IMG/VR virus record: IMGVR_UViG_3300017971_000001
Location: 181,277 to 245,276 of that record
Length of the DNA stretch: 64,000 nucleotides
Strand: one strand, 5' to 3'
In this document: one piece after another, positions 1 to 64,000 of the stretch
Position numbering within the stretch: position 1 is the stretch's first letter
Layout: the number at the start of each line of letters is the position of its first letter
Made by a program: the position numbers and the translations under genes
The notes under the pieces: model-generated
What the model saw: only the letters and a program-made list of their open reading frames with translations
Told to the model about the DNA's origin: nothing
Databases searched by the model: none

Positions 1-8191: not shown

Positions 8192-8731
8192 GTGAGACGT
8201 TGGTGCGCTGTCTGCAAATCCAGTAAGCACGACGCGAGCGAGTGCAAACGCGCGCGCGAGGTGATCGAGCGTAGGAAGAAGCGAGGCGGGAAGAATCGAG
8301 GCAGGAAGAGCGTCCTCGCAGAGGCCCGTCCTGAGCCCGCGGAGCCTTCACTCGAGCAAAGACTCAAAGAACTCGGACGTTCAGTCTCGAAGCTCAAGAC
8401 CCCAAAGAGGGAGTCCGCGACCTTCGCTGAGGTCGCAGAGAACGCCAGGTCTGAGAGCCGCTTCTTCCCCAGCTTCCTTGACGATCTGTTCAGCGGGACG
8501 CGCCTTCTTCCCGCCGGCGTTTTCCCTATCTCTTGGTTCAAGTGCGTTGGGGTCGTCGAGCGGTCGGACGAGGACTCACGCTACTACGACGAGAACACGC
8601 CGAAGTCGTCTTTGCGGGTCATGCTGAGCGACGACGATTTCGACACCCGGCTCCCGTTCTCGAGTTCTGGTTTCGGCTGGTCACCGTGCGGCGGAGGCTG
8701 GCGCAAGAACATGCACAGGAGCGATTTCTGA
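8192..8731 (+). CDS. CCHC zinc-knuckle basic protein
   Basis: CAVCKSSKHDASEC is an exact C-x2-C-x4-H-x4-C, followed by an Arg/Lys tract. Confidence 0.65.
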   Translation: MRRWCAVCKSSKHDASECKRAREVIERRKKRGGKNRGRKSVLAEARPEPAEPSLEQRLKELGRSVSKLKTPKRESATFAEVAENARSESRFFPSFLDDLFSGTRLLPAGVFPISWFKCVGVVERSDEDSRYYDENTPKSSLRVMLSDDDFDTRLPFSSSGFGWSPCGGGWRKNMHRSDF

Positions 8732-8764
8732 CCCGCAGGAGAAGGGGGCGTAGTGGATACGCTT

Positions 8765-8895
8765 CGCTCTCCATTGGAGAGGGCCAGCGCTTCGCCTGGG
8801 GCTACGGACTCGCCGTGGGCGTCTTTCACCGCGTCCCCTCTGGACTCAGGTCGTGCGGCCTGGGTCAGAAGTTCGCTTGGGGGAGAGGGGACAGC
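8765..8895. other. Hairpin-dense structured element at the convergence of the + and - blocks
   Basis: CTCTCC/GGAGAG and CTACGG/CCGTGG hairpins plus GTCCCCTCT (8833)/AGAGGGGAC (8884) enclosing two further hairpins. Confidence 0.45.
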
Positions 8896-8899
8896 GAGC

Positions 8900-9604
8900 T
8901 TATTTCTCCGTTATCTTCCGCACGAGCTCGAGCACGCCCTTCTTGTCAGCGAATCCGTAGGTCTTGATCTTGCCGCGGCGCTTGCGGCCCATGCTCTCGA
9001 CCATGGCCTCCATGAAGGCCTCTTGGCCGCTGCCGCTATCGTCGCCGGACTTCCAGTTCTCGCCCGCTTCGCGCAGCGGTCGTGCAGGCAGCTGGTGCTT
9101 GACGACGAACCCGTTGTCGATCGTGTGGATCACGACGCGAGACGGGCAGTCCTCGACCGACTCCGGGATCACGCCGCCCGAGTTGAACGCTCCGACCAGC
9201 CCGGCAGGCCCGGCAGGCCCGATCACGGCGACGGTCTCCTCAGACTCGATCTTGACGATCTCGTCCAGAGAGTCGCTCAGGGTCTTGAGGAGTTCGATCT
9301 GGTCGCTGTAAAGTTCGACCTTCCGCACGCGCTTGGCGAAGACCGTCTGGGGGTCGTCGCTCAGCGCTTTCCCGACCTTGCACTGCGCCGCTCCCTGAGC
9401 CTCTCTGGCGGCCGTGACGGCCTCGCTCTCGCTGTAGTCAAACTCGCAGACCTCGCCTTCTTCGCCCTCTGCCCAACTGGGGGCCGGCAGGGGAAACGTT
9501 TGAGCCCGAAGGAGCGACCGGCCGAGCTCCCCTTCGATCTTCACGAGGTGGAAGCGGTCGAGGAAGTTGGCGTTTTCTCCGAGGTGGATCGTGACCGTGT
9601 TCAA
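8900..9604 (-). CDS. Hypothetical protein
   Basis: 234 aa; codon pattern consistent with the minus-strand operon. Confidence 0.7.
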   Translation of the reverse strand: MNTVTIHLGENANFLDRFHLVKIEGELGRSLLRAQTFPLPAPSWAEGEEGEVCEFDYSESEAVTAAREAQGAAQCKVGKALSDDPQTVFAKRVRKVELYSDQIELLKTLSDSLDEIVKIESEETVAVIGPAGPAGLVGAFNSGGVIPESVEDCPSRVVIHTIDNGFVVKHQLPARPLREAGENWKSGDDSGSGQEAFMEAMVESMGRKRRGKIKTYGFADKKGVLELVRKITEK

Positions 9605-9607
9605 GGC

Positions 9608-10321
9608 TCAGCCCACCAAGATCTTGGCCGCGAGGCCGGCGACGGTCGCCCAGAGCAGGACTTCGCGACGCTCGGCGACGGCGTTGATCGTCCAGGCAGT
9701 CCTGTCCTTGATCTTGTCGATCAGGCGATTGGGGGCCTCGGTCGTCAGCACGCCGGCGGGGATCAGGTGTCGGTTTCCCTTGCGGTCTTCGCAGACCCAG
9801 CAGTCCTTGAGCGTGACCATGCGGTAGTGGTTCTTCTTGCCGTTGGGCTCAAGGATCGGGAACTCAGCGCCGTGAGGGTGCTGATACTTCTCGACGAGCT
9901 TGAAGGGGCCCTCACCGGCGATCCCGGCCCAGACGGTCATACCGACCTGAAGGCGCTCGCTCTTCTCCTCGGGTTCGACCGGAGCCTCAGCCGGAGTCTC
10001 AGCCGGAACCTTCGTCGCCGTGTTCTGCGACGCGGGTCCCTGGAGCCACCGGTGACGCTCGCTCTTAGGCGCTCCGCCCAGCGAGTAGGTCTGGCCGGCC
10101 CGTTGAGTCTCGCTGATCGAGAAGGCCGGCGGGCCGGAAAACCCGCTCGGATACGACTCCTTCGGGAAGCTGGCCTTGGGCTGCCCACGCGCTCCGAGCT
10201 CCGAACGTCGGGCCTGATAGGCCTCTTCGTTTGCTCGTTCACGTCCCTGGTCGCGCTCGGCCTTGTGGGACTCCCAGGACGGGCCGCCGCGATAGCCGCC
10301 CTCAAACGCAAACTCCGTCAT
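9608..10321 (-). CDS. Hypothetical protein with SH3-like segment and C-terminal hydrophobic anchor
   Basis: LQVGMTVWAG..FKLVEK; ends VLLWATVAGLAAKILVG. Confidence 0.7.
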   Translation of the reverse strand: MTEFAFEGGYRGGPSWESHKAERDQGRERANEEAYQARRSELGARGQPKASFPKESYPSGFSGPPAFSISETQRAGQTYSLGGAPKSERHRWLQGPASQNTATKVPAETPAEAPVEPEEKSERLQVGMTVWAGIAGEGPFKLVEKYQHPHGAEFPILEPNGKKNHYRMVTLKDCWVCEDRKGNRHLIPAGVLTTEAPNRLIDKIKDRTAWTINAVAERREVLLWATVAGLAAKILVG

Positions 10322-10395
10322 GCGATCTCCTCACCGCGGCGCCGGGGCCGCAGTCGCGAGTGTACGACGAAAAGCGGAAGTGAGAATGTCTAGCG

Positions 10396-10809
10396 CTAGC
10401 GATTCAGCCGCTCGAAGAGCTCGTCCGGATCATTGAGAACTCGTTCTGCGGACTCGTAGGGGCTGAGGATATCGAGGTCTCCGTCCCATTGGGACTGGGC
10501 CAGCAGGACCTTGCCCAGCATGAGGTCGAAGGACTCGACCTCCCACCCCAGTTCCTCTTCAACGACTTCCCAGGGAGCGTCCTGCATTTCCTCGCCGGCG
10601 TAGTCCTTGAAAAAAGTGTTGACGTGGTCCAGCCAGTCCTGGGGATTCTCTCCACCCCAGACCTGGAGCTCTCCCCCCGCGTCACGGTAGTTAACCAGCA
10701 GGCGAGGCCTGAGGTCGAACTGAGCAAGGAACTCAAGCAGGAGACCTGGTTCGTTGCGTAGGATCGCGCTAGCGCGACTCAGGATCTCGTCAGGACTCAT
10801 GCGGCTCAC
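10396..10809 (-). CDS. Acidic hypothetical protein
   Basis: GTGA coupling to the upstream gene. Confidence 0.7.
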   Translation of the reverse strand: MSRMSPDEILSRASAILRNEPGLLLEFLAQFDLRPRLLVNYRDAGGELQVWGGENPQDWLDHVNTFFKDYAGEEMQDAPWEVVEEELGWEVESFDLMLGKVLLAQSQWDGDLDILSPYESAERVLNDPDELFERLNR

Positions 10810-11696
10810 AGGCCCAGCCTTCCCAGCGCGCCTTCGACGCTTGCGCGCAGCTTCTCTCGCTGCTGTTCGAGTTCATTCGCGGCTCGCTCGAGCGCTTGTT
10901 GCTTGCGCTCCAGAATGTCGAGCTCGCGCGAAATGTTGGTCGTGCTGATTTCCTTCTGAGCGACCTGCATGGCGGCGGGGTGTTCAGCGACCCAGTCGGA
11001 AATGAATTCGGCGAGCGGCTCTTCGATTATGTCCCGAATTCGATTTTCAAGGTCTCGAGCTCGAGGGGGCCGGCGGCCGTGGAATTCGACCGAGAGCCCT
11101 CGCTCCATTCCGTAGAGCCCACCGAGGTATTCGACGGATCCGTCTGGGTGGACGACGAGCGCCGCCTTGCCGAACGCCTCCCAGAACTTTCCGCGGCCGC
11201 GACGCGCGCCGAGGGGCTCCCCGCGAGGGCATATGCTGTAGCTGAACGACGCCTTGCGAATCACCTGCCCTTGCCGTCCGGAGAGCGAAGAGTTGACCGG
11301 AAGCGACTCGACCACAGGAGGGTCGACGTGATCGATTCCGGCAGAGACTTCCGTTTGCTCTTCGTAGGGGTCTCGTTCGTACTTGGTGCCCGCGTTGTAG
11401 AGAGCGAGGTTGCCGACCTGAACGTAGACCACGTCGCTCGTGACGGGAACAATGCAGAGCCCTGGAGAGGGCCCTTCCGGGTTCCATTCGTAGTCGATCG
11501 GGTAGGACTGCAAAGCGTTGATCGTGACGTTGGGCTTTCCCCAGTAGCCCGTCATGTAGCTTGGCATTTCTCCTTCGACGTCGCCGCGGCGAATGAGTTC
11601 GTGTGCCAGCGCTTCAGCGGCCGCTGCGTCTCCGGCGCGGACCATGCGCGCCATGTCGCGGAGTCGCTCGTCGCTGGGGTTGTGTCGATAGCTCAT
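10806..11696 (-). CDS. NP-tagged module protein with C-terminal coiled coil
   Basis: MSYRHNPSDERLRDMARMVRAGDAAAAEAL. Confidence 0.78.
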   Translation of the reverse strand: MSYRHNPSDERLRDMARMVRAGDAAAAEALAHELIRRGDVEGEMPSYMTGYWGKPNVTINALQSYPIDYEWNPEGPSPGLCIVPVTSDVVYVQVGNLALYNAGTKYERDPYEEQTEVSAGIDHVDPPVVESLPVNSSLSGRQGQVIRKASFSYSICPRGEPLGARRGRGKFWEAFGKAALVVHPDGSVEYLGGLYGMERGLSVEFHGRRPPRARDLENRIRDIIEEPLAEFISDWVAEHPAAMQVAQKEISTTNISRELDILERKQQALERAANELEQQREKLRASVEGALGRLGL

Positions 11697-11920
11697 GAAA
11701 ACCTCGTGCTCCGGCCGGGGGAAGCCCCTCCACCGAAGCAGGATCGTATCCGAGGGCGCCGCCTGATCCTTGCTCGACTTTCCTGTATGAGCTCGAGCAG
11801 CGCCTTTCGGCGCCTTGAGCGAGTCACTCGACAGATTCCGCAGCCCTTGTATTGAGGGAGCGCGAGCGGCTCTTTGCAGGCTGAGCAGGTTGCGATTTTG
11901 AATGTTGGGTCAGCGCTCAC
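11693..11920 (-). CDS. Small CxxC..CxxC basic protein
   Basis: CSAC..CGIC; overlaps at both ends (GTGA/ATGA). Confidence 0.55.
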   Translation of the reverse strand: MSADPTFKIATCSACKEPLALPQYKGCGICRVTRSRRRKALLELIQESRARIRRRPRIRSCFGGGASPGRSTRFS

Positions 11921-12366
11921 TGGATCTCCGGGTGTTCGTTGTCCCACCATTGGACCTGGAATTCCCAGTCGTCGTAGACCAACTCGTCGTCGAGGTCGTA
12001 GGGGAAGCTATTGAAGTCAATGTCCCCGTGTCTTTCAACGTACTCTTTCGCGAATCTGAGCACTTCGCGAGCCTCTCTGGACGAGAAGCCGCCGATCGTG
12101 TTGGCGTAAGCGTAGTCGACGACCTGATAGGCGCGCCCTCCGTCCCAGGACTCGATCTCCTCGATCTCGAAGCGGCCGTCCGGAGGCCGGAAACCTCGCC
12201 GCTCGCGGTAGTCGGGCGGAAGGTAAACGATTCGGCTGCGAACCTGGTGCGCCTTGTCCCATTCGTCCTGACGTTCGAGTTCGAGCGCATACGCTTCTCC
12301 GAGCTCGCGCGATCGATCGCCGGCGAGCCATTGGCGCTCCAAGTTACGCAGGCGCTTGTCGCTCAA
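11917..12366 (-). CDS. Module protein (SDKRLRNLERQWLAGD)
   Basis: TTG start at 12366 overlapping the upstream TGA; acidic C-terminus. Confidence 0.7.
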   Translation of the reverse strand: MSDKRLRNLERQWLAGDRSRELGEAYALELERQDEWDKAHQVRSRIVYLPPDYRERRGFRPPDGRFEIEEIESWDGGRAYQVVDYAYANTIGGFSSREAREVLRFAKEYVERHGDIDFNSFPYDLDDELVYDDWEFQVQWWDNEHPEIQ

Positions 12367-14051
12367 AACAACGAGTCCCCGAGATCGTGCCCTTCCTTCC
12401 AGGCCTGGCGCATGCCTCCCGCGGGCGCCTCGGCAACGATCTCGAGCGTTTCGAGGAGCCCGTCCCGACTCTTGCGCTGAACGCGGATTTCGTCCAGCCA
12501 CTCGAGTTCGAGCCAGGGAAGCGGGATCGGCATGTCGATTTCTACTCGGTCGCCGCTCGGCTCAGGCATGTAGACGCTCCGCGTTACCGGGTCTTCGATT
12601 CGGAAGACGCCGAGCGTGACTTGGTGCTCGTCCGGGCGGACCTGAGAGAGGTCCGGTGCCATTCCTGGCAGTGGGCGAAGGGAGTCGTAGTGACTCGAGC
12701 CAGCGTATCCGTTGGGGAAGACGAAGCGCAGCGTCTCCAGAACGAGATCGCCGGCGCGTGGAATGGGGTGGGACCCCCATGCGCCCCTGCGCTCCATAGC
12801 CGCCATGCCCATGCGGAAACTTCCGGGGGCGAGGTACTCACGAATGGCGAGATCGGGCTCAGGGATCATGCCCTTGCGCACGTCGATCAGGTTCTGCAGC
12901 GCCTTCTCGCGCAGGGCGGCGGGCAGCTGGTCGAAGACGGGCGCGAACTGCGTCGTCAGTCGAGTCAGGCGCTCGATCGCGTCCGGGTCACCTGCCGCGG
13001 CCGCGCGCTCGAGCTCGCGAAGTCGGCGGTCGCCTCGCTCGGGATTGCGTCGCTTGCGACGCCGGCGGCGGAGCGGGTTGTTGCTGTAGGCGTGCTTCTT
13101 GCACTTCTTCTTGTACTTCTCCAGGCGAGCGCACATGGGGCACTCGGCGGGGGTCATGGAGGTAATCTCTCTTCGCTTCGGAGGGAGCGCGCCGGGTCCG
13201 ACGCTCCCGCGACTCTCTCCAAGCCACGCCAGCAGCAACCGCTCCATGACCTCCATGACCTGGTTGACCGAGAGGCCGATCGACGTGCCTCCGAAGCAGG
13301 GCGGGAAATGAACTCCTCCGCAGACTCCGCATTCGTGGTTTGGGTCGAAATATTCGACGTCTACGTCGAGTGGATCAAAGTCTTCGTCGAATCGATCTTC
13401 CTCGAACTCTTCAATGCTGACTTCGTCAATCTTGTTGGCCATGATCAAAGCGGCCCAAACCAGGAGATCGTAAGGCCCGATCGAGACGTAGTAGTGAGGA
13501 GGGATTTCCTGATAGGGCTCGTCCTCGCTGGAAGCGATCTGGATCAGAAGATCGGCCTGCTGGATCACGCCCTCAAAGCTGTTCGCCATGTTGAAGACGT
13601 TTGCGCGGCTCAGCCCTCGACCTGAGAGATAGTGCCGCCCCCAGTCGCTGTCGAGGATCGTAGGAATGACGAGCTCGACGTCCGAGATCGTGTGAAGCTC
13701 GATCATGGGGAGTTCGAACAGGGTCTTGCACCACTGGTTGAATTCTCGATTTCCCCAGGCTGGGTCATGGTCGAAATCGTAAAGCGCTCCTACGGTCCCC
13801 ATGCGGTCAGAGCTCTGAAGCGAGCGGACGGCACTGCGCACGAATTCGATCAGTCGGGCGCCGCCTGCGTCCTGCCCGGCGAGCTCGGCGAGGCTATGAC
13901 TACGGTTCGTTCTTGGGGTCCTGCCCGCGGCGGCGAGGAGTCGCTCGTATTCTTCCTGAGCTTCAGGGTCCCCCAGCGCTGCCGCCCGGCGCACGCGCTC
14001 GATCCGCTCGTCCAGACCTGCATTGCGCCGGTATCCGTAATAGCGCCTCAC
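12363..14051 (-). CDS. Two-module protein with an internal RRNP junction
   Basis: N-terminal RRNAGLDERIERVRRAAALGDPEA and internal RRNPERGDRRLRELERAAAAGDPDA; two CxxC pairs before the junction. Confidence 0.8.
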   Translation of the reverse strand: MRRYYGYRRNAGLDERIERVRRAAALGDPEAQEEYERLLAAAGRTPRTNRSHSLAELAGQDAGGARLIEFVRSAVRSLQSSDRMGTVGALYDFDHDPAWGNREFNQWCKTLFELPMIELHTISDVELVIPTILDSDWGRHYLSGRGLSRANVFNMANSFEGVIQQADLLIQIASSEDEPYQEIPPHYYVSIGPYDLLVWAALIMANKIDEVSIEEFEEDRFDEDFDPLDVDVEYFDPNHECGVCGGVHFPPCFGGTSIGLSVNQVMEVMERLLLAWLGESRGSVGPGALPPKRREITSMTPAECPMCARLEKYKKKCKKHAYSNNPLRRRRRKRRNPERGDRRLRELERAAAAGDPDAIERLTRLTTQFAPVFDQLPAALREKALQNLIDVRKGMIPEPDLAIREYLAPGSFRMGMAAMERRGAWGSHPIPRAGDLVLETLRFVFPNGYAGSSHYDSLRPLPGMAPDLSQVRPDEHQVTLGVFRIEDPVTRSVYMPEPSGDRVEIDMPIPLPWLELEWLDEIRVQRKSRDGLLETLEIVAEAPAGGMRQAWKEGHDLGDSLF

Positions 14052-14353
14052 GACCGCGCCTTTTCCAACTGCTTCTGCAGCTTGTCGATCTCACGCTCGA
14101 GCTTCTTGGCCTGCTTGGCCTGCTCGTCCTTGCGGGCCTTGCGCCGCTCGCCGACCTTTTCGACCGCGCAGGTCACGCCGCGGACGCCCTTGCCGAGCTT
14201 GTAGCCAATGAAGACGCCGAGCAGTCCGCCGATCAGAATGGCCGGGAGGGTCGGAATCAGGTTGACGCTGAAGGCGTCTCCGACGAACCCATTGATCCCA
14301 GAGGGCTGTTGCTGGGGCTGAGGCGCTGGTTGCTGAGGGACGGTGTAGTACAT
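14048..14353 (-). CDS. Small membrane protein with coiled-coil tail
   Basis: LPAILIGGLLGVFIGY hydrophobic helix, then charged heptads. Confidence 0.7.
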   Translation of the reverse strand: MYYTVPQQPAPQPQQQPSGINGFVGDAFSVNLIPTLPAILIGGLLGVFIGYKLGKGVRGVTCAVEKVGERRKARKDEQAKQAKKLEREIDKLQKQLEKARS

Positions 14354-14357
14354 GGAG

Positions 14358-14885
14358 CTATCCGTGCATGGCGGCCAGGAGGAGCTCGACCACTTCGTCC
14401 GTAGGGTGGTGAGGCGTGAGCTCGTCTTGGTAGTTCTCGACGACTCTCTCTATTGTCTCTGAATCTCCCTGGGCTTCCAGCAGGTCCCTTGCAAGCAGGA
14501 GGCCGAGCCAGGCCCGCGCGAGTGTGACGAAACGCAGGCGTTGCTCTGGGTCCAGTGCCTCCGCGCCCGTCAAGTCGGCTCCGCTGGCCTCCCAGTGGCT
14601 TTCTGCTTGGACAATAACGCTGTCCGCCAGGACGAACGTTAGATCGAACAGCTGCCGGAAAGCAGCCCTTTGGAGGGCGGGGCTCCGTCGGAACAGTTCG
14701 CCGAGTGCTTCGATCGCGGGTCGCTTGTAGGCATGGTCGATCCGAGCTCGGTCGAACATGCCCAGCGGGATCTCTTCGCCGCGTCCGGCCAGGATCATGC
14801 CCTGGACGTACATGTCGAGCGCGTCCTGATCGCCGGCGTTGGCCTCGCGATAGAGCTCCTGAAGCACCTCGTCACGACTGCTCAT
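14358..14885 (-). CDS. Helical protein with divergent module (LQELYREANAGDQDA)
   Basis: N-terminus parallels the shared module. Confidence 0.7.
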   Translation of the reverse strand: MSSRDEVLQELYREANAGDQDALDMYVQGMILAGRGEEIPLGMFDRARIDHAYKRPAIEALGELFRRSPALQRAAFRQLFDLTFVLADSVIVQAESHWEASGADLTGAEALDPEQRLRFVTLARAWLGLLLARDLLEAQGDSETIERVVENYQDELTPHHPTDEVVELLLAAMHG

Positions 14886-15030
14886 GGTCGTCCTTGGGTT
14901 CGTCGTGAATGAAGGATTGGCAGGAAGGGCACCACAGCAACCACAATCGGGACCCGCTCTCCTTCTCCCAAGCTGGCTTGAGCTCGGGCTTGAATCCGCA
15001 GGCGTCGCAGGGCTCGAAAAGGGGGATCAT
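14872..15030 (-). CDS. 52 aa zinc-ribbon protein (below the ORF-track cutoff)
   Basis: MIPLFEPCDACG..WCPSCQSF; ATGA overlap with the 15027 stop. Confidence 0.65.
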   Translation of the reverse strand: MIPLFEPCDACGFKPELKPAWEKESGSRLWLLWCPSCQSFIHDEPKDDHEQS

Positions 15031-16904
15031 TCTGACTGCGGCCCTAGGAGCTCGAGCGCGATCCGCCGCTTCTCCCTCCCAAGCGGAGACAGCGCGCTTG
15101 CGCCTGCGCTCTCACGAAGGAAGTAGAGGTCGTTGCTCGAGTAGCTTCCCTCACGATCTCCGTAGCGAGCGATCAGGTCTTGATCCCAGCTTCGCGCGCC
15201 CTTGTCCATGCCGGGGTAGTGGTAGAAGTCGTAGAACGACCTCCAGATCCTCCCTGTGAAGCGTTCCTGCTCGGCGGGGTAGTAGGACGTGTGTAGATAC
15301 GTGTAGGCCGGATCTGCGAACTGGTGCGGGCTCCAGAAGGGACCGGGCACGCGATCTCCTTCCTCCAAGATTCCGCGCCGCAGGAGCTCGTCCACGTAGT
15401 GCCGGCGGTCCTCGATCGATCCTGTTTGAGCCGCGCGCTCGAGCTCGCGCAGGCGCTCGTCACCTTTGTTGGGATTTTCGCGCGCCCGTCGGACGACCTG
15501 AATGTTCTTCCAGGGAATCGTGCCCAGGTAGATCGAGGCGACTCCGCCGCATTCGTAGTCGTCGACGTAGCGCTTGCCGTATTTCTTGGCCCCCTCGATC
15601 AGCCAGGCGTCTCCCTCGGGCGTGCCGAAGACGCTCCGGACGTCGAAGTATTCTTCAGGCGCGACGCCGAGGACCCAGTAGCGCTCGTAGGGGTCCATGA
15701 GGTTGTAGTCGGGGACGAGCAGGTCGGGGTCGGGCACCTCGACGCCGAGAAGTCGTCTCGTTTTTGGGTCGGTTGAGTAGTGGCCTCCCCAGCACCAACT
15801 TTCAGAGGTTTCGCTGCCAAGGAATGGATAGACCAGTCCTCGCTCGCGGATCTTGGGAAGCTTCCACTTGGTCGTGCCGTGGTAGTAGTCGAACTCCTCG
15901 AAATCGTCGATCGGATTCTTCCTCGGGCGTCGGTATCCCCGCGGCGGCCAGGTCCCAATGAAGGTCCTGAGTCCAGCTTCAGAGTCGTCCAGCGCTATTT
16001 CGAGATCCATGCCGCTTCCGCGCTCAATGAAGTCAGGGATCTCTCGCAAGGAACCGGCGGAGATCTGGAGGCGGTGATCCTCGGGGTCGAGCTCGAGGAC
16101 CTGGTCCGCCTGCCTGTTCATTCGCTTGCGGATCACGGCGATCGCGTAGGGCGTGAGCGTTCTGCTTTGATTGAGTTCGAAGATCGTGTCCAGGAAGTCC
16201 CGGTTGAGACGAACCTCCTCCAGGAGCTCCTGCGCCTGAAAGGCGTGAAAGTCGGAGCGGGCGGGATTGTTTTGCACGCTCGCGGTGATCCCGAAGTGCT
16301 CCTGCTCAGTTGGGCTGTAGATCCGATACCTTCCGCAGTGGGGGCCGTATCGCTTCCCGCGCAAGCCGACGACCTCCACGCAGGTCTTGTAGTCCAGCGG
16401 CTCCATGAACAGCAGGTCGACGATCCCGATCGGATACCAGGGCGCCGGGTTCGGCCAGTCGAGCATGTAGGTGCGGTTCTCTAGGTAGCGCAGCAGGTCC
16501 TCGTGCGTGTCGACGGTATGGAACCAGAGTTCGTCGTATGAATGAACGACGCCGCGCTCAACGATCAGGAACCGTCCCGAGAGCGCGCTGCGCATGTCCG
16601 TGTTTTCGGGGTCGAAGGCGTCCCGAAAATCGTTCTGGCTGAACTCTGTCGCCCATTCGAGATAGGGAGGCGCGGTTCCGTCCCTGATTTGATCGATCAG
16701 GGTGTAAGCGCGAACGCTGTAGTTGGACTTCTCCCCGACTGCCAGGCGCGCGTAGTGCAGCATGTCCCGCGCCTCATGGTCGCCCTCCTGAGATCGCCTC
16801 TCGAGCTCGCCGTTGCGGTAGAGTTCGATCAAGAGTTCGTCGTAGGCGTCCCGGTCGCCTTCGGCTGCGAGTCGCTCAAGCCTGCGAATCCTCGGGTCGC
16901 TCAT
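15027..16904 (-). CDS. NP-segmented multi-module protein containing an ADP-ribosyltransferase-like domain
   Basis: Starts MSDPRIRRLERLAAEGD; after RKNP comes YYHGTTKWKLPKIRERGL..SIYLGTIPWKNI; after RENP a second GDERLRELERAA module. Confidence 0.78.
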   Translation of the reverse strand: MSDPRIRRLERLAAEGDRDAYDELLIELYRNGELERRSQEGDHEARDMLHYARLAVGEKSNYSVRAYTLIDQIRDGTAPPYLEWATEFSQNDFRDAFDPENTDMRSALSGRFLIVERGVVHSYDELWFHTVDTHEDLLRYLENRTYMLDWPNPAPWYPIGIVDLLFMEPLDYKTCVEVVGLRGKRYGPHCGRYRIYSPTEQEHFGITASVQNNPARSDFHAFQAQELLEEVRLNRDFLDTIFELNQSRTLTPYAIAVIRKRMNRQADQVLELDPEDHRLQISAGSLREIPDFIERGSGMDLEIALDDSEAGLRTFIGTWPPRGYRRPRKNPIDDFEEFDYYHGTTKWKLPKIRERGLVYPFLGSETSESWCWGGHYSTDPKTRRLLGVEVPDPDLLVPDYNLMDPYERYWVLGVAPEEYFDVRSVFGTPEGDAWLIEGAKKYGKRYVDDYECGGVASIYLGTIPWKNIQVVRRARENPNKGDERLRELERAAQTGSIEDRRHYVDELLRRGILEEGDRVPGPFWSPHQFADPAYTYLHTSYYPAEQERFTGRIWRSFYDFYHYPGMDKGARSWDQDLIARYGDREGSYSSNDLYFLRESAGASALSPLGREKRRIALELLGPQSE

Positions 16905-17380
16905 GCGTAGTCGAGCTCCGTCACGGGCCAGCTTGCGTAGCACGCATTGCAGCTGATCCAGTCAGCCGGCCCTGCGTCGTCCGCGCTCTCGAACAGGCCA
17001 GTGACGTAGAGCACTCCGTCTTCGGCCTCACCCGCTTCTGCGAAGCGTAGTTCGTAGCTGCAGAGGCTGAAGCCCGCGCCTTCGATCTCGTGACCGCGGG
17101 GGCACTCGGTCACACTCTTGTGATTAGGGAACCAGCCAGCATGCGGCTCACCTCGCTGCTGCCAGGGTCGCGTGGCGTTGGCGAGCAGTAGATTCCGAGC
17201 TATGCGGGAGCAGACTTCAGGGGGCAGGGCGCCCTGCAGCCAGCGAATGTTCGCCTCGTCAGCCATGAACTCGGGGGTGAGGGCTCCTGTCCGCAGGAGC
17301 TCTTGGTACAGAAGGGGTCCTGCCTCGGGGTCGCCCTCGGCCACCCGGCGCTCCAGTTCTCGTAAGCGTCGATCGCTCAT
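16901..17380 (-). CDS. Module protein with C-terminal zinc ribbon (paralog A)
   Basis: MSDRRLRELERRVAEGDPEA; CPRGH..CNACYASWP. Confidence 0.8.
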   Translation of the reverse strand: MSDRRLRELERRVAEGDPEAGPLLYQELLRTGALTPEFMADEANIRWLQGALPPEVCSRIARNLLLANATRPWQQRGEPHAGWFPNHKSVTECPRGHEIEGAGFSLCSYELRFAEAGEAEDGVLYVTGLFESADDAGPADWISCNACYASWPVTELDYA

Positions 17381-17868
17381 ATGTCCCACTCAATCTCGAT
17401 CTGATTGATCGGCCACGAGGCGTAGCAAGTTCGGCAGGTTAGGTGGTCTGTGAGCGAAGTCGATTCGCCAATGATTCGATCGGAGCCCACGCTGACGTAT
17501 TCGCCGTCGTCGTCAGTGACCGTGTCCGTTGCAAACGAAGTTGCTTCGTAGGCGTCCAGTGTGAACGTGTGAAGCTGGTGCGAGTGCCCCCGCGGGCACG
17601 TGAGCGGACTGTGGTGATCTGGGAACCAGCCCCCAAGATTCTCCCCCTCAAAGAGCATGGTCGAGACTGCCAGAAGCGCCGTTTCTGCGATTTGTCCCAG
17701 GAGTTCGGCGGGCATTGCAGCTTGGAGCAGTCGGACGTTGTTGTGATCCGCAATGAATTCCGGCGTGATCATTCCAGCGCGAGCGAGCTCTTGGTACAGG
17801 AGGAGCCCGGCCTCGGGGTCGCCCTCGGCCACCCGTCGCTCCAGTTCTCGTAAGCGTCGATCGCTCAT
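17377..17868 (-). CDS. Module protein with C-terminal zinc ribbon (paralog B)
   Basis: Same N-terminus; CPRGH..CRTCYASWP; 5' 60 nt nearly identical to paralog A. Confidence 0.8.
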   Translation of the reverse strand: MSDRRLRELERRVAEGDPEAGLLLYQELARAGMITPEFIADHNNVRLLQAAMPAELLGQIAETALLAVSTMLFEGENLGGWFPDHHSPLTCPRGHSHQLHTFTLDAYEATSFATDTVTDDDGEYVSVGSDRIIGESTSLTDHLTCRTCYASWPINQIEIEWDI

Positions 17869-18746
17869 AGAAGGCTCTCGTCCGGCTCAATGATCGGGAT
17901 TCTCTGCCTCAGTTGCTCGCGATACCATTCGGGCAGACCGCGGAATGGGTTCATGGAGAAGGGCTTGACGTCGATCGCTTCGTAGTCGATCGCGGGGTTG
18001 TCTTTGCCGGGATCACCGAGGTCGGTCACGACCAGTTTCTTGTGGGCTGGCACGCGGTACTTCCGCTTGAGGTTGTGGCAGCGCTGCCCGACGTTCTCGA
18101 AGTGGACGTCGCCCAGCATGATCCGCTGGCGCTGATAGGCGTAGCGCAGCAGGTCGCCCACGTATTGGCCCGGGGTCTTGTTGAGCTTCTTGGTGAGCTT
18201 GTAGAACTCCTTCTCTGCTTCCTTGCGGCAGCGCGCGAGCTCCCCCGGCGTGCCTGAGGATCCAGAGAGCTCGGCGTCGATCGCTTCGTAGAGGCAGGCG
18301 CAGCATTCAGGGATCGCCTCAAGGGCGTCGTAGACCCGCTTGTATCCGCGCTTCGGCTTTCCACGCCGATCGCGGAAGTCCATGCTCACCGCTTCCCGCA
18401 GAATGAAGTAGATCGAGGAGTAGCCCTGGTCGTCGTCGTAGAAGTCCTCGGCCGACTGGCGGACCATGCGGAAGTACGCCATGCCGGGGTGGAGGCGCAG
18501 ACTGGGCTTGCTGATCACCAGCGCGACGTGCGGCCCCTCCGTGTTGTCGATCGTTGCCTTGAGCACGAATTTGGGGTCCTTGGTCGGCCAGACCGTCCCC
18601 CAGTATCCGTATCCCAGCGGCTCGTCGATATCCCCCAGGAAGTTCTTCGACGTTCGACCTAGGGACTTTGCGCACAACTTCTCAAGCTTGGGCCAGTACG
18701 GCTCAACCCACTTGATCATTCGTTCGCTGCGGCGCTTGTGGCTCAT
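17865..18746 (-). CDS. Protein kinase-like (ePK/APH fold) protein
   Basis: GYGYWGTV Gly loop, VLKAT lysine, GDVHFENV catalytic loop, VVTDLG. Confidence 0.8.
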   Translation of the reverse strand: MSHKRRSERMIKWVEPYWPKLEKLCAKSLGRTSKNFLGDIDEPLGYGYWGTVWPTKDPKFVLKATIDNTEGPHVALVISKPSLRLHPGMAYFRMVRQSAEDFYDDDQGYSSIYFILREAVSMDFRDRRGKPKRGYKRVYDALEAIPECCACLYEAIDAELSGSSGTPGELARCRKEAEKEFYKLTKKLNKTPGQYVGDLLRYAYQRQRIMLGDVHFENVGQRCHNLKRKYRVPAHKKLVVTDLGDPGKDNPAIDYEAIDVKPFSMNPFRGLPEWYREQLRQRIPIIEPDESLL

Positions 18747-18755
18747 GGGACCTCG

Positions 18756-19955
18756 CTACAACCAGTCTGGCAGAAAGCGAGGGCGCTGCCACCCGCCTGG
18801 GTTGTTGCGCAGCTTGGCCTGCTTGAGCAGGTTCCTTAGCGCTGTATCGCTGACGCCAATTTCCCTGGACGCGCTTGCGATCGAGGGGTGCCGGGACATG
18901 AGCTCCTTGAGTTCGCGTTTGGTGAATCGGTCTGCGAGCGCCTTCTTCTCGGGGATCTCTACACCCAGGCGCTGAGCCAGCGGTCGAATCGTGTCCTTTC
19001 GGACCTTGAGGATTCGGGCTGCGCCGACGATTCCGCCGCCCTCTTCAAGGGCCTCTCTCAGCTGATCGGCAAAGATCGGGTCTTCCCGCCGCTCAAGGAA
19101 CACCGCTCCTTCGTAAGTCCTCGAGACCTCCTCGGCCTTGTCCACGGCGGACGCTGGGATCGTTTTGATCTCGCGGCCTCCGACCCCAAGCCACGACTTC
19201 ATGGTCCCGTGTGACACGTCGAGCAACTTCGCCATTTGGCGAACGCTGAGGTCGAGGTATTCGCGTGTCGCTCGAAGAACAGGACGGGCCTCCTTAACGG
19301 GGACCCTCTCTTTCATTCGGACCTTTCCGATTCCCTTCTTTCCGGCCGATCGCGCTTCGGCGTTTTTTGCGCGCAGCCAATCTTCGATCTCTTCTATGTC
19401 CAGCCAGATCCGAATTTCGTTTTTCTTGGCGCTGTCGTCTCGGGTGTGAGGCGCTCCCCTTTGAACCCAGGAGAGCACGGTTCCCTTATTGGCGCCGGTC
19501 GCCTTGGCGACGTCGGCGATTGTGTCTTGACGGTCACTGCCCTTGAGCTTGTAGATTGGCCTCAAGTCGCGATACGCCTGACGCAGCCGCTCAGCCTCTT
19601 CAATTGCCGCGACGACCGCGGCCGAGACTTCCTCTAGGTTCACGCCGTAGAGGCCCCGAGGGTCTCGCATACCGAGCTCGTAAGCGAGATCTGGGTCGCC
19701 GGGGCGGAGGAACGACCGCACGCCCTTCTTGTAACGCTCGAACGCCCGTTCCTGCGAGGTCCTCGTTCCTTTAGACTTCCGCCTCTCCCCAGAAGACTCA
19801 GGCCTGTAAGCGTCGATCCAATCGTTCTTGGTGATATAGACCAAGCCATGACGGCGCCGATTGGCTGCCGCGTTGCGCGCGAGCTCCTCGAGCGTAATCA
19901 GATCGTTCATTCGCCGTCGAGCGGCTTGAACCTGCCAGGCCTGTTCGCGACTCAC
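18756..19955 (-). CDS. Multi-HTH DNA-binding protein
   Basis: TIADVAKATGANKGTVLSW, LSVRQMAKLLDVSHGTMKSW, IVGAARILKVRKDTI, SIASASREIGVSDTALRNL. Confidence 0.75.
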   Translation of the reverse strand: MSREQAWQVQAARRRMNDLITLEELARNAAANRRRHGLVYITKNDWIDAYRPESSGERRKSKGTRTSQERAFERYKKGVRSFLRPGDPDLAYELGMRDPRGLYGVNLEEVSAAVVAAIEEAERLRQAYRDLRPIYKLKGSDRQDTIADVAKATGANKGTVLSWVQRGAPHTRDDSAKKNEIRIWLDIEEIEDWLRAKNAEARSAGKKGIGKVRMKERVPVKEARPVLRATREYLDLSVRQMAKLLDVSHGTMKSWLGVGGREIKTIPASAVDKAEEVSRTYEGAVFLERREDPIFADQLREALEEGGGIVGAARILKVRKDTIRPLAQRLGVEIPEKKALADRFTKRELKELMSRHPSIASASREIGVSDTALRNLLKQAKLRNNPGGWQRPRFLPDWL

Positions 19956-19956
19956 G

Positions 19957-20523
19957 CTACTTGCTCTTCGGCTTCCACTTGCCGCTCAGCACGTCAAGGA
20001 TCCACTGCTTGGCCTTGTAGTAGCTGACCATTCGCTCTCCGCCGATCGTCTTGTAGTGGCGGCTCAGCGCGTAGGCCTCGGCTTCAGTGTCGCGCGGCGT
20101 CCAGCGACCTGCTTTCTGCAGCGTTGTGATCTCCAGGTAGCCTGCCGCTTGCTCTTCTGCCCACATGAAGTCGGCGTCGGTCAGGTAGCGAGCCGTCCAG
20201 ACCCGCAGCGCAATCTCTCCAGGCAGTCCCTTGTAACGGAACTGGCGGCGCGCGTGCTCGCGCTCGTGACGCATGAGCGCCTCGCGATCGACGCTTCCGT
20301 AAGGATAGCGCTTGTTGAAGGCGGCAATGTCTTCGACGTAGAGCTTGCTGCCGTAGGTCGTGACGGTTCCTGCGCTGGTGAAGGGAGTCGGCGGGCGTTC
20401 GACCACTTGCGTGATCGGCCGCCATTCTTCCTCCAGGTCCATGCGGTGGCACCCGGAAAGAGCGAGCAGGAGAGCCAAGGCCGCAAGCGGCTTGGTGGAG
20501 ATCGGGGATCGCTCGCGGTTCAT
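19957..20523 (-). CDS. Lipoprotein with HExxH metallopeptidase-like motif
   Basis: LALLLALSGC lipobox; LMRHEREHARRQ. Confidence 0.7.
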   Translation of the reverse strand: MNRERSPISTKPLAALALLLALSGCHRMDLEEEWRPITQVVERPPTPFTSAGTVTTYGSKLYVEDIAAFNKRYPYGSVDREALMRHEREHARRQFRYKGLPGEIALRVWTARYLTDADFMWAEEQAAGYLEITTLQKAGRWTPRDTEAEAYALSRHYKTIGGERMVSYYKAKQWILDVLSGKWKPKSK

Positions 20524-20544
20524 TTGGCTCTCCTGCTCATGTTT

Positions 20545-20826
20545 CTACAGCCCGAATGAGCTCTTCATTTTCTCGAGCTTGTCGACCAGCGCCTTCGCGA
20601 CGCGTTTGGCTTCGTAGTCGTCGTTGTCGGTCGTGGGCTGAATGTTGACCATGTTGAGACCGAGCTTGACGATCTTCCCGTCGATCTTGCTGAGCTTGTC
20701 CTTGTAGGGCTCGAGCTTCTTGACCGCAGGCTTGAGCAGCGGGTCGTCGGTCTGCAGGTCGTTCTTGAGGACTTCGAGAATGAGGGCCTCGGCCTTCGCC
20801 TTGATCAAGGTCTTGCGGTCGCTCAC
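20545..20826 (-). CDS. Hypothetical protein
   Basis: 93 aa Lys-rich helical ORF in the operon. Confidence 0.65.
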   Translation of the reverse strand: MSDRKTLIKAKAEALILEVLKNDLQTDDPLLKPAVKKLEPYKDKLSKIDGKIVKLGLNMVNIQPTTDNDDYEAKRVAKALVDKLEKMKSSFGL

Positions 20827-20835
20827 GCGTCGCTC

Positions 20836-21402
20836 CTAAAAGAGGTTGAGCAGCTTTCCGCCTACGAAGATAGCACCCCCGACCAAACCGACCTTCTTCG
20901 CTGTATCGAGCAGCGCCTTGTTCCTCTCGGACCGCTCCTTGGCCTCGCGCGCCTCGCGCTGCGCCTTGAGTTTTGCGAGCTCGGCTCGCTCCTTCGCGTC
21001 CTTTTGGGCCCGAACCCTTCGGATCACGGCGCGCAGCTGGGCGGCCTGGACCTGCTCCTGGAAGCGCCGCTCTTCGAATTCCTCGCGCTCTTGCTCCAGC
21101 TGAGCCTCGAGCGCGCGGACGTTGGCGAAGGGGTCTTCGCTGTCGGTGCTGCTGTCGTCGCTCGTAGCGATCCCTGCCTCCTCAGCCGCGGCCTGGCAGA
21201 TCGTCTTCCCGAGCGGGGCGACGTCGTAGACCACCCAGCCGATACCGGGGCAGCAGGTCTTCTTCTCTCCCGCCGCGAGCTCTGGCTCAGGTCCGCAAAC
21301 GTCTACGGATCCAAGGCTTCCCATGCCTAGGAGGCCAGCACGTCGCGCGCGCTGGCGCTTGAGGAGGGCGGACGTATTGAGCGTGAAGGGCATGTAGCTC
21401 AT
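20836..21402 (-). CDS. Tail-anchored coiled-coil protein with LLGMG motif (virion-protein-like)
   Basis: RRAGLLGMGSLG near the N-terminus; coiled coil; C-terminal VGLVGGAIFVGG. Confidence 0.72.
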   Translation of the reverse strand: MSYMPFTLNTSALLKRQRARRAGLLGMGSLGSVDVCGPEPELAAGEKKTCCPGIGWVVYDVAPLGKTICQAAAEEAGIATSDDSSTDSEDPFANVRALEAQLEQEREEFEERRFQEQVQAAQLRAVIRRVRAQKDAKERAELAKLKAQREAREAKERSERNKALLDTAKKVGLVGGAIFVGGKLLNLF

Positions 21403-21448
21403 TAGGGCTCCCTTTCTTTGATCCTACCGAGAGAGCCCGGCCCTGCAG

Positions 21449-21706
21449 CTATTCGTCCTCGTCCCAGTCAGACCCGTTCCAGGGCAGGCAGCCGTCTTCG
21501 ATCAGGCTGACAACGATCATGCAGAACAGCATGGGTAGAAACGCGACGACGGTGTAGAAGGCCAGCAGGGCGTTGATCCAGAACCCGCCCTCCTGGCCTC
21601 TCCAGTAGATCTCACGATAGACGTCGTGCATGGCGGACCCGGCCAGCCAGCAAACGAACCAGGCCGCTTCAACGAATCCGGTAAGGAGTGTTCGCAGCAG
21701 GTCCAC
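21449..21706 (-). CDS. Small two-helix membrane protein
   Basis: Two hydrophobic stretches and an acidic tail; overlaps the end of the upstream ORF. Confidence 0.5.
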   Translation of the reverse strand: MDLLRTLLTGFVEAAWFVCWLAGSAMHDVYREIYWRGQEGGFWINALLAFYTVVAFLPMLFCMIVVSLIEDGCLPWNGSDWDEDE

Positions 21707-23219
21707 CGGGCCTCCAGGGTGACGTCGGGTCGAACAGGATCCAATCGACAGCGGGTTTGGTCAGCGTGTAGAGGAAGTCTTCGTAGAACGGATCGTAGGG
21801 CCTGCGCCGGCTCGGGCCGATCATGAGCGCGTGGTCGAGCGCAAGCGGCAGTCGATCCGCAGGCCAGCCGTACGACCAGCCGAGGCAGTTCCCCTCATAT
21901 TCGTTCGAGATTCCGGCGCCGATCGCGTAGAGGAGCTCGCGCATGGCTTCAAAAGCCGCGCCGCGGACAGGGTTGATATGAAGGGAGTGGAGCTCTCGGA
22001 GTTGCTGCTGCCAGCGACTTCTGCGCTGTTCTGCAAGTCCTGGCACATGCCTGTTGAAGTTTGTCCACCCCCAGAACACCTCGGAGCGCCTGGGCCATTC
22101 TTCGTCAACAACGGGAATGAGCTCGAGCAACTCCTCGACGCGATCGCAGATTTTCCCTGAGAGCTTGTAGTAATCAGGGTCGTCGTGGGGCGTGGCGAGA
22201 AGCTCTGCGTATTCTTCTCCGATCGTAGAGAGCTCGACTGGCAGGTAGCGGCGGATCGCGCGCGCCAGGCCGACGATCAGGTTGCGAGTGATTCGCCCGG
22301 ACCCATGCATGCCGCCGAGGTCTTTGTTGTTGGTGAGGGTGCTCAGGAAGCTTCTCAGCGACTTGCCGCCCATGTTCAGACGCCAAGCACCGTAGGTCTG
22401 CGGTGTCTCTTCGGCGGCAGCAGGAAAGAGCAGCGCGTGCGCAGCTGCGTATCCCATGGGCGAGATCTCGCCAGCGCGCAGGAGGTTGAGTAGGTGTGCC
22501 TGCTCTTCTTCGATCGTCTCGAACGAGCGCTCGAGCTTTCGCGCTGGTTCGTCGGGGTTCGATCGCACGCGCGGTCCTGCGGTGCCGAGAATGTAGCGAG
22601 CGAGAAGCTGCCGCTGCGCCGCGCGGACGCGCTCCCTCAGGCCATGGTCGATTGTCTGGGCAGTGTCAATGTGGTAGGCCGCGCCCTGCTGGGATCTCAT
22701 GGTGCGGAGCACAGCGGCGGGACTACCTTCTCGCTCGACCGCCTCCACGGCTTCGATAATGGTGTAGATCGCGAGTCGCCCTCGCAGGTCGTAACCCGGA
22801 AGCTGGGTCCATGAGCCCTGGAGTTCCTCAGCAGACGCCAGCAGTGCTTTTCTGAGGCATTCCAGCGACCCGTTCTCCGCGTATTCGCGCATGATCTTGA
22901 TCGCCTTGAAGATCTTGTTCGCGAACGCCCCGACGTGATCCTCGAACATTTCCAGAGTGGACTCGGCGATATCGGCGACGTAGGAGGCTCTTTGCTGGGG
23001 CGCTAGCAGGTCCCCGACCGCACGCTGAATGTCGTAATCCCTAAAGAGGGCCGTCGCGAACGTGTTCGGTTCTTCGATCTCGGCCGCGGCGGGGTGGCCC
23101 AGCAAGGCTGCGACGCGCAAGCGGCGCTCGCTCAGGTCCCCGGCGCGCAAGCGAAGCAAGAGCGCCTCGGCCGAGTCGGGATCGAGTTCGCGCAGTCGCT
23201 CTCGAAGCCGCCGGTCCAC
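21669..23219 (-). CDS. Two-module protein with internal RSNP junction; Imm5-like helical domain
   Basis: LLLRLRAGDLSERRLRVAALLGHPAA and, after VRSNP, LLNLLRAGEISPMGYAAAHALL. Confidence 0.75.
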   Translation of the reverse strand: MDRRLRERLRELDPDSAEALLLRLRAGDLSERRLRVAALLGHPAAAEIEEPNTFATALFRDYDIQRAVGDLLAPQQRASYVADIAESTLEMFEDHVGAFANKIFKAIKIMREYAENGSLECLRKALLASAEELQGSWTQLPGYDLRGRLAIYTIIEAVEAVEREGSPAAVLRTMRSQQGAAYHIDTAQTIDHGLRERVRAAQRQLLARYILGTAGPRVRSNPDEPARKLERSFETIEEEQAHLLNLLRAGEISPMGYAAAHALLFPAAAEETPQTYGAWRLNMGGKSLRSFLSTLTNNKDLGGMHGSGRITRNLIVGLARAIRRYLPVELSTIGEEYAELLATPHDDPDYYKLSGKICDRVEELLELIPVVDEEWPRRSEVFWGWTNFNRHVPGLAEQRRSRWQQQLRELHSLHINPVRGAAFEAMRELLYAIGAGISNEYEGNCLGWSYGWPADRLPLALDHALMIGPSRRRPYDPFYEDFLYTLTKPAVDWILFDPTSPWRPGGPAANTPYRIR

Positions 23220-23221
23220 AG

Positions 23222-23998
23222 CTAGACCTCAGGTTCGATCGTAGGCCAGACCTCGGACAACAAGCAGCGCGCGAGGTGACCGTCCGCCCAGGCGAGTTCT
23301 TCGTTGTAGGTGCCCCAGGCAGCCCGACGCGTTTCTTCGTTGACGTTGTTCTGATTGGCGCCGTGGCCCGGCCCTCCGTATTCAAGGTTCTCTTCGTCGA
23401 AGAAGCGCTGCCGGTAACAGCCCGCCATTTTCAGCGGCACGGCCTTGAGGTGTTCGTGAGGCTGGCGCCGGCAGCCGATCGAAACGTAGTAAGCGAGCTC
23501 GATCGCTTGGCTGTAGGCTGAGAGGTAAATCCGCGTCACCCTTCGATACTCTGCGCTCTCGCGGAGCTCCTCTCCCGCGACGTCGGGCGGAGTCAGGGTG
23601 GAGCCGTTGACCCATGCCCTTGCAGCTTCGATTGCTCTGTAGGCGAGCTCGGGCAGCCCTGCGATATGAAGGGAATCGCTTTCGACAGCGAACTCGTTGA
23701 TCGAGCGCGTCGCACAATCGGCTGCGAAGAGGACGGCTTCCCGCTGACCGATCGCGGCCTTGTTGAGGATCTCGACGGCGAACGATCCGTCTGAGAACAC
23801 AGGCTCCGGGGTCATGTCGGGCGGGGGAGGGAGAACCTGCTGGGCAATCGGGTCACCGAGATAGCTCGCTAGGGAGACGTTTTCAGGTGCCAGCTGACCA
23901 GCGCGAATGCGCGCGATCAGATTGGCGACTGGGTCGCCCCCGCGGCGAGATCGCCGAATGCCTTCGTCCGCGTTTCTTCGGTAGAGCTTCCGGCGCAC
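23222..23998 (-). CDS. Module protein with Imm5-like helical domain
   Basis: RRNADEG..IARIRAGQLAPENVSLASYLGDP; VLFAADCA..AIEAARAWVNG. Confidence 0.72.
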   Translation of the reverse strand: MRRKLYRRNADEGIRRSRRGGDPVANLIARIRAGQLAPENVSLASYLGDPIAQQVLPPPPDMTPEPVFSDGSFAVEILNKAAIGQREAVLFAADCATRSINEFAVESDSLHIAGLPELAYRAIEAARAWVNGSTLTPPDVAGEELRESAEYRRVTRIYLSAYSQAIELAYYVSIGCRRQPHEHLKAVPLKMAGCYRQRFFDEENLEYGGPGHGANQNNVNEETRRAAWGTYNEELAWADGHLARCLLSEVWPTIEPEV

Positions 23999-24006
23999 GG
24001 CGGCTC

Positions 24007-24477
24007 CTAGATCATGGCAATCAGGAGCGGCAGTAGGGCCTTGGCAGCCTTGACGCCGATTTCCTTGAGGGTCTTCTTGAAGTCCTCGACCGCCTGGTCC
24101 AGTTGGCGCTTCTGTTCGTTTCCGCGCTCAGCGGTCGCGATCAGCTTGGCGGTGACCTCGTCCCAGGAGGACTCCTTGATCGAGATCAGCGCAGCCTGCT
24201 TGGCGGAGTCGTCATATCGACCCAGGGCCAGCAGCGAGAAAACTGAGCGCAGGCCGTGCGCGCCCAGGACGACAAAGGTTTCCCGGTTGGCCTCGAGGCT
24301 GTCGAGCGCGAACACAGCCTGTTCGCGCACTTCCTTGAGTTCGCCGTCTCCCGAGGGGACTAGATCGCGAGCCTCCTCGATTGCCTTGTCGAACCCAGAT
24401 TCCACCCATTCCCGCTGGCGCTCAGCGTCCGAGGCGGACTCCAGTCCCTTTTTGATCAGGCTGTCGAGGAGGCTCAT
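24007..24477 (-). CDS. Helical hypothetical protein with hydrophobic C-terminus
   Basis: Likely start MSLLDSL after a GGAG RBS; ends ALLPLLIAMI. Confidence 0.7.
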   Translation of the reverse strand: MSLLDSLIKKGLESASDAERQREWVESGFDKAIEEARDLVPSGDGELKEVREQAVFALDSLEANRETFVVLGAHGLRSVFSLLALGRYDDSAKQAALISIKESSWDEVTAKLIATAERGNEQKRQLDQAVEDFKKTLKEIGVKAAKALLPLLIAMI

Positions 24478-24487
24478 GCGATCTCTC

Positions 24488-24991
24488 CTAGAAGCCGGGC
24501 GGGTGGGCAATGTCGTGCAGCTTGTAGGGAGGCAGCACGAGGCTACCGCCCTTGGTCTTGCCGCCGAGGAGCTTGGCGGCGACGGCGGGGTTGCTCCGCG
24601 TCTTCCGCTTCTTGCTCGTCTTCTTCTTGGCCTTCTTGCGCGTCGTCTTCTTGCGGGCGGTCTTCTTCTTGGTCGTGCGCTTCTTGGTCGTGCGCTTCTT
24701 CTTGGCCTTCTTGCGCGTCGTCTTCTTCTTGGTCTTCTTCTTGGTCGTCCGCTTCTTGCGCGTCGTCTTCTTCTTGGTCTTCTTCTTGGTTGTGCGCTTC
24801 TTCTTGGCCTTCTTGCGCGTCGTCTTCTTGCGCGTCGTCTTCTTGCGCGTCGTCTTCTTGCGCGTCGTCTTCTTGCGGGCAGTCTTCTTGCGGGCAGTCT
24901 TCTTGGTGGTGCGCTTCTTGGTCGTGCGCTTCTTGGTGGTGCGCTTCTTGGTGGTGCGCTTCTTGGTCGTGCGCTTCTTACGGGCGGCCAT
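24488..24991 (-). CDS. Histone H1/Hc2-like Lys-rich DNA-binding protein
   Basis: About 25 pentapeptide KK(R/K)TT, RKKTT and KKTAR repeats, then RSNP and a short C-terminal segment. Confidence 0.85.
   Translation of the reverse strand: MAARKKRTTKKRTTKKRTTKKRTTKKRTTKKTARKKTARKKTTRKKTTRKKTTRKKTTRKKAKKKRTTKKKTKKKTTRKKRTTKKKTKKKTTRKKAKKKRTTKKRTTKKKTARKKTTRKKAKKKTSKKRKTRSNPAVAAKLLGGKTKGGSLVLPPYKLHDIAHPPGF
24595..24985. repeat. Degenerate 15-nt tandem repeats encoding the Lys-rich tract
   Basis: Units such as cttcttggtcgtgcg and cttcttgcgcgtcgt. Confidence 0.85.
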
Positions 24992-24993
24992 GG

Positions 24994-25368
24994 CTACTTG
25001 TCCTCCAGGAGTTCGTCGTTTTCGTCGCCAGGAAGCTCGATCGGCTTCAGGTTGAGTTGCTTGGGGTCAGGGCCTTCGTCCAGCTGGAACTGGATCGAGT
25101 GCCAGGAGAATCGGTTGGCGTGCAGCGCGTTGAGCAGCTTCTGGGTCAGCGTCTTGACCCTGGGGGGCGTCGCGGCGAGGTCGGCGCTGGTGATTCCAGC
25201 AACGCCGCCGGCGCTTTCTCCGGCGACGACCTTCGAAGCGAGTTCGTGGTAACGCTCGCTTGCGGCGACGCCAACCGCGGTCGTGTCGATCACGGCCTCG
25301 GTCGCTACAGACCAGCACCCGCTGGTGAATGCCGTCAGCGCGATCAGCAACATGGTTCGTTGGAGCAT
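24994..25368 (-). CDS. Small lipoprotein
   Basis: MLQRTMLLIALTAFTSGC lipobox signal; upstream ORF extension is probably spurious. Confidence 0.7.
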   Translation of the reverse strand: MLQRTMLLIALTAFTSGCWSVATEAVIDTTAVGVAASERYHELASKVVAGESAGGVAGITSADLAATPPRVKTLTQKLLNALHANRFSWHSIQFQLDEGPDPKQLNLKPIELPGDENDELLEDK

Positions 25369-25418
25369 GGTCTCTTCCCTTAGTTCAAAACTACCAGGCT
25401 TCTTGAGCCCTGCAGATT

Positions 25419-25838
25419 TTAGCGCCGGTCGCTGTTCCACAAACGGCACCAGCCCTTTTTGTCGATCGTTCCGCCGACCTGGGAGCAGACGACGTCGCCC
25501 TCCGAAAGGTTCTGGTAGCTGCTCGAGCAGTTGCTGCACTGCTGGGTCCCGACGGGCTTCGGCTGGTACGCTGCGTCCTCTTTGCTCATTTTCAGCGGGG
25601 CAGTCCCGGTGCCGAGCATGCTGTAGAGCAGGGGAACTTGGGATCGATCGGCTAGGGGGAGTCGGCGAAAGATTCCTGTGTAGGCCTTGACCATGGACGG
25701 CCCAAGTTGCGAGAGGTGGACCCCTTCGTGGAGGAGCTCAGCGGCAAGTTGCTCGAATTCGAGGGCGGCGAATTCGTCTGCCTTGACCCCGGCTCTGGGG
25801 TAGGTGTAGCGCTCTCCGCTCTCTTCGCTTTCGCTCAA
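25419..25838 (-). CDS. Protein with C-terminal HiPIP-like 4Fe-4S domain
   Basis: KMSKEDAAYQ..CSNC..CSQVGGTI..GWCRLW matches short HiPIP Cys spacing. Confidence 0.7.
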   Translation of the reverse strand: MSESEESGERYTYPRAGVKADEFAALEFEQLAAELLHEGVHLSQLGPSMVKAYTGIFRRLPLADRSQVPLLYSMLGTGTAPLKMSKEDAAYQPKPVGTQQCSNCSSSYQNLSEGDVVCSQVGGTIDKKGWCRLWNSDRR

Positions 25839-26176
25839 TCCTTGATCTTCCTTAGGCGCTTCAGGAGCTCTTCGTCGTCGAGGCCTTCTTCGTCGAGGCA
25901 GTCGTCGCTGTCGAGGATCGATTGCTCCGACATTGCCCGAAAAGCCATGCGCGTCTTCTTGGGAAGGGAGATCTTACTCGAGGGGGGCTTCTTCTTCACA
26001 GGAGCGGAAGAAGGCGGAGGCGGCGGCGGGGGGCAGACTGCACCGGCTCCATTGACTCCATTGACGCCCTTCCTCAGATATCGACGGGTCTCTGAGCGTT
26101 GCGCCTTGGCGTGAATCTTGGGAAGGGCTTCGTCGATCTTCGCCAAGATCTCGTCCAGGGTCTCTTTGTTCTGCAT
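25835..26176 (-). CDS. Hypothetical protein with Pro-rich linker
   Basis: 113 aa; coupled to neighbours. Confidence 0.65.
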   Translation of the reverse strand: MQNKETLDEILAKIDEALPKIHAKAQRSETRRYLRKGVNGVNGAGAVCPPPPPPPSSAPVKKKPPSSKISLPKKTRMAFRAMSEQSILDSDDCLDEEGLDDEELLKRLRKIKD

Positions 26177-26583
26177 TACTCGTCTCCGTCGAGTTCTTCT
26201 TCGATCTCTGGAGGCTCGAGGCCAGCCAGGGCCTCGACGGATCGTTGCACGCGGACGGCAAGTCGCAACATGCGCTCTTGCAGTTGATCCGTGCGCTCCT
26301 GCGATTCTGTGCGAATCGTGAGGACTTCGTCCTTGAGCGCGTTGATTTGATCCTGGAGTTGCTGCTCTCGAGAGAGGCCCTCGAGCCTCTCCATGAACTG
26401 CGTCCGCTCGGTTTCCCGGGCCTGCCAGAGTTTCCAGGAAATGGTCGCCAAGACGATCGCAACAGGACCCGACCCTGCGAGGACCTCAACGGCGCGACTA
26501 AGGAGTGTGGCTTCCACGTTGGCCTCGCTCTCTGCTTTCTCTTTCAAGCGTACGGGGTTTTCCGCCCCCTGCAATCTGCCCAA
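26176..26583 (-). CDS. Single-TM coiled-coil protein (holin-like architecture)
   Basis: GPVAIVLATISWKLW followed by heptads; start may be GTG 26517. Confidence 0.55.
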   Translation of the reverse strand: MGRLQGAENPVRLKEKAESEANVEATLLSRAVEVLAGSGPVAIVLATISWKLWQARETERTQFMERLEGLSREQQLQDQINALKDEVLTIRTESQERTDQLQERMLRLAVRVQRSVEALAGLEPPEIEEELDGDE

Positions 26584-26771
26584 AGGGCAGTGTTCGATAT
26601 TGGAGGTGAGGGGGAGATAAGGGGGAGCGCGCGGCGCGCTGCTGCGTAGGCGCGCGCGTCTACTTGCACACGAGAAGAATATTTTTTGAAAGTGTTGGTC
26701 ACGCTGACTTCACGCAGTTGCAAGTGCATGAGAGTGTGGAAAAAACTGATCGAGAGGCCTGGACCCTATAG
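26584..26771. promoter_or_regulatory. AT-richer divergent control region between the - block and the structural + block
   Basis: Switch of coding strand; AATATTTTTTGAAA and GGAAAAAA tracts; no clean -35/-10 pair identified. Confidence 0.55.
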
Positions 26772-27284
26772 GTGGGTCACCTCAACAAAACGAGGTTAGC
26801 AGGAAGGCGTTTTTCCGATTTCCGGGCCTGCGAATTCATGGCGAAGTCAGAAGATATTACGGAGGCCCCGAAGATCCCCAAGAAGGGCGAGAAGGGCGTG
26901 ACCGATCGGTTCGTGGCCTGCAACGCCGCGCCGTGGAGTCACCCGGAAGAGCCTTCAGCGTGCCGTGTCCGCTGGTCATGGAACAAGAAGCTCCACTTTT
27001 TCGCGACTTGCCCTGTCTGCCGAGCTCGGACCTTCCTGAACGACTGGCGCGTCGAGGACGGCTACAACGTAGTCGAGGCGGAGTCCCAGGGCTTGAAGCC
27101 TTACGGGCTCAAGCGTGGCGAAAAGGAGATCCTCCTCCGAGAGCTTGGGCTCCGTCCTGCCACGCCGACTCAATATCCGATTCCGCCGCCGCCCCGCCTT
27201 CCGCCACCGATCTACCGAGGACTTCCTCAGCCGCCCCGTATGCGCCTGATCAAGAAGTCGAGCAAGAAGTCAAAGAAGAAGTAG
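26772..27284 (+). CDS. Cys-containing, Pro/Lys-tailed protein (possible regulator)
   Basis: ACN..ACR..TCPVC; start GTG 26772 or ATG 26838. Confidence 0.65.
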   Translation: MGHLNKTRLAGRRFSDFRACEFMAKSEDITEAPKIPKKGEKGVTDRFVACNAAPWSHPEEPSACRVRWSWNKKLHFFATCPVCRARTFLNDWRVEDGYNVVEAESQGLKPYGLKRGEKEILLRELGLRPATPTQYPIPPPPRLPPPIYRGLPQPPRMRLIKKSSKKSKKK

Positions 27285-27308
27285 CGAGCGACTCGCCAGA
27301 GGAGAGAC

Positions 27309-30008
27309 ATGAGCGACGTTGATCACGAAGACGATCACGAAGACGATCACGACGATTCGCCGCCGGTGTTCGAGGACGATCACGAAGACGAGGCGCCGCC
27401 TCCGCCGCGCCAGGAGTCGCGTCCTCGGCGTCGCAGCGGCGGTTCCCGTCAGCAGCGCCCTCGCCGGAACCGCGATCGTCCTTACGACGACGGTTACAGC
27501 CAGGAGCCCAACTACTTCAACCGCGGTTTCGATCCCCGTCGGCGCGGGCCCCGTCCGCTGGATCTTGCGCAAGAGCGCGACGAGGCCTTTTTGCGCGTGA
27601 AGCGCGTCAAGGTCAGCAAGGGCTGCGACGAGGACGAGGTCGGAATCGGTCACGCCGGCATGGTCGCCGACGAGCTCGGCTTCGAGGAGGAGATCTCCAA
27701 GAGGTTCGGCGGAGGCGTCTACGAGGTCACCGGTCTCTACGACGGACGGCTGAAGGCGACCAAGGTCACGATCGCTGGCAAGAGCAAGCCGATCGGAAAT
27801 ACCGAGAAGGAAGAGGACGAAGACGAGGAAGAGGAGGAGCTCACGGATCTCTCCGCGATCTCTTCGTTCCGCCGTCGGCGGCGTTCATACGACGACGAGG
27901 ACTACGACCTCGGAGGGTCCATGCGAGGAGGCTACGACGACTACCCCAGCCGGCGCCGGCGCTACGGAGGCGGTTACCGGAGTCGCTACGGTCGAGGCGG
28001 CTATGAGGGGGGATACGGAGACGGGCCCTACGGCGGAGGCTCCGGATACGGTGGCTACGGGGGGCCCGGCGGCCCCGGCGGCTACGGACGCGATCCCTAC
28101 GGCGGGGGCGGTTATGGCGGAGGGGGCTATGGAGGCCCTGGCGGCTACGGGCCTCATGCTCCCGCCCCTGGCCCGCACCAGTTCCAGCCGAATCCCGGTC
28201 TGCCTGGTCCTGCCGGTCAGTTCGGCCAGAACCCCTACACGTCGCCTCAACAGCCTGGCCAGCAGGGCGTCTACGTCAAGAACGACGACAGCAAGAACGA
28301 GGAGCTTGAGGCCCTGCGCGAGGAACTCGAGGCCATGCGTGAGAAGGCGCAGGAGGTCGCTGATCGCGCTGCTGAGGAGCGCGAGAACCGGCGGCTTGAG
28401 GAAATGCGCCACCAGCACGCCGAGCGCGAGCAGGAGCTCAAGCGCCTGATCGACTCCATGAAGGGCGACAGCGAGCGCCAAATGGAACTCCTGCGCCAGC
28501 AGGCTGAGAAGCAGGTAGAGGAACTCCGCCGGCACATGGAGCAGCGCGAACGCGACGCCAAGGAGCAGCAGGCCAAGCTCGAGCAGGCCCTGCGCGAGAG
28601 TAGCCGCGATCACCAGAACACGATCGCGCAAATGCAGACACAGTTCCAGTCCGCGCTCGCTCAGGCCCAGGCCGCTGAGGGCAAGGGCGGCACCGCGATC
28701 GAGAAAATGCTCGAAATGCAAATGATCCAAATGCAGCAGGGTCAGCAGCGTTTGGAGCAGGAGCGGCTCGATCGCGAAATGCGCTGGCGTGAGGAGCGCG
28801 AGCTCAAGCGCGCCGAGGCGGACAAGCGCGAGGTTGAGTACCGGCGCGACAAGGACCGCCAGGAAGAAGTGCGCCGGGAGGACCGCGAGCGCGAGGAGGC
28901 CCGTCGGCGCGAGAGCGAGCGCCACTACCAGCAAATGCTGGAAATGGGCATGCAGCAGCGCCAGACGCCCGAGCAAATGCTCGCCATGCTCAAGACCATG
29001 GTCGACCTCACTCCCCGCGAGAACGCGACCGAGAAGGTCATGGAGCTCGCCCAGGCTGCTATGGCCATGCGCGAACTCCTCGGCGGGAACGAGCAGTCCG
29101 AGAACAAGTGGGCCGATATCGTCGAGCGCGGCGGCAAGGCTCTCGTCAGCGCGGTCGGCAACCTTCAGGCCAATCGGGCTCAGGCTCAGCAGCAGCAACA
29201 GCAGGCGCTCGTGGCTCAGCAGCAGGCTATGCAGGCCCTGCCGGGCCCGCAGCAGCAGGCTCAGCGACAACTGGCCATGCAGCAGGCGATCGCTGCTCAG
29301 CGACAGCAGCAGGCCATGCAGGCTCAGCAGGCCCACGCTCAACAGAACGCTGCTCCCGAGCAGCGCGAGCCGCAGCCGGAGCACTGGGGTCGGGTTCTGG
29401 GCTTCACGGTCGATTCGTTCAACTCGGGGAACGACCCCGACTCGACGGCGACTCACTTGCACACCATGGTCACCGTGGGCATGCAGGTGCCTCAGATCAT
29501 GGAGAAGCTCGAGGAGACGTCCCCCGACGAACTCCGTTTCCAGCTGGGCTTCCTCCAGCTTTCCCCGGAAATGCAGTCGAGTCCCTTCCTGGCCAAGGTC
29601 AACCAGTTGGTCGCGGTCATGGACACCCCGGAAGGTAAGGCGTGGGTCACCGCGCTGCTCGAGTCGATCTGCGAAATCCAGAGCGAGATTCGCGAGGCGC
29701 GTTACGGAGCCGAGCAGGCGCAGGCCCAGGCGCAGACTCAGCCTGTTCACCACGCCCAGTCGCACCAGGGCCCTCGGGCCCAGAGCTCTCAGGTTCAGCA
29801 GGCCCAGGTTCAGCAGCCTCAGATCGAGCGCCCGCCCCACCCGCCGGCCGGCGGAACGTCGGCGCAGTTCGCAGCCAACAGCAACGGCGCGGACCTCGAA
29901 GACGAGGAGGACTTCTCCAGTCCGCAGGAGGGCGGGAGCTCCGAGGCGTTCGCGGCCCAGTCTCGCGGGCCGGCGGGCGAACCGCCCCGCGGTGAGTGGA
30001 ACGAGTAG
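27309..30008 (+). CDS. 899 aa low-complexity/coiled-coil protein
   Basis: Acidic tracts, YGG/RYG-rich region, long coiled coil, Gln-rich segments; GGAG RBS; terminator downstream. Confidence 0.85.
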   Translation: MSDVDHEDDHEDDHDDSPPVFEDDHEDEAPPPPRQESRPRRRSGGSRQQRPRRNRDRPYDDGYSQEPNYFNRGFDPRRRGPRPLDLAQERDEAFLRVKRVKVSKGCDEDEVGIGHAGMVADELGFEEEISKRFGGGVYEVTGLYDGRLKATKVTIAGKSKPIGNTEKEEDEDEEEEELTDLSAISSFRRRRRSYDDEDYDLGGSMRGGYDDYPSRRRRYGGGYRSRYGRGGYEGGYGDGPYGGGSGYGGYGGPGGPGGYGRDPYGGGGYGGGGYGGPGGYGPHAPAPGPHQFQPNPGLPGPAGQFGQNPYTSPQQPGQQGVYVKNDDSKNEELEALREELEAMREKAQEVADRAAEERENRRLEEMRHQHAEREQELKRLIDSMKGDSERQMELLRQQAEKQVEELRRHMEQRERDAKEQQAKLEQALRESSRDHQNTIAQMQTQFQSALAQAQAAEGKGGTAIEKMLEMQMIQMQQGQQRLEQERLDREMRWREERELKRAEADKREVEYRRDKDRQEEVRREDREREEARRRESERHYQQMLEMGMQQRQTPEQMLAMLKTMVDLTPRENATEKVMELAQAAMAMRELLGGNEQSENKWADIVERGGKALVSAVGNLQANRAQAQQQQQQALVAQQQAMQALPGPQQQAQRQLAMQQAIAAQRQQQAMQAQQAHAQQNAAPEQREPQPEHWGRVLGFTVDSFNSGNDPDSTATHLHTMVTVGMQVPQIMEKLEETSPDELRFQLGFLQLSPEMQSSPFLAKVNQLVAVMDTPEGKAWVTALLESICEIQSEIREARYGAEQAQAQAQTQPVHHAQSHQGPRAQSSQVQQAQVQQPQIERPPHPPAGGTSAQFAANSNGADLEDEEDFSSPQEGGSSEAFAAQSRGPAGEPPRGEWNE

Positions 30009-30031
30009 AACAACAACTCCTGTTGCAGAGG

Positions 30032-30068
30032 GGTGCGGGCTCGGGGGAACTCGGGCCCGCGCCTTTTT
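30032..30068 (+). terminator. Rho-independent terminator
   Basis: 14-bp stem with GGAA loop followed by TTTTT. Confidence 0.75.
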
Positions 30069-30099
30069 GAGCAGGGGCGCAGCCGCGGGTTAGTCTGAA

Positions 30100-30930
30100 G
30101 TGAGGAGTTCCGTCATGTCGTATTTGCAAATGTCCGGCCTCTTCGACAACGCCGACTGGGCCAAGGCCGCCGGTAGCACGACCGACGTTTTCGGCTTGCG
30201 CGCCAAGGAGGCCCGCAAGGCTGCCGAGGAGCAGCAAGAGCACGAGCGCATGCTGCAGGCTCAGACTTTTGAGCAGCGGCGTCTTGTGAGTCAGGACGAG
30301 CGAGAGGCCGCCGCGGTCGATCGCATGCGGGACCGGGTCCGTCTCAAGGTCCAGGAGATCGAGCAGGTCGCACTCTCTGCTGCCCAGGCAATGGAGAAGG
30401 CCCGGAAGTTGATCGAGCTCCCCCAGCTGGCTGGCGACCCAGTCCTCGAGGAAGTGGAGAGCGAGATCGGCTCGCTCGAAGTGGCTGTTGTCCAGATCCA
30501 GGCCGGGACCGTGGTTGACACGGCGACGTTCGACACCAAGCGCCTCGCCGTTGCCTACAGCGACGCCCAGGCGGGCCTGATTGCCATGCGCTCGATTCTC
30601 TCCAGGGCTCTGGGCGTCGTCGAAAAGTTGGAAGGGCGCCTGAACGAGCTCAAGGCAGAGCGCCGTCGCCTGCAGGAGCTCGAGCGTCAGCGGCAAGCCC
30701 AGCTGGCCCAGGAGAAGGCGCGCCAGCGGGCGGCTGAAGCAGCGGCGCGCGAGCGCGAGCAGAAGGCTCGGCAAGAGGCTGAGCGCCAGGCGCGTCTTGA
30801 GAGGATTCAGGCGATCCGTCGCCTGGACGATCAAATCGCCCGCGAGCGCGCTGCGATCCGTCGCCTCAAGACGGAAGTCGTGGAGATTCGTGCGCGGGCT
30901 GCGGAGCGCGCTGCCCTGGCAAGGAGTTAG
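30100..30930 (+). CDS. Coiled-coil putative virion protein
   Basis: N-terminal MSGLFD; long E/R/Q/A heptads. Confidence 0.78.
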   Translation: MRSSVMSYLQMSGLFDNADWAKAAGSTTDVFGLRAKEARKAAEEQQEHERMLQAQTFEQRRLVSQDEREAAAVDRMRDRVRLKVQEIEQVALSAAQAMEKARKLIELPQLAGDPVLEEVESEIGSLEVAVVQIQAGTVVDTATFDTKRLAVAYSDAQAGLIAMRSILSRALGVVEKLEGRLNELKAERRRLQELERQRQAQLAQEKARQRAAEAAAREREQKARQEAERQARLERIQAIRRLDDQIARERAAIRRLKTEVVEIRARAAERAALARS

Positions 30931-30932
30931 TT

Positions 30933-31340
30933 ATGGCGAAGGACGACGTCAACGATCCGGGCCAGAAGTTCCTGCGCGACTTCTTGAGCCAACTCATGGC
31001 GCTGCAGCGAACGAATCAAGAGCTCGTCCAGGTCATGCTGAAGACGTATCAGCAGCAGCAGCAGATCCTGACCCAGCAGGCGAGCCTCACCCAGCAGATC
31101 GGGAATATGACGGCTCACCTGGACGGCCTGAGCCAGCGCGCGGACTACCTCTACGAGCGCATGGGCGAGCTCGGCTCGATCTTGATCGACGAGCAGCAGC
31201 CCCAGAGCCAGACGTATTACCCGACCCAGCCGACGCACTACGCTCCGAACCCGATCGAGCAGATCGGCGGCGCTGTCGCGAACACGCTTTTCGGTGCCGG
31301 GGCGACGCAGCGACGCAGTGGCAGGCGCCGGAGGCGCTGA
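30933..31340 (+). CDS. Gln-rich coiled-coil protein with Arg tail
   Basis: GGAG RBS; ends GRRRRR. Confidence 0.72.
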   Translation: MAKDDVNDPGQKFLRDFLSQLMALQRTNQELVQVMLKTYQQQQQILTQQASLTQQIGNMTAHLDGLSQRADYLYERMGELGSILIDEQQPQSQTYYPTQPTHYAPNPIEQIGGAVANTLFGAGATQRRSGRRRRR

Positions 31341-31399
31341 TAGGCTGAAAGCAAGTCTCGACTTGCGCACTTTTTAGTGCAAAGCCTGCGGAGCCTTTT

Positions 31400-32176
31400 G
31401 TGCTGCTGCCAATCCGTCAAATCAACGTGACGCCCGAGGGGATTCCGATCCTCGCCGGCAGCGCCTCGCCTGAGACAAAGCGTCCCCCGGCTGCGATCCG
31501 CCGAATCCGTTCCGCGGTCCCAGCCAACCCTACTATTGCGCCCATGCGCCCGACGCCCCCGATCGTGTCCATGCACGGCGCAGGCGCTCCCTACGGAAAA
31601 ACGTGGGGCCCTCCTGTCAAATACGTGCGGATCCCTGGCGGAGAGCAAGGGACCGTTGCCACGCTCAAGGTCATGAAGCAGGTCGTGCTCGGGCCCTGGG
31701 GGCACAGGAACCCCGAGGTCGTCGAACTCGCGCGTATGATCACGGACGGAGCCAGCCCCGGACCTGAGAAGAACTACCGCGAAATGGCGGGCCGGATCCT
31801 CGAGTTCATGAAGACGCACGTCGACTACCGACTCGACCCGTCCGGCCTCGAGTACGTTCCGACGCCTTGGTACACCTTGCTCGTCTCGGGCAAGGAAGAC
31901 TGCGACGGCCACAGCGTTGCGACAGCCGCCCTGGCCATGGCGCTGGGCATGAAGGCCGCCTTCCGTACCGTCAAGGGCGACCCGAATCGAAAAGATCAGT
32001 GGAGCCACGTTTACCCCGTAATCGGGTTCGTCGAACGCGGCAAGACTGTCTGGCTGACTGCGGACAGCACGCAGGCAGAAAGCTACCTGGGGTGGGATCC
32101 CCCGCAAGAAAAGCTCTTCGGAATGAAGACGTGGGTGATCACGCCCAGTATGGAGGACCGAGAATGGGAGGCCTGA
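31400..32176 (+). CDS. Transglutaminase-like cysteine protease (candidate maturation protease)
   Basis: GKEDCDGHS (Cys), WSHVYP (His), WLTADST (Asp) in transglutaminase-like order. Confidence 0.82.
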   Translation: MLLPIRQINVTPEGIPILAGSASPETKRPPAAIRRIRSAVPANPTIAPMRPTPPIVSMHGAGAPYGKTWGPPVKYVRIPGGEQGTVATLKVMKQVVLGPWGHRNPEVVELARMITDGASPGPEKNYREMAGRILEFMKTHVDYRLDPSGLEYVPTPWYTLLVSGKEDCDGHSVATAALAMALGMKAAFRTVKGDPNRKDQWSHVYPVIGFVERGKTVWLTADSTQAESYLGWDPPQEKLFGMKTWVITPSMEDREWEA

Positions 32177-34080
32177 TTTTGGGTGGGCGCGGAAGTCGCC
32201 CCCCGCGGAAGCCGGCGCGCGTTCGTCGCGCTGGACTGGGCGGCCTCGGAGCCGGCCCCTGGGACAACTTCAACGCCGCTCAGTTCACCGAGCGCTGCAA
32301 TCCTGGACTCAAGAGTCAGGCGGGCGGCAACGCTCAGCAGATCATGGCCGCGTTCAGCGCTGCAGACGCTGCTCTGACCCGAGCCGAGCGCGACCTCACG
32401 CTCGCCAGCGATCGCCTCTCGACGGTCGGCTTCGATCCCGTCGCTGACTTCGAGGCGGCGCAGCTGGAAGACGACCTCGGCTTCGCGATCGATCAGGTCA
32501 GCGATCTTCGCCGTGACCTGGGCGCGACGTTCGACGACTTCAGCAACAGCATGCGTTCTGCGTTTGACAGCAACTTCTGCCCGCTCGTCCCTGGCGCCGG
32601 GATCGCGCAGGCGGACCAGTTCCTGCCCGCGATCAAGCGAATCCAGGCCGCGGCCTCCGCTTTGACGGGTGACCTCAAGGCGCGCGTCGCTTCGACGGAG
32701 CGCGCGATCGTCGCTCGAATCGATCGCGAGAACCGCGAGCGTGCCGCGGCTGAGGCGGCCCAGCTTGCTGCTGAGCAACGGGCAATCCGCGAGGCTGAGG
32801 AGGCCCGCCGGCTTGCCGAGCTCGAGGCCGAGCGTGAGCGCCTGCGCCTGGAGGCGGAGGAGCGCGAGCGTCAGCGCGAGTACGATCTTCAGCAACAGGC
32901 CCTCGAAGAGCAGCGACTTCGCGAGCAGCGCGAGGCCGAGGCGATCGCGCGTGAAGAGCAGTATCGGCGCGAGGTCGAGGAGCGGAGGCTTGAGGCCGAG
33001 GAGCGTGCTCGGCAAATGGAGCTCGACCGAATCCGCATGGCGGAGGAGGCCGAGGAGCGCCGGCGTCAGCTGGAACTCGAGGCCGAGCAGCGCCGCGAGG
33101 CCATGGAGCAGGAGCGCATTCTCCGAGAGGAGCAGCGTCGACTGCGCGCTGAGGAGCGCGAGGCCGAGCTCGAGCGCCTGACGCTCATGCAGGAACTCGC
33201 CGCCAGCGGACTCCCCCTTCCCGTTGCCACTCCGGCGACCGGGCCGGCGACGTCGTTCGCCTACCCCGGCGCGGCCGCGGCGCAGCTTCCCGCTTCGATC
33301 TATGGCCAGCAGCTTCCTGCTGGTTTCACCACTCCGCCCGGGTTCCAGTCCCCGGCGCTCTCCCCTGGCGCCCCGCAGATCACGGCGTATCCCGGTGCGC
33401 CCGGCGCCGCTCCGGTTCAGCAGCAGATTCAGCCGTTCCAGCAGAGCGCTCCGCTGCCGTTTCAGCAGAGCGCCCCGCTGCAGCCTGCGCCCACGGCCCC
33501 GCCGCCGGCGCCTGGGTTCCAGTGGGCGTCGTTCGATCCGGCAGGCGAGCTCTTCGGTATGGGGCCGATCGCCACTTCGGCCAAGCTGCGCGGAGGCATG
33601 ATCGAGGAGGGCTTCAAGGTCTACGGACCGAATGCTCAGGGCGACTACACCTTCTTCAACCCCGACGGCCAGCGGATCTCCGTCAAGACCATGGCGGGCC
33701 GGACGACCAACCTCGTCACTGAGGACGAGGTCATGGCCGGTCCGATCATGCACGAAGTGGACGGTCAGCAGCGCGTGATCTACAGCCCGCCCGCCGAGGG
33801 TGGCTCGAGCGACGATAGCGCTGCGATCGCTTCGGCGATCGCCCAGATCGTTTCGGCGGGCGCTCAGGCGACCGGGAACGTGCTGGTCGCGCGTGAGCAG
33901 CGCAAGGCCGCGGAAAGGTCTTCCGACGGGTTCCAGATTCCTGGCTACCCCTCGCTCACGATCCGTCAGGAGGGCCCGCAGGGCCTGAACCCCCTGGTCG
34001 TCATTGGCGGCCTGGCGGTCGCTGCCTTGGGAACGTTCGCGGTGATCAAGGTCGCCACGCGCGGCAAGGACGAGGAGTAG
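32164..34080 (+). CDS. Large coiled-coil, tail-anchored virion protein
   Basis: ATG 32164 after GGAGG; RRAGLGGLG; long coiled coil; Pro/Gln linker; C-terminal TM helix then RGK. Confidence 0.82.
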   Translation: MGGLILGGRGSRPPRKPARVRRAGLGGLGAGPWDNFNAAQFTERCNPGLKSQAGGNAQQIMAAFSAADAALTRAERDLTLASDRLSTVGFDPVADFEAAQLEDDLGFAIDQVSDLRRDLGATFDDFSNSMRSAFDSNFCPLVPGAGIAQADQFLPAIKRIQAAASALTGDLKARVASTERAIVARIDRENRERAAAEAAQLAAEQRAIREAEEARRLAELEAERERLRLEAEERERQREYDLQQQALEEQRLREQREAEAIAREEQYRREVEERRLEAEERARQMELDRIRMAEEAEERRRQLELEAEQRREAMEQERILREEQRRLRAEEREAELERLTLMQELAASGLPLPVATPATGPATSFAYPGAAAAQLPASIYGQQLPAGFTTPPGFQSPALSPGAPQITAYPGAPGAAPVQQQIQPFQQSAPLPFQQSAPLQPAPTAPPPAPGFQWASFDPAGELFGMGPIATSAKLRGGMIEEGFKVYGPNAQGDYTFFNPDGQRISVKTMAGRTTNLVTEDEVMAGPIMHEVDGQQRVIYSPPAEGGSSDDSAAIASAIAQIVSAGAQATGNVLVAREQRKAAERSSDGFQIPGYPSLTIRQEGPQGLNPLVVIGGLAVAALGTFAVIKVATRGKDEE

Positions 34081-34084
34081 CGAC

Positions 34085-34411
34085 GTGTCCGGGTTGACCT
34101 TGGGGCTCGGTGACGATCTGGACGACGTGCGCGCCCAGGTCGCTGCTCAGCAGGCTGAGAAGGCTGCTGAGGAGAAGGCTCGTCAAGAAGCGAGTCGGCC
34201 CCAGGTCACCCAGGTCACCAACGAGACCTACCACATTCGCCCCTACCAGTGGGTCCCTCGGCTGACTCAGCGGCGCAGTCTGCTGAACGAACCTGAGGCG
34301 CCCGCGCCCCTTCAACTGCCCGGCATTGTTCGCGAGGGGACCAATTGGCCCCTCGTGATCGGTGGCTCGCTGGCTGCAATCGCATTCATTGCTCTCGTTC
34401 TGAAGAGATAG
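34085..34411 (+). CDS. Tail-anchored membrane protein
   Basis: MSGLTLGLGD; C-terminal LVIGGSLAAIAFIALVLKR. Confidence 0.75.
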   Translation: MSGLTLGLGDDLDDVRAQVAAQQAEKAAEEKARQEASRPQVTQVTNETYHIRPYQWVPRLTQRRSLLNEPEAPAPLQLPGIVREGTNWPLVIGGSLAAIAFIALVLKR

Positions 34412-34412
34412 C

Positions 34413-34634
34413 GTGGACTCTGCAACGAACAATCCGCTGCTCTTCGGCGCAGGCGCTGCAGCGCTGACCTACGGTCTCCGCTCGGCGTCCTCGGACAAGG
34501 ACCGTGAACGTCTTCCGACGCCACTCGCGGCGTTCATTGGCATGACGGCCCTGGTCGCGTTGCTTCAAGGGCTCGGGTCATTCTTGAGCGGAATGCGCGC
34601 GATCGATCAGCCTTCCCTCCCCTTTCCTCGTTAG
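34413..34634 (+). CDS. Small two-TM membrane protein
   Basis: LLFGAGAAALTYGL and FIGMTALVALLQGLG. Confidence 0.68.
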   Translation: MDSATNNPLLFGAGAAALTYGLRSASSDKDRERLPTPLAAFIGMTALVALLQGLGSFLSGMRAIDQPSLPFPR

Positions 34635-34642
34635 GAGTTCGC

Positions 34643-34990
34643 GTGGCTTTGCAAATGCACCAACTCCACGGCTTGGGGAATGCGGCGACGGTGATCGCCT
34701 CGGTCGTCGGGCCCGCGGCTCAGGCGGGCGCGGATATCTTCCGCACCACGCAGGAGAAGAAGATCGCCGAGAAGGAGCTCAAGCAGCGGCGCGCTGAGTC
34801 CGCGACCTACGCTGAACTCTCGAGGGAGGCGCTTGAGGCGAGCGAGCGTCAGCAGGTCCTCGCGCAAGCCCTGGCGCTGCGCCAGGCCCAAGCGCGGCGA
34901 GCTCAGACCCAAACCTACATGCCCTACTACCTGGGCCTTGGCGCGCTGGCGTTGCTTGCGGTCGCCGCGGCCGCGGCAGCGAGGAAATAG
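34643..34990 (+). CDS. Tail-anchored membrane protein
   Basis: LHGLG; coiled coil; C-terminal TM then RK. Confidence 0.75.
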   Translation: MALQMHQLHGLGNAATVIASVVGPAAQAGADIFRTTQEKKIAEKELKQRRAESATYAELSREALEASERQQVLAQALALRQAQARRAQTQTYMPYYLGLGALALLAVAAAAAARK

Positions 34991-34992
34991 AT

Positions 34993-35298
34993 ATGGCCAA
35001 GCGGCACCCCAGCGCGAACAAGGTTATCAGAGCTCTAGAAGGTTTGAATGTCGCCGCGCTCCTGCTTGACGAGAAGATCGACGACCTCCTCTATTACTTG
35101 GAGGTCGACGAGGACGACACGGAGTGGCCTGACGTCAATGCCGCCGCGCTCCTCCTCGACGAGGCGGGAGGACCCAAGCGATCTGCGGTCATGGGCAAGA
35201 TCAAGAAGATCGAGCAGGCCCAGCAAGAACTCTGCAAGGCACTCGCGGCCGCCATGCCCACGACCAAGGCTCGTCAGATTCTGAGTCGAAAGCGGTAG
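34993..35298 (+). CDS. Hypothetical helical protein
   Basis: 101 aa in the operon. Confidence 0.68.
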   Translation: MAKRHPSANKVIRALEGLNVAALLLDEKIDDLLYYLEVDEDDTEWPDVNAAALLLDEAGGPKRSAVMGKIKKIEQAQQELCKALAAAMPTTKARQILSRKR

Positions 35299-35302
35299 AG
35301 CT

Positions 35303-35650
35303 ATGCCCGTCAACCCTTCCTGGCTTCAGTCCGTGCGCGAGAAGAACCGCGCCAAGTTCGGCATGGCCGGCATGAGTGGAGGTATGTCCGGGCTCGGAGA
35401 TCACAGCGCGCAGGCGCTGGTTGACGCGCTGAACGCGAGTCGCGACCAGCGCTCGGTGGCGCTCAAGAAGGCGGAGCCTCAGAAGGAATACGAGCAGGGC
35501 TCGGTGGAGTCGATCCTTCAGTCTCTGCCCGAACTCCAGGTTCAGCCGACGCCGGAGATTCCTCGCGGCGTCTTGTATGTGGGCGGAGCGATCGCGGTCG
35601 GCCTGACGCTCTTGATCGGGATCTCGCTGTTCCGAGGAGGTTCAGAATGA
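35303..35650 (+). CDS. Tail-anchored membrane protein
   Basis: GMAGMSGGMSGLGD; C-terminal TM. Confidence 0.75.
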   Translation: MPVNPSWLQSVREKNRAKFGMAGMSGGMSGLGDHSAQALVDALNASRDQRSVALKKAEPQKEYEQGSVESILQSLPELQVQPTPEIPRGVLYVGGAIAVGLTLLIGISLFRGGSE

Positions 35651-35964
35651 TCGGCCTGGGACAGTTCGACGAAGCCGCGCTCATGTCCAAGCAGCGCGAG
35701 CTCCAGAAGTTGCGCGCTGAGCGCGAGGCGCTGGAGGACGAAGTCGACGCGCTCCGAGTTGAGCTCTCGAAGCCGGCGCCTCGCCCGGAACTGGTTCGCC
35801 AGGCCTCTCCGGACGCGGCTCGGATCCCCGTGGTTCAGCAGGAGCGCGTGCCGCAGCAGCGCGGTCCGATCGTGGTCCCGCAGGCCCCTACTTCCCAGTT
35901 CGGCTTGATTGCTGCTGGCGTGGCGGCGCTCGGCGCCTTCCTCTACTTTCGCAGTCGAAAGTAG
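35647..35964 (+). CDS. Tail-anchored membrane protein
   Basis: MIGLGQ; C-terminal GLIAAGVAALGAFLYFRSRK. Confidence 0.75.
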   Translation: MIGLGQFDEAALMSKQRELQKLRAEREALEDEVDALRVELSKPAPRPELVRQASPDAARIPVVQQERVPQQRGPIVVPQAPTSQFGLIAAGVAALGAFLYFRSRK

Positions 35965-36013
35965 TTGGTGGCAGGGCCAGCAGACTTGCCTACGATCGAG
36001 CTAGGGAGTCTGT

Positions 36014-36547
36014 GTGAGCTACCTGACCATGAGCGACCTCGGCGCGCTGGGTCAGCAGCGGAGTGCTGCTGAACAGGCGAAGAGTGTCTGCGCACAGTTC
36101 AAACAGCGCGCGACCGACGAATCGCTGACTGAAAAGAAGCGACTGGCGGCCGAGCGTGGGTACTTGGCCTGCAAGAAGTCGTTCTTGAACAAGAAGAACT
36201 CGAGTCAGGCGGTTTCTGCCGGAAGGCTCCAAGAGGACATTTTCGAGACCGGACTCCTCCCCAGCGAGGAGCGCGCGATCGAGCGGAGGGCGAAGGGCGG
36301 CACGATCGACGTCGTCCCGCCGCCCGACTGGACGGTTCGCTCCGAAGGCAGCACCGCCGACGCCCTGGAGGACATTCGCCGCCAGGTCGAACTCCAGCGA
36401 CTCGAAGAAGAGCGGGAGCGAATGCGGCGTGAACTTGAGACCCTGCGAACACGGCCCTCGGGCACTGGTCTTGCCGTTGGAGCCGGAGCGGCCCTGGTTG
36501 TGGGCACTCTGGGCGTGATCGCGTTGTTGTTGCGGAGGGGTGCATGA
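36014..36547 (+). CDS. Tail-anchored membrane protein
   Basis: SDLGALG; C-terminal TM then RR. Confidence 0.75.
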   Translation: MSYLTMSDLGALGQQRSAAEQAKSVCAQFKQRATDESLTEKKRLAAERGYLACKKSFLNKKNSSQAVSAGRLQEDIFETGLLPSEERAIERRAKGGTIDVVPPPDWTVRSEGSTADALEDIRRQVELQRLEEERERMRRELETLRTRPSGTGLAVGAGAALVVGTLGVIALLLRRGA

Positions 36548-37590
36548 GCGGACTCGAACTGGGAATGGGCGACTACATGCAGGTCGGCCCGGCGGCTCGC
36601 TTCGTGGGGCCGAACGCCGCTCAGGTGATCATGCGCGGGCCGCACGGAATGCGTCTCGCTGCTGACCCGGTCAAGACCCGCGAGGGTCGCGTACGCGGGT
36701 CCGGCTTCCGCTTCTGGGCCGAGCAGGAGCTTCCCTTCCTGGAGAAGCACCAGTCCTGGAACCCCGGGGCTCGGGTCGTGGGGCTCATGGGGCTCTCTGG
36801 GTTGGGCCTGATCAAGGGGCCCGGCTATCGCTACACCGACAGCAACGACTGGAAGAAAAAGACCAATGAGGCGATCGGCCTCCTCGCCCGTCTCACCTAC
36901 GAGCCGAATTCCGGACGCGTGCCCATTTCTAGCGCCGTTCTCAGCGGCCTGAATGTCCAGATCTCAGCAATCGACAGGGTCCTCAAAAAGGACGAGTCGA
37001 ACACTCGGATCTCGGAGGCGGAGATCGGTCAAGCAGACCGGGCGCGCCAAAACGCGATCAACATTCTCAACAAGTATCGAAGCGATACCCGCAGCTTCAC
37101 TGGCCCGGTCAGCGACTCGATCAATGCTGTGATCGGTCATTTCAACAACGTCGCCAACTACCTCCTTGACGTTCAACACGCGCGGCGATACGACCGCAAG
37201 GACGAGTTCTCCGATCTCCGGGCTCAAGCCGCCATGCGAGACCGGGAGCAGAGTTCTCAACCGCAGGTCGATCGCGACACTCGCGAGACCAGTCTCGACA
37301 GCATTCGCGCTCAAGTTGCCATGCGGGAGGCCGAGCGCAAGGGGTCGAGCTCGAGCTCTACGAACCGAAGCCAGCCCGCCAAGGCGACCGATCCCTGGTG
37401 GCGCTCGAGCGCCAAGGAAAAGGCGCGCGAAGGAGGCCGCACGACGCTCGGCACCGACGAGCTCAAGATCTCACTCAACACGGGCGGGTCGGGTAGCGGC
37501 CTCAGCACGCCGGTCATGGTCGGCGTCGCGGTCGTCGGCACGCTCGGCGCCCTGGCGGCGCTCAAGGTCCTGATCGGAGTTCGTTCGTGA
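36544..37590 (+). CDS. Tail-anchored membrane protein
   Basis: LGMGDY and LSGLG; C-terminal TM. Confidence 0.78.
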   Translation: MSGLELGMGDYMQVGPAARFVGPNAAQVIMRGPHGMRLAADPVKTREGRVRGSGFRFWAEQELPFLEKHQSWNPGARVVGLMGLSGLGLIKGPGYRYTDSNDWKKKTNEAIGLLARLTYEPNSGRVPISSAVLSGLNVQISAIDRVLKKDESNTRISEAEIGQADRARQNAINILNKYRSDTRSFTGPVSDSINAVIGHFNNVANYLLDVQHARRYDRKDEFSDLRAQAAMRDREQSSQPQVDRDTRETSLDSIRAQVAMREAERKGSSSSSTNRSQPAKATDPWWRSSAKEKAREGGRTTLGTDELKISLNTGGSGSGLSTPVMVGVAVVGTLGALAALKVLIGVRS

Positions 37591-38072
37591 GTGGGCTCCT
37601 TATGAACCAACTCGGACTTCTGCCTTCCGGCTGGAAGTGTCCTTACTCGACTCGCTCCGAGCTCGAGCGCGAGATTAGCGCGCTCGAGGTCCGCGCCTCG
37701 AACATGGATCCCGAGGACGTCCGCGCTCGCACGGAAGAACTCCGCGAGTGCCACATGCAAATGAGCGGTCAGGCGACCTATCGCTCGCACAAGGAGCGCC
37801 TCGACCTCCTGCAGCGCGCTTCCATGATCGCCCGCGGCAAGAAGTTGGCGAACGTCGATTCGACCGGACGGTTCCACCCGGATCCCCGCACGAGCGTGGT
37901 CGACCACCTCCCTACTGCAATCGAAGAGCGGGCTGAAGAGTTGCTCGAGGCGGGCGAGCGGGCCTTCGAGGCGATCACCCCCACCACGACCACCAAGATC
38001 CTGATCGGCGTCGGCCTCGGCGTGGCCGGTCTCTACTTTCTCAACAGCATTCTCAAGACCCTGAAGGGCTAG
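37587..38072 (+). CDS. Tail-anchored membrane protein
   Basis: C-terminal ILIGVGLGVAGLYFL. Confidence 0.75.
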   Translation: MSGLLMNQLGLLPSGWKCPYSTRSELEREISALEVRASNMDPEDVRARTEELRECHMQMSGQATYRSHKERLDLLQRASMIARGKKLANVDSTGRFHPDPRTSVVDHLPTAIEERAEELLEAGERAFEAITPTTTTKILIGVGLGVAGLYFLNSILKTLKG

Positions 38073-38076
38073 AGCC

Positions 38077-38904
38077 ATGCCTCCACCGATCATTCCTTTC
38101 CAACCTCAGGGCGCTGGCTGGGGTCCCCGGACTCCGCAGCACTCTCTCTACCCCAGCTTTACCCCCAACTGGAGCCCTGCTCCGGAGATCCCTGGCACGA
38201 CGGAGCCCGGCGGGGGAATGGTCTCGTTTACGTCACAAGGAGTAGCCGGTATGAACGGCATGGGCGACATGTTCACCTACCCCCAGGGCACCAACCCGCA
38301 GGAGTTCTACGCGAACTCGATCCCCAAGTCCCCGATTCCGATTCCGCAGCAACAGGCTCCCTTCGAACCTCCGCACGCGGCGCGGGTCACCGAAGGAGCC
38401 ATGGCCTGGGAAATGTCCACGGCTCCCTTCGACCTGGCCCCTCCCGCTCCTGCGCTCGCCCCTTCGGCGGCACCCGCCAAGATCGCCGAGGTTCACGCCA
38501 TGGGCCGGGCCGCGAGTGAGGCCAAGGCGCTCGAGGCCGCCCAGGCCGCCAAGGTCGCTGCCGACAACGCGGTGCGCGCGGCCCGGGTCGGAGCACCTCA
38601 GGTCGCCAACACCAACGCCGCGACGGCTGAGGCCGCGGCCAACGTGGCTGCCGCCTCTGCCAAGACCCCCCAGGGCCAGAAGCTCGCCGCTACGGCTCAG
38701 GGTCATGCGACGAAGGCCAAGGCCGCGGCTCGGATCGCTGCCAACGGCGGGAGCAACGGCATGAGCGATTTCCTGGAGCTCAGCGGCATGCACGGCATGG
38801 GTGCCGGCATGAACTGGATCCAGAGCAACAAGTGGTGGCTCCTCGGCGCCGGCGCTGTGGCCCTCGGTCTCTACATGACCAAGGGCAAGTATTGGGGCAA
38901 GTAA
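38077..38904 (+). CDS. Pro/Ala-rich tail-anchored protein
   Basis: MNGMGD, GMSDFLELSGMHGMG; C-terminal WWLLGAGAVALGLYM. Confidence 0.78.
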   Translation: MPPPIIPFQPQGAGWGPRTPQHSLYPSFTPNWSPAPEIPGTTEPGGGMVSFTSQGVAGMNGMGDMFTYPQGTNPQEFYANSIPKSPIPIPQQQAPFEPPHAARVTEGAMAWEMSTAPFDLAPPAPALAPSAAPAKIAEVHAMGRAASEAKALEAAQAAKVAADNAVRAARVGAPQVANTNAATAEAAANVAAASAKTPQGQKLAATAQGHATKAKAAARIAANGGSNGMSDFLELSGMHGMGAGMNWIQSNKWWLLGAGAVALGLYMTKGKYWGK

Positions 38905-38907
38905 GCC

Positions 38908-39225
38908 ATGCAGCACTGGAAGGAACCCGCTCCGCTGGGCGAGGCACAGCGGATCGGATACACAAAGAACTCGGTCATGGCCATGCCCGCGGCCTCGGCG
39001 TCTCGCTCGCCGAGCATGTCGGCTTACATGGCCCCGATCGATCTCCCGCCGGTCGTCAACAGCCCTGGCCCCACTTCGGGCGGAGGTCTCGCTGGCCGCG
39101 TGGGTGACTTCGCGACCTCAGCGGGCGGATCGACCGTGACCCTCCTGCTCGGCCTGGCGGTCGGCTACTACCTCGGCAAGAACTACGAACTGTTCGCGGC
39201 TCGGCCTGCGGCAGAAGAGTTGTAG
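38908..39225 (+). CDS. Small membrane protein
   Basis: VTLLLGLAVGYYLG. Confidence 0.7.
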   Translation: MQHWKEPAPLGEAQRIGYTKNSVMAMPAASASRSPSMSAYMAPIDLPPVVNSPGPTSGGGLAGRVGDFATSAGGSTVTLLLGLAVGYYLGKNYELFAARPAAEEL

Positions 39226-39228
39226 TCC

Positions 39229-39531
39229 ATGGATCGACAGCAACCCTACACCCCGTGGGTCGAAGCGCCTACGGGCTTGACGGTTCCGCCTCGGCAGCTG
39301 CCGGCGGCGCACGTCAACCAGTTGAGCAATCCGCGCCTGCTCGAGCAGCAGCGCGGCATGGCCCAATTGGCGGTAGGTGCTGCTGGATTCCTCCTCGCCG
39401 GCTACCACGGCTACCGGCGGAACGACTCCTACCTCTGGGGCCTGCTGTGGGGTCTCGGCGGATTCACTTGTCCTGTGGTGACGATTCCGATCGCCATTTC
39501 GCAGGGTTATGCCAACCCACTCAAGGGGTAG
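39229..39531 (+). CDS. Small two-TM membrane protein
   Basis: LAVGAAGFLLAGYHG and LWGLLWGLGGF. Confidence 0.72.
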   Translation: MDRQQPYTPWVEAPTGLTVPPRQLPAAHVNQLSNPRLLEQQRGMAQLAVGAAGFLLAGYHGYRRNDSYLWGLLWGLGGFTCPVVTIPIAISQGYANPLKG

Positions 39532-39533
39532 TC

Positions 39534-41039
39534 ATGCTCAGCTTCAACGAGCTCCAGGGCTTTGCCCAGGCCCACTCTGGTGACTACCGGTTCGGGCTTG
39601 ACGGCCGGAAGAAGGCGTGCTGCAGCAGCTGCGCGCACAACGGTCCGTGTGAAGGCGACAGCCACCAGCACGGGCTCGGGCGTCCGATCGATATCAACGA
39701 CTGGAAGAAGTGGATTCGTCACGAAGAAGCCGACACCATGCCGCCTGGGTTCCCTCCCCCCGCCCGTAGCTTCAGCCCGGCCTTCTCGGGACTCCGTGGC
39801 GCTACGGTCCTTACAGGCGAAGGGGATATGGACGATCCTCTGGACGCGCCACCGCTCGGGTACAAGTACGTCCAGACCACCAAGCCAAACACGACGGTCA
39901 TGGCGAAGCCCATGGGCGTTGTTCCGAAGCAGAGGCGGCGCGACGTCACGCGCATGATCGAGGAGCTCGAGTTCCTCGCGGCGACCCCCGGCGTCCACCC
40001 TCGCGCCCTCGCTTCCAAGATCTGGCAGGCGCGCAAGGCGCTCATGGAGAGCCAGGACTGGAGCTACGCCAGCTACAGCAATCCGCGCATGCGCTACGAC
40101 AGCAAGCGCGATCTGGAGGCGCGCCTTGCCTCGGTCGAGCGAGTCCTGGGTGTGGGCGACGTCAGCCCCAAGACCTTCGCGTTCTTCTACGGCATGGGCG
40201 GTCTGGGCAGGTGGCAGGGCCAGCAGGATCCGATCAAGAAGCTCGCGCAGTGCATTCAGGGGGCGATCTGCTTCCCGAAGGGCTACTGCTGCCCGTCTGG
40301 GACGCACTTCGACGAGCCCTACTACGACGACCCGCTCTACTTCGATCAGGGCTATCCCGAATACCCTGAGTACGGATACCCGGAGACCGGCGATCCTCGC
40401 CTTCCGCCGCCCATGGGCGACCCGCGTCAACCCCCTCCCTTCTTCGAGGAGACGTGGGGCGAGCCGCGTCGTCCGGGTGAGACCTATATCCCCGGACCCA
40501 AGTTGACCGAGCGCGGCCCCGTTACCTCGATCCCGGGCGCTCCGATCACGAGCATTCCTGGCGGATCGATCGGACCCGCCGGCGCCATTTCCACCGGCGG
40601 TGGAAAGATCGGACCTGCGAACGCTGGCCTGATCGCTGCGGGCGGGGTCGCTTCCGGTGCCGCGGCATCCATGCCCAACTCGGGCGCCGGTCCTGGCTCG
40701 ATCCTTCCTGGCGGAACGAAGACTTCGACTTCGACGGGCGGATCGCTTTCGGTGGACGAGGCGGTCAAGGCAGTCTCCATGCCGAATCAAAAGAAGTCCG
40801 TTCAGCTGCTCAAGCCAGGCACGGGAATCCTTTCGCGCCCGTATGTCGGCGCGCCCGAGCTCGTGCAGACGGGCCCTTCGGCTCAGGACTTTCAAGAAGC
40901 AGAGCGTCAGCGCCGCGCCGCTCGTCCCGGTTGGGGCGGAGGCGACGGCGGCGGAAGCATGGTCTCCCTGGGAGGCCTCTCTGCCCTGCAGCACAGCATG
41001 AACGCGGCCCGCATTGCGGCTCGCCGCCGGCGGAGGTGA
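39534..41039 (+). CDS. Cys/Pro/Gly-rich putative virion protein
   Basis: ATG 39534; CCSSCAHNGPC, MGGLG, CIQGAICFPKGYCC; Arg tail. Confidence 0.75.
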   Translation: MLSFNELQGFAQAHSGDYRFGLDGRKKACCSSCAHNGPCEGDSHQHGLGRPIDINDWKKWIRHEEADTMPPGFPPPARSFSPAFSGLRGATVLTGEGDMDDPLDAPPLGYKYVQTTKPNTTVMAKPMGVVPKQRRRDVTRMIEELEFLAATPGVHPRALASKIWQARKALMESQDWSYASYSNPRMRYDSKRDLEARLASVERVLGVGDVSPKTFAFFYGMGGLGRWQGQQDPIKKLAQCIQGAICFPKGYCCPSGTHFDEPYYDDPLYFDQGYPEYPEYGYPETGDPRLPPPMGDPRQPPPFFEETWGEPRRPGETYIPGPKLTERGPVTSIPGAPITSIPGGSIGPAGAISTGGGKIGPANAGLIAAGGVASGAAASMPNSGAGPGSILPGGTKTSTSTGGSLSVDEAVKAVSMPNQKKSVQLLKPGTGILSRPYVGAPELVQTGPSAQDFQEAERQRRAARPGWGGGDGGGSMVSLGGLSALQHSMNAARIAARRRRR

Positions 41040-41047
41040 GAAGAGAT

Positions 41048-42079
41048 ATGAAGCGACGCATTCGTAAGAACCCTTGGTTCAGCCCTCCGGCCATGCAGTA
41101 CGTGGCGCGGTTTACTCCGCCCCTCATGCTCAACCCGCCTCGGAGCAATCCGCGGGTCTACGGCGACTACGGCCCGCCGGCGCTGCCCCCACGGCGCAAC
41201 CCTCGGGTCTATGGTGACTACGGCCCGCCGGCGCTGCCCCCGCGGCGCAACCCTTCCCAGGTCTACTCGATCAGCTGCGACGGCGAGCACGTCGACTTGA
41301 TCCGCGCGACCTCGCCCGGCAAGGCTCGCTCGATCGCCTCCAAGCGTCACGGCATTCCCTTTCTCGAGCTCGACGTCATGGCGACCGGGGCGGCGAACCC
41401 TCCCCGCGCTCGCAAGATCGACCTCAAGGGAGACTTCCCGCTCATGAACAAGCGCCACCGACGGCGCCCGCGTTACTCGACCTATCGGACTGAAGACGTC
41501 GAGCGGCACATGCGCTACCCGCGCCGGCGTCGCTTCGATCCCGAGCCGGTCGGATACCGGGATAACCCCTGGGTCACCATGTACGGCCCGCGGCACACCG
41601 GCCCCTTCCAGCGCAAGCGCGACGCGCGGGACTTCGCTGACACGCGTCGGGGGCGCTACGGCGAGCACCACTCGGTTCACCGGCTCTACTCGCCGGGCGG
41701 GCAGTATGGTCGTCGCTCGCCGCATGTTCCGATCAAGCGTCGGCGCAACCCGGCCTACGGCGACTACAGTCCGCCTGCGGCCCCCTACGGCATGAATCCC
41801 CGGGGCCGGGGCGGGAAGCCTTCGCTTCACAGGGCGGCCGCCGCTGCTTCTCGTCGCGCTGCTCGGAAGATCGACGAGATCCTCAGCCAGATCGCCGAGA
41901 TTCCCAGTCTCACGATCCGTGATATCGAAGACGTGGTCGACGGCCTCCTCCACGTTCACGCTGGCCGAATTCTGCGCAAGCACAAGCTCTCGAGGTCGCG
42001 TCACAGCGATATCGAGCAAATGATCTCGGACGCGCTTTCGTATCGCAGCGAGGCCTACAACGAGATCATTCTCCGCTAA
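41048..42079 (+). CDS. Arg-rich NP-repeat protein (putative genome-condensing core protein)
   Basis: Nine NP dipeptides including RKNP, RSNP and three RRNP. Confidence 0.8.
   Translation: MKRRIRKNPWFSPPAMQYVARFTPPLMLNPPRSNPRVYGDYGPPALPPRRNPRVYGDYGPPALPPRRNPSQVYSISCDGEHVDLIRATSPGKARSIASKRHGIPFLELDVMATGAANPPRARKIDLKGDFPLMNKRHRRRPRYSTYRTEDVERHMRYPRRRRFDPEPVGYRDNPWVTMYGPRHTGPFQRKRDARDFADTRRGRYGEHHSVHRLYSPGGQYGRRSPHVPIKRRRNPAYGDYSPPAAPYGMNPRGRGGKPSLHRAAAAASRRAARKIDEILSQIAEIPSLTIRDIEDVVDGLLHVHAGRILRKHKLSRSRHSDIEQMISDALSYRSEAYNEIILR
41147..41254 (+). repeat. 51-nt tandem duplication (NPRVYGDYGPPALPPRR x2)
   Basis: NP codons at 41147, 41198 and 41249; a third degenerate copy near 41748. Confidence 0.85.
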
Positions 42080-42142
42080 TGGATCGGGTCGTCCGCCGAG
42101 CAGTTCGCTACTTGCTCCTAGAGAGCCTTGAGGGGTAAAACA

Positions 42143-43492
42143 ATGCACCGACGCGAATACAACCCCCGCTACTCGTTCTCCGAGCCGCGCCCAAACCCTG
42201 ATTGGCACCCGGGCGGTGGCATGCGGATCGGGGGTCGGTATCGCCCTGGCAGCGGACGCTTCCATGCGCACCGCGGATCGGGCTATCGCCACGGCGGCGG
42301 CCGTCGCTACGACGGCGAGTACTACCCCGGCGGTGGCTACTACCCCCAAGCCAATCCTGCGGTCGCCGGTATTCAGATCGGCGACAAGGTCATGCCGGCC
42401 TCGCGCTTCCATGCGCGCCGCTGCCCCTTCGTGCGCGGCCGCGTCGTCGACCTGAAGCACAAGAAGTACGGCGACCTCGCTCGCGTCGAGACAGAAGACG
42501 GTCGGATCGTGACCGTCACGCTCGACACGATCAAGCGCTGCGGCATGCGCACGCGCAGCAACCCGCGGCGTGTCCGTCGCAACTGGGTCCCCAGTCACTG
42601 GAACGAGTGCGAGTCCTGCGGCAACCGGTGCTATCCGCACGAGCGCCTGTGCGTCTACTGCGAGCAGGCTGAGTTCGATCGCCTGCCGGGTCATATGACC
42701 GAGCTCAAGCGTTGCCCGAAGTGCGACCGCTTCGCATGCCTCGGCGGGCGTCACTGCAAGCCTCGGCCTCGCGGTTCTGGCCCCGGCCCCTACCTCGAGA
42801 ACCCTTACGCCTCCAGGGCGAAGGCGAAGGAACTCGCGCGCCTGGTCGAGTCCAAGCCAGGAATCCGCAAGATCGCTCGCCGGACCTACAGCCACGGCAC
42901 GGTCCCCCGCGAGGTCGAGTGCGAACTCGAGCCCCTCGGGCCGTCCATGCTGCTCGGTAGTCGTCGCTACGGGCGGACCAAGGGTGGCATGGTCGACTCC
43001 TACGCCAAGGAGTTCGACTTCCCTGCCCCCAACGAAGAGGAGCGGAAGTTCGTTGTCTGCAAGGGCGCGAACGAAATCGAGGCTGTCGCTGACGCATTGC
43101 CTCCGGGCCGCGGCTTCAAGAAGCGGCTTGAGTCCGCGCTCTCGACGAAGCGCTTCCAGGGCAAGCTCCCCGTGCAGAAGCGAATCGATCGAATCATGAA
43201 GGGCGGCATGCTGACGCAGCGTCAGACGACTGCGTTCTTGAAAAGCACGGACGCTGATCGCCTCTACGAGTTGGCGGAGCTCAAGCGCCGGGTCGACCGC
43301 GTCTTCTACCCGAGTATGCGGAAGCTGCTCATGCACGAAGAGGTTTCGGAGAAGCTGAGGCCCGCCCCGGCCCGCAAGAAGCGTTCGACCAAGAAGAAGG
43401 CTGGCAAGAAGGTCAGCAAGAAGAAGGTCGCCGCCGCTAAGAAGAAGGCCAAGAAGAAGACGACCAAGAAGCGTCGCCGGCGGGGTGCTTAA
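42143..43492 (+). CDS. Basic NP-segmented protein with SH3/KOW-like and Cys-finger modules and Lys tail
   Basis: NP junctions separate a Gly/Tyr region, IQIGDKV..GRVV..VTV, CESC/CVYC/CPKC and a KK-rich tail. Confidence 0.78.
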   Translation: MHRREYNPRYSFSEPRPNPDWHPGGGMRIGGRYRPGSGRFHAHRGSGYRHGGGRRYDGEYYPGGGYYPQANPAVAGIQIGDKVMPASRFHARRCPFVRGRVVDLKHKKYGDLARVETEDGRIVTVTLDTIKRCGMRTRSNPRRVRRNWVPSHWNECESCGNRCYPHERLCVYCEQAEFDRLPGHMTELKRCPKCDRFACLGGRHCKPRPRGSGPGPYLENPYASRAKAKELARLVESKPGIRKIARRTYSHGTVPREVECELEPLGPSMLLGSRRYGRTKGGMVDSYAKEFDFPAPNEEERKFVVCKGANEIEAVADALPPGRGFKKRLESALSTKRFQGKLPVQKRIDRIMKGGMLTQRQTTAFLKSTDADRLYELAELKRRVDRVFYPSMRKLLMHEEVSEKLRPAPARKKRSTKKKAGKKVSKKKVAAAKKKAKKKTTKKRRRRGA

Positions 43493-44775
43493 TGGCCGCT
43501 CGCAAGAAGCGCGCCAAGCGCGCCAAGAAGAAGGTTCCGGGGCCGCGTCGGTATCACATTGAGCGCGCTATGGGCTGGGTCGATCACGGACTCGCTCACC
43601 CGGGCGAGCACGAGCACGCTTTGCGCGAGGCGCACGATCACCTGGTCCATGCCAAGCAGGCAAGGCGGAACCCTCGCCGTCTACCCGTGCGCAGCAACCC
43701 CATGCTGGCAGTTGTTGGCAATCCGCCTCGGCGTCGTCGCGTTCGCCGCAACCCCATGCTCGCGATCGTCGGGAATCCGCACGAAGAGGAAATGACCCCG
43801 GGCGCCATGCGCCGCCGGATCACCGAACTCAAGCTCGAGCTTGACGACGCGAAGTACTTCAAGCACTCGCCTATGCGGATCGCAGGACTCGAAGACGAGA
43901 TCGCCGAACTCGAAGACGCGCTTGACGCTGCAGAGGAACAGTTCGAGCGTAGGTCGCGCGCTGGACTTTCTCGCTCTCGCGTTGAAGACGAGCGCCGCCG
44001 TGAGCGCGAGCGCTACATGCGCGATCGCCGGCGCAACCCGCGTCCTGAAGTTCACCCGCTCGCCTACGAAGCGCGCCGCCGTTACCACGAAGACCTCATG
44101 GCAGGCCATGGAGACGCCGCTGAATACTGGCGCGGCCAGGCCGGGGCGTTCTTCACGGACGCGGTTCACCCCGACTACATGCGCGAGATCTACGAACTCG
44201 AGCAGCGCGAACTCGAACGCCGGAACCGAAACGCGACTGGCAAGCGCGCCAAGAAAAAGTCTGGCCGCAAGGGTGGCAAGAAGTCCAAAAAGCAAGTTGC
44301 AGGGCCAGGCGGACGGGATAGCTTGAAGAAAGAGGGCAGGAAGGTTCGCAAGAATCGGACTGCAGGGAAGTCCAAGAAGGCGAAGCCAAAACTCAAGCGC
44401 TACACGCTCGAGGAAGCCAGGAAGAAGTTCGAAGGATTCGACGAAGCGCTGAAGGCCTACAAGCGTTTTCACAAAGCGAATCCGAGCCACGTCGACGTCT
44501 ACGAAATTGACGACGGCAAGCCTGGCAAAACGGTTGACCGAGTTCATGCAGCACTCCACCGGACAGTCGAAACCAACTACCTCGTGCCTGACGGCTGGGA
44601 GTCCAACAAGAATGGCTCCCTCTGGAAGCACGAGCACGTTGAAGGCTTCAGCCTCGACAACCCCGTTGGCGAACCTGATCCGGAAGACTTCCCGCTCGAA
44701 GTGCTCGACCCAGCAACCGGCACGACTCGCAAGTTCGGCGGTCGCTTCCGCGTCACGACGTGGTGGTACGACTGA
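43492..44775 (+). CDS. Basic NP-repeat protein
   Basis: Eight NP; duplicated R(S/R)NPMLA(V/I)VGNP; TAATG overlap. Confidence 0.8.
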   Translation: MAARKKRAKRAKKKVPGPRRYHIERAMGWVDHGLAHPGEHEHALREAHDHLVHAKQARRNPRRLPVRSNPMLAVVGNPPRRRRVRRNPMLAIVGNPHEEEMTPGAMRRRITELKLELDDAKYFKHSPMRIAGLEDEIAELEDALDAAEEQFERRSRAGLSRSRVEDERRRERERYMRDRRRNPRPEVHPLAYEARRRYHEDLMAGHGDAAEYWRGQAGAFFTDAVHPDYMREIYELEQRELERRNRNATGKRAKKKSGRKGGKKSKKQVAGPGGRDSLKKEGRKVRKNRTAGKSKKAKPKLKRYTLEEARKKFEGFDEALKAYKRFHKANPSHVDVYEIDDGKPGKTVDRVHAALHRTVETNYLVPDGWESNKNGSLWKHEHVEGFSLDNPVGEPDPEDFPLEVLDPATGTTRKFGGRFRVTTWWYD

Positions 44776-44787
44776 GCGAGGTGCGCT

Positions 44788-46641
44788 GTGTATCTGATCC
44801 CTGTTCTCAATCCGCCGCCCAGCGCCATGCCCCTCGCTGGGACCAAGACGAAGCGCAAGCCCAAGCGGGCCGCGCCCAAGAAGACCAAGTCGGCCGGGAG
44901 GAAGTCCGTGGCTAAGAAGAAGGTTCGCAAGAACAGCAGCCGCAAGCGCACGAGCAGCTACTCCGGTGGCCGCGCTCAGCGCAAGCGCTACCCCAGCGGC
45001 AAGCGCCGCAACCTGACCTGGGTCGAGGCTGCGCGATCGTCTGGCGCGGTCTACACGCCGAACTCGCTCATGACCAAGAAGGACGGCCGCGGTCGGCTGA
45101 AGTTCGTCCCGGTCACGAGCGGCAAGGTCGGTAAGCCCATGTCGAAGCAGGACGCGCTCGCGGCCAAGCGCCCGGTCGTCGGCTTCCTACCCAAGTGGCT
45201 GATCGACTTCTGGTACGACTCGGGCGCTGCGGACATGAAGACCGCGCGTCAGCAGAAGAGCAAGAAGTACAAGGACGCGGTCCAGTACTTCAACGCGGCC
45301 CAGAAGGCGCTCGCCGAGCAGCGGAAGAAGCGCGGCACCAGCTGGAAGCGCGCGACCCAGTACAAGACCAAGGGCCGCGGCAAGAACAAGAAGAAGGTCC
45401 GGGTCCCGGACTTCGAGATCCTGGACGACGGCTCGGTCAAGTTCCGATCGGGCCGTGGTCCCAAGACGTCAATCACCCTGTTTCGAGGCTTTGCTCCGTC
45501 GGAGGTGCAACAGCGGCACCTCATTGAAGGCGGTTTCGCGGGCAAGGCTGGACCTGGAGGAGGTCGCGTGAAGCTGAACCGAAAGCGGAAGCGCCGGGCG
45601 AAGGTTCGCAAGAACCCGGCGCGTAAGAAGAAGGCCGTGAGCAAGAACAAGCCACGGCGTAGCAAGAAGAAGACGAAGAGTCGGAAGAAGAGCCGCCGTC
45701 GCGCGGTCCTGAACAACCGGCCCAAGTCCAAGCGTCGGAAGAAGGCGACGAAGCGCAAGGCCGCGCGCCGCAAGAGCACGAAGCGTCGGAAGAATCCTGC
45801 GCGCAGCCGCAAGCGGCGCGTGCGGAAGAACCCGGCTCGCAAGTCGCACTCGCGCAAGCGTCGTCGTCGCAAGAGCAGCGCTCTGAGCCGGGTTCGCCAG
45901 AACCCCATGGGCGCGACCAAGAAGAACCCCATGGGCGCGCTGAAGCAGTACCTCGACAAGCTGCAGACCGCTTCGCCCTACGTCACTGGCGCTCACCTCG
46001 TGATCGGCATGGGCGTCAGCGGGCTCTTCTGCGGCGGTCTCCGTCAGTTCCCCGTCGTCGGGCGGATCTTCAGCCTTCGTGGTCGTTACCTGGGCGCCGC
46101 CGGCCGTTTCGCCGGTTGCCTCGGCGCGGCTTCGCTGGCTGGCCTGACCGGAACCCTGCTCGAGCGCACCCTGGGCAAGAACGTCAAGTTCCTCCAGAAC
46201 GCTGGCGGCAACTTCTTCGTGGCTGGTGTCGCCCTCGCGGTCGGCAACCTCCTCCTCGAGCTCATTCCCGGCGCCTCGTCGATCCTGCCTGGGATCAGCA
46301 ACCCCCGCGGCATGCGCACCATGCGGCACATGTCCATGGCGGCTCCGGCCGGCGAAGAGGGCATGGGCAGCTACGGCAGCAGCGTCCTGAGTCCCGAGGA
46401 CCTGGTCGCTGGCGAGTCGAGTGCCCGTCTGACCAACGAGTTCCACGGCATGAGCGACTTCCTGGAGCTCAGCGGCATGGGCTCGTCGGGCGGTCAGCCG
46501 ATTCCGATCGAGGACCTGCGCGGCTACCCCGGCTGGTATGGCGGTGGCAACTCGATCTCGGGCATGGGCGACTACATGGAGCTCAACCCGACCGCTCCCC
46601 TCGTCACCGACGGGTTCAACCCCGGCACCGAGAACTTCTAG
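44788..46641 (+). CDS. Very basic NP-repeat protein with hydrophobic segment and C-terminal G(M)G motifs (core-precursor-like)
   Basis: Three RKNPAR, RQNPMG, KKNPMG; LSGMG and ISGMG near the C-terminus. Confidence 0.8.
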   Translation: MYLIPVLNPPPSAMPLAGTKTKRKPKRAAPKKTKSAGRKSVAKKKVRKNSSRKRTSSYSGGRAQRKRYPSGKRRNLTWVEAARSSGAVYTPNSLMTKKDGRGRLKFVPVTSGKVGKPMSKQDALAAKRPVVGFLPKWLIDFWYDSGAADMKTARQQKSKKYKDAVQYFNAAQKALAEQRKKRGTSWKRATQYKTKGRGKNKKKVRVPDFEILDDGSVKFRSGRGPKTSITLFRGFAPSEVQQRHLIEGGFAGKAGPGGGRVKLNRKRKRRAKVRKNPARKKKAVSKNKPRRSKKKTKSRKKSRRRAVLNNRPKSKRRKKATKRKAARRKSTKRRKNPARSRKRRVRKNPARKSHSRKRRRRKSSALSRVRQNPMGATKKNPMGALKQYLDKLQTASPYVTGAHLVIGMGVSGLFCGGLRQFPVVGRIFSLRGRYLGAAGRFAGCLGAASLAGLTGTLLERTLGKNVKFLQNAGGNFFVAGVALAVGNLLLELIPGASSILPGISNPRGMRTMRHMSMAAPAGEEGMGSYGSSVLSPEDLVAGESSARLTNEFHGMSDFLELSGMGSSGGQPIPIEDLRGYPGWYGGGNSISGMGDYMELNPTAPLVTDGFNPGTENF

Positions 46642-46657
46642 AGCTCTCGGCCCCAAC

Positions 46658-46690
46658 GACTCTGAGCGGGTTCGCTTTCCGCTCCGAGTC
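46658..46690 (+). promoter_or_regulatory. Stable hairpin in the leader upstream of the capsid gene
   Basis: GACTC-T-GAGCGG/CCGCTC-C-GAGTC. Confidence 0.45.
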
Positions 46691-46856
46691 GCGACTCCGG
46701 ACTTTGGCCAACATTCACGTCTGCTTGCTGTGTCATGAGGGCGCAGTGCTACTCGGCGGCAGTGCAGATTTGAGGCCAGGAATGAAGCGTCAGGATTGGC
46801 GCGCCTGGTAGCCAAGATTGGGTGACCTCGGGAGAGGCCCCACAGGAGTTTTTCGC

Positions 46857-47495
46857 ATGACCATGCGCGTTGTCCCCATTCCCGCGATCGGCGCCGTTGG
46901 CAGCCGCCCCCGCAAGGAGCCGATCTACGACACTGAGGGTTGGGCTCCGGCCGTCCCCCAGCCGTCCGAGATCGTCACCTTCGTCAACTTCTCGGGCTTC
47001 AACACTGGTGGCCTGTCGCTGCAGAAGTCCTTCGGCCGCGACACCAATCTGCAGGGTCAGAATGGTCTGCCCGCTGCACACCACCACTACTGGTATGGCC
47101 TGCGTGTCAAGATCCGCTCGCTCGACGCGGACCTCGGCACGGCCGCCAACGTCGTGGTGTTCGAGGAGATCAACCGGATCCGTGAGCTCGGCTTCACCCA
47201 GTTCCGGTTCGCCAGCAGCGAACTGATCACCGTGCAGGCGGACGAGGCCCCCAGCGGCACCGGCCCCGCCTACGCGAACACGACCCACTCGGCCGCGACG
47301 ATCCTGTCGCTCCCGAGCGGCGTGCCCACCCGCGGAAACGCGAAGGACGTCACGATCAGCGGCCGCCCGGTCGAGATCGTGGCCCTCGAGGCCTTCCGTG
47401 TCGTCTACGGCACCCCCACCGGGATCACCCCGACCGTGTCGCTGTACTGCAGCGTGATCCTCGAGGGTCTGCTGCTGCGCGGAATCACCGGCTAG
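46857..47495 (+). CDS. Single jelly-roll-like capsid protein (candidate major capsid protein)
   Basis: AGGAG RBS, ATG 46857; PIYDT..RDTNLQGQNGLP..YGLRV..LEGLLLR beta-rich pattern; strong terminator after it suggests high expression. Confidence 0.62.
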   Translation: MTMRVVPIPAIGAVGSRPRKEPIYDTEGWAPAVPQPSEIVTFVNFSGFNTGGLSLQKSFGRDTNLQGQNGLPAAHHHYWYGLRVKIRSLDADLGTAANVVVFEEINRIRELGFTQFRFASSELITVQADEAPSGTGPAYANTTHSAATILSLPSGVPTRGNAKDVTISGRPVEIVALEAFRVVYGTPTGITPTVSLYCSVILEGLLLRGITG

Positions 47496-47532
47496 AAGGT
47501 CTCCTTCTAAAGTCGTGCCATTAAACGGCTTG

Positions 47533-47563
47533 AACAGCCGGCCCGGTAACGGGCCGGCTGTTT
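47533..47563. terminator. Perfect inverted repeat, likely bidirectional terminator
   Basis: AACAGCCGGCCCG-GTAA-CGGGCCGGCTGTT. Confidence 0.85.
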
Positions 47564-47570
47564 CCATTTT

Positions 47571-49205
47571 ATGAAAGGTCTTCTTCTTCGAGTGACGATA
47601 GGCTCGATCCCTAGAAGGAGGCTCTGCATGAAGTGGAGAGGTCAGACTTTTGAGGGTGAGTCTTTCTACCTTCTTGGCTTGATAGCTGCGGACGGATACG
47701 TGGCGAAAGAAGGGGGAAGCAACCAAAGCAAGGTGTCGATCAACTGCGGCAATTCCGCCGGAGATCAAAAGTTCGCAAAGTATGTCGCCCGCTTGATTGA
47801 TTCAACGTGGGGGCAGAGATTCGGATTTTCATGCACGCTTCGCCATGTGGATCGGAGGCCGCCTCGCGTTCCTTACTGGGAGCCCCATTGCTGCTCCAGG
47901 TCCTTGGCAGGCGCCATTAGGAAATTTTGCGAAGGTCGAATCGGAACGTATTCCTGGCGAATCCCGCCCGCCCTCTTGAGGAGTCCTGGGCCTGAGCTTT
48001 TGTCTTGGATCCAGGGCTTCGCGGACGGAGACGGGACCGTATCCGTCAAGCCGCCCAAGAGGGAGGTGAGAATTTCAAGTGTGAACCGAGAGGGGATTGA
48101 AGATATCAGGCGCGCCCTGTCTCACTTTTCAATCAGCGCGAAAGTTTACGAGCACGATCGCGAGATCGAAAACTGGGAGCCCTCTATAAACATAGTCATT
48201 TGCGACCGCCGCTCGCTTGAGATCTACGCTCAGAAAATCGGATTCCGCCAACCCGACAAGAAGCGCAAGCTCGCCGAGGCGCTTGCGTCCTACAAGCGCG
48301 ATCATGCCAACCTACTTCGACATGAGGTCGAAGATCTGCTGCCCGAAGTGATCCGCAGGCGAGCATGCGGCGAGTCCTTCGCTGAGATCCAGGAGGCGCT
48401 CGAGCTCGCAACCGTCGAAGTTCCTAAGGGCATGCTCAAGCGCGCCGTTCGCTCTGCCAGGGGCAAGTGTGTCGTCTGCCTCAAGTCCCCTGCCACGCAC
48501 TCGATCCCCCGCGTGGTCCGAGGGCGGAGCGGCAAGTATGCCTGCGATCCGTGCCTGATCGAGCTCGAGCCCAAGGAGGAATGGGGCGAGGAGTTCGTCC
48601 AGCTGAAACTTCGAGAGGTTGCAGATTTCCTCGACGAGAACCATTACCTCGGGCGCCGCTCGAGCCGGAACGCGTTCGCGCTGCGGAACAAGCACGGCGT
48701 GCTCGTATTCTCCCGCAAGCCTCAGGCGAGCTCGCTCCCCCGTGACTGGCTCGAGCTCTCGCGCTGGTGCATTGTCTCGGACGACATGAACGCGGGGACG
48801 AAGCAGTGGTCTCGCGCCAAAGCTTGGCTTCGCGAGAACACCGAAGCGACGACCGTCGTCACCTACTCCGATCCGTCCCGGCACGACGGATCGCTGTATC
48901 GAGCGGCAGGGTTCCTTTGGGCTCCTTCTTCTCAGTTCCTGCTCAAGAACTTGTCGCTCACTGGGGAGCGTCACCCGGGCAAGCCTTACGTGGACAAGAA
49001 CCGCTGGGTCTACCCGCTTCGACCCGACGCCCGGCGCGCCGAGGCGCTGACGGTCCGTCACCCTTGGCTTTACAACAGCGACGAGCTCAAGTTCCTCTGC
49101 GACTGGCCGGAGCCGAAGTGGCGCGGTCGCGGCACTCGCTTCTCCGGCGGCGGCAAGGACTACCAGCGCTGGAAGGAGCTTCTCCAGGAGCGATCGAACT
49201 CCTAG
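47571..49205 (+). CDS. LAGLIDADG endonuclease-like domain fused to a Mom-like (GNAT-fold) DNA-modification domain
   Basis: YLLGLIAADG and WIQGFADGDG; CVVC..CDPC; FLDENHYL..LELSRWC..VVTYSDP..HDGSLYRAAGF; start may be ATG 47628. Confidence 0.72.
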   Translation: MKGLLLRVTIGSIPRRRLCMKWRGQTFEGESFYLLGLIAADGYVAKEGGSNQSKVSINCGNSAGDQKFAKYVARLIDSTWGQRFGFSCTLRHVDRRPPRVPYWEPHCCSRSLAGAIRKFCEGRIGTYSWRIPPALLRSPGPELLSWIQGFADGDGTVSVKPPKREVRISSVNREGIEDIRRALSHFSISAKVYEHDREIENWEPSINIVICDRRSLEIYAQKIGFRQPDKKRKLAEALASYKRDHANLLRHEVEDLLPEVIRRRACGESFAEIQEALELATVEVPKGMLKRAVRSARGKCVVCLKSPATHSIPRVVRGRSGKYACDPCLIELEPKEEWGEEFVQLKLREVADFLDENHYLGRRSSRNAFALRNKHGVLVFSRKPQASSLPRDWLELSRWCIVSDDMNAGTKQWSRAKAWLRENTEATTVVTYSDPSRHDGSLYRAAGFLWAPSSQFLLKNLSLTGERHPGKPYVDKNRWVYPLRPDARRAEALTVRHPWLYNSDELKFLCDWPEPKWRGRGTRFSGGGKDYQRWKELLQERSNS

Positions 49206-49383
49206 CAAACGCTCCCAACAAAGCAAACGCGCACTTGGAACTCGGTGGCAGGGCCAGGCAGGTCGTTTAGCCTCGAGATAGAGAACGTCTGCACCCGCAG
49301 GCAGACCGACAACTTCTCTTCTCTGGCGGGGCTCGTCGGTCCGCGGCGGGCCGGCGAGCGCCGCCGATTCCAAGGAGCACTCC

Positions 49384-50826
49384 ATGCCCGCTCACACGTC
49401 CACGGTCAGCCAGGGCTGGGGAGCCACGCACACCTGCGCCTACTGCCATGGCTTCGGCAGCATTCCGCCCCTGATTCGCGGCAGCGACGGGCGAATGCAT
49501 ATCAATCCCGACTACGAAATGGTGAAGCGGTTCCACCTCGCCGCTGAGCCGTTCGGGGAGACGCTCGGACCTGGCGAGTCGCGCACGTTCACGTTCACGG
49601 TTCCCGCCGAGGAGGAAGGTCTGGGCGACCTGCTGGTCAACGAGTTCTTCGCGCTCTACGAGCCCGAGGGGATCCGCAACGTCTTCGTCGACTTCCTCAA
49701 CCTGCAGACCGATCGCCTGTTCCAGAACGCGCCCGTCCCCACGACGCTGATCATGGGCAACGCGCACCTCAACACCTGCCTGCCCTGCTGTTTCCTGATC
49801 CAGGCGACCAACAGCCTGCAGGTTCGCGTGCGCAACGAAGAGTCGACCGACATTCAGGTTCGTCTCGTCGCCCGCGGCAAGCGCTTCCTGACTCGCGACC
49901 ACGAACTCCGCGCGCGCATGCTCCAGTACTGGAACATGCTCCCCAGCTACAGCTACTTCCTCACACTCGACGAAGAGGAGGTTGTGGTCCCTGCCGGAGA
50001 GACCGTCAGCGCGACCATGAAGGTTCCTGGCCACGGAGACTTCGAAGTCAAGTGGCCGCGCTGTGAAGTGCTGAACGCGGCGACGGGCGCGCAGGAGAAC
50101 GCCAACGGCATTCTGGTCACCGTCGCCGAAGGGATCGGTCGTCAGTGGCAGAGTGATCCGCTCCCGCTCGGCGCGTTCGTCGCGACACCGACGCTCGACG
50201 TGGCCGGGTTCCCGGGCGGGATCTACCGCGCTGCCAGCGCTGGCCACTGCCCCAGCTACACCCAGCTGTTCAAGCGAAACACGTTCGTCCGTCACACGTT
50301 CGAGAACACGAGCGGCACCGACCTGATCGTTCGTCTGACCTACGCTGGCTGCTTCCACCAGGTCGACGAGTGCCCGCCCGGACGCTCGATCGATCGGATC
50401 CGCAGTCTCGAGCCGACGATCGGTCCCATGCTGATCCCGCAGGGCGACTACTGCGCCCCGCAGCAGCAGTACTACCCCGAGGAGCCCTTCTACAACGAAG
50501 AGCCGATCTATCAGTCCCCTCAGGCTTCGGGCGGAATGCAGCCGCCTGCTCAGCAGCCGGGCGGGAGCGCGATCTTCACGACGGTCCCTGGCGGAGCGGG
50601 CTCGGTCCAGGCTGGCGGCCCCAGTAGCTACGTCCCCAAGTACTACGAGGCCGGCGGCGGCGGCATGGCCGTCCCTAAGGCTGAGATCGCCAAGGCGCAC
50701 GGCCTCAAGCCCGGCCAGGTTTACGCTCCCGGCTTCCGCGGAATGCAGGGCATGGGCGCTGGCCCTGTGATCCGCCGCGGGCCCTACGTCTGGGATCCGA
50801 TCGCTCGGACCTGGAAGCGAGGCTAG
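49384..50826 (+). CDS. Double jelly-roll-like capsid protein, paralog 1
   Basis: Two similar beta-rich halves each ending ..L..(R/A)G(K/C)(R/F); NAPVP..IMGN..LP..LQVRVRN; C-terminal MQGMG. Confidence 0.7.
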   Translation: MPAHTSTVSQGWGATHTCAYCHGFGSIPPLIRGSDGRMHINPDYEMVKRFHLAAEPFGETLGPGESRTFTFTVPAEEEGLGDLLVNEFFALYEPEGIRNVFVDFLNLQTDRLFQNAPVPTTLIMGNAHLNTCLPCCFLIQATNSLQVRVRNEESTDIQVRLVARGKRFLTRDHELRARMLQYWNMLPSYSYFLTLDEEEVVVPAGETVSATMKVPGHGDFEVKWPRCEVLNAATGAQENANGILVTVAEGIGRQWQSDPLPLGAFVATPTLDVAGFPGGIYRAASAGHCPSYTQLFKRNTFVRHTFENTSGTDLIVRLTYAGCFHQVDECPPGRSIDRIRSLEPTIGPMLIPQGDYCAPQQQYYPEEPFYNEEPIYQSPQASGGMQPPAQQPGGSAIFTTVPGGAGSVQAGGPSSYVPKYYEAGGGGMAVPKAEIAKAHGLKPGQVYAPGFRGMQGMGAGPVIRRGPYVWDPIARTWKRG

Positions 50827-50829
50827 TCC

Positions 50830-52326
50830 ATGACGTTTCCAGTCGAACCGCCGGTGATCCTCGAGTACGGCATGGGGGACTGCCGGACGTTCATGAACAT
50901 TCCGCCCCTCGTCCATTGGGACGACGGGTCGACGTGTATCAACCCTGACTTCGACGCGGTGACCAAGTTCCACCTCGCCGCCAAGGGGATCGAGTTCGCG
51001 GACCGGAGTCTCGTGACTAACGTCACGATCAACCCCGGCGAGACGGTCGACTTTCAGCTGACCGTCGAGCGTGAGGAGAACGGCCTCGGGCACCTTCTGA
51101 TCAACGAGCTCCTGATTCTGACGAACCCTGAGGGCGCGACAGACCTGACGGTTCAGATCAAGTCGATCCAGGGCGACAGCACCTACATGAACGGGCCGAC
51201 GCCGATCACGCACGTGTTCGGCAACGCGCACCTCAACTGCTGCCTGCCCTGCCCGATCATGCTGTATCCGAATCAGACCTTGATCCTCAAGGTGACCAAC
51301 AATGAGGCCTTCTCGGTCTCGACTCGGATCACGGCCCGCGGCAAGCGGTTCATGCCCTACCACAACATGAGCCTGATCTCCGAGCTCGAGCGCTGCTGGT
51401 CCATGAACCCGAGCTCGCCCTACTTCGCGAGCTTCGACCAGGGCCCGATCACGGTTCCTGCCAATGGAACCGCGCAGGGGCAGATTACGATCCCCGGGGG
51501 CGGCTGGTTCCAGATCGAGTACATCCGCAGCACGCTCGGCTCAAGCGACTTGATCGTTGACGTGACCGAGGGTCGGATCGGCAAGCGCTACATGAACCGC
51601 CCGGTCCGACTGGGCCTCTATGCCACCGAGGACCTGCAGATCACTGGATTCCCGGGCAACCTGTACCGCGCAGCCTCGGCCTGCCACTGCCCGCCGGTCC
51701 AGCAGTTGGTTCGCGGAAACATTCGCATGATCCACGACTTCACCAACCCGACCGGCGCTCCGATCACGGTGAACCTCACCTATGTCGGCTGCTTCCACAA
51801 GGGGGTTGATATCTGCCCGCCGCAGAAGGACCTCGACCGCGTTCGCCGGCACCAGCACATGATCGACTGCTGCGGAGGCGAGCTCTTCCTGGACCTCGCA
51901 GACGAGGAGCCGTGCCCGCCCGCCTCTGTGCCCGCGTTCACTTCGGAGTATCTGAAGTTTGCGGAGGACGGCGAGACCCCCTTCCCACGTCCGCTTGAGC
52001 AGAACATGCCTGCGCCTGAGCCCGTGCCTCAGGTCAAGCAACTGTGGCAACCGGGGGACCACGGCGCGCCGATCTCGCCCATGCAGCTTCCGCCCGATCA
52101 GGCGTACGCGATCAACCATGCTGGCCGCCTCGCGGTCGTGCAGATCGATTCGCAGCGCCGCCCGATTCGCTACGTGCGTCCGGAAGAGCTCCCTATGGGC
52201 ATGGACGCCTCCTACTCCATGTATCGTGCCAACTTTGGGGATCAGGACCCTGAGTTCCGCAAGTGGCTCGCCTCCCAGGGGGGTGGGGTCAGCGGACTGG
52301 GTCAAGGTGAATGGGAGGCACTCTAG
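50830..52326 (+). CDS. Double jelly-roll-like capsid protein, paralog 2
   Basis: Colinear with 49384 (INPD..KFHLAA, GNAHLN.CLPC, RGKRF, Y.GCFH); C-terminal VSGLG. Confidence 0.7.
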   Translation: MTFPVEPPVILEYGMGDCRTFMNIPPLVHWDDGSTCINPDFDAVTKFHLAAKGIEFADRSLVTNVTINPGETVDFQLTVEREENGLGHLLINELLILTNPEGATDLTVQIKSIQGDSTYMNGPTPITHVFGNAHLNCCLPCPIMLYPNQTLILKVTNNEAFSVSTRITARGKRFMPYHNMSLISELERCWSMNPSSPYFASFDQGPITVPANGTAQGQITIPGGGWFQIEYIRSTLGSSDLIVDVTEGRIGKRYMNRPVRLGLYATEDLQITGFPGNLYRAASACHCPPVQQLVRGNIRMIHDFTNPTGAPITVNLTYVGCFHKGVDICPPQKDLDRVRRHQHMIDCCGGELFLDLADEEPCPPASVPAFTSEYLKFAEDGETPFPRPLEQNMPAPEPVPQVKQLWQPGDHGAPISPMQLPPDQAYAINHAGRLAVVQIDSQRRPIRYVRPEELPMGMDASYSMYRANFGDQDPEFRKWLASQGGGVSGLGQGEWEAL

Positions 52327-53117
52327 TGGCCAGCAACATGCCCGGTTCGGGCGACCCTTTCTCGCGTGCCTACGCGGGCAAGGGCGGAGGCGGGGCTCGC
52401 AAGAAGTCCACCCCAAAGAAGAAGCCTGCTAAGAAGTCGGGCATGGGCAGCATGAACGACCCTTACGCGGGATACGTTCCTGGCATGGAGACGTGCCCGC
52501 CCCTGCCGACCCAGGCGCTTGAGGAGTGCCTGCGGTCCGCGGTCGATCTGCTGGAAGACACGCTCCAGATTTCGGATCTCGCGCCGTGGATCCACCCGCC
52601 CTACCGCTCGGCCTACTACTGCAAGGACGTGCGCGCCGTGGTCAGCACGACAGCTGGCGTCAACGCGGTGACGAACGCCTCCGGGATCGCGCTCGCGGCC
52701 GCGAACTCGACCTTTGTGGCGCTCACTCCGCTCGAAATGGAGAGCGCGGCCAAGCCGGTCACGATCTTCACGCTCAAGACGCCGACGAGCTCGGCGATCC
52801 GCGTCGCTTCCTGGGGAATCGCCAACCTGACAGGTCCGCCCGAGCAGGTCGAGATCCGGGTCAAGGCGGCCACGACCTACGGAACTCCCGGCCCGCCGAA
52901 TCCTGGGATCAGCGGGGCGCAGGTCAGCGACCACCAGCCGACCTTCTTCCTCATGCAGGGAGGTCAGGACCTAGAAGTTCAAGTGCGACTGCGCGACGTG
53001 ACCCAGGGCCCAGCGCTCCTCCGGTTCGGGATCTGCTACTGGGAGTATCCGATCTCCAAGCGCACGGACTCTCGCGACAAGACGCGCCTGCGCAGCGGCT
53101 ACGGAACGGGGTGCTAA
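52326..53117 (+). CDS. Penton/vertex-like jelly-roll protein
   Basis: Beta-strand pattern TIFTLKTP..IRVASWG..QPTFFL..LEVQV..ICYWEYP; follows the capsid genes. Confidence 0.5.
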   Translation: MASNMPGSGDPFSRAYAGKGGGGARKKSTPKKKPAKKSGMGSMNDPYAGYVPGMETCPPLPTQALEECLRSAVDLLEDTLQISDLAPWIHPPYRSAYYCKDVRAVVSTTAGVNAVTNASGIALAAANSTFVALTPLEMESAAKPVTIFTLKTPTSSAIRVASWGIANLTGPPEQVEIRVKAATTYGTPGPPNPGISGAQVSDHQPTFFLMQGGQDLEVQVRLRDVTQGPALLRFGICYWEYPISKRTDSRDKTRLRSGYGTGC

Positions 53118-53492
53118 GTGAGCTTCCTCAACAGCAAGGAAGTCGTCCCGATCTTTCTGGACGACCGAACCGGCGGATCCGGTCTTACCCCCGGCGAGAC
53201 GGTGACGACCGAGCTCTTTCTGGGGGGTATCCAGAACGGGCGGATCCAAGGCGACTTCTCTTCAAGTTCGCCCGGCGTCTTGACGATCGAGGCCGCGCCC
53301 GCGTTTCCGCTCGCGGCTTTCGGCAGTCCGGACAACCTGACCTACACGATCCCGCTGGACCCGGACCAGCCTAACTACCACTACGACTTCACGATCATTA
53401 TCGTGCTGCCGGCGATTCGGATCACGTTCCAAGATTCGGGTGCCGGAAGCACGTACTTCAGGGCCCGTGTAGCGGCTCTGCCACTTGGGTAG
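53118..53492 (+). CDS. Small beta-rich structural protein
   Basis: Directly abuts the previous gene; IRITF..FRARV. Confidence 0.6.
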   Translation: MSFLNSKEVVPIFLDDRTGGSGLTPGETVTTELFLGGIQNGRIQGDFSSSSPGVLTIEAAPAFPLAAFGSPDNLTYTIPLDPDQPNYHYDFTIIIVLPAIRITFQDSGAGSTYFRARVAALPLG

Positions 53493-53543
53493 TCGCTGCC
53501 AGAAGCAGCAACAGGAGGGGCTTCGGCCCGACAGGAGTTTGAC

Positions 53544-53996
53544 ATGGCTTTCGGAGGAACTCAGGCGAATCTCGCCGCCGGTGCGCGCACTGGTCAGTCC
53601 CGTTTCAGCATTCACGAGGTGACCGGCGTCACGCTCGCCGCTAACGCGGCCGCGTCCCCGGACCGCGCGAACGCTGACACTGGCGCTCTCACCACCAACC
53701 AGGGCGCGATCGACGCTGTCCCCGCCAACACCAACCAGCTGCTCGCTGGCTGGGGCCCCGGCGCGGACAACTGGACCCAGACCGACGTGGACGCGGTCAC
53801 CGCGCTCGCGCAGGACACGGGCGCCAACGTGACCAAGCTGGCGACCAGCAAGGCTCTCGTCGCGAACGTCAACCCCGCTCCCAGCGGCTCGACGATCAGC
53901 AACGAGAACTGCGAGGTCCTGGTCCACAACCTCGGCGCCGGCGCTGCTGACGCGGTCGAGGTCCGTCTGATTCTCGAGTCCACGCTGGTCCGCTAG
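53544..53996 (+). CDS. Ala/Thr-rich minor structural protein
   Basis: AGGAG RBS; 150 aa. Confidence 0.7.
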
Positions 53997-54024
53997 ACTC
54001 GAGTCTCAGAAAGTAGAGTCGGGT

Positions 54025-54681
54025 ATGACGATCTTCACGATCCCAGCAGGTCCTCCAGGCGCGACTGGTCCAACCGGTCCAGGTGGAGGCCCGCCCGGCC
54101 CTACGGGTCCGACTGGGGTCCAGGGTCCTACGGGCCCTGGCCCCGGAACGACTGGGCCAACCGGTCCCACTGGCCCCGGCGGCGGACCCTCGGGCGCAAC
54201 AGGCCCGACGGGTGCCGCGGGCGCCACAGGTCCCACCGGGCCTGGCTTCTCTTTCACAGTGGGCGCCGTGATTTCTCCGCCCGCGGGCGTGACCGCGATC
54301 TCGACGACACCGATCACTGACCCCACGACGGTCACGGTCAGTGACCCCAATGGCCTCCGATCTGGCGGTCGGATTGTGATCCCCCAGACGGGCGTCTGGC
54401 TGATCGTCCTCGCTGTCGCCGCGCGGAACTTTTCAACCGTCGGCAACAACGCGCTGATCGCCAGCATTCAACGCAACGGGGTGAACTTCAACGACGAGAC
54501 GATCAATATCGTCTCGAACGGGCTCGGCACCAACTTGATCGAGCAGAAGTGCGTGGTCTCCGCTCCGCTCAACTCGGGGGATCAGATCGGATCCAGGTTT
54601 GTTCTCGTCTCTGGAACCGGTGAACTCGTCGGCAGCGTCGGGCTTGGCGACACTCACCTCTCGGCTTACCGGATCGCCTAG
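54025..54681 (+). CDS. Collagen-like (GPT) fibre with C1q/TNF-like beta head
   Basis: Interrupted G-P-T triplets; [22 protein letters not shown]. Confidence 0.78.
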
Positions 54682-55463
54682 TGACCCTCTTCACGATTCC
54701 CAGACTCGGCGGCGGCGCGGGCGCGCCCGGCCCAACTGGCCCGACGGGTCCGGCGGGCGGCCCCCCTGGCCCAACGGGACCGCTGGGGCCAACGGGTCCC
54801 GGGCCTGGCGTGACGGGACCTACGGGGCCAACAGGACCCGGTCCCGGCGTGACCGGCCCGACGGGCCCGACGGGATCCGGCGCGGCGCTTCAGCCGCTGG
54901 TCGTCTACCCGAGTCAGGCGGCGAACGCAGGCGTTGGCGGCGGAGACACCGCGGCAGTCGTCTGGGGCGGCGCCGGTGTCGCCGCTTACGTCGGAGCGGC
55001 CTCTGGCTTCGGGCAGCCTGGCGACGGTTGGGCCGTCAGTATTTTCAACCCTCCTGGGAACCCCGCCACAAGCGAGACAGTCGTTCTGGAGACGGGCGGT
55101 GCCTTCACCGGCGCGATCATTGGCTTCCACCTGACACTTGCCGTTCCCAGTAACTTCACCGGCTTTCAGAGCAACGCAATCCAAATTGCGACTCGGAGCG
55201 TTGGCGGCGGCGGGACGACCAGCGTCCAACTCGATCTCTACGATCCGACCAACGACGGCTACCTTGGCACGCCCCAGGCGAGCGCCTCTCGTGCGCTTCC
55301 GACTTCGCTCGAGAACTCCTACACCGATCTCACGATCCTCAGTAGCTCGATCGTGAACTCCTTCACCCCGGGTGGCATGATTCACATTGCTTACCGCGTG
55401 GTCTCTACCACCGGTGCCACTTACGGCGCTGCCTTTTCGAACTTGCGGATCAATTGGCAGTAA
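54681..55463 (+). CDS. Collagen-like (GPT) fibre with beta-sandwich head
   Basis: Paralogous start MT(I/L)FTIP; [11 protein letters not shown] repeats. Confidence 0.78.
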   Translation: MTLFTIPRLGGGAGAPGPTGPTGPAGGPPGPTGPLGPTGPGPGVTGPTGPTGPGPGVTGPTGPTGSGAALQPLVVYPSQAANAGVGGGDTAAVVWGGAGVAAYVGAASGFGQPGDGWAVSIFNPPGNPATSETVVLETGGAFTGAIIGFHLTLAVPSNFTGFQSNAIQIATRSVGGGGTTSVQLDLYDPTNDGYLGTPQASASRALPTSLENSYTDLTILSSSIVNSFTPGGMIHIAYRVVSTTGATYGAAFSNLRINWQ

Positions 55464-55535
55464 CGCACCTGCTCGAGTGGAAGGGCCAGCGATTCGTGCG
55501 AGGCTAGAAGGAGAGAAGAGAAGGGACTCTCCACC

Positions 55536-55976
55536 ATGCAAAGTACGATCTGCGGTCGCTGCACGCGTCACCCTCAGCAGCCTGTTCACATGCCGCTCTT
55601 GGTCCAGTTCAAAGTCCACGGGCACCCCACTTTTCGCTATCAATGCACTCGCTGCGGCGGGAAGGCGGACATTCAGTTCCGTCAGGGCCCTGACGGCAAG
55701 ACGTATGGCCAGCAGGTGAACCTCTCGGGTAACCCCAGGGAGTGGCTGCCTCAGCCTGTGAGCCCCAAGGATCAACTCGAGATCCCGGTCGCTTATACGC
55801 TCGGCAACGCGCCGGCGAACGCGCGCCGAACGGAGGTCGAGCCGCTCACGATCGAGACGGCCTACAGCCTCTTGCCTGGCGGGCAGCAGCGTGAGCTTGA
55901 TCCCAACGATCCGAGTCACCCGGCCAACATTCGTCGGCGGATTCAGCCGATCAACCCCCAGAAGGAACTCTTCTAG
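55536..55976 (+). CDS. Zinc-ribbon protein
   Basis: ICGRC..YQCTRCG. Confidence 0.65.
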   Translation: MQSTICGRCTRHPQQPVHMPLLVQFKVHGHPTFRYQCTRCGGKADIQFRQGPDGKTYGQQVNLSGNPREWLPQPVSPKDQLEIPVAYTLGNAPANARRTEVEPLTIETAYSLLPGGQQRELDPNDPSHPANIRRRIQPINPQKELF

Positions 55977-55988
55977 GAGGCTCCGGTC

Positions 55989-56315
55989 GTGCCCTTCCCC
56001 GATCTGCAGTTGACCCAGGACCTGAACAAGGGTCCCGGCGGGACGAACGAGCTCTTCGCGGAGGGTGAAGGTGTCCCCGACAACGGAGACAACACGTTCC
56101 GGATCCCATTCCTCGACGCGGGGATCCTGCCGGAAAACATTGACGAGGATCAAATGAAGATCTTCGTCATTCCGGACCGTGTGACGACGGGCGTGACCGA
56201 CGCTTCCTTCGTTTCGCTCAGCGGCGACAAGCAGTTCATGACGATCAACTTTGTTCAGTCCGGCGCCGGCGTCGCGCGCGTCGTGGTCGAGATCACCCAC
56301 AGCGCCACGAGGTAG
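55989..56315 (+). CDS. Small acidic beta protein
   Basis: GGAGG RBS, GTG start. Confidence 0.68.
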   Translation: MPFPDLQLTQDLNKGPGGTNELFAEGEGVPDNGDNTFRIPFLDAGILPENIDEDQMKIFVIPDRVTTGVTDASFVSLSGDKQFMTINFVQSGAGVARVVVEITHSATR

Positions 56316-56317
56316 CC

Positions 56318-57001
56318 ATGCCCGGCCCGATCTTCGTTTTCAGTGGCAATGTGGGCGGCGGAGGTTCCCCTCCGTCGTCGTTCTCTGCGTCCCTGACGCG
56401 CCTTTTCGGCTCCCCGTTCGAGATCGGCGCCCAGCTGATCAATCCCACGTTCACTGCGACCTACAGCCCGATCGGTACCGAGACGTCAGCGACACTTCAG
56501 GACAACGACGGCAACCCAGTCCAGAACGTGCTCGCCTTGCCAAACCCATTGACCATGCCGTTCACCTACCAGCGCGACACGATCGGCGGGTCGGTGACGT
56601 GGACGCTCAACGCGAGCGACGGGGTCAACAACGACAGCGATAACGTGAGTGCCACGTGGCTGCCGCGGGTCTATTGGGGCGTGGACGCGAACCCGGCGCT
56701 TGCGACGGAAGCGGATATCGAGGGACTTACCAACAACGGCCTGCAGTCGAACAAGGCGCTAAACTTCACCTTCAGCGCGACCAACGAATACGTCTACTAC
56801 GGTTTCCCGACGGCGTTTCCAGCCGCCCCGCTCGACTTCCAGATCGGGCCTTTCCCTGGTGGATTCATTCAACAGGTCGCGAGCGTGAACGTCACGGCGA
56901 ACACGCCCGGCGCTCCTGTGCTGACGTATCAGCTATGGCGATCGACCAACGCGCTCAACACTTCGATCTCTGGACCCCAAACGCTCGTCGTGAGCGCATA
57001 G
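56318..57001 (+). CDS. Ig-like/beta-sandwich structural protein
   Basis: PTFTATYS..VTWTL..YWG..YVYYGFP..YQLWRS. Confidence 0.68.
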   Translation: MPGPIFVFSGNVGGGGSPPSSFSASLTRLFGSPFEIGAQLINPTFTATYSPIGTETSATLQDNDGNPVQNVLALPNPLTMPFTYQRDTIGGSVTWTLNASDGVNNDSDNVSATWLPRVYWGVDANPALATEADIEGLTNNGLQSNKALNFTFSATNEYVYYGFPTAFPAAPLDFQIGPFPGGFIQQVASVNVTANTPGAPVLTYQLWRSTNALNTSISGPQTLVVSA

Positions 57002-57010
57002 GAGTAGGCA

Positions 57011-57658
57011 ATGGCCTCGACGGATCCAGGACCGGGGTATCAGCTAGGCGACGTTGCCGTTCCGGCGACGGTTTCCCCGATCGCTACCACTCCAGTGGTG
57101 CGCGCGAGCGATCTCCTCGGAAGCCACCGCACCGTCGACACGATTCTTGAGCGCGATTCGATCAACGCGGTTTACCGCGACGAAGGCATGACGGTCTGGG
57201 TCACTTCGACCAACGAGCTCTACCGGCTCGTCGGAGGGATCGCCAATTCAGACTGGGTGCTCGAGACGTCTGTCACGGCGGGCGAGGTCACCTTCGCTCT
57301 GAACTACGCTGTTGGCGTTGCGGTGCGCGACGTGGTCTACCTCTCCTCGGCGGACACCGTTGATCGCGCAGACGCCTCCGCGCTGGCGACCATGCCCGCG
57401 TTCGGTGTTGTGGCTGCGCTGGATTTCCCGGCTGCCGGCCAGGCACTCGTCAAGCGGATCGGCACAGTCACCGGCTTCGCTGGCCTGAGCGCGAACGATA
57501 TCTACGTTCAAAGCACGACGCCGGGCACAATCCTTCCTGAAGGGTCAGGCGACCCAGCTTTCCCCAGCGTCGCAGGCGAAGTTATTCAGTCGATCGGCCA
57601 GGCGATCAACGCGACGGACCTGGCAGTCGATTGCAGCAGCATGCCCTTGGAGCTCTAG
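57011..57658 (+). CDS. Fibre/cement-like structural protein
   Basis: EGMTVWVT..LYRL..DW, then DVVYL..ADA..PAFGVV cement-like (DUF2190-type) pattern. Confidence 0.62.
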   Translation: MASTDPGPGYQLGDVAVPATVSPIATTPVVRASDLLGSHRTVDTILERDSINAVYRDEGMTVWVTSTNELYRLVGGIANSDWVLETSVTAGEVTFALNYAVGVAVRDVVYLSSADTVDRADASALATMPAFGVVAALDFPAAGQALVKRIGTVTGFAGLSANDIYVQSTTPGTILPEGSGDPAFPSVAGEVIQSIGQAINATDLAVDCSSMPLEL

Positions 57659-57660
57659 CC

Positions 57661-57930
57661 ATGCCCGTCCCTCCTAATTTTGAAGTCGGGGATCGAGTCG
57701 AGGTGCGCAGCGCGCCTTCGAATCCCTGGCTACCCGGAGAAGTAACTGCTCTCGGGCTCGGCGCCGCGGGCGACTGCTATCGAGTCCTGCTCGACACTCC
57801 TGTGACGGCGGACGCTTGGGGCGGGGCGACCCGCCGCTACGGCGGCTCGGACACGCTCGAGACCGTCTACGTTCACTACCAGACTGAAGAATTCAACCCC
57901 GTAACGTACATCAAGGCAGAGGGTGCTTAG
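57661..57930 (+). CDS. SH3/Tudor-like small protein
   Basis: FEVGDRVEV..WLPGEV..YRVLLD. Confidence 0.62.
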   Translation: MPVPPNFEVGDRVEVRSAPSNPWLPGEVTALGLGAAGDCYRVLLDTPVTADAWGGATRRYGGSDTLETVYVHYQTEEFNPVTYIKAEGA

Positions 57931-57932
57931 CC

Positions 57933-60509
57933 ATGGCTCAGGTTAGTCTTTTCACGCGCAGTGCGGGGCGCTCAAACCTGCGCGGGCTCGACGAGTCCGC
58001 AGATCAGGTTCTGGTAAGCCAGATCGAGGGCACGGAAGCCGCCCGCTCTTTGTGGGCGGACACGGCCGCGACGAGCGCCAACCTCGCGACCGGAACGAAC
58101 ATTACCGCGGTCCAACTGGGCGCCGCGGCCTCGACCGTCACGGTGCCTGGAAACCTGACGATCAACGGAACGACGACCACGGTCAACACGACCAACCTCA
58201 CGGTCACCGACGCGCTGATCTACGCCAACGACGGTGGCGCGGACCCCAGCTTTGCGGGTATCGCGTGGGACCAGGGCGCGGCGCTCGACGTGATCACGGT
58301 CTGGAACCCGACCAACAGCCGGATCGAGTTCGGTCGATTCAACACGGTCGGAGGAACGTCGGTCCCCGCAGCCGCTCTGACCACCCTGAGTGACGTTCGT
58401 GTCAACGACCTCTCTCTGGCAGGCACGGAGATCGCCGGCGATTCGGCCGTCACGGTTTCGGCCGCGACCGGATCGGTCACTCTCGACGCCGCTGCCGCCG
58501 GATCGGTCAACTTCGACGTCAACGGTACGACCTTTTGGCAGGTCACGTCCGGCGGTGACTTCACTGCTTTCACCGACGACCAGGACGACATTGGAACGCC
58601 GAGCGCCGGGCGCCCCGCCAACGTCTACGTGTCCAACAGCGCTGTGATCGGCGACGCGAACACAGTGACGGTCAACGGGACTTCGGTCTCGGCGAGTTCG
58701 GACCTTACGATCGAGTCGGATCAGACCACGGACTCGACGCTGACGATCCAGTCGGGTGACGCGATCGAGATCAGCGCCGGCCAGAACAGCGGAGCCGGTG
58801 ACGTCACCGTGTTCGGCGCTGGTCTCGGCACGTTCGGCGTGGGAAGCAACGCCTCCCTCTCGGACTTCATGCTGAGGATCGACAACAACAGCACCGTGAC
58901 CCTTGCCGCTGGCTCCGGCGCCGATCTCTCGCTCGGCTCGGGCGGAACGCAGTGGGTGATCGACAACGCCAACGGCGACCTCTACACGCCGGACAACGTC
59001 GATATCGGTGAGGCGACCCAGGCCAACAGCCCGGACAACATTTACGCCGCGACCAGCGTCACGGTCGGGACCACGGTCACGATCACGACCAACGCGGTGA
59101 CCGGCAGCGCCGGCCTAACGGTGGACACGGCCGCGGCCCTTAGTCTCGGAACGGCCACTGCGACGTCAATCACGATCGGCCGCTCGGGCGTTCTGACGGA
59201 CTTCCCCAGCGGTTCGTCCGTGGACTTCACGGGCGCCACTGTGACCGGCTTGGCGCTCGGGGCCAGTAGCTTGGCGGCGACGCTTGCGGTCGGTAACACC
59301 ACGGGCGGCAACGACATTATCTTCACCAGCGGAGACGTGATCCAGGGTGAAGACGCGGCGGCCGGCGGCAACCTGGCTCTGAATGGCGGCGATTCGTCGG
59401 CCAGTAACAACGCCGGCGGCGCAGTTTCCGTGATCGGCGGCGTGGGCAATGGTTCCGGGGCCGGTGGCGCGCTTACGCTTACCGGCGGCCTGGCTGGCGC
59501 CACGGGAGGCGGCGGCAACATTGTCATGTCCGGCGGCGCCGGAATCGCGGGTATCGGCGGCGCGGTCACGATCTTCGGTGGTCAGTCGGGAGGGGCGAAC
59601 CAAGGCGGAAACGTTATTGTCCGCGCCGGTGCTGCGGCAAACGCAGCCGGAGCTACGCCCGGAACGCTCACGCTCGACGGCGGCGACTCGAGCGGATCCA
59701 GTGGCGCGTCTGGCGGGAACGTCGTGATCACAGGTGGCGATAGCGGCGCTTTTTCCCAGTCCGGCGGAACTGTCTCGATCACGGGCGGCACCGGCTTGGT
59801 CACGGATAACGCCGGCGGCGCAGTCAGCGTCACGGGCGGTCCGGCGATTGGCGGCGACAACGCCGGCGGCGCGGTCTCTGTGACAGGCGGGTCGAGCACG
59901 GGCACGGTCAACGGAGCCGACGTCACGGTCGCCGGCGGTTCGGCTACGGGAACCGGCGTCGACGGTCGGGTGATCTTCACCTCGGGCGGGACGACTTACG
60001 GGCTCACTGCTTCGGGCGTCTCCGGCCCCGCGCTCACGACCACAGCCCAGACTGTGATCGAGGCGATCAACGAGGTCAACGCTAGCGCGGCGACCTTCAC
60101 CCAGACGTTCACCAACAACACGGGTTCGGCGATTCTCGAGGGCGAGGTTCTCGCTCCCAGTGCTACGACCGCAGGTGAGATCGTTCTGGGCGACGCCTCG
60201 TCCGACAACAACGCTTCGCTGGTCGTTGGCTTCGGACCTTCGGGCGGCATTGCTGACGGCGCCTCGGGCGGAGTCTTTAGCGTTCGCGGTCAGTTGGTCA
60301 CCGCTCGCTTCGACGCCTCGCTCACGCTGGCTGAGGGCGAGCTCGTCTTCCTCTCGGAGACTGCGGGCCGAATCACGAACGTGGTCCCGACGACCGTGAA
60401 CACCGTCGCGCAGCAGGTTGGCTGGATCACGGACACGCTCAGCTACGACGGCACGACCGACTTCCTGGCCCAGATCTTCTTCATGGACGGCCCTCGGCTC
60501 GTCAACTAG
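57933..60509 (+). CDS. Long Gly/Thr/Ser-rich spike or fibre protein
   Basis: Repeated GG(A/N/T)V.(I/V).GG units; cement-like C-terminal domain. Confidence 0.8.
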   Translation: MAQVSLFTRSAGRSNLRGLDESADQVLVSQIEGTEAARSLWADTAATSANLATGTNITAVQLGAAASTVTVPGNLTINGTTTTVNTTNLTVTDALIYANDGGADPSFAGIAWDQGAALDVITVWNPTNSRIEFGRFNTVGGTSVPAAALTTLSDVRVNDLSLAGTEIAGDSAVTVSAATGSVTLDAAAAGSVNFDVNGTTFWQVTSGGDFTAFTDDQDDIGTPSAGRPANVYVSNSAVIGDANTVTVNGTSVSASSDLTIESDQTTDSTLTIQSGDAIEISAGQNSGAGDVTVFGAGLGTFGVGSNASLSDFMLRIDNNSTVTLAAGSGADLSLGSGGTQWVIDNANGDLYTPDNVDIGEATQANSPDNIYAATSVTVGTTVTITTNAVTGSAGLTVDTAAALSLGTATATSITIGRSGVLTDFPSGSSVDFTGATVTGLALGASSLAATLAVGNTTGGNDIIFTSGDVIQGEDAAAGGNLALNGGDSSASNNAGGAVSVIGGVGNGSGAGGALTLTGGLAGATGGGGNIVMSGGAGIAGIGGAVTIFGGQSGGANQGGNVIVRAGAAANAAGATPGTLTLDGGDSSGSSGASGGNVVITGGDSGAFSQSGGTVSITGGTGLVTDNAGGAVSVTGGPAIGGDNAGGAVSVTGGSSTGTVNGADVTVAGGSATGTGVDGRVIFTSGGTTYGLTASGVSGPALTTTAQTVIEAINEVNASAATFTQTFTNNTGSAILEGEVLAPSATTAGEIVLGDASSDNNASLVVGFGPSGGIADGASGGVFSVRGQLVTARFDASLTLAEGELVFLSETAGRITNVVPTTVNTVAQQVGWITDTLSYDGTTDFLAQIFFMDGPRLVN

Positions 60510-60670
60510 CCTGGAAGGGCCTAAGGCACCAGAAGTGGAAACGGCAAACCGACTGTTCCTTGGGGCAGTCGGTTTGTCCGTTTCTGGTAAGTTGCAGCAA
60601 GTCCTGGCAGGGGCCTATTTACTTGCCACCAGGCCTGTGCTTGCAAGAAGCAGCTAAGAGAAGAGGTTTC

Positions 60671-61198
60671 ATGTCCAAGAGTCGAAAGCCGCGCCGGCGC
60701 AAGGGGTCACCCAAGCCGAACGTGAATCCCCAAAAACCCCAAGAGCCCCAGAAGATCACTCGCGAGCTCAACGATCTCGAGCGCTTGGCCTGCGAGCTCG
60801 TTCAAGTTCGCTCGCAGTTGGCGAACAGTCGCGAGGAACTGAAGAAGGCGGTCGTGGCGCGCTACAAGGAAGAGGCGAGGCTGCGGGAGGCGTTGGCGAA
60901 CATGGAGCTCAAGCTCCTGACCCAAGAGATCAACGATCACAACGCCAAGAACCTCGAGCTCGCCAAGGCTCACAACCTCCCCGATTCGTTCGAGTTCAAG
61001 AAGGACCCTGTGACGGGAAAGCACTCGATCGTCTACGAGAGCGGCGCACCGGTGGGAAACGACGTCGTGCCCCCCGCGGGCGATCTCCCCTCGCCTCCTG
61101 TGTCCGGCGATTCGGCTGACGAGGACGAGGACGAGGACGACTCTACCGAGCCCTCGGAGGAAATCAACGAGGAGGCGACCGCACCGGCGGCCAGCTAA
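60671..61198 (+). CDS. Coiled-coil protein with acidic tail
   Basis: ATG 60671 after a GAGG RBS. Confidence 0.72.
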   Translation: MSKSRKPRRRKGSPKPNVNPQKPQEPQKITRELNDLERLACELVQVRSQLANSREELKKAVVARYKEEARLREALANMELKLLTQEINDHNAKNLELAKAHNLPDSFEFKKDPVTGKHSIVYESGAPVGNDVVPPAGDLPSPPVSGDSADEDEDEDDSTEPSEEINEEATAPAAS

Positions 61199-61303
61199 CT
61201 CAACCAGACCAGTTTGTTCCTTGCTTGGGTCCGCCCGCTGGTGCGTTGCCAGCGGGCGGATTCGTTGGGTGGCGCCAAATGAAACTGCCTCGATAATTGA
61301 ATA

Positions 61304-62047
61304 GTGAGAGCATTCAATCTTCCATGTCCTCCGGACACGCCGCTGGGCCAAGAGATCCTCGCTCTCGCGCGCAGCGAGGATCCGCAAGACCGCGAGCGGT
61401 TGTTTCAACTGCTCGACGACGCGGGCGCCGAGATCGACGTGCCGGATCAAGGCGAGGTCGCGATCGGCGGCAGGTCGTGTGAATTCTCGTTCACGCACCA
61501 GGTCCTTGAGGTCGAGGGCGTTCTGGACGAAACCTTTTGCCGCGACGTGATCGAGCTCGCCGAATCCAAGGGCGTCTGGAGTGACAGCACGCAAGTCCGG
61601 GGCGGCGGTCCGGTCTACCAGGACGAAAATCGCACCAGCCAGTATCAGCGCTTGCGCGATATCTGCTTTCCTGACTACGCCGACCACTTGCAGCAAAGGC
61701 TGATCGAGGTCGCCAAGTTCTACCAGGCTCGCAACAAGTACCTTGTGTTCAAGGAGCAGGAGATCAGCTGGGAGCTCCTGCGCTACCAGCCCGGCGACAA
61801 GTTCGAGACGCACGTCGACATGATCGCCAACAGCAGCTGGAAGGCGCGGACGCTGACCTTGCTCGCCTACCTGAACGACGACTTCAGCGGAGGGGAGACG
61901 GAGTTCGTCAAGCCGGGCCCTGAGGTGACCGTCCAACCGAAGCGCGGGAAGGCGATCGCCAGCCCGCCGTTCTGGACACACCCGCACCGAGGCTGCCCGC
62001 CGACCAGCGGCAGTAAATACGTCGTCCTTGGGTGGCTGTACGCATGA
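61304..62047 (+). CDS. 2OG-Fe(II) oxygenase (prolyl 4-hydroxylase-like)
   Basis: RYQPGDKFETHVD, YLNDDFSGGETEF, THPHRG, GSKY. Confidence 0.88.
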   Translation: MRAFNLPCPPDTPLGQEILALARSEDPQDRERLFQLLDDAGAEIDVPDQGEVAIGGRSCEFSFTHQVLEVEGVLDETFCRDVIELAESKGVWSDSTQVRGGGPVYQDENRTSQYQRLRDICFPDYADHLQQRLIEVAKFYQARNKYLVFKEQEISWELLRYQPGDKFETHVDMIANSSWKARTLTLLAYLNDDFSGGETEFVKPGPEVTVQPKRGKAIASPPFWTHPHRGCPPTSGSKYVVLGWLYA

Positions 62048-63906
62048 GTTATTGGAAAGCCTGGCTCGCACGTCGCGGCGTGTTCAACGTTCCCGACTCA
62101 GCGCTTCCGCCGGAGCCGCCGCGCGAGACCGTGCGCAGCAACCCGGCTGAGGAGGGAAGGACTTGGTACCTCGACGAAATGGGGGCCATGCCGAAGCTCA
62201 AGAAGCAGGCCAAGGGTCGCGGACGCCGCTTCCGACTCGAACCTCCCGAGGACGCGGTCGAGGCGGTCTATCAGTTCTTGGTTGAAGAAGCTTCGATCCG
62301 CCTCGCTGCGATCAACCGGCACGTCGCTTCAGGCGGGAGCGCCTGCCGAAAGGTCCATGGCGGCTTCCCCCGCTCCCGTGGATTCAAGTGTGTTTCCTTT
62401 TCGGTGGCCTCTGAAGACCGCTGCGGCGGCCGCCCGACGATCGCGAGCATGGCGCACGAATTTGGGGTTAGCCACAAGCGCGCTCGCATGTTCGTCTGCC
62501 AAGCCCAGACGAAGATCGTCAAGGAGGGATACGAATTGCCCCTCGAGGTCCCCGACGTGAGCAAGTTCCGAGCGCTCATTGCCCGAGAGCTCCTGCTCCC
62601 CAAGTACGCTTACTACTTCGCGAGCGGTTCTGCGTCCCCGGGTGAAATCGCAGGTGCTGCTGAGCTCGGCGATCGAATCGGCGCGGGCGTCACGGTCAAC
62701 AAGTGCCGAGAGGGGACCCAGTGCTTCGCCGGCGTCATGGATTTGATTTGGCGCAAGGGGGTCAAGGTTTTCGTTGACTCGGGTGCCTTCGAGGAGGTCG
62801 CGGCCAAGGGCGGAAAGCTCAAGGTCGTCTCACCGATCGACGACGAAGCCTGGGCCGAACGACTCGAGACCTACCTGAAGATCGCGCGTGTCTTCGGCGG
62901 CCGCGCTCACGTCGTCGCTCCAGACCGAGTCGGAAGTCAGAGCGACACGCTGGAGCGCCTCAAGGCGTATCGCGATCAAATGGCCCCCGTAATCGCGAAG
63001 GGGGCCAAGATCTTGGTGCCCGTGCAGCGCGGAAGCAAGTCCGCCTCCGCGTTCTATAAGCAGGCCAAGAAGGCGCTCGGCACGAAGGAGCCGCAGTGCA
63101 TGCCGGCCTTCCCCATGAAGAAGGGCGCCTACTCTCTTGAGGAGCTCCTCTCGTTTGTCCGCAAGGAGAAACCTCACGAAGTCCACTTGCTCGGCCTTGG
63201 CCCCGGCGGCAGCGCGCAGGCCAAGAAGTCTGGAAACAAGAAGGTGGACGCCAGCGAGGTGCTTAGGCGAGTTCACGAGGTCTCTCCGAGGACCAAGATC
63301 TACATGGACTCGGTCCTGGTTCGCTCCGGCGCCGGCCGCGGCTTCCTGAGCTTGAGCCCGAACGTCTACACGCAAGCTCAGGACGTCGTCCGATTCGAGC
63401 TCATTGACGAGGCATTCCAGAAAAGCTGGTTCGGCGGCCAGTCCATGGAGAACTGGATCAAGTGGGTTCAGGGTGAAGGCGGTTACTGGGGCGACGAGCC
63501 TGTGATCGATTACACCAACTGGATCTTCGAGGGGATTGATATTTGGTTCCCACAGGACTTCCGCGAACTCATTCCGAAGGAACTCAAGTTCTTGGGATAC
63601 ACAGGACTGCCGCCGAAGTCCCTTGCGGTCGAAAGTCCCTACGACTACTTGAGCAAGGTCGCCGAGGACTACGACCTCTGGGCCGACCAGTCGTTCAGCT
63701 TCTGGCTGGATCGGCACTTCGCCGCGTTCTTGGGGAGCCTTTACGCTGTGAGGCGCAAGCGTGACGCGATCCCGCTTGCCTGGCAGCAGCGCGACCTCGA
63801 AACCTTTCTTGCTGAACTCCCTTCGCTCGAGTCGGCGATCCCTTACGTCATGTTCCAGGACGAGCACGGGGAATCCGGCCCCTTCGTTATGAGGTTTGAA
63901 TCATGA
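62044..63906 (+). CDS. TGT/DpdA-like (base-exchange fold) protein with N-terminal RSNP and HTH
   Basis: VFVDSGAF, VAPDRVG, LVPVQRG, EVHLLGLG, IYMDS; TIASMAHEFGVSHKRAR HTH; ATGA overlap. Confidence 0.68.
   Translation: MSYWKAWLARRGVFNVPDSALPPEPPRETVRSNPAEEGRTWYLDEMGAMPKLKKQAKGRGRRFRLEPPEDAVEAVYQFLVEEASIRLAAINRHVASGGSACRKVHGGFPRSRGFKCVSFSVASEDRCGGRPTIASMAHEFGVSHKRARMFVCQAQTKIVKEGYELPLEVPDVSKFRALIARELLLPKYAYYFASGSASPGEIAGAAELGDRIGAGVTVNKCREGTQCFAGVMDLIWRKGVKVFVDSGAFEEVAAKGGKLKVVSPIDDEAWAERLETYLKIARVFGGRAHVVAPDRVGSQSDTLERLKAYRDQMAPVIAKGAKILVPVQRGSKSASAFYKQAKKALGTKEPQCMPAFPMKKGAYSLEELLSFVRKEKPHEVHLLGLGPGGSAQAKKSGNKKVDASEVLRRVHEVSPRTKIYMDSVLVRSGAGRGFLSLSPNVYTQAQDVVRFELIDEAFQKSWFGGQSMENWIKWVQGEGGYWGDEPVIDYTNWIFEGIDIWFPQDFRELIPKELKFLGYTGLPPKSLAVESPYDYLSKVAEDYDLWADQSFSFWLDRHFAAFLGSLYAVRRKRDAIPLAWQQRDLETFLAELPSLESAIPYVMFQDEHGESGPFVMRFES

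Positions 63907-64000: not shown

Follow-up and report, generated by a model that had tools for sequence, protein, structure and literature searches.

An Asn-Pro motif at the module boundaries of a putative cassette-built protein from a marine sediment jumbo phage

Introduction

The minus-strand reading frame located between positions 15027 and 16904 of the window, by which we refer to the entire analysed stretch of 64,000 nucleotides, raises the question of how a phage protein composed of several segments is assembled, and what role is played by the Asn-Pro (NP) motifs at the segment boundaries. A preliminary description had proposed a polyprotein-like effector with four segments joined at QNNP, RKNP and RENP, one of them an ADP-ribosyltransferase (ART), and had regarded NP as either a site of proteolytic processing or a seam of recombination. 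It had also suggested that the ART, like T4 Alt, may be injected and modify proteins or nucleic acids of the host. Proteins combining several effector-type domains are known in phages and plasmids as the class of 'polyvalent proteins' (Iyer, Burroughs, Anand, de Souza, Aravind 2017, PMC5512222), for which a combination with ART domains has been conceived (PMC5512222; PMC9503650) and where domains of the ART superfamily constitute the commonest modifying enzyme (PMC5512222).

Results

Genomic context

The gene is carried by a tailed jumbo phage of 245 kb from marine sediment (DTR; CheckV 100%), whose identity as a phage is reflected in genes for collagen-like tail fibres and helicases. Its reading frame is real and intact, with a stop-to-stop frame extending from 15027 to 16943 on the minus strand and identical matches in contigs of two independent runs. 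Judged from the sequence, the ATG at 16904, which overlaps with the upstream stop codon as ATGA, is the likely start. The gene is surrounded by minus-strand genes that include HTH regulators, and a scan for promoters and terminators gave no informative signal. Searches of Pfam, PHROGs and NCBIfam, which also covered the neighbours and large reading frames, yielded no match for the 625-residue protein or its leader, TIGR02996 and the Sel1/TPR families were rejected as below threshold, and feature and structure searches of the ESM-Atlas returned at most weak TPR/Sel1/HEAT leads. Population variants with or without the cassettes described below were not found among the mapped reads. The read sets X4 and X5 contain the same phage at low depth and no relatives.

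Module architecture

The AF2 model of the 625-residue protein, to which all residue numbers refer, displays confident blocks at positions 1–180, 215–318, 340–473 and from 480 onward, and stretches with a pLDDT below 50 at positions 183–218, 317–335 and 476–481, each of which is found just ahead of the next block (Table 1). QNNP, RKNP and RENP all reside within these low-confidence linkers, whereas WPNP, which had not been named previously, is located inside module 1. In total, the protein contains four NP dipeptides compared to about 1.0 predicted from its composition, and YRNG following leader hairpin A is possibly a degenerate seam. Since the modelled blocks agree with boundaries obtained independently from homology, the proposed layout of four segments with the three motifs at their borders is well founded. 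The same can be said of the claims that an H-G-T motif and a module with the sequence RLRELER would immediately follow RKNP and RENP, as the former starts 11 and the latter leader 4 residues downstream of the respective motif. Module 3 is the only one among modules 1–4 with a recognisable fold class. Homologues of module 1 occupy other positions in the related proteins P0002 and P0008–P0012, and module 4 shares 52–71% of its residues with the second half of P0003.

Table 1. Features of the 625-residue protein and of related genes in its vicinity, with positions in the window
Feature	Position	Strand	Basis or remark
Two-module protein	12363..14051	-	seam 'NNP...RRNP' at 13041-13079, then leader
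Whole reading frame	15027..16904	-	625 aa + stop; multi-module 'polyvalent-like' protein
Module 4, residues 479-625: leader hairpin ('GDERLRELERAAQTGS...') and poorly modelled domain	15030..15470	-	leader HMM, homology, AF2
Seam 3, N477-P478 (RENP)	15471..15476	-	right border of ART cassette indel relative to L007
Module 3, residues 332-473: ART-superfamily domain of NAD+-binding type	15486..15911	-	fold model, structure search, homologues
V455, start of penultimate strand	15540..15542	-	Glu in 5/6 homologues; in the sixth, Glu one residue earlier
G374	15783..15785	-	Arg/Lys in all homologues; aligned to region of A. pernix Tpt1 Arg133/Arg134 (PMC10622864)
H342-G343-T344 motif	15873..15881	-	alignment of homologues, HMMER, PMC10622864
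Seam 2, N330-P331 (RKNP)	15912..15917	-	left border of ART cassette indel relative to L007
Module 2, residues 215-318, helical	15951..16262	-	68% identical to first half of P0003
Seam 1, N213-P214 (QNNP)	16263..16268	-	AF2; P0003 begins 'MRHNP' at aligned site
Module 1, residues 31-197: truncated leader B and alpha/beta domain	16314..16814	-	homology, AF2
NP 152-153 (WPNP), not a seam	16446..16451	-	intradomain loop of module 1, not conserved in homologues
N-terminal leader hairpin A, residues 1-30, 'MSDPRIRRLERLAAEGD...'	16815..16904	-	leader HMM; helices 4-15 and 18-30 in AF2 model
Two tandem stand-alone leader + Zn-ribbon genes (162, 163 aa)	16901..17868	-	leader HMM
Two-module protein	21669..23219	-	seam 'RSNP' at 22554-22559, then repeat of own N-terminal leader

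Exchange of cassettes among relatives

In metagenomic relatives, each block recurs independently of the others, in a different order and next to different modules, and related phages contain modules interchangeably either as separate genes or as parts of fusions. In P0003, module 2 is joined straight to module 4 at YQRNP, and homologues of the ART domain start with NP[T/I]YYHGT and are succeeded by another NP. In the close syntenic phage L007, the same gene consists of modules 2 and 4 and lacks both module 1 and the ART domain, whose insertion or deletion is delimited by the two NP codon pairs; another cassette indel is likewise bordered by a pair of NPs. One of the seams of P0002 corresponds to a stop codon at the matching place in the 245-kb genome, and the leader and Zn-ribbon module of the two tandem genes next to the described protein constitutes the C-terminal cassette of P0014. 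The partners of the ART module in its homologues include GNAT, XRE-HTH, L5 gp82, DUF5591, Zn-ribbon and PcfJ domains; a PcfJ-like domain is contained in its distant homologue P0016 (1399 aa). A similar organization had been claimed for two neighbouring proteins and is found in both. In the protein encoded at 12363..14051, RRNP and the subsequent leader are conserved in the orthologue P0018, with identity falling past the seam, and in the one encoded at 21669..23219 the segment following RSNP is a second copy of the N-terminal part of the same protein (E 0.002). The stand-alone gene at 23222..23998 is a paralogue of the first module of the latter.

The Asn-Pro signal and the hairpin leader

The association of NP with module boundaries extends beyond a single protein. 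Family-wide, there are 238 internal BLAST breakpoints, of which 104 are found no more than 12 residues away from an NP compared to 30 expected (3.5-fold), with the control dipeptides DP, SP, GP, NG and QP found at about the expected frequency (1-fold). In the proteome of the phage, NP is enriched with a z-score of 8.8 and the basic-basic-Asn-Pro motif ([RK][RK]NP) with a z-score of 16 (25 observed, 1.8 expected), and both are also in excess in relatives. At the seams, the Asn is strictly invariant and never replaced by Ser, Thr or Asp, and NP is retained 2–13 residues from the N-termini of many proteins (such as MRHNP, MRNP and MRRRNP). This strict invariance and the preservation even in proximity to N-termini exceed what a passive linker would need, thus hinting at a specific recognition or chemistry. 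The surrounding features are less constant, as Pro is swapped for Ala or Gly at some seams (RRNAG, RRNAD, RRRNG) and others show little basic context (QNNP, ASFNP, YTPNP, LGLNP). The codons for Arg, Asn and Pro at the seams vary freely, from which it follows that the signal acts at the level of the protein and not of the DNA. The proposal of NP as a recombination seam thus stands insofar as modules are exchanged at these positions but not in the sense of a DNA recombination site.

Several other origins of the motif were rejected. A 2A-like skip at NPGP is incompatible with the sequence context and the bacterial host, a read-through of ribosome binding sites (AGGAGG to RR) with the use of CGN as Arg codons, and helix N-capping as sole reason with the location of NP also before beta-strands (NP-TYYHGT) and the described absence of Ser, Thr and Asp. 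A DNA signal of the sequence AATCC was dismissed since the bias towards AAT ahead of Pro codons reflects a codon-pair effect of general nature, which is shared with codons for D, Y, F, I, C and S.

Tied to the seams is a helical hairpin leader of about 35 residues (D-x-R-L-R-E-L-E-R-x-A-A-x-G-D...), which is common to about 30–40 genes of the phage. It is found at the N-terminus of proteins or directly behind an NP and nowhere else, with all 28 truly internal copies (28/28) preceded by NP. In a set of 5.8 billion proteins, a profile of this leader detected only the 245-kb phage and close relatives, in a search where the short length of the leader and a length filter restrict the candidates.

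The ART-type domain

Module 3, modelled with a pLDDT of 90.8, shows the split beta-sheet NAD+-binding fold of the ART superfamily, and its top matches in Foldseek are all ARTs with a probability of 1.0. In structural comparisons (VIA), its best match is the NAD+ lobe of Tpt1/KptA, with a Z of 10.9 and an identity of 28% across 86 residues, followed by CT, LT, PT, DT, Arr and RES at Z 6–7.6. The TM-scores of 0.40–0.50 characterize it as divergent, and on the sequence level there are weak links to Tpt1, DT and PARP. In the superfamily, motif position 1 is H-G-[ST] or R at the end of strand 1, position 2 an aromatic residue or His, and position 3 Glu, with a hydrophobic residue instead in the Tpt1 clade. 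The H-G-T motif contacts the ribose and nicotinamide of NAD+ in Tpt1 and diphtheria toxin (PMC10622864). The corresponding residues Y341-H342-G343-T344 are invariant in 7/7 sequences and align to H96-G-T of Tpt1 and H21-G-T of DT. The invariant Y376-S377 aligns to Y54-S55 of DT, and Y359 is Tyr or His in the homologues. The assignment of the third segment to the ART superfamily is supported by the fold, although not as an Alt-like domain with an R-S-E motif but as one of H-type in proximity to Tpt1/KptA.

With Tpt1/KptA, module 3 shares Y-H-G-T and the helix behind it in a match that spans only Tpt1 residues ~86–181. Unlike these enzymes, it does not contain the N-terminal RNA lobe, which bears three of the four catalytic residues Arg-His-Arg-Arg (PMC10622864). 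The fourth, Arg116 of the A. pernix enzyme, is located in a loop after the HGT helix (PMC10622864), and this 'rgrrl' loop of Tpt1 falls into a gap of the family profile in HMMER. Neither PTS_2-RNA nor ADPrib_exo_Tox and related Pfam families matched module 3, and no relatives of the module were found in IMG/VR and GTDB genomes.

We infer that module 3 binds NAD+ or a derivative of ADP-ribose. With respect to the substrate, its nearest relatives Tpt1 and DarT and the neighbourhood of the homologue P0007, which is adjoined by RNA ligase, RtcB and cREC, point to a nucleic acid rather than a protein. These RNA-repair partners are absent from the 245-kb genome. Compared to its homologues, the domain has lost R374, E455 and three further conserved acidic positions, and by this account of its sequence the enzyme in the described protein is probably weakened or re-purposed.

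The ART of bacteriophage T4, Alt, is of the R-S-E type, enters the virion by means of a capsid-targeting sequence and is shortened by the prohead protease. Module 3 resembles Alt as a phage-encoded domain of the same superfamily, and both might act early during infection. It differs in its H-G-T motif and in its nearest folds, which are Tpt1 and DarT, whereas toxin-type R-S-E ARTs match at Z 6–7 only. With regard to the injection proposed by analogy with Alt, our searches revealed neither a MuF domain nor a prohead protease of recognisable type nor a signature of packaging.

Discussion

The described properties are best reconciled with a multi-module protein built from cassettes, which would represent a lineage-specific variant of the phage polyvalent proteins involved in host take-over or counter-defence, a reading that we consider probable. 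In this protein, independently folding modules are predicted to be strung on disordered, Arg-rich linkers, with a (basic)-x-Asn-Pro element opening each of them. Gain and loss of whole cassettes take place precisely from one NP to another, and NP itself is maintained by selection acting on the protein instead of the DNA. The modules may each have a function of their own while being linked in one chain, and basic-Asn-Pro would serve as a signal for the start of a module, which may insulate the module that follows or be recognised by a partner. Against this reading speak the strict conservation of the Asn, the lack of such hallmarks of polyvalent proteins as a packaging anchor, an embedded peptidase and very large size, the restriction of a recognisable fold class to one module, and the substitutions in the ART domain, which cast doubt on its activity.

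The relationship to polyvalent proteins is reflected in the presence of several unrelated effector-type domains within a single phage polypeptide, of which the described protein contains four in the form of separable modules, and in the PcfJ-like domain of P0016, which is typical of the class. In contrast to polyvalent proteins, the seam proteins are smaller, with 2–6 modules, and they are associated neither with a MuF or portal anchor nor with an embedded MPTase or papain-like peptidase; MuF and MPTase-PolyVal were not found in the genome in a search whose positive control worked. Additional traits are the hairpin leader common to them and the invariant Asn-Pro at each module start, which we did not find described for the class, although the respective text does mention cleavage and processing (PMC5512222).

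Among the alternatives, a true polyprotein, in which an unrecognised protease of phage or host or a cyclisation of the Asn would split the Asn-Pro bond of every seam, ranks highest, although we would give it only a minor share of our confidence. The released modules would carry an N-terminal Pro and mimic stand-alone 'MSD...' proteins. Such processing would account for the confinement of the leader to the true N-terminus or the position immediately following NP, for an invariant NP within variable flanking residues, for the occurrence of NP close to N-termini as expected for short propeptides and for seams in one phage that are gene boundaries in another. Scission between Asn and Pro has precedents in the asparagine peptide lyases FlhB/YscU (NPTH) and reovirus mu1 (PMC3207474) and in RsgI (PMC10328401), with which the seams share an invariant Asn-Pro at a position where the chain can divide. 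However, in these proteins the Asn is strained inside a folded domain, in known cases within a turn, whereas the seams are located in linkers that are predicted to be disordered. Moreover, proteases of the families S78, C13, C14 and MPTase were not detected in the genome, where most genes lack a family match, although the positive control worked, and the replacement of Pro by Ala or Gly is tolerated at several seams. In proteins encoded at positions 41048–46641 of the window, tandem NPs are only 8–17 residues apart and cutting would generate tiny peptides, and it is the existence of such arrays that disfavours a role of NP solely as a cleavage site.

Slightly more speculative is a related scenario, where a clade of jumbo phages from sediment would possess a hitherto undescribed processing system that recognises or cleaves basic-x-Asn-Pro, with the RLRELER hairpin acting as a cargo or docking tag on about 40 proteins. 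If true, many accessory proteins, including an NAD+-using module, would be made from polyproteins of shuffled cassettes, and the products, carrying an N-terminal Pro, would all be sent to one place, for instance the virion or a compartment built by the phage.

It appears improbable that basic-Asn-Pro is a nucleic-acid-binding or turn motif, with Arg-rich linkers tethering the proteins to phage DNA, possibly for packaging and delivery together with the genome. An analogue would be the SPKK-type turns in basic chromatin proteins. Such a role would be consistent with the high density of the motif in very basic, protamine-like proteins beside presumed structural genes (window positions 40931–46641) and with the Arg-rich linkers upstream of seams, as in RRRRRKRRNP of the protein encoded at 12363..14051, but many seams are barely basic, and the link between NP and module boundaries would be left unexplained.

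Finally, a site-specific or microhomology-based DNA recombination site (AAYCCN) can, from the sequence, be regarded as largely refuted and has very little probability, since the seam codons vary, the preference for AAT is general and five nucleotides are too few for a specific site. In its favour, AATCC flanks the ART indel on both sides, and leader DNA is identical over up to about 20 nucleotides between genes, which could support homologous exchange. Such exchange may aid shuffling but leaves unexplained the modules that have no leader, among them the ART domain.

In the polymorphic toxins, pre-toxin seams such as VENN in CdiA show conservation of the DNA as well, and exchange is limited to the C-terminal toxin. 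The NP seam of the cassette-built protein is similarly a short conserved peptide at an exchange point of variable modules. Unlike VENN, it is conserved as peptide only, it precedes every module and there is no link to an immunity gene.

Collectively, phage proteins with multiple effectors are known, and new ground lies in how the borders between their modules are set and how these modules are swapped and, possibly, separated from each other. Our analysis extends the range of ART domains in phages by a Tpt1-like NAD+ lobe that stands alone, and it describes an invariant dipeptide at the start of every module, which is enriched throughout the proteome of the 245-kb phage and coupled to a leader of dozens of genes. 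Together, seam and leader offer a testable handle on how a lineage of uncultured jumbo phages builds and diversifies its accessory arsenal.

Results

The gene under study, referred to as target, encodes four modules, the third being a putative ADP-ribosyltransferase (ART). It belongs to a virus record of 245,276 bp with direct terminal repeats, a CheckV completeness of 100% and a GC content of 63%, which was found in sediment and seawater metagenomes and encodes collagen-like tail-fibre genes and phage helicases. The window comprises its last 64 kb. The gene shows zero differences from the contigs of two independent runs, and its product opens with 'MSD', as do many paralogues. It is part of a minus-strand cluster of leader-bearing genes and HTH regulators (window 10.8-26.5 kb), which diverges from a plus-strand block of probably structural genes, none of them annotatable, continuing into the tail-fibre genes at the record start. 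LAGLIDADG_3 domains located inside a Mom-like and two large helicase ORFs are probably inteins. The genome is nearly purged of GATG/CATC, with 16 sites in 245 kb compared to about 1855 expected (observed/expected 0.009), GTAC (0.40) and CTAG (0.43) being the next most avoided words. This purge recurs in L001, L007 and L006, all close relatives, and is not seen in the contigs L003, L019 and L020. It resembles the avoidance of a host defence that targets sequences and would recognise an asymmetric 4-bp word.

Coordinates of features in the target protein, the window and the whole genome (G000)
Feature	Location	Strand	Remark
Target frame	window 15027-16943	-	likely start ATG 16904, ATGA overlap with stop of upstream gene
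Seam QNNP	N213-P214		target, 625-aa numbering
Seam RKNP	N330-P331		target, 625-aa numbering
Seam RENP	N477-P478		target, 625-aa numbering
Fourth NP, WPNP	residues 152-153		target; absent from preliminary description
P0002 orthologue	G000 22080-23243
P0018 orthologue	window 12363-14051	-
Tandem paralogues	window 16901-17868	-	162 and 163 aa, 49% identical, leader DNA near-identical
Site in tandem paralogues	window 17349-17381		contigs broken by assemblers, read depth doubled
NP-dense ORFs	window 40931-46641	+	four adjacent, 382, 454, 427, 617 aa
Leader-gene cluster	G000 17-33 kb	-
Leader-gene cluster	G000 46-50 kb	+
Leader-gene cluster	G000 124-142 kb	-
Leader-gene cluster	window 10.8-24 kb	-
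tRNA-Leu	window 4338-4412	+	anticodon aag
Two large collagen-like tail-fibre genes	G000 1265-6225	+	just past window end on circular map
15-nt tandem repeat	window 24601-24996		~19 copies, within overlapping ORFs
Mom-like ORF	window 47571-49205	+	LAGLIDADG_3
Large helicase ORF	G000 143401-146787	-	LAGLIDADG_3
Large helicase ORF	G000 167223-170627	+	LAGLIDADG_3
Remaining GATG/CATC sites	window 40666, 51522, 57909

The target contains four Asn-Pro (NP) dipeptides compared to about one predicted from composition. Its structure, predicted from a composite alignment of module-wise homologues (mean pLDDT 68), displays confident blocks at residues 1-180, 215-318, 340-473 and from 480 onward, and low-confidence stretches at 183-218, 317-335 and 476-481. 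QNNP, RKNP and RENP, where the preliminary description had placed the segment boundaries, each end a predicted linker directly ahead of the next block, in support of this assignment. Since WPNP resides in a loop within the first block, where homologues do not conserve it, three of the four NPs mark boundaries.

Searched exhaustively with phmmer, a set of 1.84 billion representatives yielded only 16 proteins, which match the target module by module. Residues 31-196 have counterparts in P0002 and P0008-P0012, be it at the C-terminus, at the N-terminus or in the middle, residues 339-471 match P0004-P0007, P0013 and P0016 at widely differing positions, and residues 214-326 and 479-621 both match one protein, P0003 (265 aa). 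The latter is the target orthologue of a close relative, whose contig L007 is syntenic with the target locus (identities of 77% for an HTH protein, 94% for a 293-aa protein and 66% for a leader/Zn-ribbon protein), and it comprises modules 2 and 4 only. Its N-terminus 'MRHNP' aligns with QNNP, and at the junction of its modules 'YQRNP' is followed by 'GGDERLRELER'. In the DNA alignment to L007, the ART insertion spans 450 nt, from directly after AAT CCG to AAT CCC plus two codons. The same relative carries module 1, which P0003 lacks, at the end of P0002, preceded by 'KQYNP'. The P0002 orthologue of the present phage, which has an additional 160-aa module between two other NPs, ends exactly where module 1 begins in P0002, and a stand-alone 162-aa gene adjoining the target equals the cassette at the C-terminus of P0014; what forms a seam in one phage thus delimits a gene in another. 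With the ART insertion bounded by NP codons and modules shuffled among homologues, the proposal of NP as a seam is supported in the sense of a border between exchangeable cassettes, and the underlying observation is confirmed and extends beyond the target to the whole family. Between the protein at 12363-14051 and its orthologue P0018, identity changes at an NP seam from about 85-90% in the first to about 55% in the second module, and evolutionary rates are therefore module-specific.

An all-against-all BLAST covered the ORFs of the present genome, of four related contigs and of the homologues. Of its 238 internal HSP endpoints, 104 are located <=12 residues from an NP compared to 30 expected, with ratios of 0.9-1.0 for the control dipeptides DP, SP, GP, NG and QP. 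Among 282 non-overlapping phage ORFs, NP occurs 188 times compared to 104 in within-protein shuffles (z 8.8) and [RK][RK]NP 25 times compared to 1.8 (z 16), with like enrichment in the homologue set and contig L006. The leader, a helical hairpin of roughly 35 aa with the consensus 'D-x-R-L-R-E-L-E-R-x-A-A-x-G-D...', is found N-terminally or after NP in about 30 ORFs of the genome with E <0.01, a number that rises to about 40 with E <1. Profile searches of genome and relatives located 57 copies in 39 proteins; 28 of the 34 apparently internal ones follow an NP by a few residues, five are in fact N-terminal, their starts having been mis-called, and the last is the target's truncated second hairpin. 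The leader has zero matches to Pfam, NCBIfam or PHROG families, and TPR/Sel1-like leads are weak.

Predicted alone, the ART module reaches a pLDDT of 90.8, and its seven sequences align well. Foldseek against the PDB finds the ART superfamily only, with KptA/Tpt1 on top (E 2e-4), followed by RES toxins, diphtheria toxin, cholera toxin and exotoxin A; matches in AFDB clusters are DarT/DUF4433, DUF3990, Tpt1 and PARP, and those in the Atlas are phage clusters labelled DarT/PARP and Tpt1. VIA-align matches the module to the NAD+ lobe of Tpt1 (chain residues 86-181) with Z 9.6-10.9, an rmsd of about 2 A and up to 28% identity, compared to Z 6-7.6 for all other ARTs. Profile searches of PDB sequences gave weak matches to Tpt1 (E 0.03-0.04) and diphtheria toxin (E 0.4), which run through 'YHGT' and 'W-G-x-x-Y-S-x-D', and one family member touches Pfam PARP. 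In Tpt1 structures from A. pernix and P. horikoshii, the adenosine ribose is held in place by His and Thr of the HGT motif and the nicotinamide amide by its Gly backbone, and most of the catalytic tetrad Arg-His-Arg-Arg belongs to the N-terminal RNA lobe (PMC10622864). Since the phage module keeps the HGT core but is devoid of the RNA lobe and the loop of the fourth Arg, it is, as modelled, an NAD+ lobe of the ART superfamily and neither a Tpt1 enzyme nor an Alt-type R-S-E enzyme. The ART-like segment described previously is thus upheld by predicted structure, Foldseek and VIA-align, whereas its likeness to T4 Alt is not, the HGT-type lobe being nearest to Tpt1. The target copy departs from all homologues (their residues in parentheses) at W347 (Glu), K348 (His), G374 (Arg/Lys), T382 (Asp), V425 (Glu/Asp) and W465 (Pro), and V455, at the start of the penultimate strand where ARTs have their catalytic Glu residues, is Glu in five of six homologues. 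Alignment and secondary structure suggest that this copy is weakened or shifted in activity.

Discussion

We regard it as fairly probable that the target consists of tethered modules with a conserved start-of-module signal. True processing by cleavage at NP appears less likely. It would agree with a leader that occurs only at free N-termini or after NP, with an invariant NP whose neighbours drift, with the many N-termini that keep an NP a few residues away and with precedents for Asn-Pro scission (PMC3207474, PMC10328401). However, neither S78, C13, C14 and MPTase peptidases nor MuF were found, the latter search also lending no support to the suggested injection of an ART effector, and the seams are predicted to be disordered. 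Moreover, the four very basic ORFs at 40931-46641 carry 5-9 NPs each, some 8-17 residues apart. Their protamine-like sequences match no family; examples are tandem 'PPRRNPRVYGDYGPPAL' units and 'RRNPRRLPVRSNPMLAVVGNPPRRRRVRRNPMLAIVGNP', and one K/R-rich protein repeats 'K/R-K/R-NPAR' ahead of a hydrophobic, Gly-rich segment. In light of these ORFs, basic-Asn-Pro is a general short motif of the phage, of which the seams are one use; that it constitutes a nucleic-acid-binding or turn motif is rather improbable.

An NP acting as DNA site, and with it the proposed DNA recombination seam, is highly improbable, since 16 seams use both AAT and AAC for Asn, any of the four codons for Pro and many different ones for Arg, and the higher frequency of AAT ahead of Pro codons is a codon-pair effect, with the same T-ending preference found in Asp, Tyr, Phe, Ile, Cys and Ser codons. 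As judged from codon usage, the signal is at the level of the protein. Stretches of up to about 20 bases in leader-coding DNA are identical from gene to gene, and assembler contig breaks coincide with the duplicated leader of the tandem paralogues. Homologous exchange through leaders may thus help shuffling, but such exchange cannot account for leaderless modules.

Returning to the tethered modules, the partners of the ART module in homologues are GNAT acetyltransferase, DUF5591, Zn-ribbons and, in the distant P0016 (1399 aa), a PcfJ-like domain, and those of module 1 are GNAT, XRE-HTH and L5 gp82-like modules. The ART+GNAT homologue P0007 (contigs L020/L021), from an AT-richer phage, resides in an RNA-repair-type neighbourhood: RtcB, its gene split by an HNH gene, is encoded nearby along with RNA ligase, a class-Ib tRNA synthetase, a nucleotidyltransferase and a cREC domain. 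This setting fits a nucleic-acid or RNA-repair role; the RtcB, RNA ligase, cREC and tRNA synthetase genes are absent from the present genome, in a search whose positive control worked. The same pattern of domain coupling characterises the polyvalent proteins of phages and plasmids, whose commonest modifying enzymes are ART domains (PMC5512222, PMC9503650) and which are the closest known kind. What is new relative to these proteins is the seam of invariant Asn-Pro, the leader shared among many genes and the enrichment across the proteome.

Follow-up and report, generated by a model that had tools for sequence, protein, structure and literature searches.

A shared Gly-Leu/Met-Gly signal in the putative virion proteins of a large prokaryotic virus with predicted jelly-roll capsid proteins

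The putative virion-protein gene block

The stretch of DNA analysed here (the window) is the last 64 kb of a 245 kb viral contig, the remaining 181 kb of which was not inspected. Its translation signals are prokaryotic. A plus-strand block of putative morphogenesis genes begins with a gene for a scaffold-like protein and continues through a transglutaminase-like enzyme, a series of small membrane proteins, very basic core-like proteins and two paralogous capsid-like proteins (Table 1). Most proteins of this block carry a short peptide signal, hydrophobic-x-Gly-Leu/Met-Gly, and we compared its occurrence with that in five related metagenomic loci, referred to as Rel1, Rel2, L015, L007 and L025, and in more distant loci (L026, L018 and L021). 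The DNA of a further relative, an 89.8 kb contig, was not examined. The setting is a putatively new clade of 94-245 kb prokaryotic viruses, with two double-jelly-roll paralogs, at least eight tail-anchored membrane proteins and histone-like core proteins.

Table 1. Features of the window that bear on the Gly-Leu/Met-Gly signal.
Position	Strand	Feature	Motif sites	Observations
21319..21333	-	Site in ORF 20836-21402	LLGMG	Only strict match in the upstream divergent gene set; some minus-strand neighbours in Rel1 and Rel2 also carry the motif
27309..30008	+	899-aa scaffold-like protein (role inferred); acidic N-terminus, RGG/YGG low-complexity stretch, long charged coiled-coil-like region; first gene of the block	None	No Pfam or PHROG hit; syntenic 824-aa and 749-aa ORF in relatives
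30100..30930	+	Coiled-coil-like protein; likely true start Met6 (MSYLQMSGLF...)	Near-match MSGLF 30130-30144	Rel1 ortholog starts MSYLEL
31400..32176	+	Transglutaminase-like (papain-fold) cysteine enzyme, candidate maturation protease; disordered N-terminal extension (aa 1-63), catalytic domain (aa ~70-258) with Cys168, His203, Asp222		See text
31571..31585	+	Border between the enzyme's disordered extension and its fold	Weak motif MHGAG	In 18 of 44 homologs the extension carries a strict G[LM]G
32164..34080	+	638-aa tail-anchored protein (TM 607-632)	LGGLG 32236-32250 (aa 25-29); LFGMG 33550-33564 (aa 463-467)	(E)(L/M)FGMG site conserved in Rel1, Rel2, L015 and L007
34085..38072	+	Nine small ORFs, seven with a single C-terminal TM helix (34085, 34643, 35303, 35647, 36014, 36544, 37587)	N-proximal: TLGLG 34097-34111, LHGLG 34664-34678, MSGLG 35384-35398, MIGLG 35647-35661, ELGMG 36556-36570, LSGLG 36793-36807; LQGLG 34563-34577 (in 34413)	Orthologous N-termini in relatives carry the motif; LQGLG lies in or next to a TM segment and is a doubtful signal
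38077..38904	+	275-aa protein	MNGMG 38251-38265; MHGMG 38788-38802	Second site in the context SDFLELSGMHGMG, just before a C-terminal hydrophobic anchor
39534..41039	+	501-aa protein, N-terminus MLSFNELQGF	Mid-protein tandem FYGMGGLG 40185-40208	Tandem site conserved in Rel1 and L015
41048..46641	+	Four very basic (K+R 20-24%) core-like proteins	In the C-terminal tail of the last (44788-46641): EEGMG 46354-46368, LSGMG 46468-46482, ISGMG 46555-46569	GMGD(F/Y/W) tail site conserved in Rel2 and even in the distant L026; degenerate GM(N/S)DW at the same position in Rel1 and L025
46818..47495	+	Highly conserved ~215-aa protein, possibly a minor capsid or vertex protein (function not tested)	None	Near-identical N-termini in Rel1, Rel2 and L025
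49384..50826	+	Double-jelly-roll capsid-like protein 1	MQGMG 50743-50757, in a disordered linker 27 residues from the C-terminus	Tail motif present in ~27 of 51 homologs
50830..52326	+	Paralogous capsid-like protein 2	EYGMG 50863-50877 (N-arm); VSGLG 52288-52302 (10 residues from the C-terminus, followed by GEWEAL)	Both sites conserved in Rel1 and L025
52311..53117	+	268-aa protein	KSGMG 52434-52448, in a basic N-terminal arm	L025 ortholog has EGLGG at the same place

In order to place this virus, we searched 50,697 phage records, and found no nucleotide or protein match. Pfam and PHROG searches with the capsid-like, membrane, core and scaffold-like proteins, and with ten distant capsid relatives, likewise returned nothing. 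A model of capsid-like protein 1 predicted with AF2 (pLDDT 78.7) contains two beta-sandwiches in one chain (aa 30-168 and 188-326), with aa 449-461 below pLDDT 50. Foldseek matched it to the capsid proteins of SGIV, STIV, PBCV-1, PR772 and Wip1 with a probability of ~1 but with low TM-scores (0.26-0.41), as well as to DUF2961. The capsid proteins are double-jelly-roll-like, as in Bamfordvirae-like viruses. No FtsK/A32-type packaging ATPase was found by Pfam among the window ORFs scanned, though with most of the contig outside the window this absence speaks neither for nor against such an assignment.

Enrichment and conservation of the motif

A preliminary description of this sequence had listed twelve strict matches to (M/L/I)xG(L/M)G in the block and one in minus-strand ORF 20836, and had read them as an adenovirus-like maturation code next to a transglutaminase-like protease at 31400. 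The observation itself is confirmed: every strict match listed is present in the ORF named, the near matches (EYGMG and VSGLG in 50830, TLGLG in 34085, KSGMG in 52311 and MSGLF in 30100) are also real, and two further strict sites had been missed, LFGMG in 32164 and LWGLG in 39229. In total, [MLI]xG[LM]G occurs 14 times in the 26 ORFs of 30100-53117 against 0.98 expected from composition (Poisson p 3e-12), while the 51 ORFs outside the block have 2 sites against 1.5 expected.

The preliminary description had conceded that its reading would fail if the motif were no commoner than a Gly-rich background predicts. We therefore shuffled the proteins of the block in two ways, and in neither case did any of 1000 shuffles reach 14 sites, whether whole proteins were shuffled (mean 0.92, maximum 5) or residues were shuffled within 20-residue blocks, which keeps the local Gly/Met richness (mean 1.58, maximum 6). 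A Gly-rich compositional artefact is thus rejected. Gly and Leu codons vary between sites, so that this is a protein-level motif and not a DNA repeat. The excess over expectation, which had also been proposed as a test in related genomes, recurs in Rel1 (13 against 1.14), Rel2 (9 against 0.63), L015 (12 against 0.42), L007 (4 against 0.28) and L025 (5 against 0.51), although the distant loci L018 and L021, which have a related enzyme domain, show no enrichment. Sites often lie at orthologous positions inside otherwise divergent tails that cannot be aligned, including MQGMG in the C-terminal tail of a capsid protein that is only 34% identical, though some orthologs have degenerate or missing sites (L007, Rel1). 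These results indicate a selected short linear motif that is specific to the morphogenesis block and conserved in relatives.

The core G[LM]G occurs 28 times in the block against 6.8 expected, and among GxG tripeptides only those with L or M in the middle, and runs of G, are clearly enriched. The core is usually preceded two residues earlier by L or M, and often further upstream by an aromatic-x-(E/Q)-L element, and is followed by D, A, S or G. The preliminary description had placed the sites near termini and outside folded domains. The terminal bias holds, as 40 of 73 sites across three genomes lie in the first 35 or last 60 residues, but about 7 of the 28 core sites are unlikely to be accessible signals, since they sit in transmembrane segments (34413, 34643 aa 98, 37587, 39229 and 44788 aa 407) or in the conserved jelly-roll core (49384 aa 79 and 50830 aa 85). 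A flank-only scoring matrix trained on relatives scored the window sites above random positions (p 4e-6); as orthology confounds this result, it gives only weak support. Lipobox, signal-peptide, sortase or rhombosortase sorting signals and N-myristoylation were also considered from the sequences, and were set aside because there is no Cys, no N-terminal hydrophobic core and no consistent spacing between motif and TM segment, and because the translation signals are prokaryotic.

The motif is narrower than the adenovirus code. The (M/I/L)XGX-G form occurs 25 times against 9.2 expected, but nearly all of the excess comes from sites with L or M as the fourth residue (14 of 25), and with other non-Gly residues there are 10, about as expected, so that the count does not settle whether the adenoviral form as such is enriched. 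The second form, (M/I/L)XGG-X, is not enriched, with 10 against 9.2 expected in the block, 13 against 11.4 in Rel1 and 3 against 5.6 in Rel2.

The transglutaminase-like enzyme

The product of ORF 31400 belongs to the transglutaminase-like (papain-fold) superfamily. It matches Pfam PF01841 at E 2.7e-4 (21.6 bits, just under the 23-bit cut-off), and all 29 aligned homologs match this family (best E 2.1e-9), with one of the 29 also matching PF04473. The Cys168-His203-Asp222 triad, in that order, is invariant in 29 sequences. A profile of the enzyme gave no significant hit against PDB sequences, but Foldseek searches with an AF2 model (pLDDT 78.9) gave a probability of 1.0 to 3isr, the bacterial transglutaminase 4xz7, LapG (4u65/4fgq), PNGase and Rad4, and 0.87-0.99 to the phage pseudomurein isopeptidases PeiP and PeiW, with TM-scores of only 0.3-0.55. 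There was no match to a BTLCP-type family, so that the similarity to LapG is structural only. As the preliminary description had stated, the enzyme is not adenain: no C5 or Ulp1 Pfam hit was obtained, the order of the triad differs from the His-Glu/Asp-Cys of clan CE, and the fold matches are to the transglutaminase/papain class. It is the only peptidase-like domain that Pfam finds among the roughly 67 window ORFs scanned, although the uninspected part of the contig could encode another protease. The enzyme is 55-74% identical across the closer relatives, falling to about 36% in the most distant aligned, which is similar to the capsid protein, and it lies between the scaffold-like genes and the membrane-protein genes in every relative.

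Possible roles of the signal

The virus is inferred to have a double-jelly-roll capsid, an internal membrane and basic core proteins, and the signal lies in flexible N- or C-terminal arms or in inter-domain linkers of most of its putative virion proteins. The leading but unproven reading, which we hold only tentatively, is that the signal is the recognition and cleavage site of the co-encoded enzyme. The enzyme would be built into the assembling particle, would possibly trim its own N-terminal extension, and would cut leaders, tails and linkers of membrane, core and capsid proteins during maturation; the signal may also serve as an incorporation tag before it is cut. The motif, its enrichment, its conservation, the fold and triad of the enzyme and the synteny are established by the analysis, while it is by inference that the enzyme is a peptidase, that it acts on these sites, and that the cut falls at a given bond, as proteolysis was not assayed and sequence alone gives no evidence of it. 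A cut after the second Gly would place L/M at P2, the usual papain-fold preference, whereas a cut before it would mimic adenoviral IVGL|G. The interpretation in the preliminary description, a proteolytic maturation or assembly signal convergent with or ancestral to that of adenovirus, is therefore only partly supported: the motif is not the adenovirus code as such, and descent of the adenoviral system from this one is contradicted by the different protease fold, which leaves convergence as a possibility.

Several features favour cleavage over a rival in which the motif is a docking or incorporation signal that is not cut, but the rival explains much of the same data and, while less likely, is the more serious of the alternatives. 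In the rival view a short terminal peptide would bind a common receptor, either the inner face of the jelly-roll shell, the scaffold-like 27309 protein or the membrane, recruiting membrane, core and enzyme proteins into the particle and stapling the internal membrane to the capsid, and the enzyme would be just one more cargo, for example a virion-borne cell-wall peptidase used at entry or exit, as the match to PeiP and PeiW could suggest. The terminal bias, the conservation on both sides of the core (GMGD-aromatic-M), the conserved terminal peptides that follow the motif and the multiple tandem copies in several tails, which suggest avidity, suit a binding peptide, and encapsulin targeting peptides are Gly- and Leu/Ile-rich terminal motifs of similar size. 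The presence of the motif in the extension of about 40% of the enzyme's homologs fits either self-trimming or cargo loading. Cleavage is made less certain by the weak MHGAG of the window enzyme, by predicted leaders that would in some cases be only 5-9 residues long, and by a superfamily that also contains transglutaminases, deamidases, glycanases and cell-wall isopeptidases. However, sites sit in low-confidence linkers of the AF2 models, and the conserved mid-protein tandem sites (39534, 32164) recall polyprotein processing and are unusual for cargo tags. The capsid proteins themselves carry the motif at both ends, no receptor has been identified, and the Gly-hydrophobic-Gly form with a P4-like hydrophobic residue is typical of cysteine-protease sites. 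Transglutaminase-fold enzymes that act as site-specific endopeptidases at small-residue motifs exist, LapG being one that is among the top structural matches of the enzyme, and Gly-flanked sites cut by virion cysteine proteases are the rule in adenovirus.

Two further explanations seem very unlikely. The enzyme could be a true transglutaminase that cross-links virion proteins, with the motif marking the flexible segments that hold the reactive residues; its superfamily, its intact triad and the match to 4xz7 allow this, and Gln is sometimes next to the motif (GLGQ, MQGMG), but no Gln or Lys is consistently placed in or near it, and the preferred following residues are D, A, G and S. Alternatively, the motif could be a passive glycine hinge or a by-product of Gly/Met-rich low-complexity tails, such as those of L025 and Rel2, with no specific partner. 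About a quarter of the core sites lie in TM helices or in the jelly-roll core, but the survival of the enrichment in local shuffles, the restriction to L or M between the glycines, the flank preferences and the positional conservation argue against this view.

Among the closest known systems is the adenovirus protease (adenain/AVP), which cuts a virion-wide set of Gly-containing sites in capsid, core and membrane-active precursor proteins of a double-jelly-roll virus; the pVI site IVGL|G falls in the same pentapeptide class, and basic core proteins are among the putative substrates here. The present system differs in its enzyme fold, in the restricted residue between the glycines, in the lack of enrichment of the GG-X form and in its prokaryotic host. 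The core proteases of poxvirus (I7, AG|X) and African swine fever virus (pS273R, GG|X) cut small-residue motifs in core and membrane proteins, including both termini of a membrane protein and polyprotein linkers, in large membrane-containing viruses, but they are Ulp1/adenain-like and their motifs lack the central L/M. LapG, one of the bacterial transglutaminase-like cysteine proteinases (BTLCP), shares the fold class and is a site-specific endopeptidase acting at a di-alanine motif near a protein terminus, but it has a single adhesin substrate, is periplasmic and depends on Ca2+. Double-glycine leaders cut by C39 peptidase domains, and the leaders of lasso-peptide B peptidases, have spaced hydrophobic residues and an E-L element, end in Gly residues and are removed by a papain- or transglutaminase-fold cysteine peptidase, but the spacing differs, sites here are also C-terminal and internal, and no transporter or RiPP context is present. 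In phage T4, short N-terminal capsid-targeting sequences on many head proteins direct incorporation and are then removed by gp21, although gp21 is a herpesvirus-type serine protease that cuts after Glu in an HK97-fold capsid. Encapsulin cargo-loading peptides, of about 10 residues, dock cargo to the inner shell surface, but they are not cleaved, the shell is HK97-fold and the shell protein does not carry the tag.

No maturation protease is known for prokaryotic double-jelly-roll viruses such as the PRD1, PM2, Bam35 and STIV types, and the adenain/Ulp1 protease is regarded as an acquisition of eukaryotic viruses. Our literature searches for large prokaryotic jelly-roll viruses, or for transglutaminase-like capsid maturation proteases, found no description of either, and the clade itself has 238 capsid-protein cluster representatives and no Pfam or PHROG family. 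It is possible, though less likely than not, that this lineage independently evolved an adenovirus/poxvirus-style maturation system in which one virion-packaged transglutaminase-fold cysteine protease processes fifteen or more membrane, core and capsid proteins at G-(L/M)-G sites, which would show that Gly-motif proteolytic maturation of membrane-containing jelly-roll virions arose at least twice, with unrelated enzymes. If the cleavage reading holds, a conserved protease-like enzyme and a conserved, virion-wide signal would be present in a prokaryotic lineage that also has histone-like core proteins and a rich membrane proteome, capsid maturation by proteolysis would be a convergent solution for large membrane-containing jelly-roll virions, and a defined substrate code would be supplied for an uncharacterised branch of the transglutaminase-like superfamily. 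Even if the signal turns out to be a docking tag, it would be the first general virion-incorporation signal described for this virus realm.

Gene content and organization of the region

The 64-kb window is the last part of a 245,276-bp IMG/VR contig (IMGVR_UViG_3300017971_000001 = Ga0180438_10000045) and has a G+C content of 60-68%. We curated a set of 77 ORFs, guided by GC3, and the gene calls used throughout are our own. Shine-Dalgarno-like GGAG/GAGG sites lie 6-15 nt upstream of 44 of the 77 starts, and GTG/TTG starts and overlapping stop-start junctions are common, so the host is prokaryotic. Neither the capsid-like protein nor the 23-kb gene block described here matches a collection of 50,697 phage records. 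At 245 kb, with relatives on contigs of 94-190 kb, the contig is far larger than known prokaryotic double-jelly-roll viruses. One relative is binned in a MAG labelled Deltaproteobacteria, which offers a hint as to the host.

The block is on the plus strand and begins with the gene of a scaffold-like 899-aa protein (ORF 27309), in which a FUS-like RGG/YGG low-complexity stretch is followed by a very long, charged, Q/E/R-rich helical region. This protein is syntenic in relatives, carries no copy of the motif under study, and is a scaffold or condensate-forming candidate. It is followed by two further helical proteins, the transglutaminase-like ORF (31400), a 638-aa tail-anchored protein, a run of small proteins of which seven have a single C-terminal transmembrane (TM) helix, several Pro/Gly-rich proteins, four very basic proteins (K+R 20-24%), a highly conserved 225-aa protein, a LAGLIDADG-Mom fusion ORF, two paralogous proteins of 480 and 498 aa (capsid-like proteins 1 and 2), and smaller beta-rich proteins. 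An ORF similar to the LAGLIDADG-Mom fusion, which separates the 225-aa protein from capsid protein 1, is found at the same place in two relatives (Rel2 and L025) but is absent in a third (Rel1), so it is probably a mobile insertion.

The 480-aa protein was modelled from a 32-sequence alignment (pLDDT 78.7), and the model has two beta-sandwiches joined by a helix. Foldseek places it next to the capsid proteins of Singapore grouper iridovirus, STIV, PBCV-1, PR772 and Wip1, and next to the cellular DUF2961 double-jelly-roll family, with probabilities near 1 but low TM-scores. We read the block as the morphogenesis module of a membrane-containing double-jelly-roll virus, although this reading rests on fold, composition and gene order rather than on any named family. 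Pfam and PHROGs searches gave nothing for nearly all of these proteins.

A second short motif, of unknown function, occurs in the four basic core-like proteins. In these, Asn is followed by Pro 31 times against 4.4 expected, so that half of all Asn residues are followed by Pro, and the pair is often preceded by R, K or S (RRNP, RKNP, RSNP). A histone-H1-like protein encoded on the minus strand also carries RSNP, and the orthologs in relatives begin with ...NPWFSPP or ...SNPR. Downstream of the capsid genes lies a Gly/Ser/Ala-rich protein, possibly a fibre or spike, with many G-x-G repeats (GVG, GIG, GLG); its GxG content is compositional and was not counted as part of the signal.

Positions of features in the window
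Position	Strand	Feature
734-1585	+	RNase T-like exonuclease
3109-3528	+	PTH2-type peptidyl-tRNA hydrolase
4338-4412	+	tRNA-Leu(AAG)
18756-19955	-	Multi-HTH / sigma-70 region 4 protein
24488-24991	-	KKRTTKK-repeat, histone-H1-like protein
27309-30008	+	Scaffold-like 899-aa protein, first gene of the block
41048-46641	+	Four very basic core-like proteins
47571-49205	+	LAGLIDADG homing-endonuclease domain fused to a Mom-like DNA-modification domain
50758-50826	+	Conserved peptide beyond the C-terminal motif of capsid protein 1
52303-52326	+	Conserved peptide beyond the C-terminal motif of capsid protein 2
57933-60509	+	858-aa Gly/Ser/Ala-rich protein
61304-62047	+	2OG-Fe(II) oxygenase

Enrichment and conservation of the G(L/M)G motif

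The preliminary description had listed strict matches to a Gly-Leu/Met-Gly motif across the block, and this observation held, as all of the listed matches exist and two more were found. The 26 block ORFs (7,447 aa) hold 14 [MLI]xG[LM]G sites against 0.98 expected from the composition of each protein (p 3e-12), while the other 51 ORFs (12,500 aa) hold 2 against 1.5 expected. A lack of excess over a Gly-rich background had been put forward in advance as an outcome that would count against the motif, and this was not what we found. In 1000 whole-protein shuffles the maximum was 5, and in 1000 shuffles confined to 20-residue blocks, which preserve local Gly/Met richness, the mean was 1.58 and the maximum 6. 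The core G[LM]G occurs 28 times against 6.8 expected. Among all GxG tripeptides only x = L (16 against 5.0), x = M (12 against 1.8) and poly-Gly stand out, with a small excess on low counts for x = W (3 against 0.8), and the same holds in two relatives. Codons for both glycines and for Leu vary freely, so selection acts on the peptide.

Recurrence in related genomes had likewise been proposed as a check. The capsid-like protein and the transglutaminase-like enzyme each returned 51 cluster hits in a set of 5.8 billion proteins, often on the same long contigs, and a profile search of 1.84 billion representatives found 238 capsid relatives. We assembled two syntenic relatives, Rel1 (a 102 kb contig, with about 55% capsid identity) and Rel2 (a 94 kb contig, with 34% capsid identity and 50% enzyme identity), and also used three shorter loci and one MAG contig labelled Deltaproteobacteria (190 kb). 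The excess was seen in the Rel1 and Rel2 blocks and in related loci designated L015, L007 and L025, although these related sequences are not independent samples. Neighbouring non-block genes stay at background, apart from a slight excess in the upstream minus-strand genes of Rel1 (3 against 0.65 expected, p 0.03).

Occurrence of [MLI]xG[LM]G sites in related loci
Locus	Observed	Expected
Rel1 block	13	1.14
Rel2 block	9	0.63
L015	12	0.42
L007	4	0.28
L025 capsid region	5	0.51

Sites are conserved at orthologous positions. These include (E)(L/M)FGMG in the 638-aa protein, in four relatives; the tandem GMGGLG linker of the protein encoded by ORF 39534; YGMGDC in the N-arm of capsid paralog 2 and GLG followed by GEWE(A/T)(L/I) at its C-end; and the SDFLELSGMG and GMGDYM sites in the tail of the basic protein. 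In the capsid family the C-terminal tail is otherwise barely alignable, yet about 27 of 51 homologs keep a strict G[LM]G 10-45 residues from the end, and most of the others have a degenerate form; Rel2 has the identical MQGMG. A distant capsid relative sits on a 27 kb contig (L026), and its basic protein still ends with a GMGDF site.

Across 73 sites in three genomes, the residue two before the first Gly is hydrophobic in 63% (L or M in 44%), the residue three before is often G, E or L, and aromatic residues or Met are enriched five to eight residues before. The residue after the second Gly is D, A, G or S, and the next residue is hydrophobic in half. Typical contexts are N-terminal (MSGLELGMGD, MIGLGQ, MALQMHQLHGLGN; in relatives MSSLRMNQVPLLRGLRGLGE) or tail repeats (SDFLELSGMG...GMGDYMEL). 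Forty of the 73 sites lie in the first 35 or last 60 residues. In the two AF2 models the sites fall in low-confidence segments, namely aa 449-461 (pLDDT below 50) of the capsid protein and the border of the disordered extension of the enzyme. About seven core matches in TM helices or in the jelly-roll core are probably structural coincidences or unrelated.

The transglutaminase-like enzyme

The product of ORF 31400 matches Pfam Transglut_core only weakly, but all 29 aligned homologs match it (best E 2.1e-9), and Cys168 (GDCD), His203 (WSHVY) and Asp222 (ADSTQ) are invariant. The model (pLDDT 78.9) has a disordered 63-residue N-terminal extension and a compact alpha/beta domain. Its best structural neighbours, with TM-scores that are modest here also, are a putative cysteine protease (3isr), a bacterial transglutaminase (4xz7), LapG, PNGase/Rad4, and the phage pseudomurein isopeptidases PeiP and PeiW. 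It is therefore a member of the transglutaminase-like superfamily and is not adenain, in agreement with the preliminary description, which had assigned it to a different family from the adenovirus enzyme. The fold alone does not identify it as a protease; however, LapG shows that this fold can be a site-specific endopeptidase at a small-residue motif (di-alanine; PMC10990149).

The enzyme keeps the same position after the scaffold-like genes in Rel1, Rel2 and an 89.8 kb relative. Eighteen of 44 homologs carry a strict G[LM]G in their own N-terminal extension, while the copy in the window has only MHGAG. Pfam finds no other peptidase domain among the roughly 67 window ORFs scanned, which come from the 64 of 245 kb examined here.

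Possible roles of the motif and its relation to adenovirus maturation

The data establish a selected, block-specific short linear motif, whereas what reads it is a matter of inference. The reading of the motif as a cleavage signal, which the preliminary description had proposed, is favoured by several points. The Gly-hydrophobic-Gly form with an upstream hydrophobic residue is typical of cysteine-protease sites, and the adenoviral pVI site is literally IVGL|G (PMC4246237). There are also conserved mid-protein tandem sites, sites are present on capsid, core, membrane and enzyme proteins alike, and a conserved papain-fold enzyme is embedded in the module. No experiment is available for this uncultured virus. 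If the cut follows the second Gly, L/M would sit at P2, the classic papain-fold preference; this is an inference.

The main rival to this reading is that the motif could be an uncut docking or incorporation tag of the encapsulin cargo-peptide type, which is favoured by conservation on both sides of the core, by conserved terminal peptides beyond the motif, and by tandem copies. On that view the enzyme might be a virion-borne cell-wall peptidase. The two readings are not exclusive, since T4 capsid-targeting sequences are both tag and cleavage site. A role for the enzyme as a cross-linking transglutaminase is unlikely, because no Gln or Lys is fixed near the motif.

The interpretation of the motif as an adenovirus-like maturation code, convergent with or ancestral to that of adenovirus, was only partly supported. 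The resemblance is formal and partial. The type-1 consensus is matched only because L/M is allowed at X, and the type-2 consensus is not enriched. The enzymes are unrelated in fold, and common ancestry of the maturation system is therefore not supported. Convergence is the only version of this idea that survives, and it depends on cleavage being shown. Conserved peptides do lie beyond the C-terminal motifs of both capsid proteins, with capsid protein 1 ending in PGQxY(Y/W)DPxxxxWRR(A/V) and capsid protein 2 in GEWE(A/T)(L/I). If the motif is cut, these would be released as conserved small peptides, which recalls adenoviral pVIc.

Follow-up and report, generated by a model that had tools for sequence, protein, structure and literature searches.

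A Gly-(Leu/Met)-Gly motif shared by probable virion proteins of an undescribed 245-kb virus with a predicted double-jelly-roll capsid

Many complex viruses mark a large set of virion precursors with one short sequence that is read by a virus-encoded protease. In adenovirus, the cysteine protease AVP recognizes (M/I/L)XGG|X and (M/I/L)XGX|G sites in capsid, membrane-lytic, and basic core precursors, and cleavage at one of these, IVGL|G, frees the 11-residue peptide pVIc (PMC4246237). In phage T4, otherwise unrelated internal proteins share a short capsid-targeting leader that serves both targeting and cleavage, since the serine prohead protease gp21 removes it after Glu in L/I-x-E during maturation of an HK97-fold head. 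Among the other double-jelly-roll viruses, ASFV (GG|X) and poxviruses (AG|X) cut Gly-rich sites in core and membrane proteins with cysteine proteases of the Ulp1/adenain clan, and C-terminal trimming of the double-jelly-roll capsid protein is reported for mavirus (PMC6048507); these viruses infect eukaryotes. In Bacteria, transglutaminase-like cysteine proteinases (Peptidase_C93) with a Cys-His-Asp triad cut at small-residue motifs; LapG is periplasmic and Ca dependent and cuts one adhesin at a di-alanine site. Double-glycine bacteriocin leaders are N-terminal amphipathic segments that end in small residues and are read by papain-fold C39 peptidase domains. We are aware of no shared leader or cleavage system of this kind for membrane-containing double-jelly-roll viruses of prokaryotes, whose described members are mostly about 10 to 20 kb.

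We analyzed a 64,000-nt stretch of DNA (the window) corresponding to positions 181,277 to 245,276 of the 245,276-bp virus record IMGVR_UViG_3300017971_000001. An earlier note, made from the sequence alone, had reported the same 11-residue cassette (GMSDFLELSGM) in two otherwise unrelated genes, together with related GMGDYM(E/Q) and GMGDMF sites. We could confirm this observation. The stretches at 38758-38790 and 46447-46479 match at 32 of 33 nt and differ only at the Asp codon (GAT against GAC), and both encode the cassette in frame. A search that allowed 3 mismatches found just these two sites in the window, whereas 100 dinucleotide-preserving shuffles gave none (0 expected by chance). BLAST over the whole record extended the match to 35 nt at 97%. 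The three proteins that carry the related sites (designated P0001, P0002, and P0003) share nothing alignable outside the motif and have no Pfam or PHROG family. In a six-frame scan of the whole genome, G-M-[SG]-D-[FYM]-[LMF] occurred five times, and all five sites lie in these three ORFs. The arrangement is not an assembly artifact: a 72-kb contig from a run of another study carries all three sites, although this run may itself be a source of the window's DNA, and contigs of an 88-95% identical relative from other runs carry both copies too. The sites, the genes that carry them, and the neighboring genes are as follows.

36544-37590, plus strand: P0003 gene, a tail-anchored protein with an N-terminal motif.
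36562-36585, plus strand: N-terminal motif of P0003 (MSGLELGMGDYMQV; GMGDYMQV), 36/45 nt like the second P0002 copy; other lineages have LGGFL.VGP here.
38077-38904, plus strand: P0001 gene (275 aa), an Ala-rich helix protein with two motif sites and a C-terminal hydrophobic anchor plus basic tail.
38257-38274, plus strand: site A of P0001 (GMGDMF); GMGD[MF]F.[YF]P is nearly invariant in 21 homologues.
38758-38790, plus strand: cassette copy in P0001, 10-20 residues before the C-terminal membrane anchor; conserved as NGM[GSN]D[WF][ML]ELSG[LM]G in 21 homologues.
44788-46641, plus strand: P0002 gene (617 aa), with a very basic N-half (net charge +116), Gly/Ala-rich hydrophobic segments at 400-500, and a conserved C-terminal tail with 3-4 G-M-G sites.
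46447-46479, plus strand: cassette copy 1 in the C-terminal tail of P0002; conserved in 4 homologues at 35-96% identity.
46561-46584, plus strand: half-cassette copy 2 in P0002 (GMGDYMEL); conserved as G[ML][GN]D[WY][MLIV]E[LM].
31400-32176, plus strand: transglutaminase-like (papain-fold) Cys-His-Asp enzyme, candidate processing protease.
32164-39531, plus strand: tandem array of at least 10 genes for tail-anchored proteins (single C-terminal TM helix), most with G-[LM]-G within about 30 residues of the N terminus, for example, at 34103, 34670, 35390, and 35653; the same array is found in the loci L019, L020, L021, and L023.
49384-50826, plus strand: paralogue of the capsid protein (480 aa), with DNA similarity to the 498-aa gene; its C-tail carries GMQGMGAG.
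50830-52326, plus strand: capsid protein with a modeled double-jelly-roll fold.
52311-53117, plus strand: 268-aa protein with a basic N-terminal region carrying SGMGS, possibly a vertex or minor capsid protein (a guess from its sequence and position, not modeled); a homologue in locus L032 has KGMGS.

The earlier note had named a search of related genomes as a way to probe the cassette and its absence or lack of conservation there as grounds for doubt. This search found the cassette conserved in relatives of two unrelated protein families at 35-50% identity, as GMxD[WF][ML]ELSG[LM]G, and both copies are among the best conserved parts of these families. The cassette consists of two G-[LM]-G cores nine residues apart. 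Given identical peptides and the codon usage of this genome, independently chosen codons would give at most 1 nt mismatch with a probability of 0.002, and the DNA identity therefore exceeds what peptide conservation explains. In the lineage of the window both copies changed together, synonymous codons included, so a patch was copied between the genes. In the same lineage, the aromatic position changed from Trp to Phe or Tyr in three separate copies.

Next, we examined the distribution of the core. G-[LM]-G occurs 21 times in the gene module of the window against 5.2 expected from composition, while the rest of the genome has 65 against 50. The core, usually with Leu/Met two residues upstream, lies within the first 45 residues of 42 of 97 module proteins across five related viruses, compared to 12 of 303 ORFs elsewhere in this genome. 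These enrichment counts pool homologous proteins from related viruses, so their P values are inflated. Leu/Met/Ile stands two residues before the first Gly in 54% of 113 sites, against a 14% background. This gives [LM]-x-G-[LM]-G in capsid, membrane, and basic proteins, which is the same pattern as the adenovirus motif (M/I/L)XGX|G at the level of sequence only. In the capsid protein model the N-arm and C-tail sites lie in low-confidence ends, whereas the one internal GLG lies in the folded core; the motif is conserved in homologues of this protein.

The module contains, besides the tail-anchored array and very basic proteins, two paralogous double-jelly-roll capsid proteins. The AF2 model of the capsid protein had a mean pLDDT of 81, with values over 90 for most of residues 30-330, and gave Z scores of 10.8 to STIV MCP, 10.1 to PRD1 P3, and 8.9 to PM2 P2 and PBCV-1, with about 210-245 residues aligned; cellular DUF2961/GH172 chains score the same. 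As for an FtsK/HerA-type packaging ATPase, we observed only a weak FtsK_SpoIIIE match (E 0.014, 11.7 bits) in a Walker-A ORF at genome positions 108607-109563 and no Pox_A32 match, which does not settle whether such an enzyme is encoded. No terminase, portal, HK97 capsid, or prohead protease was detected with PF03237, PF03354, PF04860, PF05065, or PF04586 at E <= 1; only these models were tried, so divergent versions are not excluded. The leaders end in G-[LM]-G and not in x-E as in T4.

The transglutaminase-like ORF reaches the Pfam cutoff for PF01841 (23.5 bits against a cutoff of 23), has C168, H203, and D222 invariant in 5 homologues, and matches viral Transglut_core clusters with an Atlas feature score of 0.96 and a TM of 0.83. 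It stands upstream of the array in every relative fetched that reaches this part of the module, and in one relative an intein-like insert sits exactly at the catalytic Cys. The AF2 model of the enzyme is poor (pLDDT 53) and its Foldseek matches to PDB entries are not significant; LapG and a C93-containing cluster appear among the weak structural and feature matches. Transglutaminase-fold enzymes also cross-link, deamidate, or deglycosylate, and protease function is therefore assumed; the fold alone does not decide between peptidase and cross-linking or amidase activity. Searches of the 245-kb genome returned no match for the clan CE peptidases C5 (PF00770) and C48 (PF02902) at E <= 1, and no S78 or C39 (PF03412) peptidase was detected.

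The cassette is best read as the extended, doubled form of a short linear motif with the core [LM]-x-G-[LM]-G that lies in disordered terminal segments of the structural proteins of a large virus that probably has an inner membrane. The carriers are the N termini of the tail-anchored inner-membrane proteins, both ends of the capsid protein, the tail of a basic DNA-binding-type protein (P0002), and the juxtamembrane region of P0001. We propose that all of these sites are read by one partner, most likely the transglutaminase-like enzyme encoded at the head of the same array, which would cleave at or next to the G-[LM]-G during assembly. The extended part (D-[WF]-[ML]-E-L-S) would serve as a docking helix or exosite, so that the element could both target and be trimmed, as the T4 capsid-targeting sequence does, and where two cores flank it, as in P0001 and P0002, cleavage would release a peptide of about 9 residues. 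We assign this reading a probability of about 0.45. What the analysis itself demonstrates is the motif with its conservation and positions, the fold family and catalytic triad of the enzyme, the capsid fold as modeled, and the concerted change of the copies; that the enzyme is a protease, that it recognizes the motif, and that cleavage occurs are our inferences, as no cleavage has been observed and there are no proteomic or structural data. Compared to adenovirus, the enzyme has a transglutaminase/papain-like fold instead of adenain, the capsid protein itself carries sites, the virion probably has an inner membrane, and the host, although unknown, is taken to be prokaryotic; a Gly-based site with Leu/Met at P4, its spread over many virion proteins including basic core-type proteins, a double-jelly-roll capsid, a single virus-encoded cysteine enzyme, and a short peptide that could be freed are common to both. 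The interpretation given in the earlier note, that the cassette is a portable signal peptide bounded by G(M)G sites, copied between virion genes, and possibly excised or docking to the capsid or protease, is supported in part. The element is portable, built around G-(L/M)-G sites, and copied between genes in this lineage, and the genes sit in a virion module with capsid genes and a protease-like enzyme. However, it is not a signal peptide in the secretion sense, nor is it confined to three genes, since it is the longest form of a module-wide motif that also occurs at the N termini of most tail-anchored proteins and at both ends of the capsid protein. Whether a peptide is excised, and whether the partner is the protease or the capsid, has not been tested.

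An uncleaved docking motif is less likely but is not excluded. Its short amphipathic segment could plug into a common site on the inner face of the capsid lattice or on an assembly factor, tethering the inner membrane (through tail-anchored proteins of graded length) and the DNA-binding P0002 to the shell; membrane-containing double-jelly-roll viruses such as PRD1 and PBCV-1 link membrane and shell through minor proteins. Twelve conserved residues, aromatic and acidic ones among them, are more than most protease sites need and fit a binding motif at least as well, and the segments between the sites in the P0002 tail are themselves conserved, which is odd for pieces that would be cut apart. The motif sits at the membrane-distal N-terminal tip of coiled-coil tail-anchored proteins of about 100 to 640 residues, and the joint change from Trp to Phe/Tyr in three copies would be expected for coevolution with one pocket. 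The same change also speaks for a shared reader. Peptide docking to the capsid proteins and protease had been suggested beforehand to identify the partner; the one complex prediction that was run gave no verdict. On the other hand, the capsid protein carries the motif at both of its own ends, and so does the penton-like protein, which is less expected for a ligand of the capsid, and the conserved protease-like enzyme would be left without a role.

The remaining alternatives appear very unlikely. N-terminal leaders such as M-x-L-T-M-x-E-L-S-G-L-G resemble the bacteriocin leader L-S-x-x-E-L-x-x-I-x-G-G, which could point to an export signal removed by a host or viral C39-type peptidase-transporter; however, besides the lack of a C39 match in the genome, no ABC transporter domain was found among the module proteins scanned, and the motif also occurs internally and at C termini, on large capsid and tail-anchored proteins that are not exported peptides. 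The P0001 family ends with motif, hydrophobic helix, and Lys-rich tail, as in sorting signals of the sortase, exosortase, or rhombosortase type, but the spacer to the helix is 10-20 residues and the same motif occurs at N termini and at the extreme C terminus of P0002 with no helix after it; no sorting enzyme was looked for in a host, because the host is unknown. A nucleotide-level element or a neutral gene conversion patch would fit the excess DNA identity and the retention of GAGCTC in most copies. This is contradicted by the pattern of synonymous changes: across lineages the differences inside the cassette are mostly synonymous (GGC/GGT/GGG/GGA, GAC/GAT, TCG/AGC, and CTC/CTG) while the peptide is kept, and in a roughly 93% identical relative the only change inside the cassette is CTG to TTG, both Leu.

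A more far-reaching reading, which we consider possible but less likely than not, is that this record and its metagenomic relatives represent an undescribed clade of very large (245 kb) bacterial viruses. They would have a double-jelly-roll capsid, an inner membrane studded with a dozen tail-anchored proteins, histone-like basic core proteins, and an adenovirus-like maturation system in which a nonhomologous transglutaminase-fold protease cuts [LM]-x-G-[LM]-G sites across the virion, with the 11-residue cassette as an excised or regulatory peptide. That would be a convergent, or very ancient, counterpart of adenovirus, ASFV, and poxvirus maturation in the prokaryotic branch of the lineage.

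Shared leader or cleavage motifs are how complex virions such as those of adenovirus, T4, poxviruses, and ASFV sort and mature dozens of proteins. Here, a simple, searchable motif labels the likely virion proteome of a 245-kb virus whose structural genes have no family annotation. It gives a direct handle for annotating virion proteins in this clade, for testing whether a transglutaminase-fold enzyme acts as a maturation protease, and for asking whether Gly-site maturation in this capsid lineage is ancient or convergent. The concerted change of the copies is also a clean small case of a peptide motif moving between genes by patch copying.

To examine whether the repeated cassette is real, we searched the 245,276-bp virus record, which has direct terminal repeats and is the same as JGI metagenome contig Ga0180438_10000045. 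The window is bases 181277-245276 of this record. The two 33-nt stretches reported in the earlier note matched at 32 of 33 nt, no third site was found in the window within 3 mismatches, and none appeared in 100 shuffles. Both stretches encode GMSDFLELSGM in frame, and the related sites named in that note were also found, so that its observation holds. The sites are located as follows:

38758-38790, GMSDFLELSGM, in protein P0001 (38077-38904)
46447-46479, GMSDFLELSGM, in protein P0002 (44788-46641)
46561, GMGDYMEL
36562, GMGDYMQV, in protein P0003
38257, GMGDMF

In a six-frame scan of the whole genome, the six-residue pattern shared by these sites occurred only at these five places. None of the three proteins has a Pfam or PHROG family, and searches of both collections with 20 module proteins gave nothing for the motif carriers. 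Profiles of the P0001, P0003 and candidate protease families searched against PDB sequences also gave nothing useful. A whole-genome overview of protein families was dominated by collagen repeats. The terminal repeat is an exact 123 bp (genome 1-123 and 245154-245276), and a separate 103-nt exact repeat links two distant places outside the window (52438 and 88736).

Next, we asked whether the cassette is kept in relatives, since its absence or lack of conservation there had been named in advance as a result that would speak against it. No relatives were found in IMG/VR by scans with P0002, with the back-translated cassette or with the P0001 alignment, and a scan of JGI metagenomes returned only 2 further loci. 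However, a word-index search of a large protein index yielded homologs of all three proteins. In the P0002 family (4 sequences, down to 35% identity), the C-terminal tail is the best conserved part and carries G[MV][SG]D[FW][LM]ELSG[LM]G and a second copy, G[ML][GN]D[WY][MLIV]E[LM]. The P0002 homolog of the relative L032 (L032:12987-14600) appears frameshifted between the two motif copies, with copy 2 in another frame, which may be a sequencing error or a real truncation. In the P0001 family (21 sequences, about 45-55% identity), both GMGD[MF]F.[YF]P and NGM[GSN]D[WF][ML]ELSG[LM]G are nearly invariant; the second lies 10-20 residues before a C-terminal hydrophobic helix and a Lys-rich end, and one member has the cassette twice in tandem. 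The N terminus of the P0003 family reads L-[GS]-G-F-L-x-[VI]-G-P in most of the other lineages (LGDALHVGP in one) and is thus a looser relative of the motif. The cassette is therefore neither absent nor unconserved in relatives. Window positions 38000-47000 are found in full in sediment and seawater metagenome runs of separate studies, although all three runs with the full stretch are possible sources of this DNA, and in part (93% relative) in a hydrothermal-vent metagenome, whereas no RNA run contained the stretch.

The cassette proved to be the long form of a module-wide motif. From 32164 to 39531 the window has a tandem run of at least 10 genes whose products each have one TM helix at the very C terminus, i.e., tail-anchored proteins, several of them with long Glu/Arg-rich coiled coils and Pro/Gln-rich linkers. 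The same array, conserved in order, occurs in the four related contigs L019, L020, L021, and L023. The N termini of these proteins begin M-[SA]-x-L and carry G-[LM]-G-[DQ] within about 30 residues; examples are MSGLTLGLGD, HQLHGLGN, GMSGLGD, and MIGLGQ in the window and MGALTMQELSGLGQ and VSFLTMNDLSGLGD in relatives. The last two are close to the cassette's WMELSGLG, and the cassette therefore consists of two such cores nine residues apart. The window module contains 21 G-[LM]-G sites compared to 5.2 expected from composition, while the rest of the genome has 65 compared to 50. Over five viruses, 42 of 97 module proteins have the core in their first 45 residues, compared to 12 of 303 elsewhere in this genome. 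Leu, Met, or Ile stands two residues before the first Gly in 54% of 113 sites, against a 14% background. These sites include homologs from related viruses, and the formal P value therefore overstates the evidence; the direction is nevertheless clear.

To identify the nature of the module, we modeled the 498-amino-acid (aa) protein encoded at 50830-52326, which has 50 relatives in a library of 1.8 billion representatives. With 47 of them aligned, AF2 gave a mean pLDDT of 81, and over 90 for most of residues 30-330. An exhaustive structural search placed viral double-jelly-roll capsid proteins at the top together with their known cellular look-alikes, with about 210-245 residues aligned (189 for phiCjT23), and Foldseek agreed.

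Table. Structural matches of the model of the 498-aa protein (match, Z)
GH172, 11.2
STIV MCP, 10.8
DUF2961, 10.6
PRD1 P3, 10.1
PM2 P2, PBCV-1, and EhV-201, 8.9
phiCjT23, 8.1
Faustovirus, 8.0

The 480-aa gene just upstream is a paralog of this predicted capsid gene (DNA similarity families D6 and D16), the two together spanning window positions 49384-52326. Downstream lie small proteins, which were not modeled, and two collagen-like proteins. The genome gave no match to the models tried for Terminase_6N, TerL_ATPase, Phage_portal, HK97 Phage_capsid, or the S78 prohead protease. A high-GC3 block at genome 157-171 kb, considered as a possible head module, turned out to hold recombination and replication genes. 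A Shine-Dalgarno-like signal precedes 44% of open reading frames (ORFs), compared to 15% of random sites, and the other recognizable genes are of bacterial mobile-element type (RusA, Erf, integrase, TnpB-like, Mom); the host is therefore prokaryotic. We read these findings as a very large membrane-containing virus with a double-jelly-roll capsid, possibly an unusually large tailless virus of a prokaryote. As this reading rests on one good model and on absences, we assign it a probability of about 0.75. Several proteins between the membrane-protein array and the capsid genes are extremely basic, with net charges of +32 to +116. Further features of the module and the genome were as follows:

Window 40931-44775 and genome 26-736, a cluster of extremely basic proteins (net +32 to +69) with tandem repeats such as RRNPRVYGDYGPPALPP (41135-41236) and RRNPMLA.VGNP (43672-43779), one with a weak match to the histone-H1-like HC2 family
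Window 47571-49205, a Mom-like DNA-modification protein interrupted by a LAGLIDADG homing-endonuclease/intein-type domain, a combination also found in the relative L018
Window 54025-55463 and genome 1265-6225, collagen-like G-P-T repeat proteins with C-terminal beta-rich domains next to the capsid genes, and two large collagen-repeat proteins at the genome start, followed by glycosyl- and methyl-transferases and a patatin-like phospholipase
Genome 108607-109563 (-), outside the window, a 318-aa ORF with very high GC3, a Walker A motif, and a weak FtsK_SpoIIIE match (E 0.014), a candidate packaging ATPase
Genome 143401-146787 (-), outside the window, an SNF2-family helicase interrupted by an intein with a LAGLIDADG domain, which with the Mom-like gene makes two intein or homing-endonuclease insertions in this genome

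The predicted capsid proteins carry the motif as well. In the 498-aa family, the N-arm has Y-G-M-G-D-C at about residue 14, and the C-tail has [SN]-G-L-G followed by G-E-W-E-x-[IL]. Both are kept in most of the closer homologs, and both lie in the low-confidence ends of the model. The 480-aa paralog ends with GMQGMGAG, and a 268-aa protein has SGMGS in its basic N-terminal region.

A candidate reader of the motif, a transglutaminase-like enzyme, is encoded by an ORF at 31400-32176, just upstream of the membrane-protein array, where it stands in every relative fetched that reaches this part of the module. This ORF reaches the Pfam Transglut_core cutoff (23.5 bits against 23), and Cys168, His203, and Asp222 are invariant in 5 homologs. 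Its Atlas features (0.96) and Atlas model (TM 0.83) match clusters of viral Transglut_core proteins, one of which also contains Peptidase_C93. Our own AF2 model, built from 5 sequences, was poor (pLDDT 53), and its Foldseek hits (the putative protease BDI_1141, PNGase, TglA, LapG, TGase, and ComA C39) all had E values above 0.04 and are not significant. No adenain, Ulp1, C39, or S78 peptidase was found in searches of the genome. In the relative L021 (L021:1942-3006), an insert of about 115 residues sits exactly before the catalytic Cys of the enzyme; it looks like an intein, and inteins are often found at active sites.

Thus, several facts call for explanation: sites in disordered ends of capsid, membrane, and basic proteins; a hydrophobic residue at a P4-like place; Gly at P2- and P1′-like places; and one conserved papain-fold Cys-His-Asp enzyme in the module. 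We favor, tentatively, a shared recognition and cleavage signal. Its pattern matches the adenovirus protease motif (M/I/L)XGX|G, for example, IVGL|G, which frees the 11-residue pVIc (PMC4246237); however, the enzyme family is different. The extended cassette could add docking, as the T4 capsid-targeting sequence does, and where two cores flank D[WF][ML]ELS, a short peptide could be released. While the sites and their placement were observed directly, recognition by the enzyme and cutting are inferences, and nothing here shows cleavage. A complex prediction with residues 60-258 of the candidate protease and residues 535-617 of P0002 scored 0.01 against a mark of 0.32, which gave no verdict and is not evidence either way. 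An uncleaved docking motif remains a serious rival, as the conserved part is long and sits at the membrane-distal tip of tail-anchored proteins of graded length. A Sec signal peptide, a lipobox, sortase-type sorting, and a DNA-level element were considered and dropped. The proposal in the earlier note of a portable signal peptide, bounded by G(M)G sites and copied between virion genes, is supported in part.

Finally, we compared the cassette copies between lineages to test for copying between genes. In L019, L032, and L014 the cassette reads GMGDWMELSG[LM]G, with Ser encoded by TCG, and this holds in both families where both are present. The window, its 88-95% relative (L018, L028), and the roughly 93% relative in the vent metagenome differ in that every copy observed reads GMSDFLELSGM, with both Ser codons AGC; the window and the L018/L028 relative show this for both genes. 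A further contig, L031, ends just inside the P0002 homolog and gave no additional paired genome. The difference amounts to four amino acid changes and a three-base synonymous change shared by two genes 7.7 kb apart. With independent codon choice, the chance of at most 1 nt mismatch is 0.002, and a patch of about 35 nt was therefore copied between the genes in this lineage. Only one lineage shows the derived state, so that this is one event and not a trend. A second patch is likely: the P0003 N terminus in this lineage (GMGDYMQVGPAARFV) matches P0002 copy 2 (GMGDYMELNPTAPLV) at 36 of 45 nt (DNA similarity family D18), while most other lineages have LGGFL.VGP there. Across lineages, the differences inside the cassette are mostly synonymous, indicating that selection acts on the peptide.

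Literature searches on large prokaryotic double-jelly-roll viruses and on transglutaminase-like maturation proteases found no description of such a virus or motif, which is not proof of absence. A shared leader or cleavage motif on virion proteins is in itself an established kind of device; what is new here are the motif, the enzyme fold proposed to read it, and the type of virus.

What the first reader, a model, noticed from the sequence alone, without database searches (positions are those of the whole stretch)
41048..46641. Four consecutive highly basic proteins punctuated by about 31 NP motifs
Seen by hand count: 9, 5, 8 and 9 NP dipeptides, mostly as (R/K)xNP, far more than composition suggests. 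They delimit short repeats and small domains, and the genes lie directly upstream of the capsid genes. The same tag marks accessory proteins at 10806, 12363, 15027, 18756, 21669, 24488 and 62044. Known: adenovirus packages basic core precursors (pVII, mu) that are proteolysed. Inference: (R/K)xNP is a second virus-wide code, for core condensation, cleavage into protamine-like peptides, or cargo recruitment into the capsid.
Basis: partly seen in the sequence, partly recalled or inferred. Interest (0 to 1): 0.87.

Follow-up and report, generated by a model that had tools for sequence, protein, structure and literature searches.

The report
Asn-Pro-punctuated basic virus core proteins
Four very basic proteins encoded beside the capsid genes of an undescribed large virus carry seven times more Asn-Pro pairs than chance, a trait kept in over 150 distant relatives; the pairs most likely frame short docking and DNA-binding peptides, and cleavage at them is possible but untested.

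Summary
The four ORFs carry 9, 5, 8 and 9 NP dipeptides: 31 observed against 4.4 expected. 52% of all Asn are followed by Pro, while SP, TP, DP and GP sit at expectation. Six synonymous hexamers encode NP, so selection acts on the protein.

The enrichment is conserved at 5-7x in the syntenic proteins of 10 or more related metagenomic viruses and in 133 further distant representatives, including one from a 38% GC contig. The capsid proteins and other neighbours sit at 1.0-1.1x.

The genes lie upstream of a probable double jelly-roll capsid protein on a 245 kb contig.

NP has almost no fixed context. It brackets conserved short peptides: NP-WFSPPALQYV, NP-LLAIVG-NP and an N-terminal LLIPVL-NP. 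It also sits in the centre of polybasic repeats such as KARKNPRRK.

The third protein type joins these motifs and a conserved C-terminal domain to swappable N-terminal domains.

My best reading: these are virion-internal proteins, and NP turns frame their docking peptides and DNA-binding units.

"Virus-wide code" is overstated, because the rest of the proteome shows only 1.6x. Cleavage, Pro hydroxylation and cargo recruitment remain untested.

The parts
41048..42079 (+). p1: 343-aa basic protein (pI 11.0, net +36), 9 NP. It has a conserved N-terminal motif x7-NP-WFSPPAMQYVARF..NPP and NP-bracketed 17-aa repeats (RRNPRVYGDYGPPALPP).
   Evidence: the motif is conserved in L002, L003, L004, L019, L024 and L026
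41069..41140 (+). Motif A (p1 residues 8-31): NP-WFSPPAMQYVARF...NPP, an N-terminal short linear motif.
   Evidence: the same motif lies 5-10 residues from the N-terminus in 6 relatives and is internal in 2
41141..41254 (+). 51-nt tandem repeat (2.2 copies) encoding the NP-bracketed 17-residue unit of p1.
42128..43492 (+). p2: 454-aa basic protein (ATG at 42143; net +60), 5 NP. It has an RG/Y-rich N-terminus, a small beta domain, Cys-rich zinc-ribbon-like segments and a lysine-rich C-terminal tail.
   Evidence: residues 13-83 match an internal part of L002 p1
43492..44775 (+). p3: 427-aa basic protein, 8 NP. In order: two copies of RxNP-MLA[VI]VG-NP, a coiled coil, a conserved helical core (VHPLAYEARRRY...WRGQAGAFFT), a basic linker and a conserved C-terminal alpha/beta domain.
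43672..43780 (+). 54-nt tandem duplication encoding the two NP-MLAVVG-NP / NP-MLAIVG-NP motifs. This region is predicted disordered (pLDDT < 50).
44788..46641 (+). p4: 617-aa protein (pI 11.7, net +116), 9 NP. In order: N-terminal LIPVLNPP, a basic region, a globular domain, a polybasic NP array, a hydrophobic or transmembrane region and an acidic C-terminus.
44794..44817 (+). p4 N-terminal motif [LI][LI]IPVLNP[PG].
   Evidence: NP is 100% conserved in the aligned homologues
45595..45942 (+). p4 polybasic array with RKNPAR units and NPMGATKKNPMGALK. The homologue consensus is [KS][AV][RK][KA]NP[RK][RK][RK].
46201..46287 (+). p4 transmembrane-like hydrophobic segment (residues 472-500).
   Evidence: Kyte-Doolittle mean > 1.5 over 19 residues
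46345..46638 (+). p4 acidic C-terminal region with repeated GMxD[FYW][LMV]E[LF] motifs and a conserved ...E[NST]F end.
46857..47495 (+). 212-aa protein, the most conserved gene of the module (64-89% identity among relatives). Function unknown; a candidate partner for the conserved docking peptides.
49384..50826 (+). Probable double jelly-roll major capsid protein.
   Evidence: AF2 pLDDT 77. Foldseek top hits are iridovirus, PBCV-1, STIV and faustovirus capsid proteins and giant-virus and STIV capsid proteins in BFVD. NP is at 1.0x in 50 homologues.
50830..52326 (+). Paralogue of the capsid protein (40% identity over 332 aa).
39531..41039 (+). Conserved syntenic gene directly upstream of the block. 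It starts with MLSFNELQGFAQ, and NP is at expectation.
24488..24991 (-). 167-aa protamine-like protein made of (K/R)KKTT repeats. It ends in ...KTRSNP-AVAAKLLGG..., that is, the same basic stretch, NP, then a hydrophobic peptide.
   Evidence: GC3 0.96
10806..11696 (-). Accessory protein starting MSYRH-NP-SDERLRDM, a member of the NP-DERLR module set.
12363..14051 (-). Accessory protein with an internal RRRRRKRR-NP-ERGDRRLRELERAAAAGD module.
15027..16943 (-). Accessory protein with RRARE-NP-NKGDERLRELERAAQTG and PRK-NP modules.
61304..62047 (+). 2OG-Fe(II) oxygenase (PF13640, prolyl-4-hydroxylase-like), also present in a relative (L018). A candidate modifier of Pro; speculative.

Best explanation
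The four genes encode internal virion proteins (nucleoid, membrane or inner capsid) of an undescribed lineage of large viruses with a double jelly-roll capsid protein. In these proteins the dipeptide Asn-Pro works as structural punctuation: a rigid Asx-Pro turn or cap that sets off short functional peptides within otherwise disordered, highly basic chains. Two kinds of unit are framed. (i) Hydrophobic or aromatic docking peptides, namely NP-WFSPPALQYVARF-NP in p1, RxNP-LLAIVG-NP in p3, M-x-LLIPVL-NP at the p4 N-terminus, and RSNP-AVAAKLLGG in the protamine-like ORF 24488. I infer that these tether the proteins, and whatever domain is fused to them, to a conserved capsid or membrane component during assembly. 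(ii) Polybasic units of 11-17 residues with NP at the centre (KARKNPRRKAR), which I infer bind and neutralise the packaged DNA in the way SPKK or AT-hook turns do in histone tails. p4 joins such an array to a membrane segment and acidic C-terminal motifs, so it could link genome, membrane and shell. p3 joins the motifs and a conserved C-terminal domain to interchangeable N-terminal domains, so it could carry cargo. Shown: the enrichment, its specificity for Asn-Pro, its deep conservation, the motif classes, the architecture and the capsid neighbourhood. Inferred: virion location, docking, DNA binding and cargo delivery.
For: The enrichment is specific to NP: 31 against 4.4 expected, with SP, TP, DP and GP at expectation. 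Selection is at the protein level, since six synonymous hexamers are used. It is conserved in the syntenic block of 9 viruses (191 against 33.8), and the same block is seen in L024 and L026. It holds in 23 p3 homologues (6.4x), 13 p4 homologues (6.1x) and 133 further representatives at <= 50% identity (4.8-6.6x, 723 against 124), including a 38% GC contig (12 against 2.1). Capsid homologues (1.0x) and other neighbours (1.1x) lack it. The context around NP is weak (R at -2 is 2.6x over background, at about 29% of sites), whereas the bracketed peptides are the most conserved stretches: NPLLAIVGNP is identical in 15 or more homologues that are 40-60% identical overall. AF2 leaves the p3 motif region disordered (pLDDT < 50), as expected for a linear motif that folds on a partner. 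NP lies within the first 13 residues in 22 of 51 block proteins, against 7.5 +/- 2.5 expected. Short p3 homologues start exactly at xRxNPLLAIVGNP, while long ones carry GP88 (PF17338), HTH arrays, zinc-finger or unknown Cys-rich domains in front of it. p4 has a net charge of +116, a transmembrane-like segment and conserved acidic C-terminal motifs. Small membrane proteins and a probable double jelly-roll capsid protein flank the block.
Against: There is no experimental or proteomic evidence that any of these proteins is in a virion. No partner has been identified and no complex could be modelled. In the AF2 model of p3, NP residues are not helix N-caps. A purely structural role does not obviously explain why Asn-Pro is used so exclusively rather than Ser/Thr/Asp-Pro. 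One lineage (L013/L014/L020) has lost most NPs from the p4 basic array (2 against 1.1 expected), so NP is dispensable for that part. No known DNA-binding or capsid-binding family matched.
Confidence: 0.45

Rival explanations
1. NP marks proteolytic processing sites. Either a viral or host protease acts there, or the Asn-Pro bond cleaves itself through Asn cyclisation. The precursors would be cut into protamine-like basic peptides, targeting peptides would be removed, and cargo domains would be released, as in adenovirus core maturation or the head maturation of large phages.
For: NP is strongly over-represented near N-termini (22 of 51 against 7.5) and at module boundaries. Gene fission and fusion points coincide with xRxNP. 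Asn-Pro is a documented self-cleaving bond in capsid and secretion proteins: aquareovirus VP5 and reovirus mu1 at Asn42-Pro43 (PMC9148132), and FlhB/YscU at Asn|Pro-Thr-His (PMC3207474). In a distant AT-rich relative, the gene just upstream of the NP-rich protein has four HExxH zincin-like repeats (phrog_87 metallo-protease, E = 4.6e-12). This would explain the exclusive use of Asn.
Against: No protease family was detected in the 64 kb window or in the blocks of the GC-rich relatives. The structural proteins do not avoid NP (1.0-1.1x; 5 NP in the capsid paralogue) and the rest of the proteome is slightly enriched, not depleted. There is almost no extended consensus for a protease to read. Known Asn-Pro autocleavage needs a folded catalytic context, whereas these sites are predicted disordered.
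Confidence: 0.22
2. NP is the recognition motif of the virus-encoded 2OG-Fe(II) oxygenase (prolyl-4-hydroxylase-like, 61304-62047). The enzyme would hydroxylate the Pro (or modify the Asn) in the basic proteins and so tune DNA or capsid binding.
For: A PF13640 oxygenase is encoded in the window and, at 39% identity, in relative L018 downstream of the capsid module. A bare dipeptide with little context fits a modifying enzyme. From my own knowledge, a chlorovirus prolyl-4-hydroxylase acts on short Pro-containing basic repeats.
Against: This rests on co-occurrence only. The enzyme was seen in 2 genomes because the other loci do not reach that far. There is no evidence on its substrate.
Confidence: 0.07
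3. All NP sites serve DNA binding only, as an Asn-Pro analogue of SPKK or AT-hook minor-groove turns. There would be no docking or targeting role.
For: The polybasic NP arrays of p4 and its homologues; lysine- and arginine-rich tails in p2 and p3, and ORF 24488.
Against: About half of the NPs sit in non-basic, hydrophobic or aromatic contexts (AAANP, FFNP, GNP, LSNP). The most conserved NPs bracket hydrophobic peptides. The L013 lineage lost NP from the basic array but kept the N-terminal LLIPVLMNP. No SPKK or RGRP motif is present.
Confidence: 0.1
4. An artefact of composition, of recent tandem duplication, or of a DNA-level motif.
For: Two tandem duplications carry NP units. The genome is GC-rich and Asn is rare.
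Against: Shuffles keep composition. The duplications explain 3-4 of 31. Six synonymous hexamers are used. The same enrichment is seen in a 38% GC relative and in 133 clusters at <= 50% identity.
Confidence: 0.02

Closest known systems
Adenovirus core proteins (pVII, V, pre-mu) and pVI
   Same: Highly basic proteins encoded directly upstream of a double jelly-roll capsid gene. N-terminal peptides may tether them to the shell. The presumed role is genome condensation.
   Different: No sequence or Pfam similarity. The adenain consensus is not enriched. No adenain-like protease was found in the window. The proteins are much larger, carry folded domains and a membrane segment, and the punctuation is Asn-Pro.
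SPKK / S-T-P-X-X turns of linker and sperm histones, and AT-hooks
   Same: A short turn-forming dipeptide ending in Pro sits within polybasic repeats that bind DNA (my own knowledge of those motifs). The p4 arrays look like an Asn-Pro version.
   Different: SPKK and RGRP are absent. Ser-Pro and Thr-Pro are not enriched. Half of the NPs are in non-basic contexts.
Capsid-targeting propeptides and inner-body or internal proteins of large tailed phages (T4 internal proteins, phiKZ-like inner body)
   Same: A set of head-internal proteins shares a very short motif that is over-represented in them. N-terminal peptides direct incorporation and cargo enzymes are carried into the capsid (my own knowledge).
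   Different: Those systems belong to HK97-fold phages, and the motif is the cleavage site of a known prohead protease. Here the capsid protein is double jelly-roll-like, and neither a protease nor cleavage is shown.
Asparagine peptide lyases with an Asn-Pro scissile bond (reovirus mu1 / aquareovirus VP5; FlhB/YscU)
   Same: The same dipeptide is the functional site in capsid and secretion proteins (PMC3207474, PMC9148132).
   Different: In those proteins it is a single site in a folded, homologous catalytic context. Here there are 5-16 sites per protein in disordered regions, and there is no homology.
MuF / SPP1 gp7-type virion proteins fused to variable domains
   Same: A conserved virion-incorporation part is joined to interchangeable domains (my own knowledge). 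p3 shows this architecture.
   Different: No homology and a different virus realm. In p3 the conserved part is C-terminal and the variable part N-terminal.
Asn-Pro turn repeats of the Plasmodium circumsporozoite protein
   Same: Disordered repeats are organised by Asx-Pro turns (my own knowledge).
   Different: Those are regular tetrapeptide repeats in a parasite surface protein. Here the spacing is irregular (peaks at 8 and 14-17 residues) and the contexts are diverse.

Membership tests
Adenovirus-type core proteins (pVII / V / mu) | Sequence membership in the Pfam families for adenovirus core proteins | tested here: not met
   No Pfam, PHROG or NCBIfam family matches p1-p4 at E <= 0.01-0.1.
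Adenovirus-type core proteins (pVII / V / mu) | Very basic proteins encoded next to a double jelly-roll capsid gene | tested here: met
   pI 10.1-11.7 and net charge +32 to +116. The capsid model matches iridovirus, PBCV-1 and STIV capsid proteins.
Adenovirus-type core proteins (pVII / V / mu) | Processing by an adenain-type cysteine protease at its consensus sites | tested here: not met
   The consensus occurs 5 times against 3.5 in shuffles. No peptidase family was found among about 70 window proteins. The other 181 kb of the contig was not examined.
SPKK / AT-hook DNA-binding repeats | [ST]P[KR][KR] or RGRP cores in basic repeats | tested here: not met
   0 occurrences of either in p1-p4; SP and TP are at expectation.
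SPKK / AT-hook DNA-binding repeats | Binding to the DNA minor groove | not testable with these tools
   Needs EMSA, footprinting or NMR with array peptides.
Asparagine peptide lyases (MEROPS N6, N7) | Asn-Pro bond at the functional site | tested here: met
   31 NP in the four proteins; precedents are in PMC3207474 and PMC9148132.
Asparagine peptide lyases (MEROPS N6, N7) | Homologous folded domain that positions the Asn for cyclisation | tested here: not met
   No family or structural match. The NP regions of p3 are predicted disordered.
Asparagine peptide lyases (MEROPS N6, N7) | Observed self-cleavage | not testable with these tools
   Needs recombinant protein and mass spectrometry.
Double jelly-roll capsid viruses (Varidnaviria-like) - context of the block | Major capsid protein with two jelly-roll domains | tested here: met
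   The AF2 model (pLDDT 77) has two beta-sandwich domains. Foldseek probability is 1.0 to SGIV, PBCV-1, STIV and Pithovirus capsid proteins, with modest TM scores of about 0.3.
Double jelly-roll capsid viruses (Varidnaviria-like) - context of the block | FtsK/HerA-type packaging ATPase | tested here: inconclusive
   No Walker A motif in any window protein. Only 64 of 245 kb were examined.
Virion cargo-carrier proteins (MuF-like logic) | Conserved incorporation module joined to interchangeable domains | tested here: met
   The p3 C-terminal domain lies at the C-terminus in most of the 150 listed proteins (231 reach E <= 1e-3), and these range from 63 to 1541 aa. The N-terminal parts include GP88, HTH arrays, zinc-finger-like and unknown domains.
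Virion cargo-carrier proteins (MuF-like logic) | Presence in the virion and delivery to the host | not testable with these tools
   The virus is uncultured; needs particle proteomics.

The most novel reading that the evidence does not exclude
Asn-Pro is a cleavage punctuation, either self-cleaving through Asn cyclisation or read by a dedicated protease. During maturation of a large double jelly-roll virus it would cut multi-module precursors into protamine-like DNA-condensing peptides, free the docking peptides and release the cargo domains. That would be a polyprotein-like maturation code based on a single dipeptide.
Probability: 0.2. Interest if true: 0.85.

Novelty: new variant of a known kind. 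Interest (0 to 1): 0.62.

Why it matters
Basic core proteins and short targeting motifs are known from adenoviruses and large phages. I know of no case where a bare Asn-Pro dipeptide is enriched 5-7x and kept across a superfamily of more than 200 protein clusters in viruses ranging from 38% to 75% GC. It gives a simple sequence signature for recognising the internal proteins of an uncharacterised virus lineage: contigs of 190-274 kb with a double jelly-roll-like capsid protein and almost no Pfam or PHROG matches. It also defines three or four sharply conserved peptides that can be tested directly for capsid docking, DNA condensation or cleavage. If the motifs prove to be incorporation tags, they would be a handle for studying how large membrane-containing icosahedral viruses load their genome-associated proteins and cargo.

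Tried and rejected
1. DNA-level motif: rejected, because six synonymous hexamers encode NP and it occurs almost only in frame.
2. Composition or duplication artefact: rejected.
3. Family assignment of p1-p4, the 212-aa protein and the capsid genes by Pfam, PHROGs and NCBIfam: no matches. tblastn of the capsid protein against 50,697 phage records: none.
4. Foldseek of the p3 model: nothing below E = 0.8. PDB sequence search with the 212-aa profile: nothing.
5. Scan of IMG/VR for the back-translated NPLLAIVGNP: two hits, both in a myovirus tail-sheath gene, so chance matches.
6. Protease search: no peptidase Pfam hit among the window proteins. HExxH occurs only in two small unrelated ORFs (19957-20523, 25419-25838), which have no peptidase family match, and in an acidic repeat. 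There is none in the blocks of the GC-rich relatives. A zincin-like repeat protein sits next to the distant AT-rich homologue only.
7. N-degron idea (cleavage after NP exposing L, F, W or Y for ClpS): the residue after NP is not enriched for these.
8. Helix N-cap idea: not borne out in the p3 model.
9. Homology between the HTH-rich accessory protein 18756-19955 and the HTH cargo of L004 p2: not significant (E about 0.08).
10. PRD1 as a control double jelly-roll phage: it has no comparable basic NP-rich proteins. NP totals 21 against 11.4, mostly in the receptor-binding protein P2.
11. Literature searches for a described large bacterial double jelly-roll virus of this kind, or for PF17338: nothing relevant.

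Full report
WHERE THE WINDOW COMES FROM. The window is the last 64 kb of a 245,276-bp metagenomic contig (IMGVR_UViG_3300017971_000001 = Ga0180438_10000045). It is 62-67% GC. Genes are dense, often overlap, and have a high GC3. Almost nothing matches Pfam, PHROGs or NCBIfam.

THE OBSERVATION. The four ORFs are 41048-42079 (p1), 42128-43492 (p2), 43492-44775 (p3) and 44788-46641 (p4). They are real coding genes: GC3 is 0.72-0.87 and homologues exist. They are strongly basic, with pI 10.1-11.7 and net charges of +36, +60, +32 and +116.

They hold exactly 9, 5, 8 and 9 NP dipeptides. That is 31 against 4.4 expected from composition. NP is by far the most over-represented dipeptide (z = 12.8; the next, KK, is 4.7). 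Each protein gives p <= 0.0008 in shuffles. Eighteen of the 31 are [RK]xNP. Fifty-two per cent of all Asn are followed by Pro, against 10% in the other 67 window proteins. SP, TP, DP, GP, QP and HP are all at expectation, so the signal is specific to Asn-Pro.

Six synonymous hexamers encode the dipeptide, and it occurs almost only in the coding frame. It is therefore not a DNA motif. Two recent tandem duplications (51 nt and 54 nt) explain only 3-4 of the NPs.

THE NEIGHBOURHOOD. The 480-aa product of 49384-50826 was modelled from 28 homologues (pLDDT 77). It shows two beta-sandwich domains. Its best structural matches are the major capsid proteins of Singapore grouper iridovirus, PBCV-1, STIV and faustovirus (probability 1.0, E down to 1e-6, TM about 0.3). 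In the viral library the best matches are giant-virus and STIV capsid proteins. It is a probable double jelly-roll capsid protein.

A paralogue follows at 50830-52326 (40% identity). Between p4 and the capsid gene lie two genes. One encodes a 212-aa protein that is the most conserved of the module (64-89% identity among relatives). The other is a LAGLIDADG-Mom fusion. Small membrane proteins lie upstream.

CONSERVATION. I fetched related contigs through capsid homologues, the 212-aa protein and p3/p4 homologues. All show the same order: conserved upstream gene, NP-rich proteins, the 212-aa gene, capsid gene(s).

- Nine viruses whose capsid proteins are 37-63% identical have 191 NP against 33.8 expected in the block proteins.
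- The 23 p3 homologues show 6.4x, and the 13 p4 homologues show 6.1x.
- Fifty capsid homologues show 1.0x, and 38 other neighbours show 1.1x.
- A profile search of 1.84 billion representatives found 231 proteins at E <= 1e-3. The 133 new ones among the best 150, each from a different 50%-identity cluster, carry 723 NP against 124 expected. The ratio stays at 4.8-6.6x down to the weakest hits.
- One of these lies on a 38% GC contig (12 NP against 2.1), so base composition is not the cause.

WHAT NP DOES IN THE SEQUENCES. The context around NP is weak: R at -2 is 2.6x over background (about 29% of sites), with S, K or R at -1 and Y, V or A at -3. In p1-type proteins NP follows AAA, FF, YP, GE and similar residues. 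The invariant element is therefore NP, not (R/K)xNP. Spacing between NPs peaks at 8 and at 14-17 residues.

What is conserved is what NP brackets:
(A) x5-9-NP-[WF]F[SA]PPxxQYVxxF..NPP, at or near the N-terminus of p1-type proteins in eight viruses.
(B) RxNP-LLAIVG-NP, identical in 15 or more p3 homologues that are otherwise 40-60% identical. It is duplicated in the window as NP-MLAVVG-NP and NP-MLAIVG-NP.
(C) M-x-[LI][LI]IPVL-NP-[PG], at the N-terminus of p4 in nearly all homologues.
(D) Arrays of [KS][AV][RK][KA]NP[RK][RK][RK] in p4, with 4-7 units per protein and partly aligned positions (60-88% conserved). One lineage has lost them.
(E) NP-x(1-4)-(G)DERLRELERAA..GD. This occurs in three 'accessory' proteins of the window (10806, 12363, 15027), in L003 p2, and at the N-terminus of distant family members.

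NP lies within the first 13 residues of 22 of 51 block proteins, against 7.5 +/- 2.5 expected.

ARCHITECTURE OF THE PROTEINS.
p3: AF2 gives a disordered NP-motif region (residues 56-98), then a coiled coil, a helical core, a disordered basic linker and a confident C-terminal alpha/beta domain. That domain has no structural match. Across the family the C-terminal domain lies at the protein's C-terminus, and total length ranges from 63 to 1541 aa. Short forms start exactly at xRxNPLLAIVGNP. Long forms put a variable domain in front: GP88 (PF17338), arrays of HTH domains, a Cys-rich enzyme-like domain or a zinc finger.

p4: in order, it combines motif C, a conserved globular domain, the polybasic NP array, a hydrophobic transmembrane-like region, and an acidic C-terminus with repeated GMxD[FYW][LMV]E[LF] motifs.

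p2: it has a lysine-rich, histone-tail-like C-terminus.

ORF 24488-24991 (minus strand): my crude gene caller had missed it. It is a 167-aa protamine-like (K/R)KKTT repeat protein ending in ...KTRSNP-AVAAKLLGG.

MOST LIKELY MECHANISM (inference; confidence about 0.45). These are internal virion proteins. Asn-Pro is a turn or cap that frames short linear modules in disordered basic chains. The modules are hydrophobic docking peptides (motifs A-C and the tail of ORF 24488) and polybasic DNA-binding units (D). The docking peptides would tether the proteins and their fused domains to a conserved capsid or membrane component. p4 could link DNA, membrane and shell, and p3 could act as a cargo carrier. 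The most conserved peptides call for a highly conserved partner, and the 212-aa protein is the obvious candidate. None of this is tested.

RIVALS.
(1) Processing at NP (0.22). For: motif positions at N-termini and at fission and fusion points, documented Asn-Pro self-cleavage in reovirus and aquareovirus outer-capsid proteins and in FlhB/YscU, and a zincin-like repeat protein next to the AT-rich homologue. Against: no protease was found in the window or in the GC-rich relatives, structural proteins do not avoid NP, there is no extended consensus, and the sites are disordered.
(2) Substrate of the conserved 2OG-Fe(II) oxygenase at 61304-62047 (0.07).
(3) DNA binding only (0.1). About half of the sites are in hydrophobic contexts, which argues against this.
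(4) Artefact (0.02).

THE 'VIRUS-WIDE CODE' CLAIM. Outside the block NP is 1.6x enriched, and [RK]xNP occurs 9 times against 3.2 expected (p about 0.006). Each listed accessory ORF has one or two sites. Three of them share module E, and ORF 24488 shares the basic-NP-hydrophobic layout. Some accessory proteins may therefore use the same modules. The signal is not proteome-wide, and single occurrences in proteins of 300-600 aa are weak evidence.

COMPARISON WITH KNOWN SYSTEMS. In logic the block resembles adenovirus core proteins, SPKK and AT-hook repeats, the targeting propeptides and internal proteins of large phages, and MuF-type cargo carriers. It is not a member of any of these:
- It has no homology to any of them.
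- The adenain consensus is not enriched, and SPKK and RGRP are absent.
- No Asn-lyase fold was found.
- PRD1, a classical double jelly-roll phage, has nothing comparable.
I found no paper describing this lineage or the motif.

VERDICT. I rate it a new variant of a known kind, with interest 0.62.

Noticed in passing
window 49384-52326; contigs of 190-274 kb (L024, L026): The window belongs to an apparently undescribed lineage of large viruses (contigs of 190,544, 245,276 and 273,580 bp). They have a probable double jelly-roll capsid protein, an adjacent 40%-identical paralogue, and almost no Pfam or PHROG matches. One relative is binned in a 'Deltaproteobacteria bacterium' MAG (JAJDAN010000066.1). 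The host is unknown.
   Followed up: partly
window 46857-47495; L014 6827-7123: The 212-aa gene is the most conserved of the module (64-89% identity). In L014 a group I intron interrupts it (Rfam RF00028, 67 bits, E = 1.3e-16). L013, L015 and L016 show similar insertions in the tblastn match.
   Followed up: partly
window 47571-49205: A LAGLIDADG homing endonuclease fused to a Mom-like domain lies between the 212-aa gene and the capsid gene. It is present at the same place in L013, L014, L020 and L024 and absent in other relatives, so it looks like a mobile insertion.
   Followed up: partly
window 46345-46638 (p4 C-terminus); 36544-37590 and 39531-41039 N-termini: A second short motif, GMxD[FYW][LMV]E[LF] or MxEL.GFAQ, recurs three times at the p4 C-terminus and at the N-termini of two other structural-module proteins and their homologues. 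It may be another assembly motif.
   Followed up: no
window 24488-24991 (-): This ORF encodes a 167-aa protamine-like protein made almost entirely of (K/R)KKTT repeats (GC3 0.96). The antisense ORF 24552-25055 (+) is probably spurious.
   Followed up: partly
window 61304-62047; L018 8382-9143: A 2OG-Fe(II) oxygenase (PF13640, prolyl-4-hydroxylase-like) is conserved in a relative. Among the small ORFs there are also single Pfam hits to PTH2 (the archaeal/eukaryotic type of peptidyl-tRNA hydrolase), RNase_T, a dual-specificity phosphatase and HIPIP. These make the host domain uncertain.
   Followed up: partly
window 27309-30008, 30100-30930, 31867-34080: Three long proteins rich in coiled coil. 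The first has an acidic HEDD-repeat N-terminus and a GGY/RGG low-complexity region. They may be scaffold or tape-measure-like proteins.
   Followed up: no
L028 4115-5650: In a 38% GC distant relative, the gene upstream of the NP-rich p3-like protein has four HExxH (HEIGHW) zincin-like repeats (phrog_87 metallo-protease, E = 4.6e-12). The repeats are separated by NP-started peptides.
   Followed up: partly
window 4338-4412: A single tRNA-Leu (anticodon AAG).
   Followed up: no
L025 (JAJDAN010000066.1, 89693-110066): The 190 kb relative holds a second, distant partial copy of the 212-aa gene (48% identity over residues 5-101), about 75 kb from the first.
   Followed up: no
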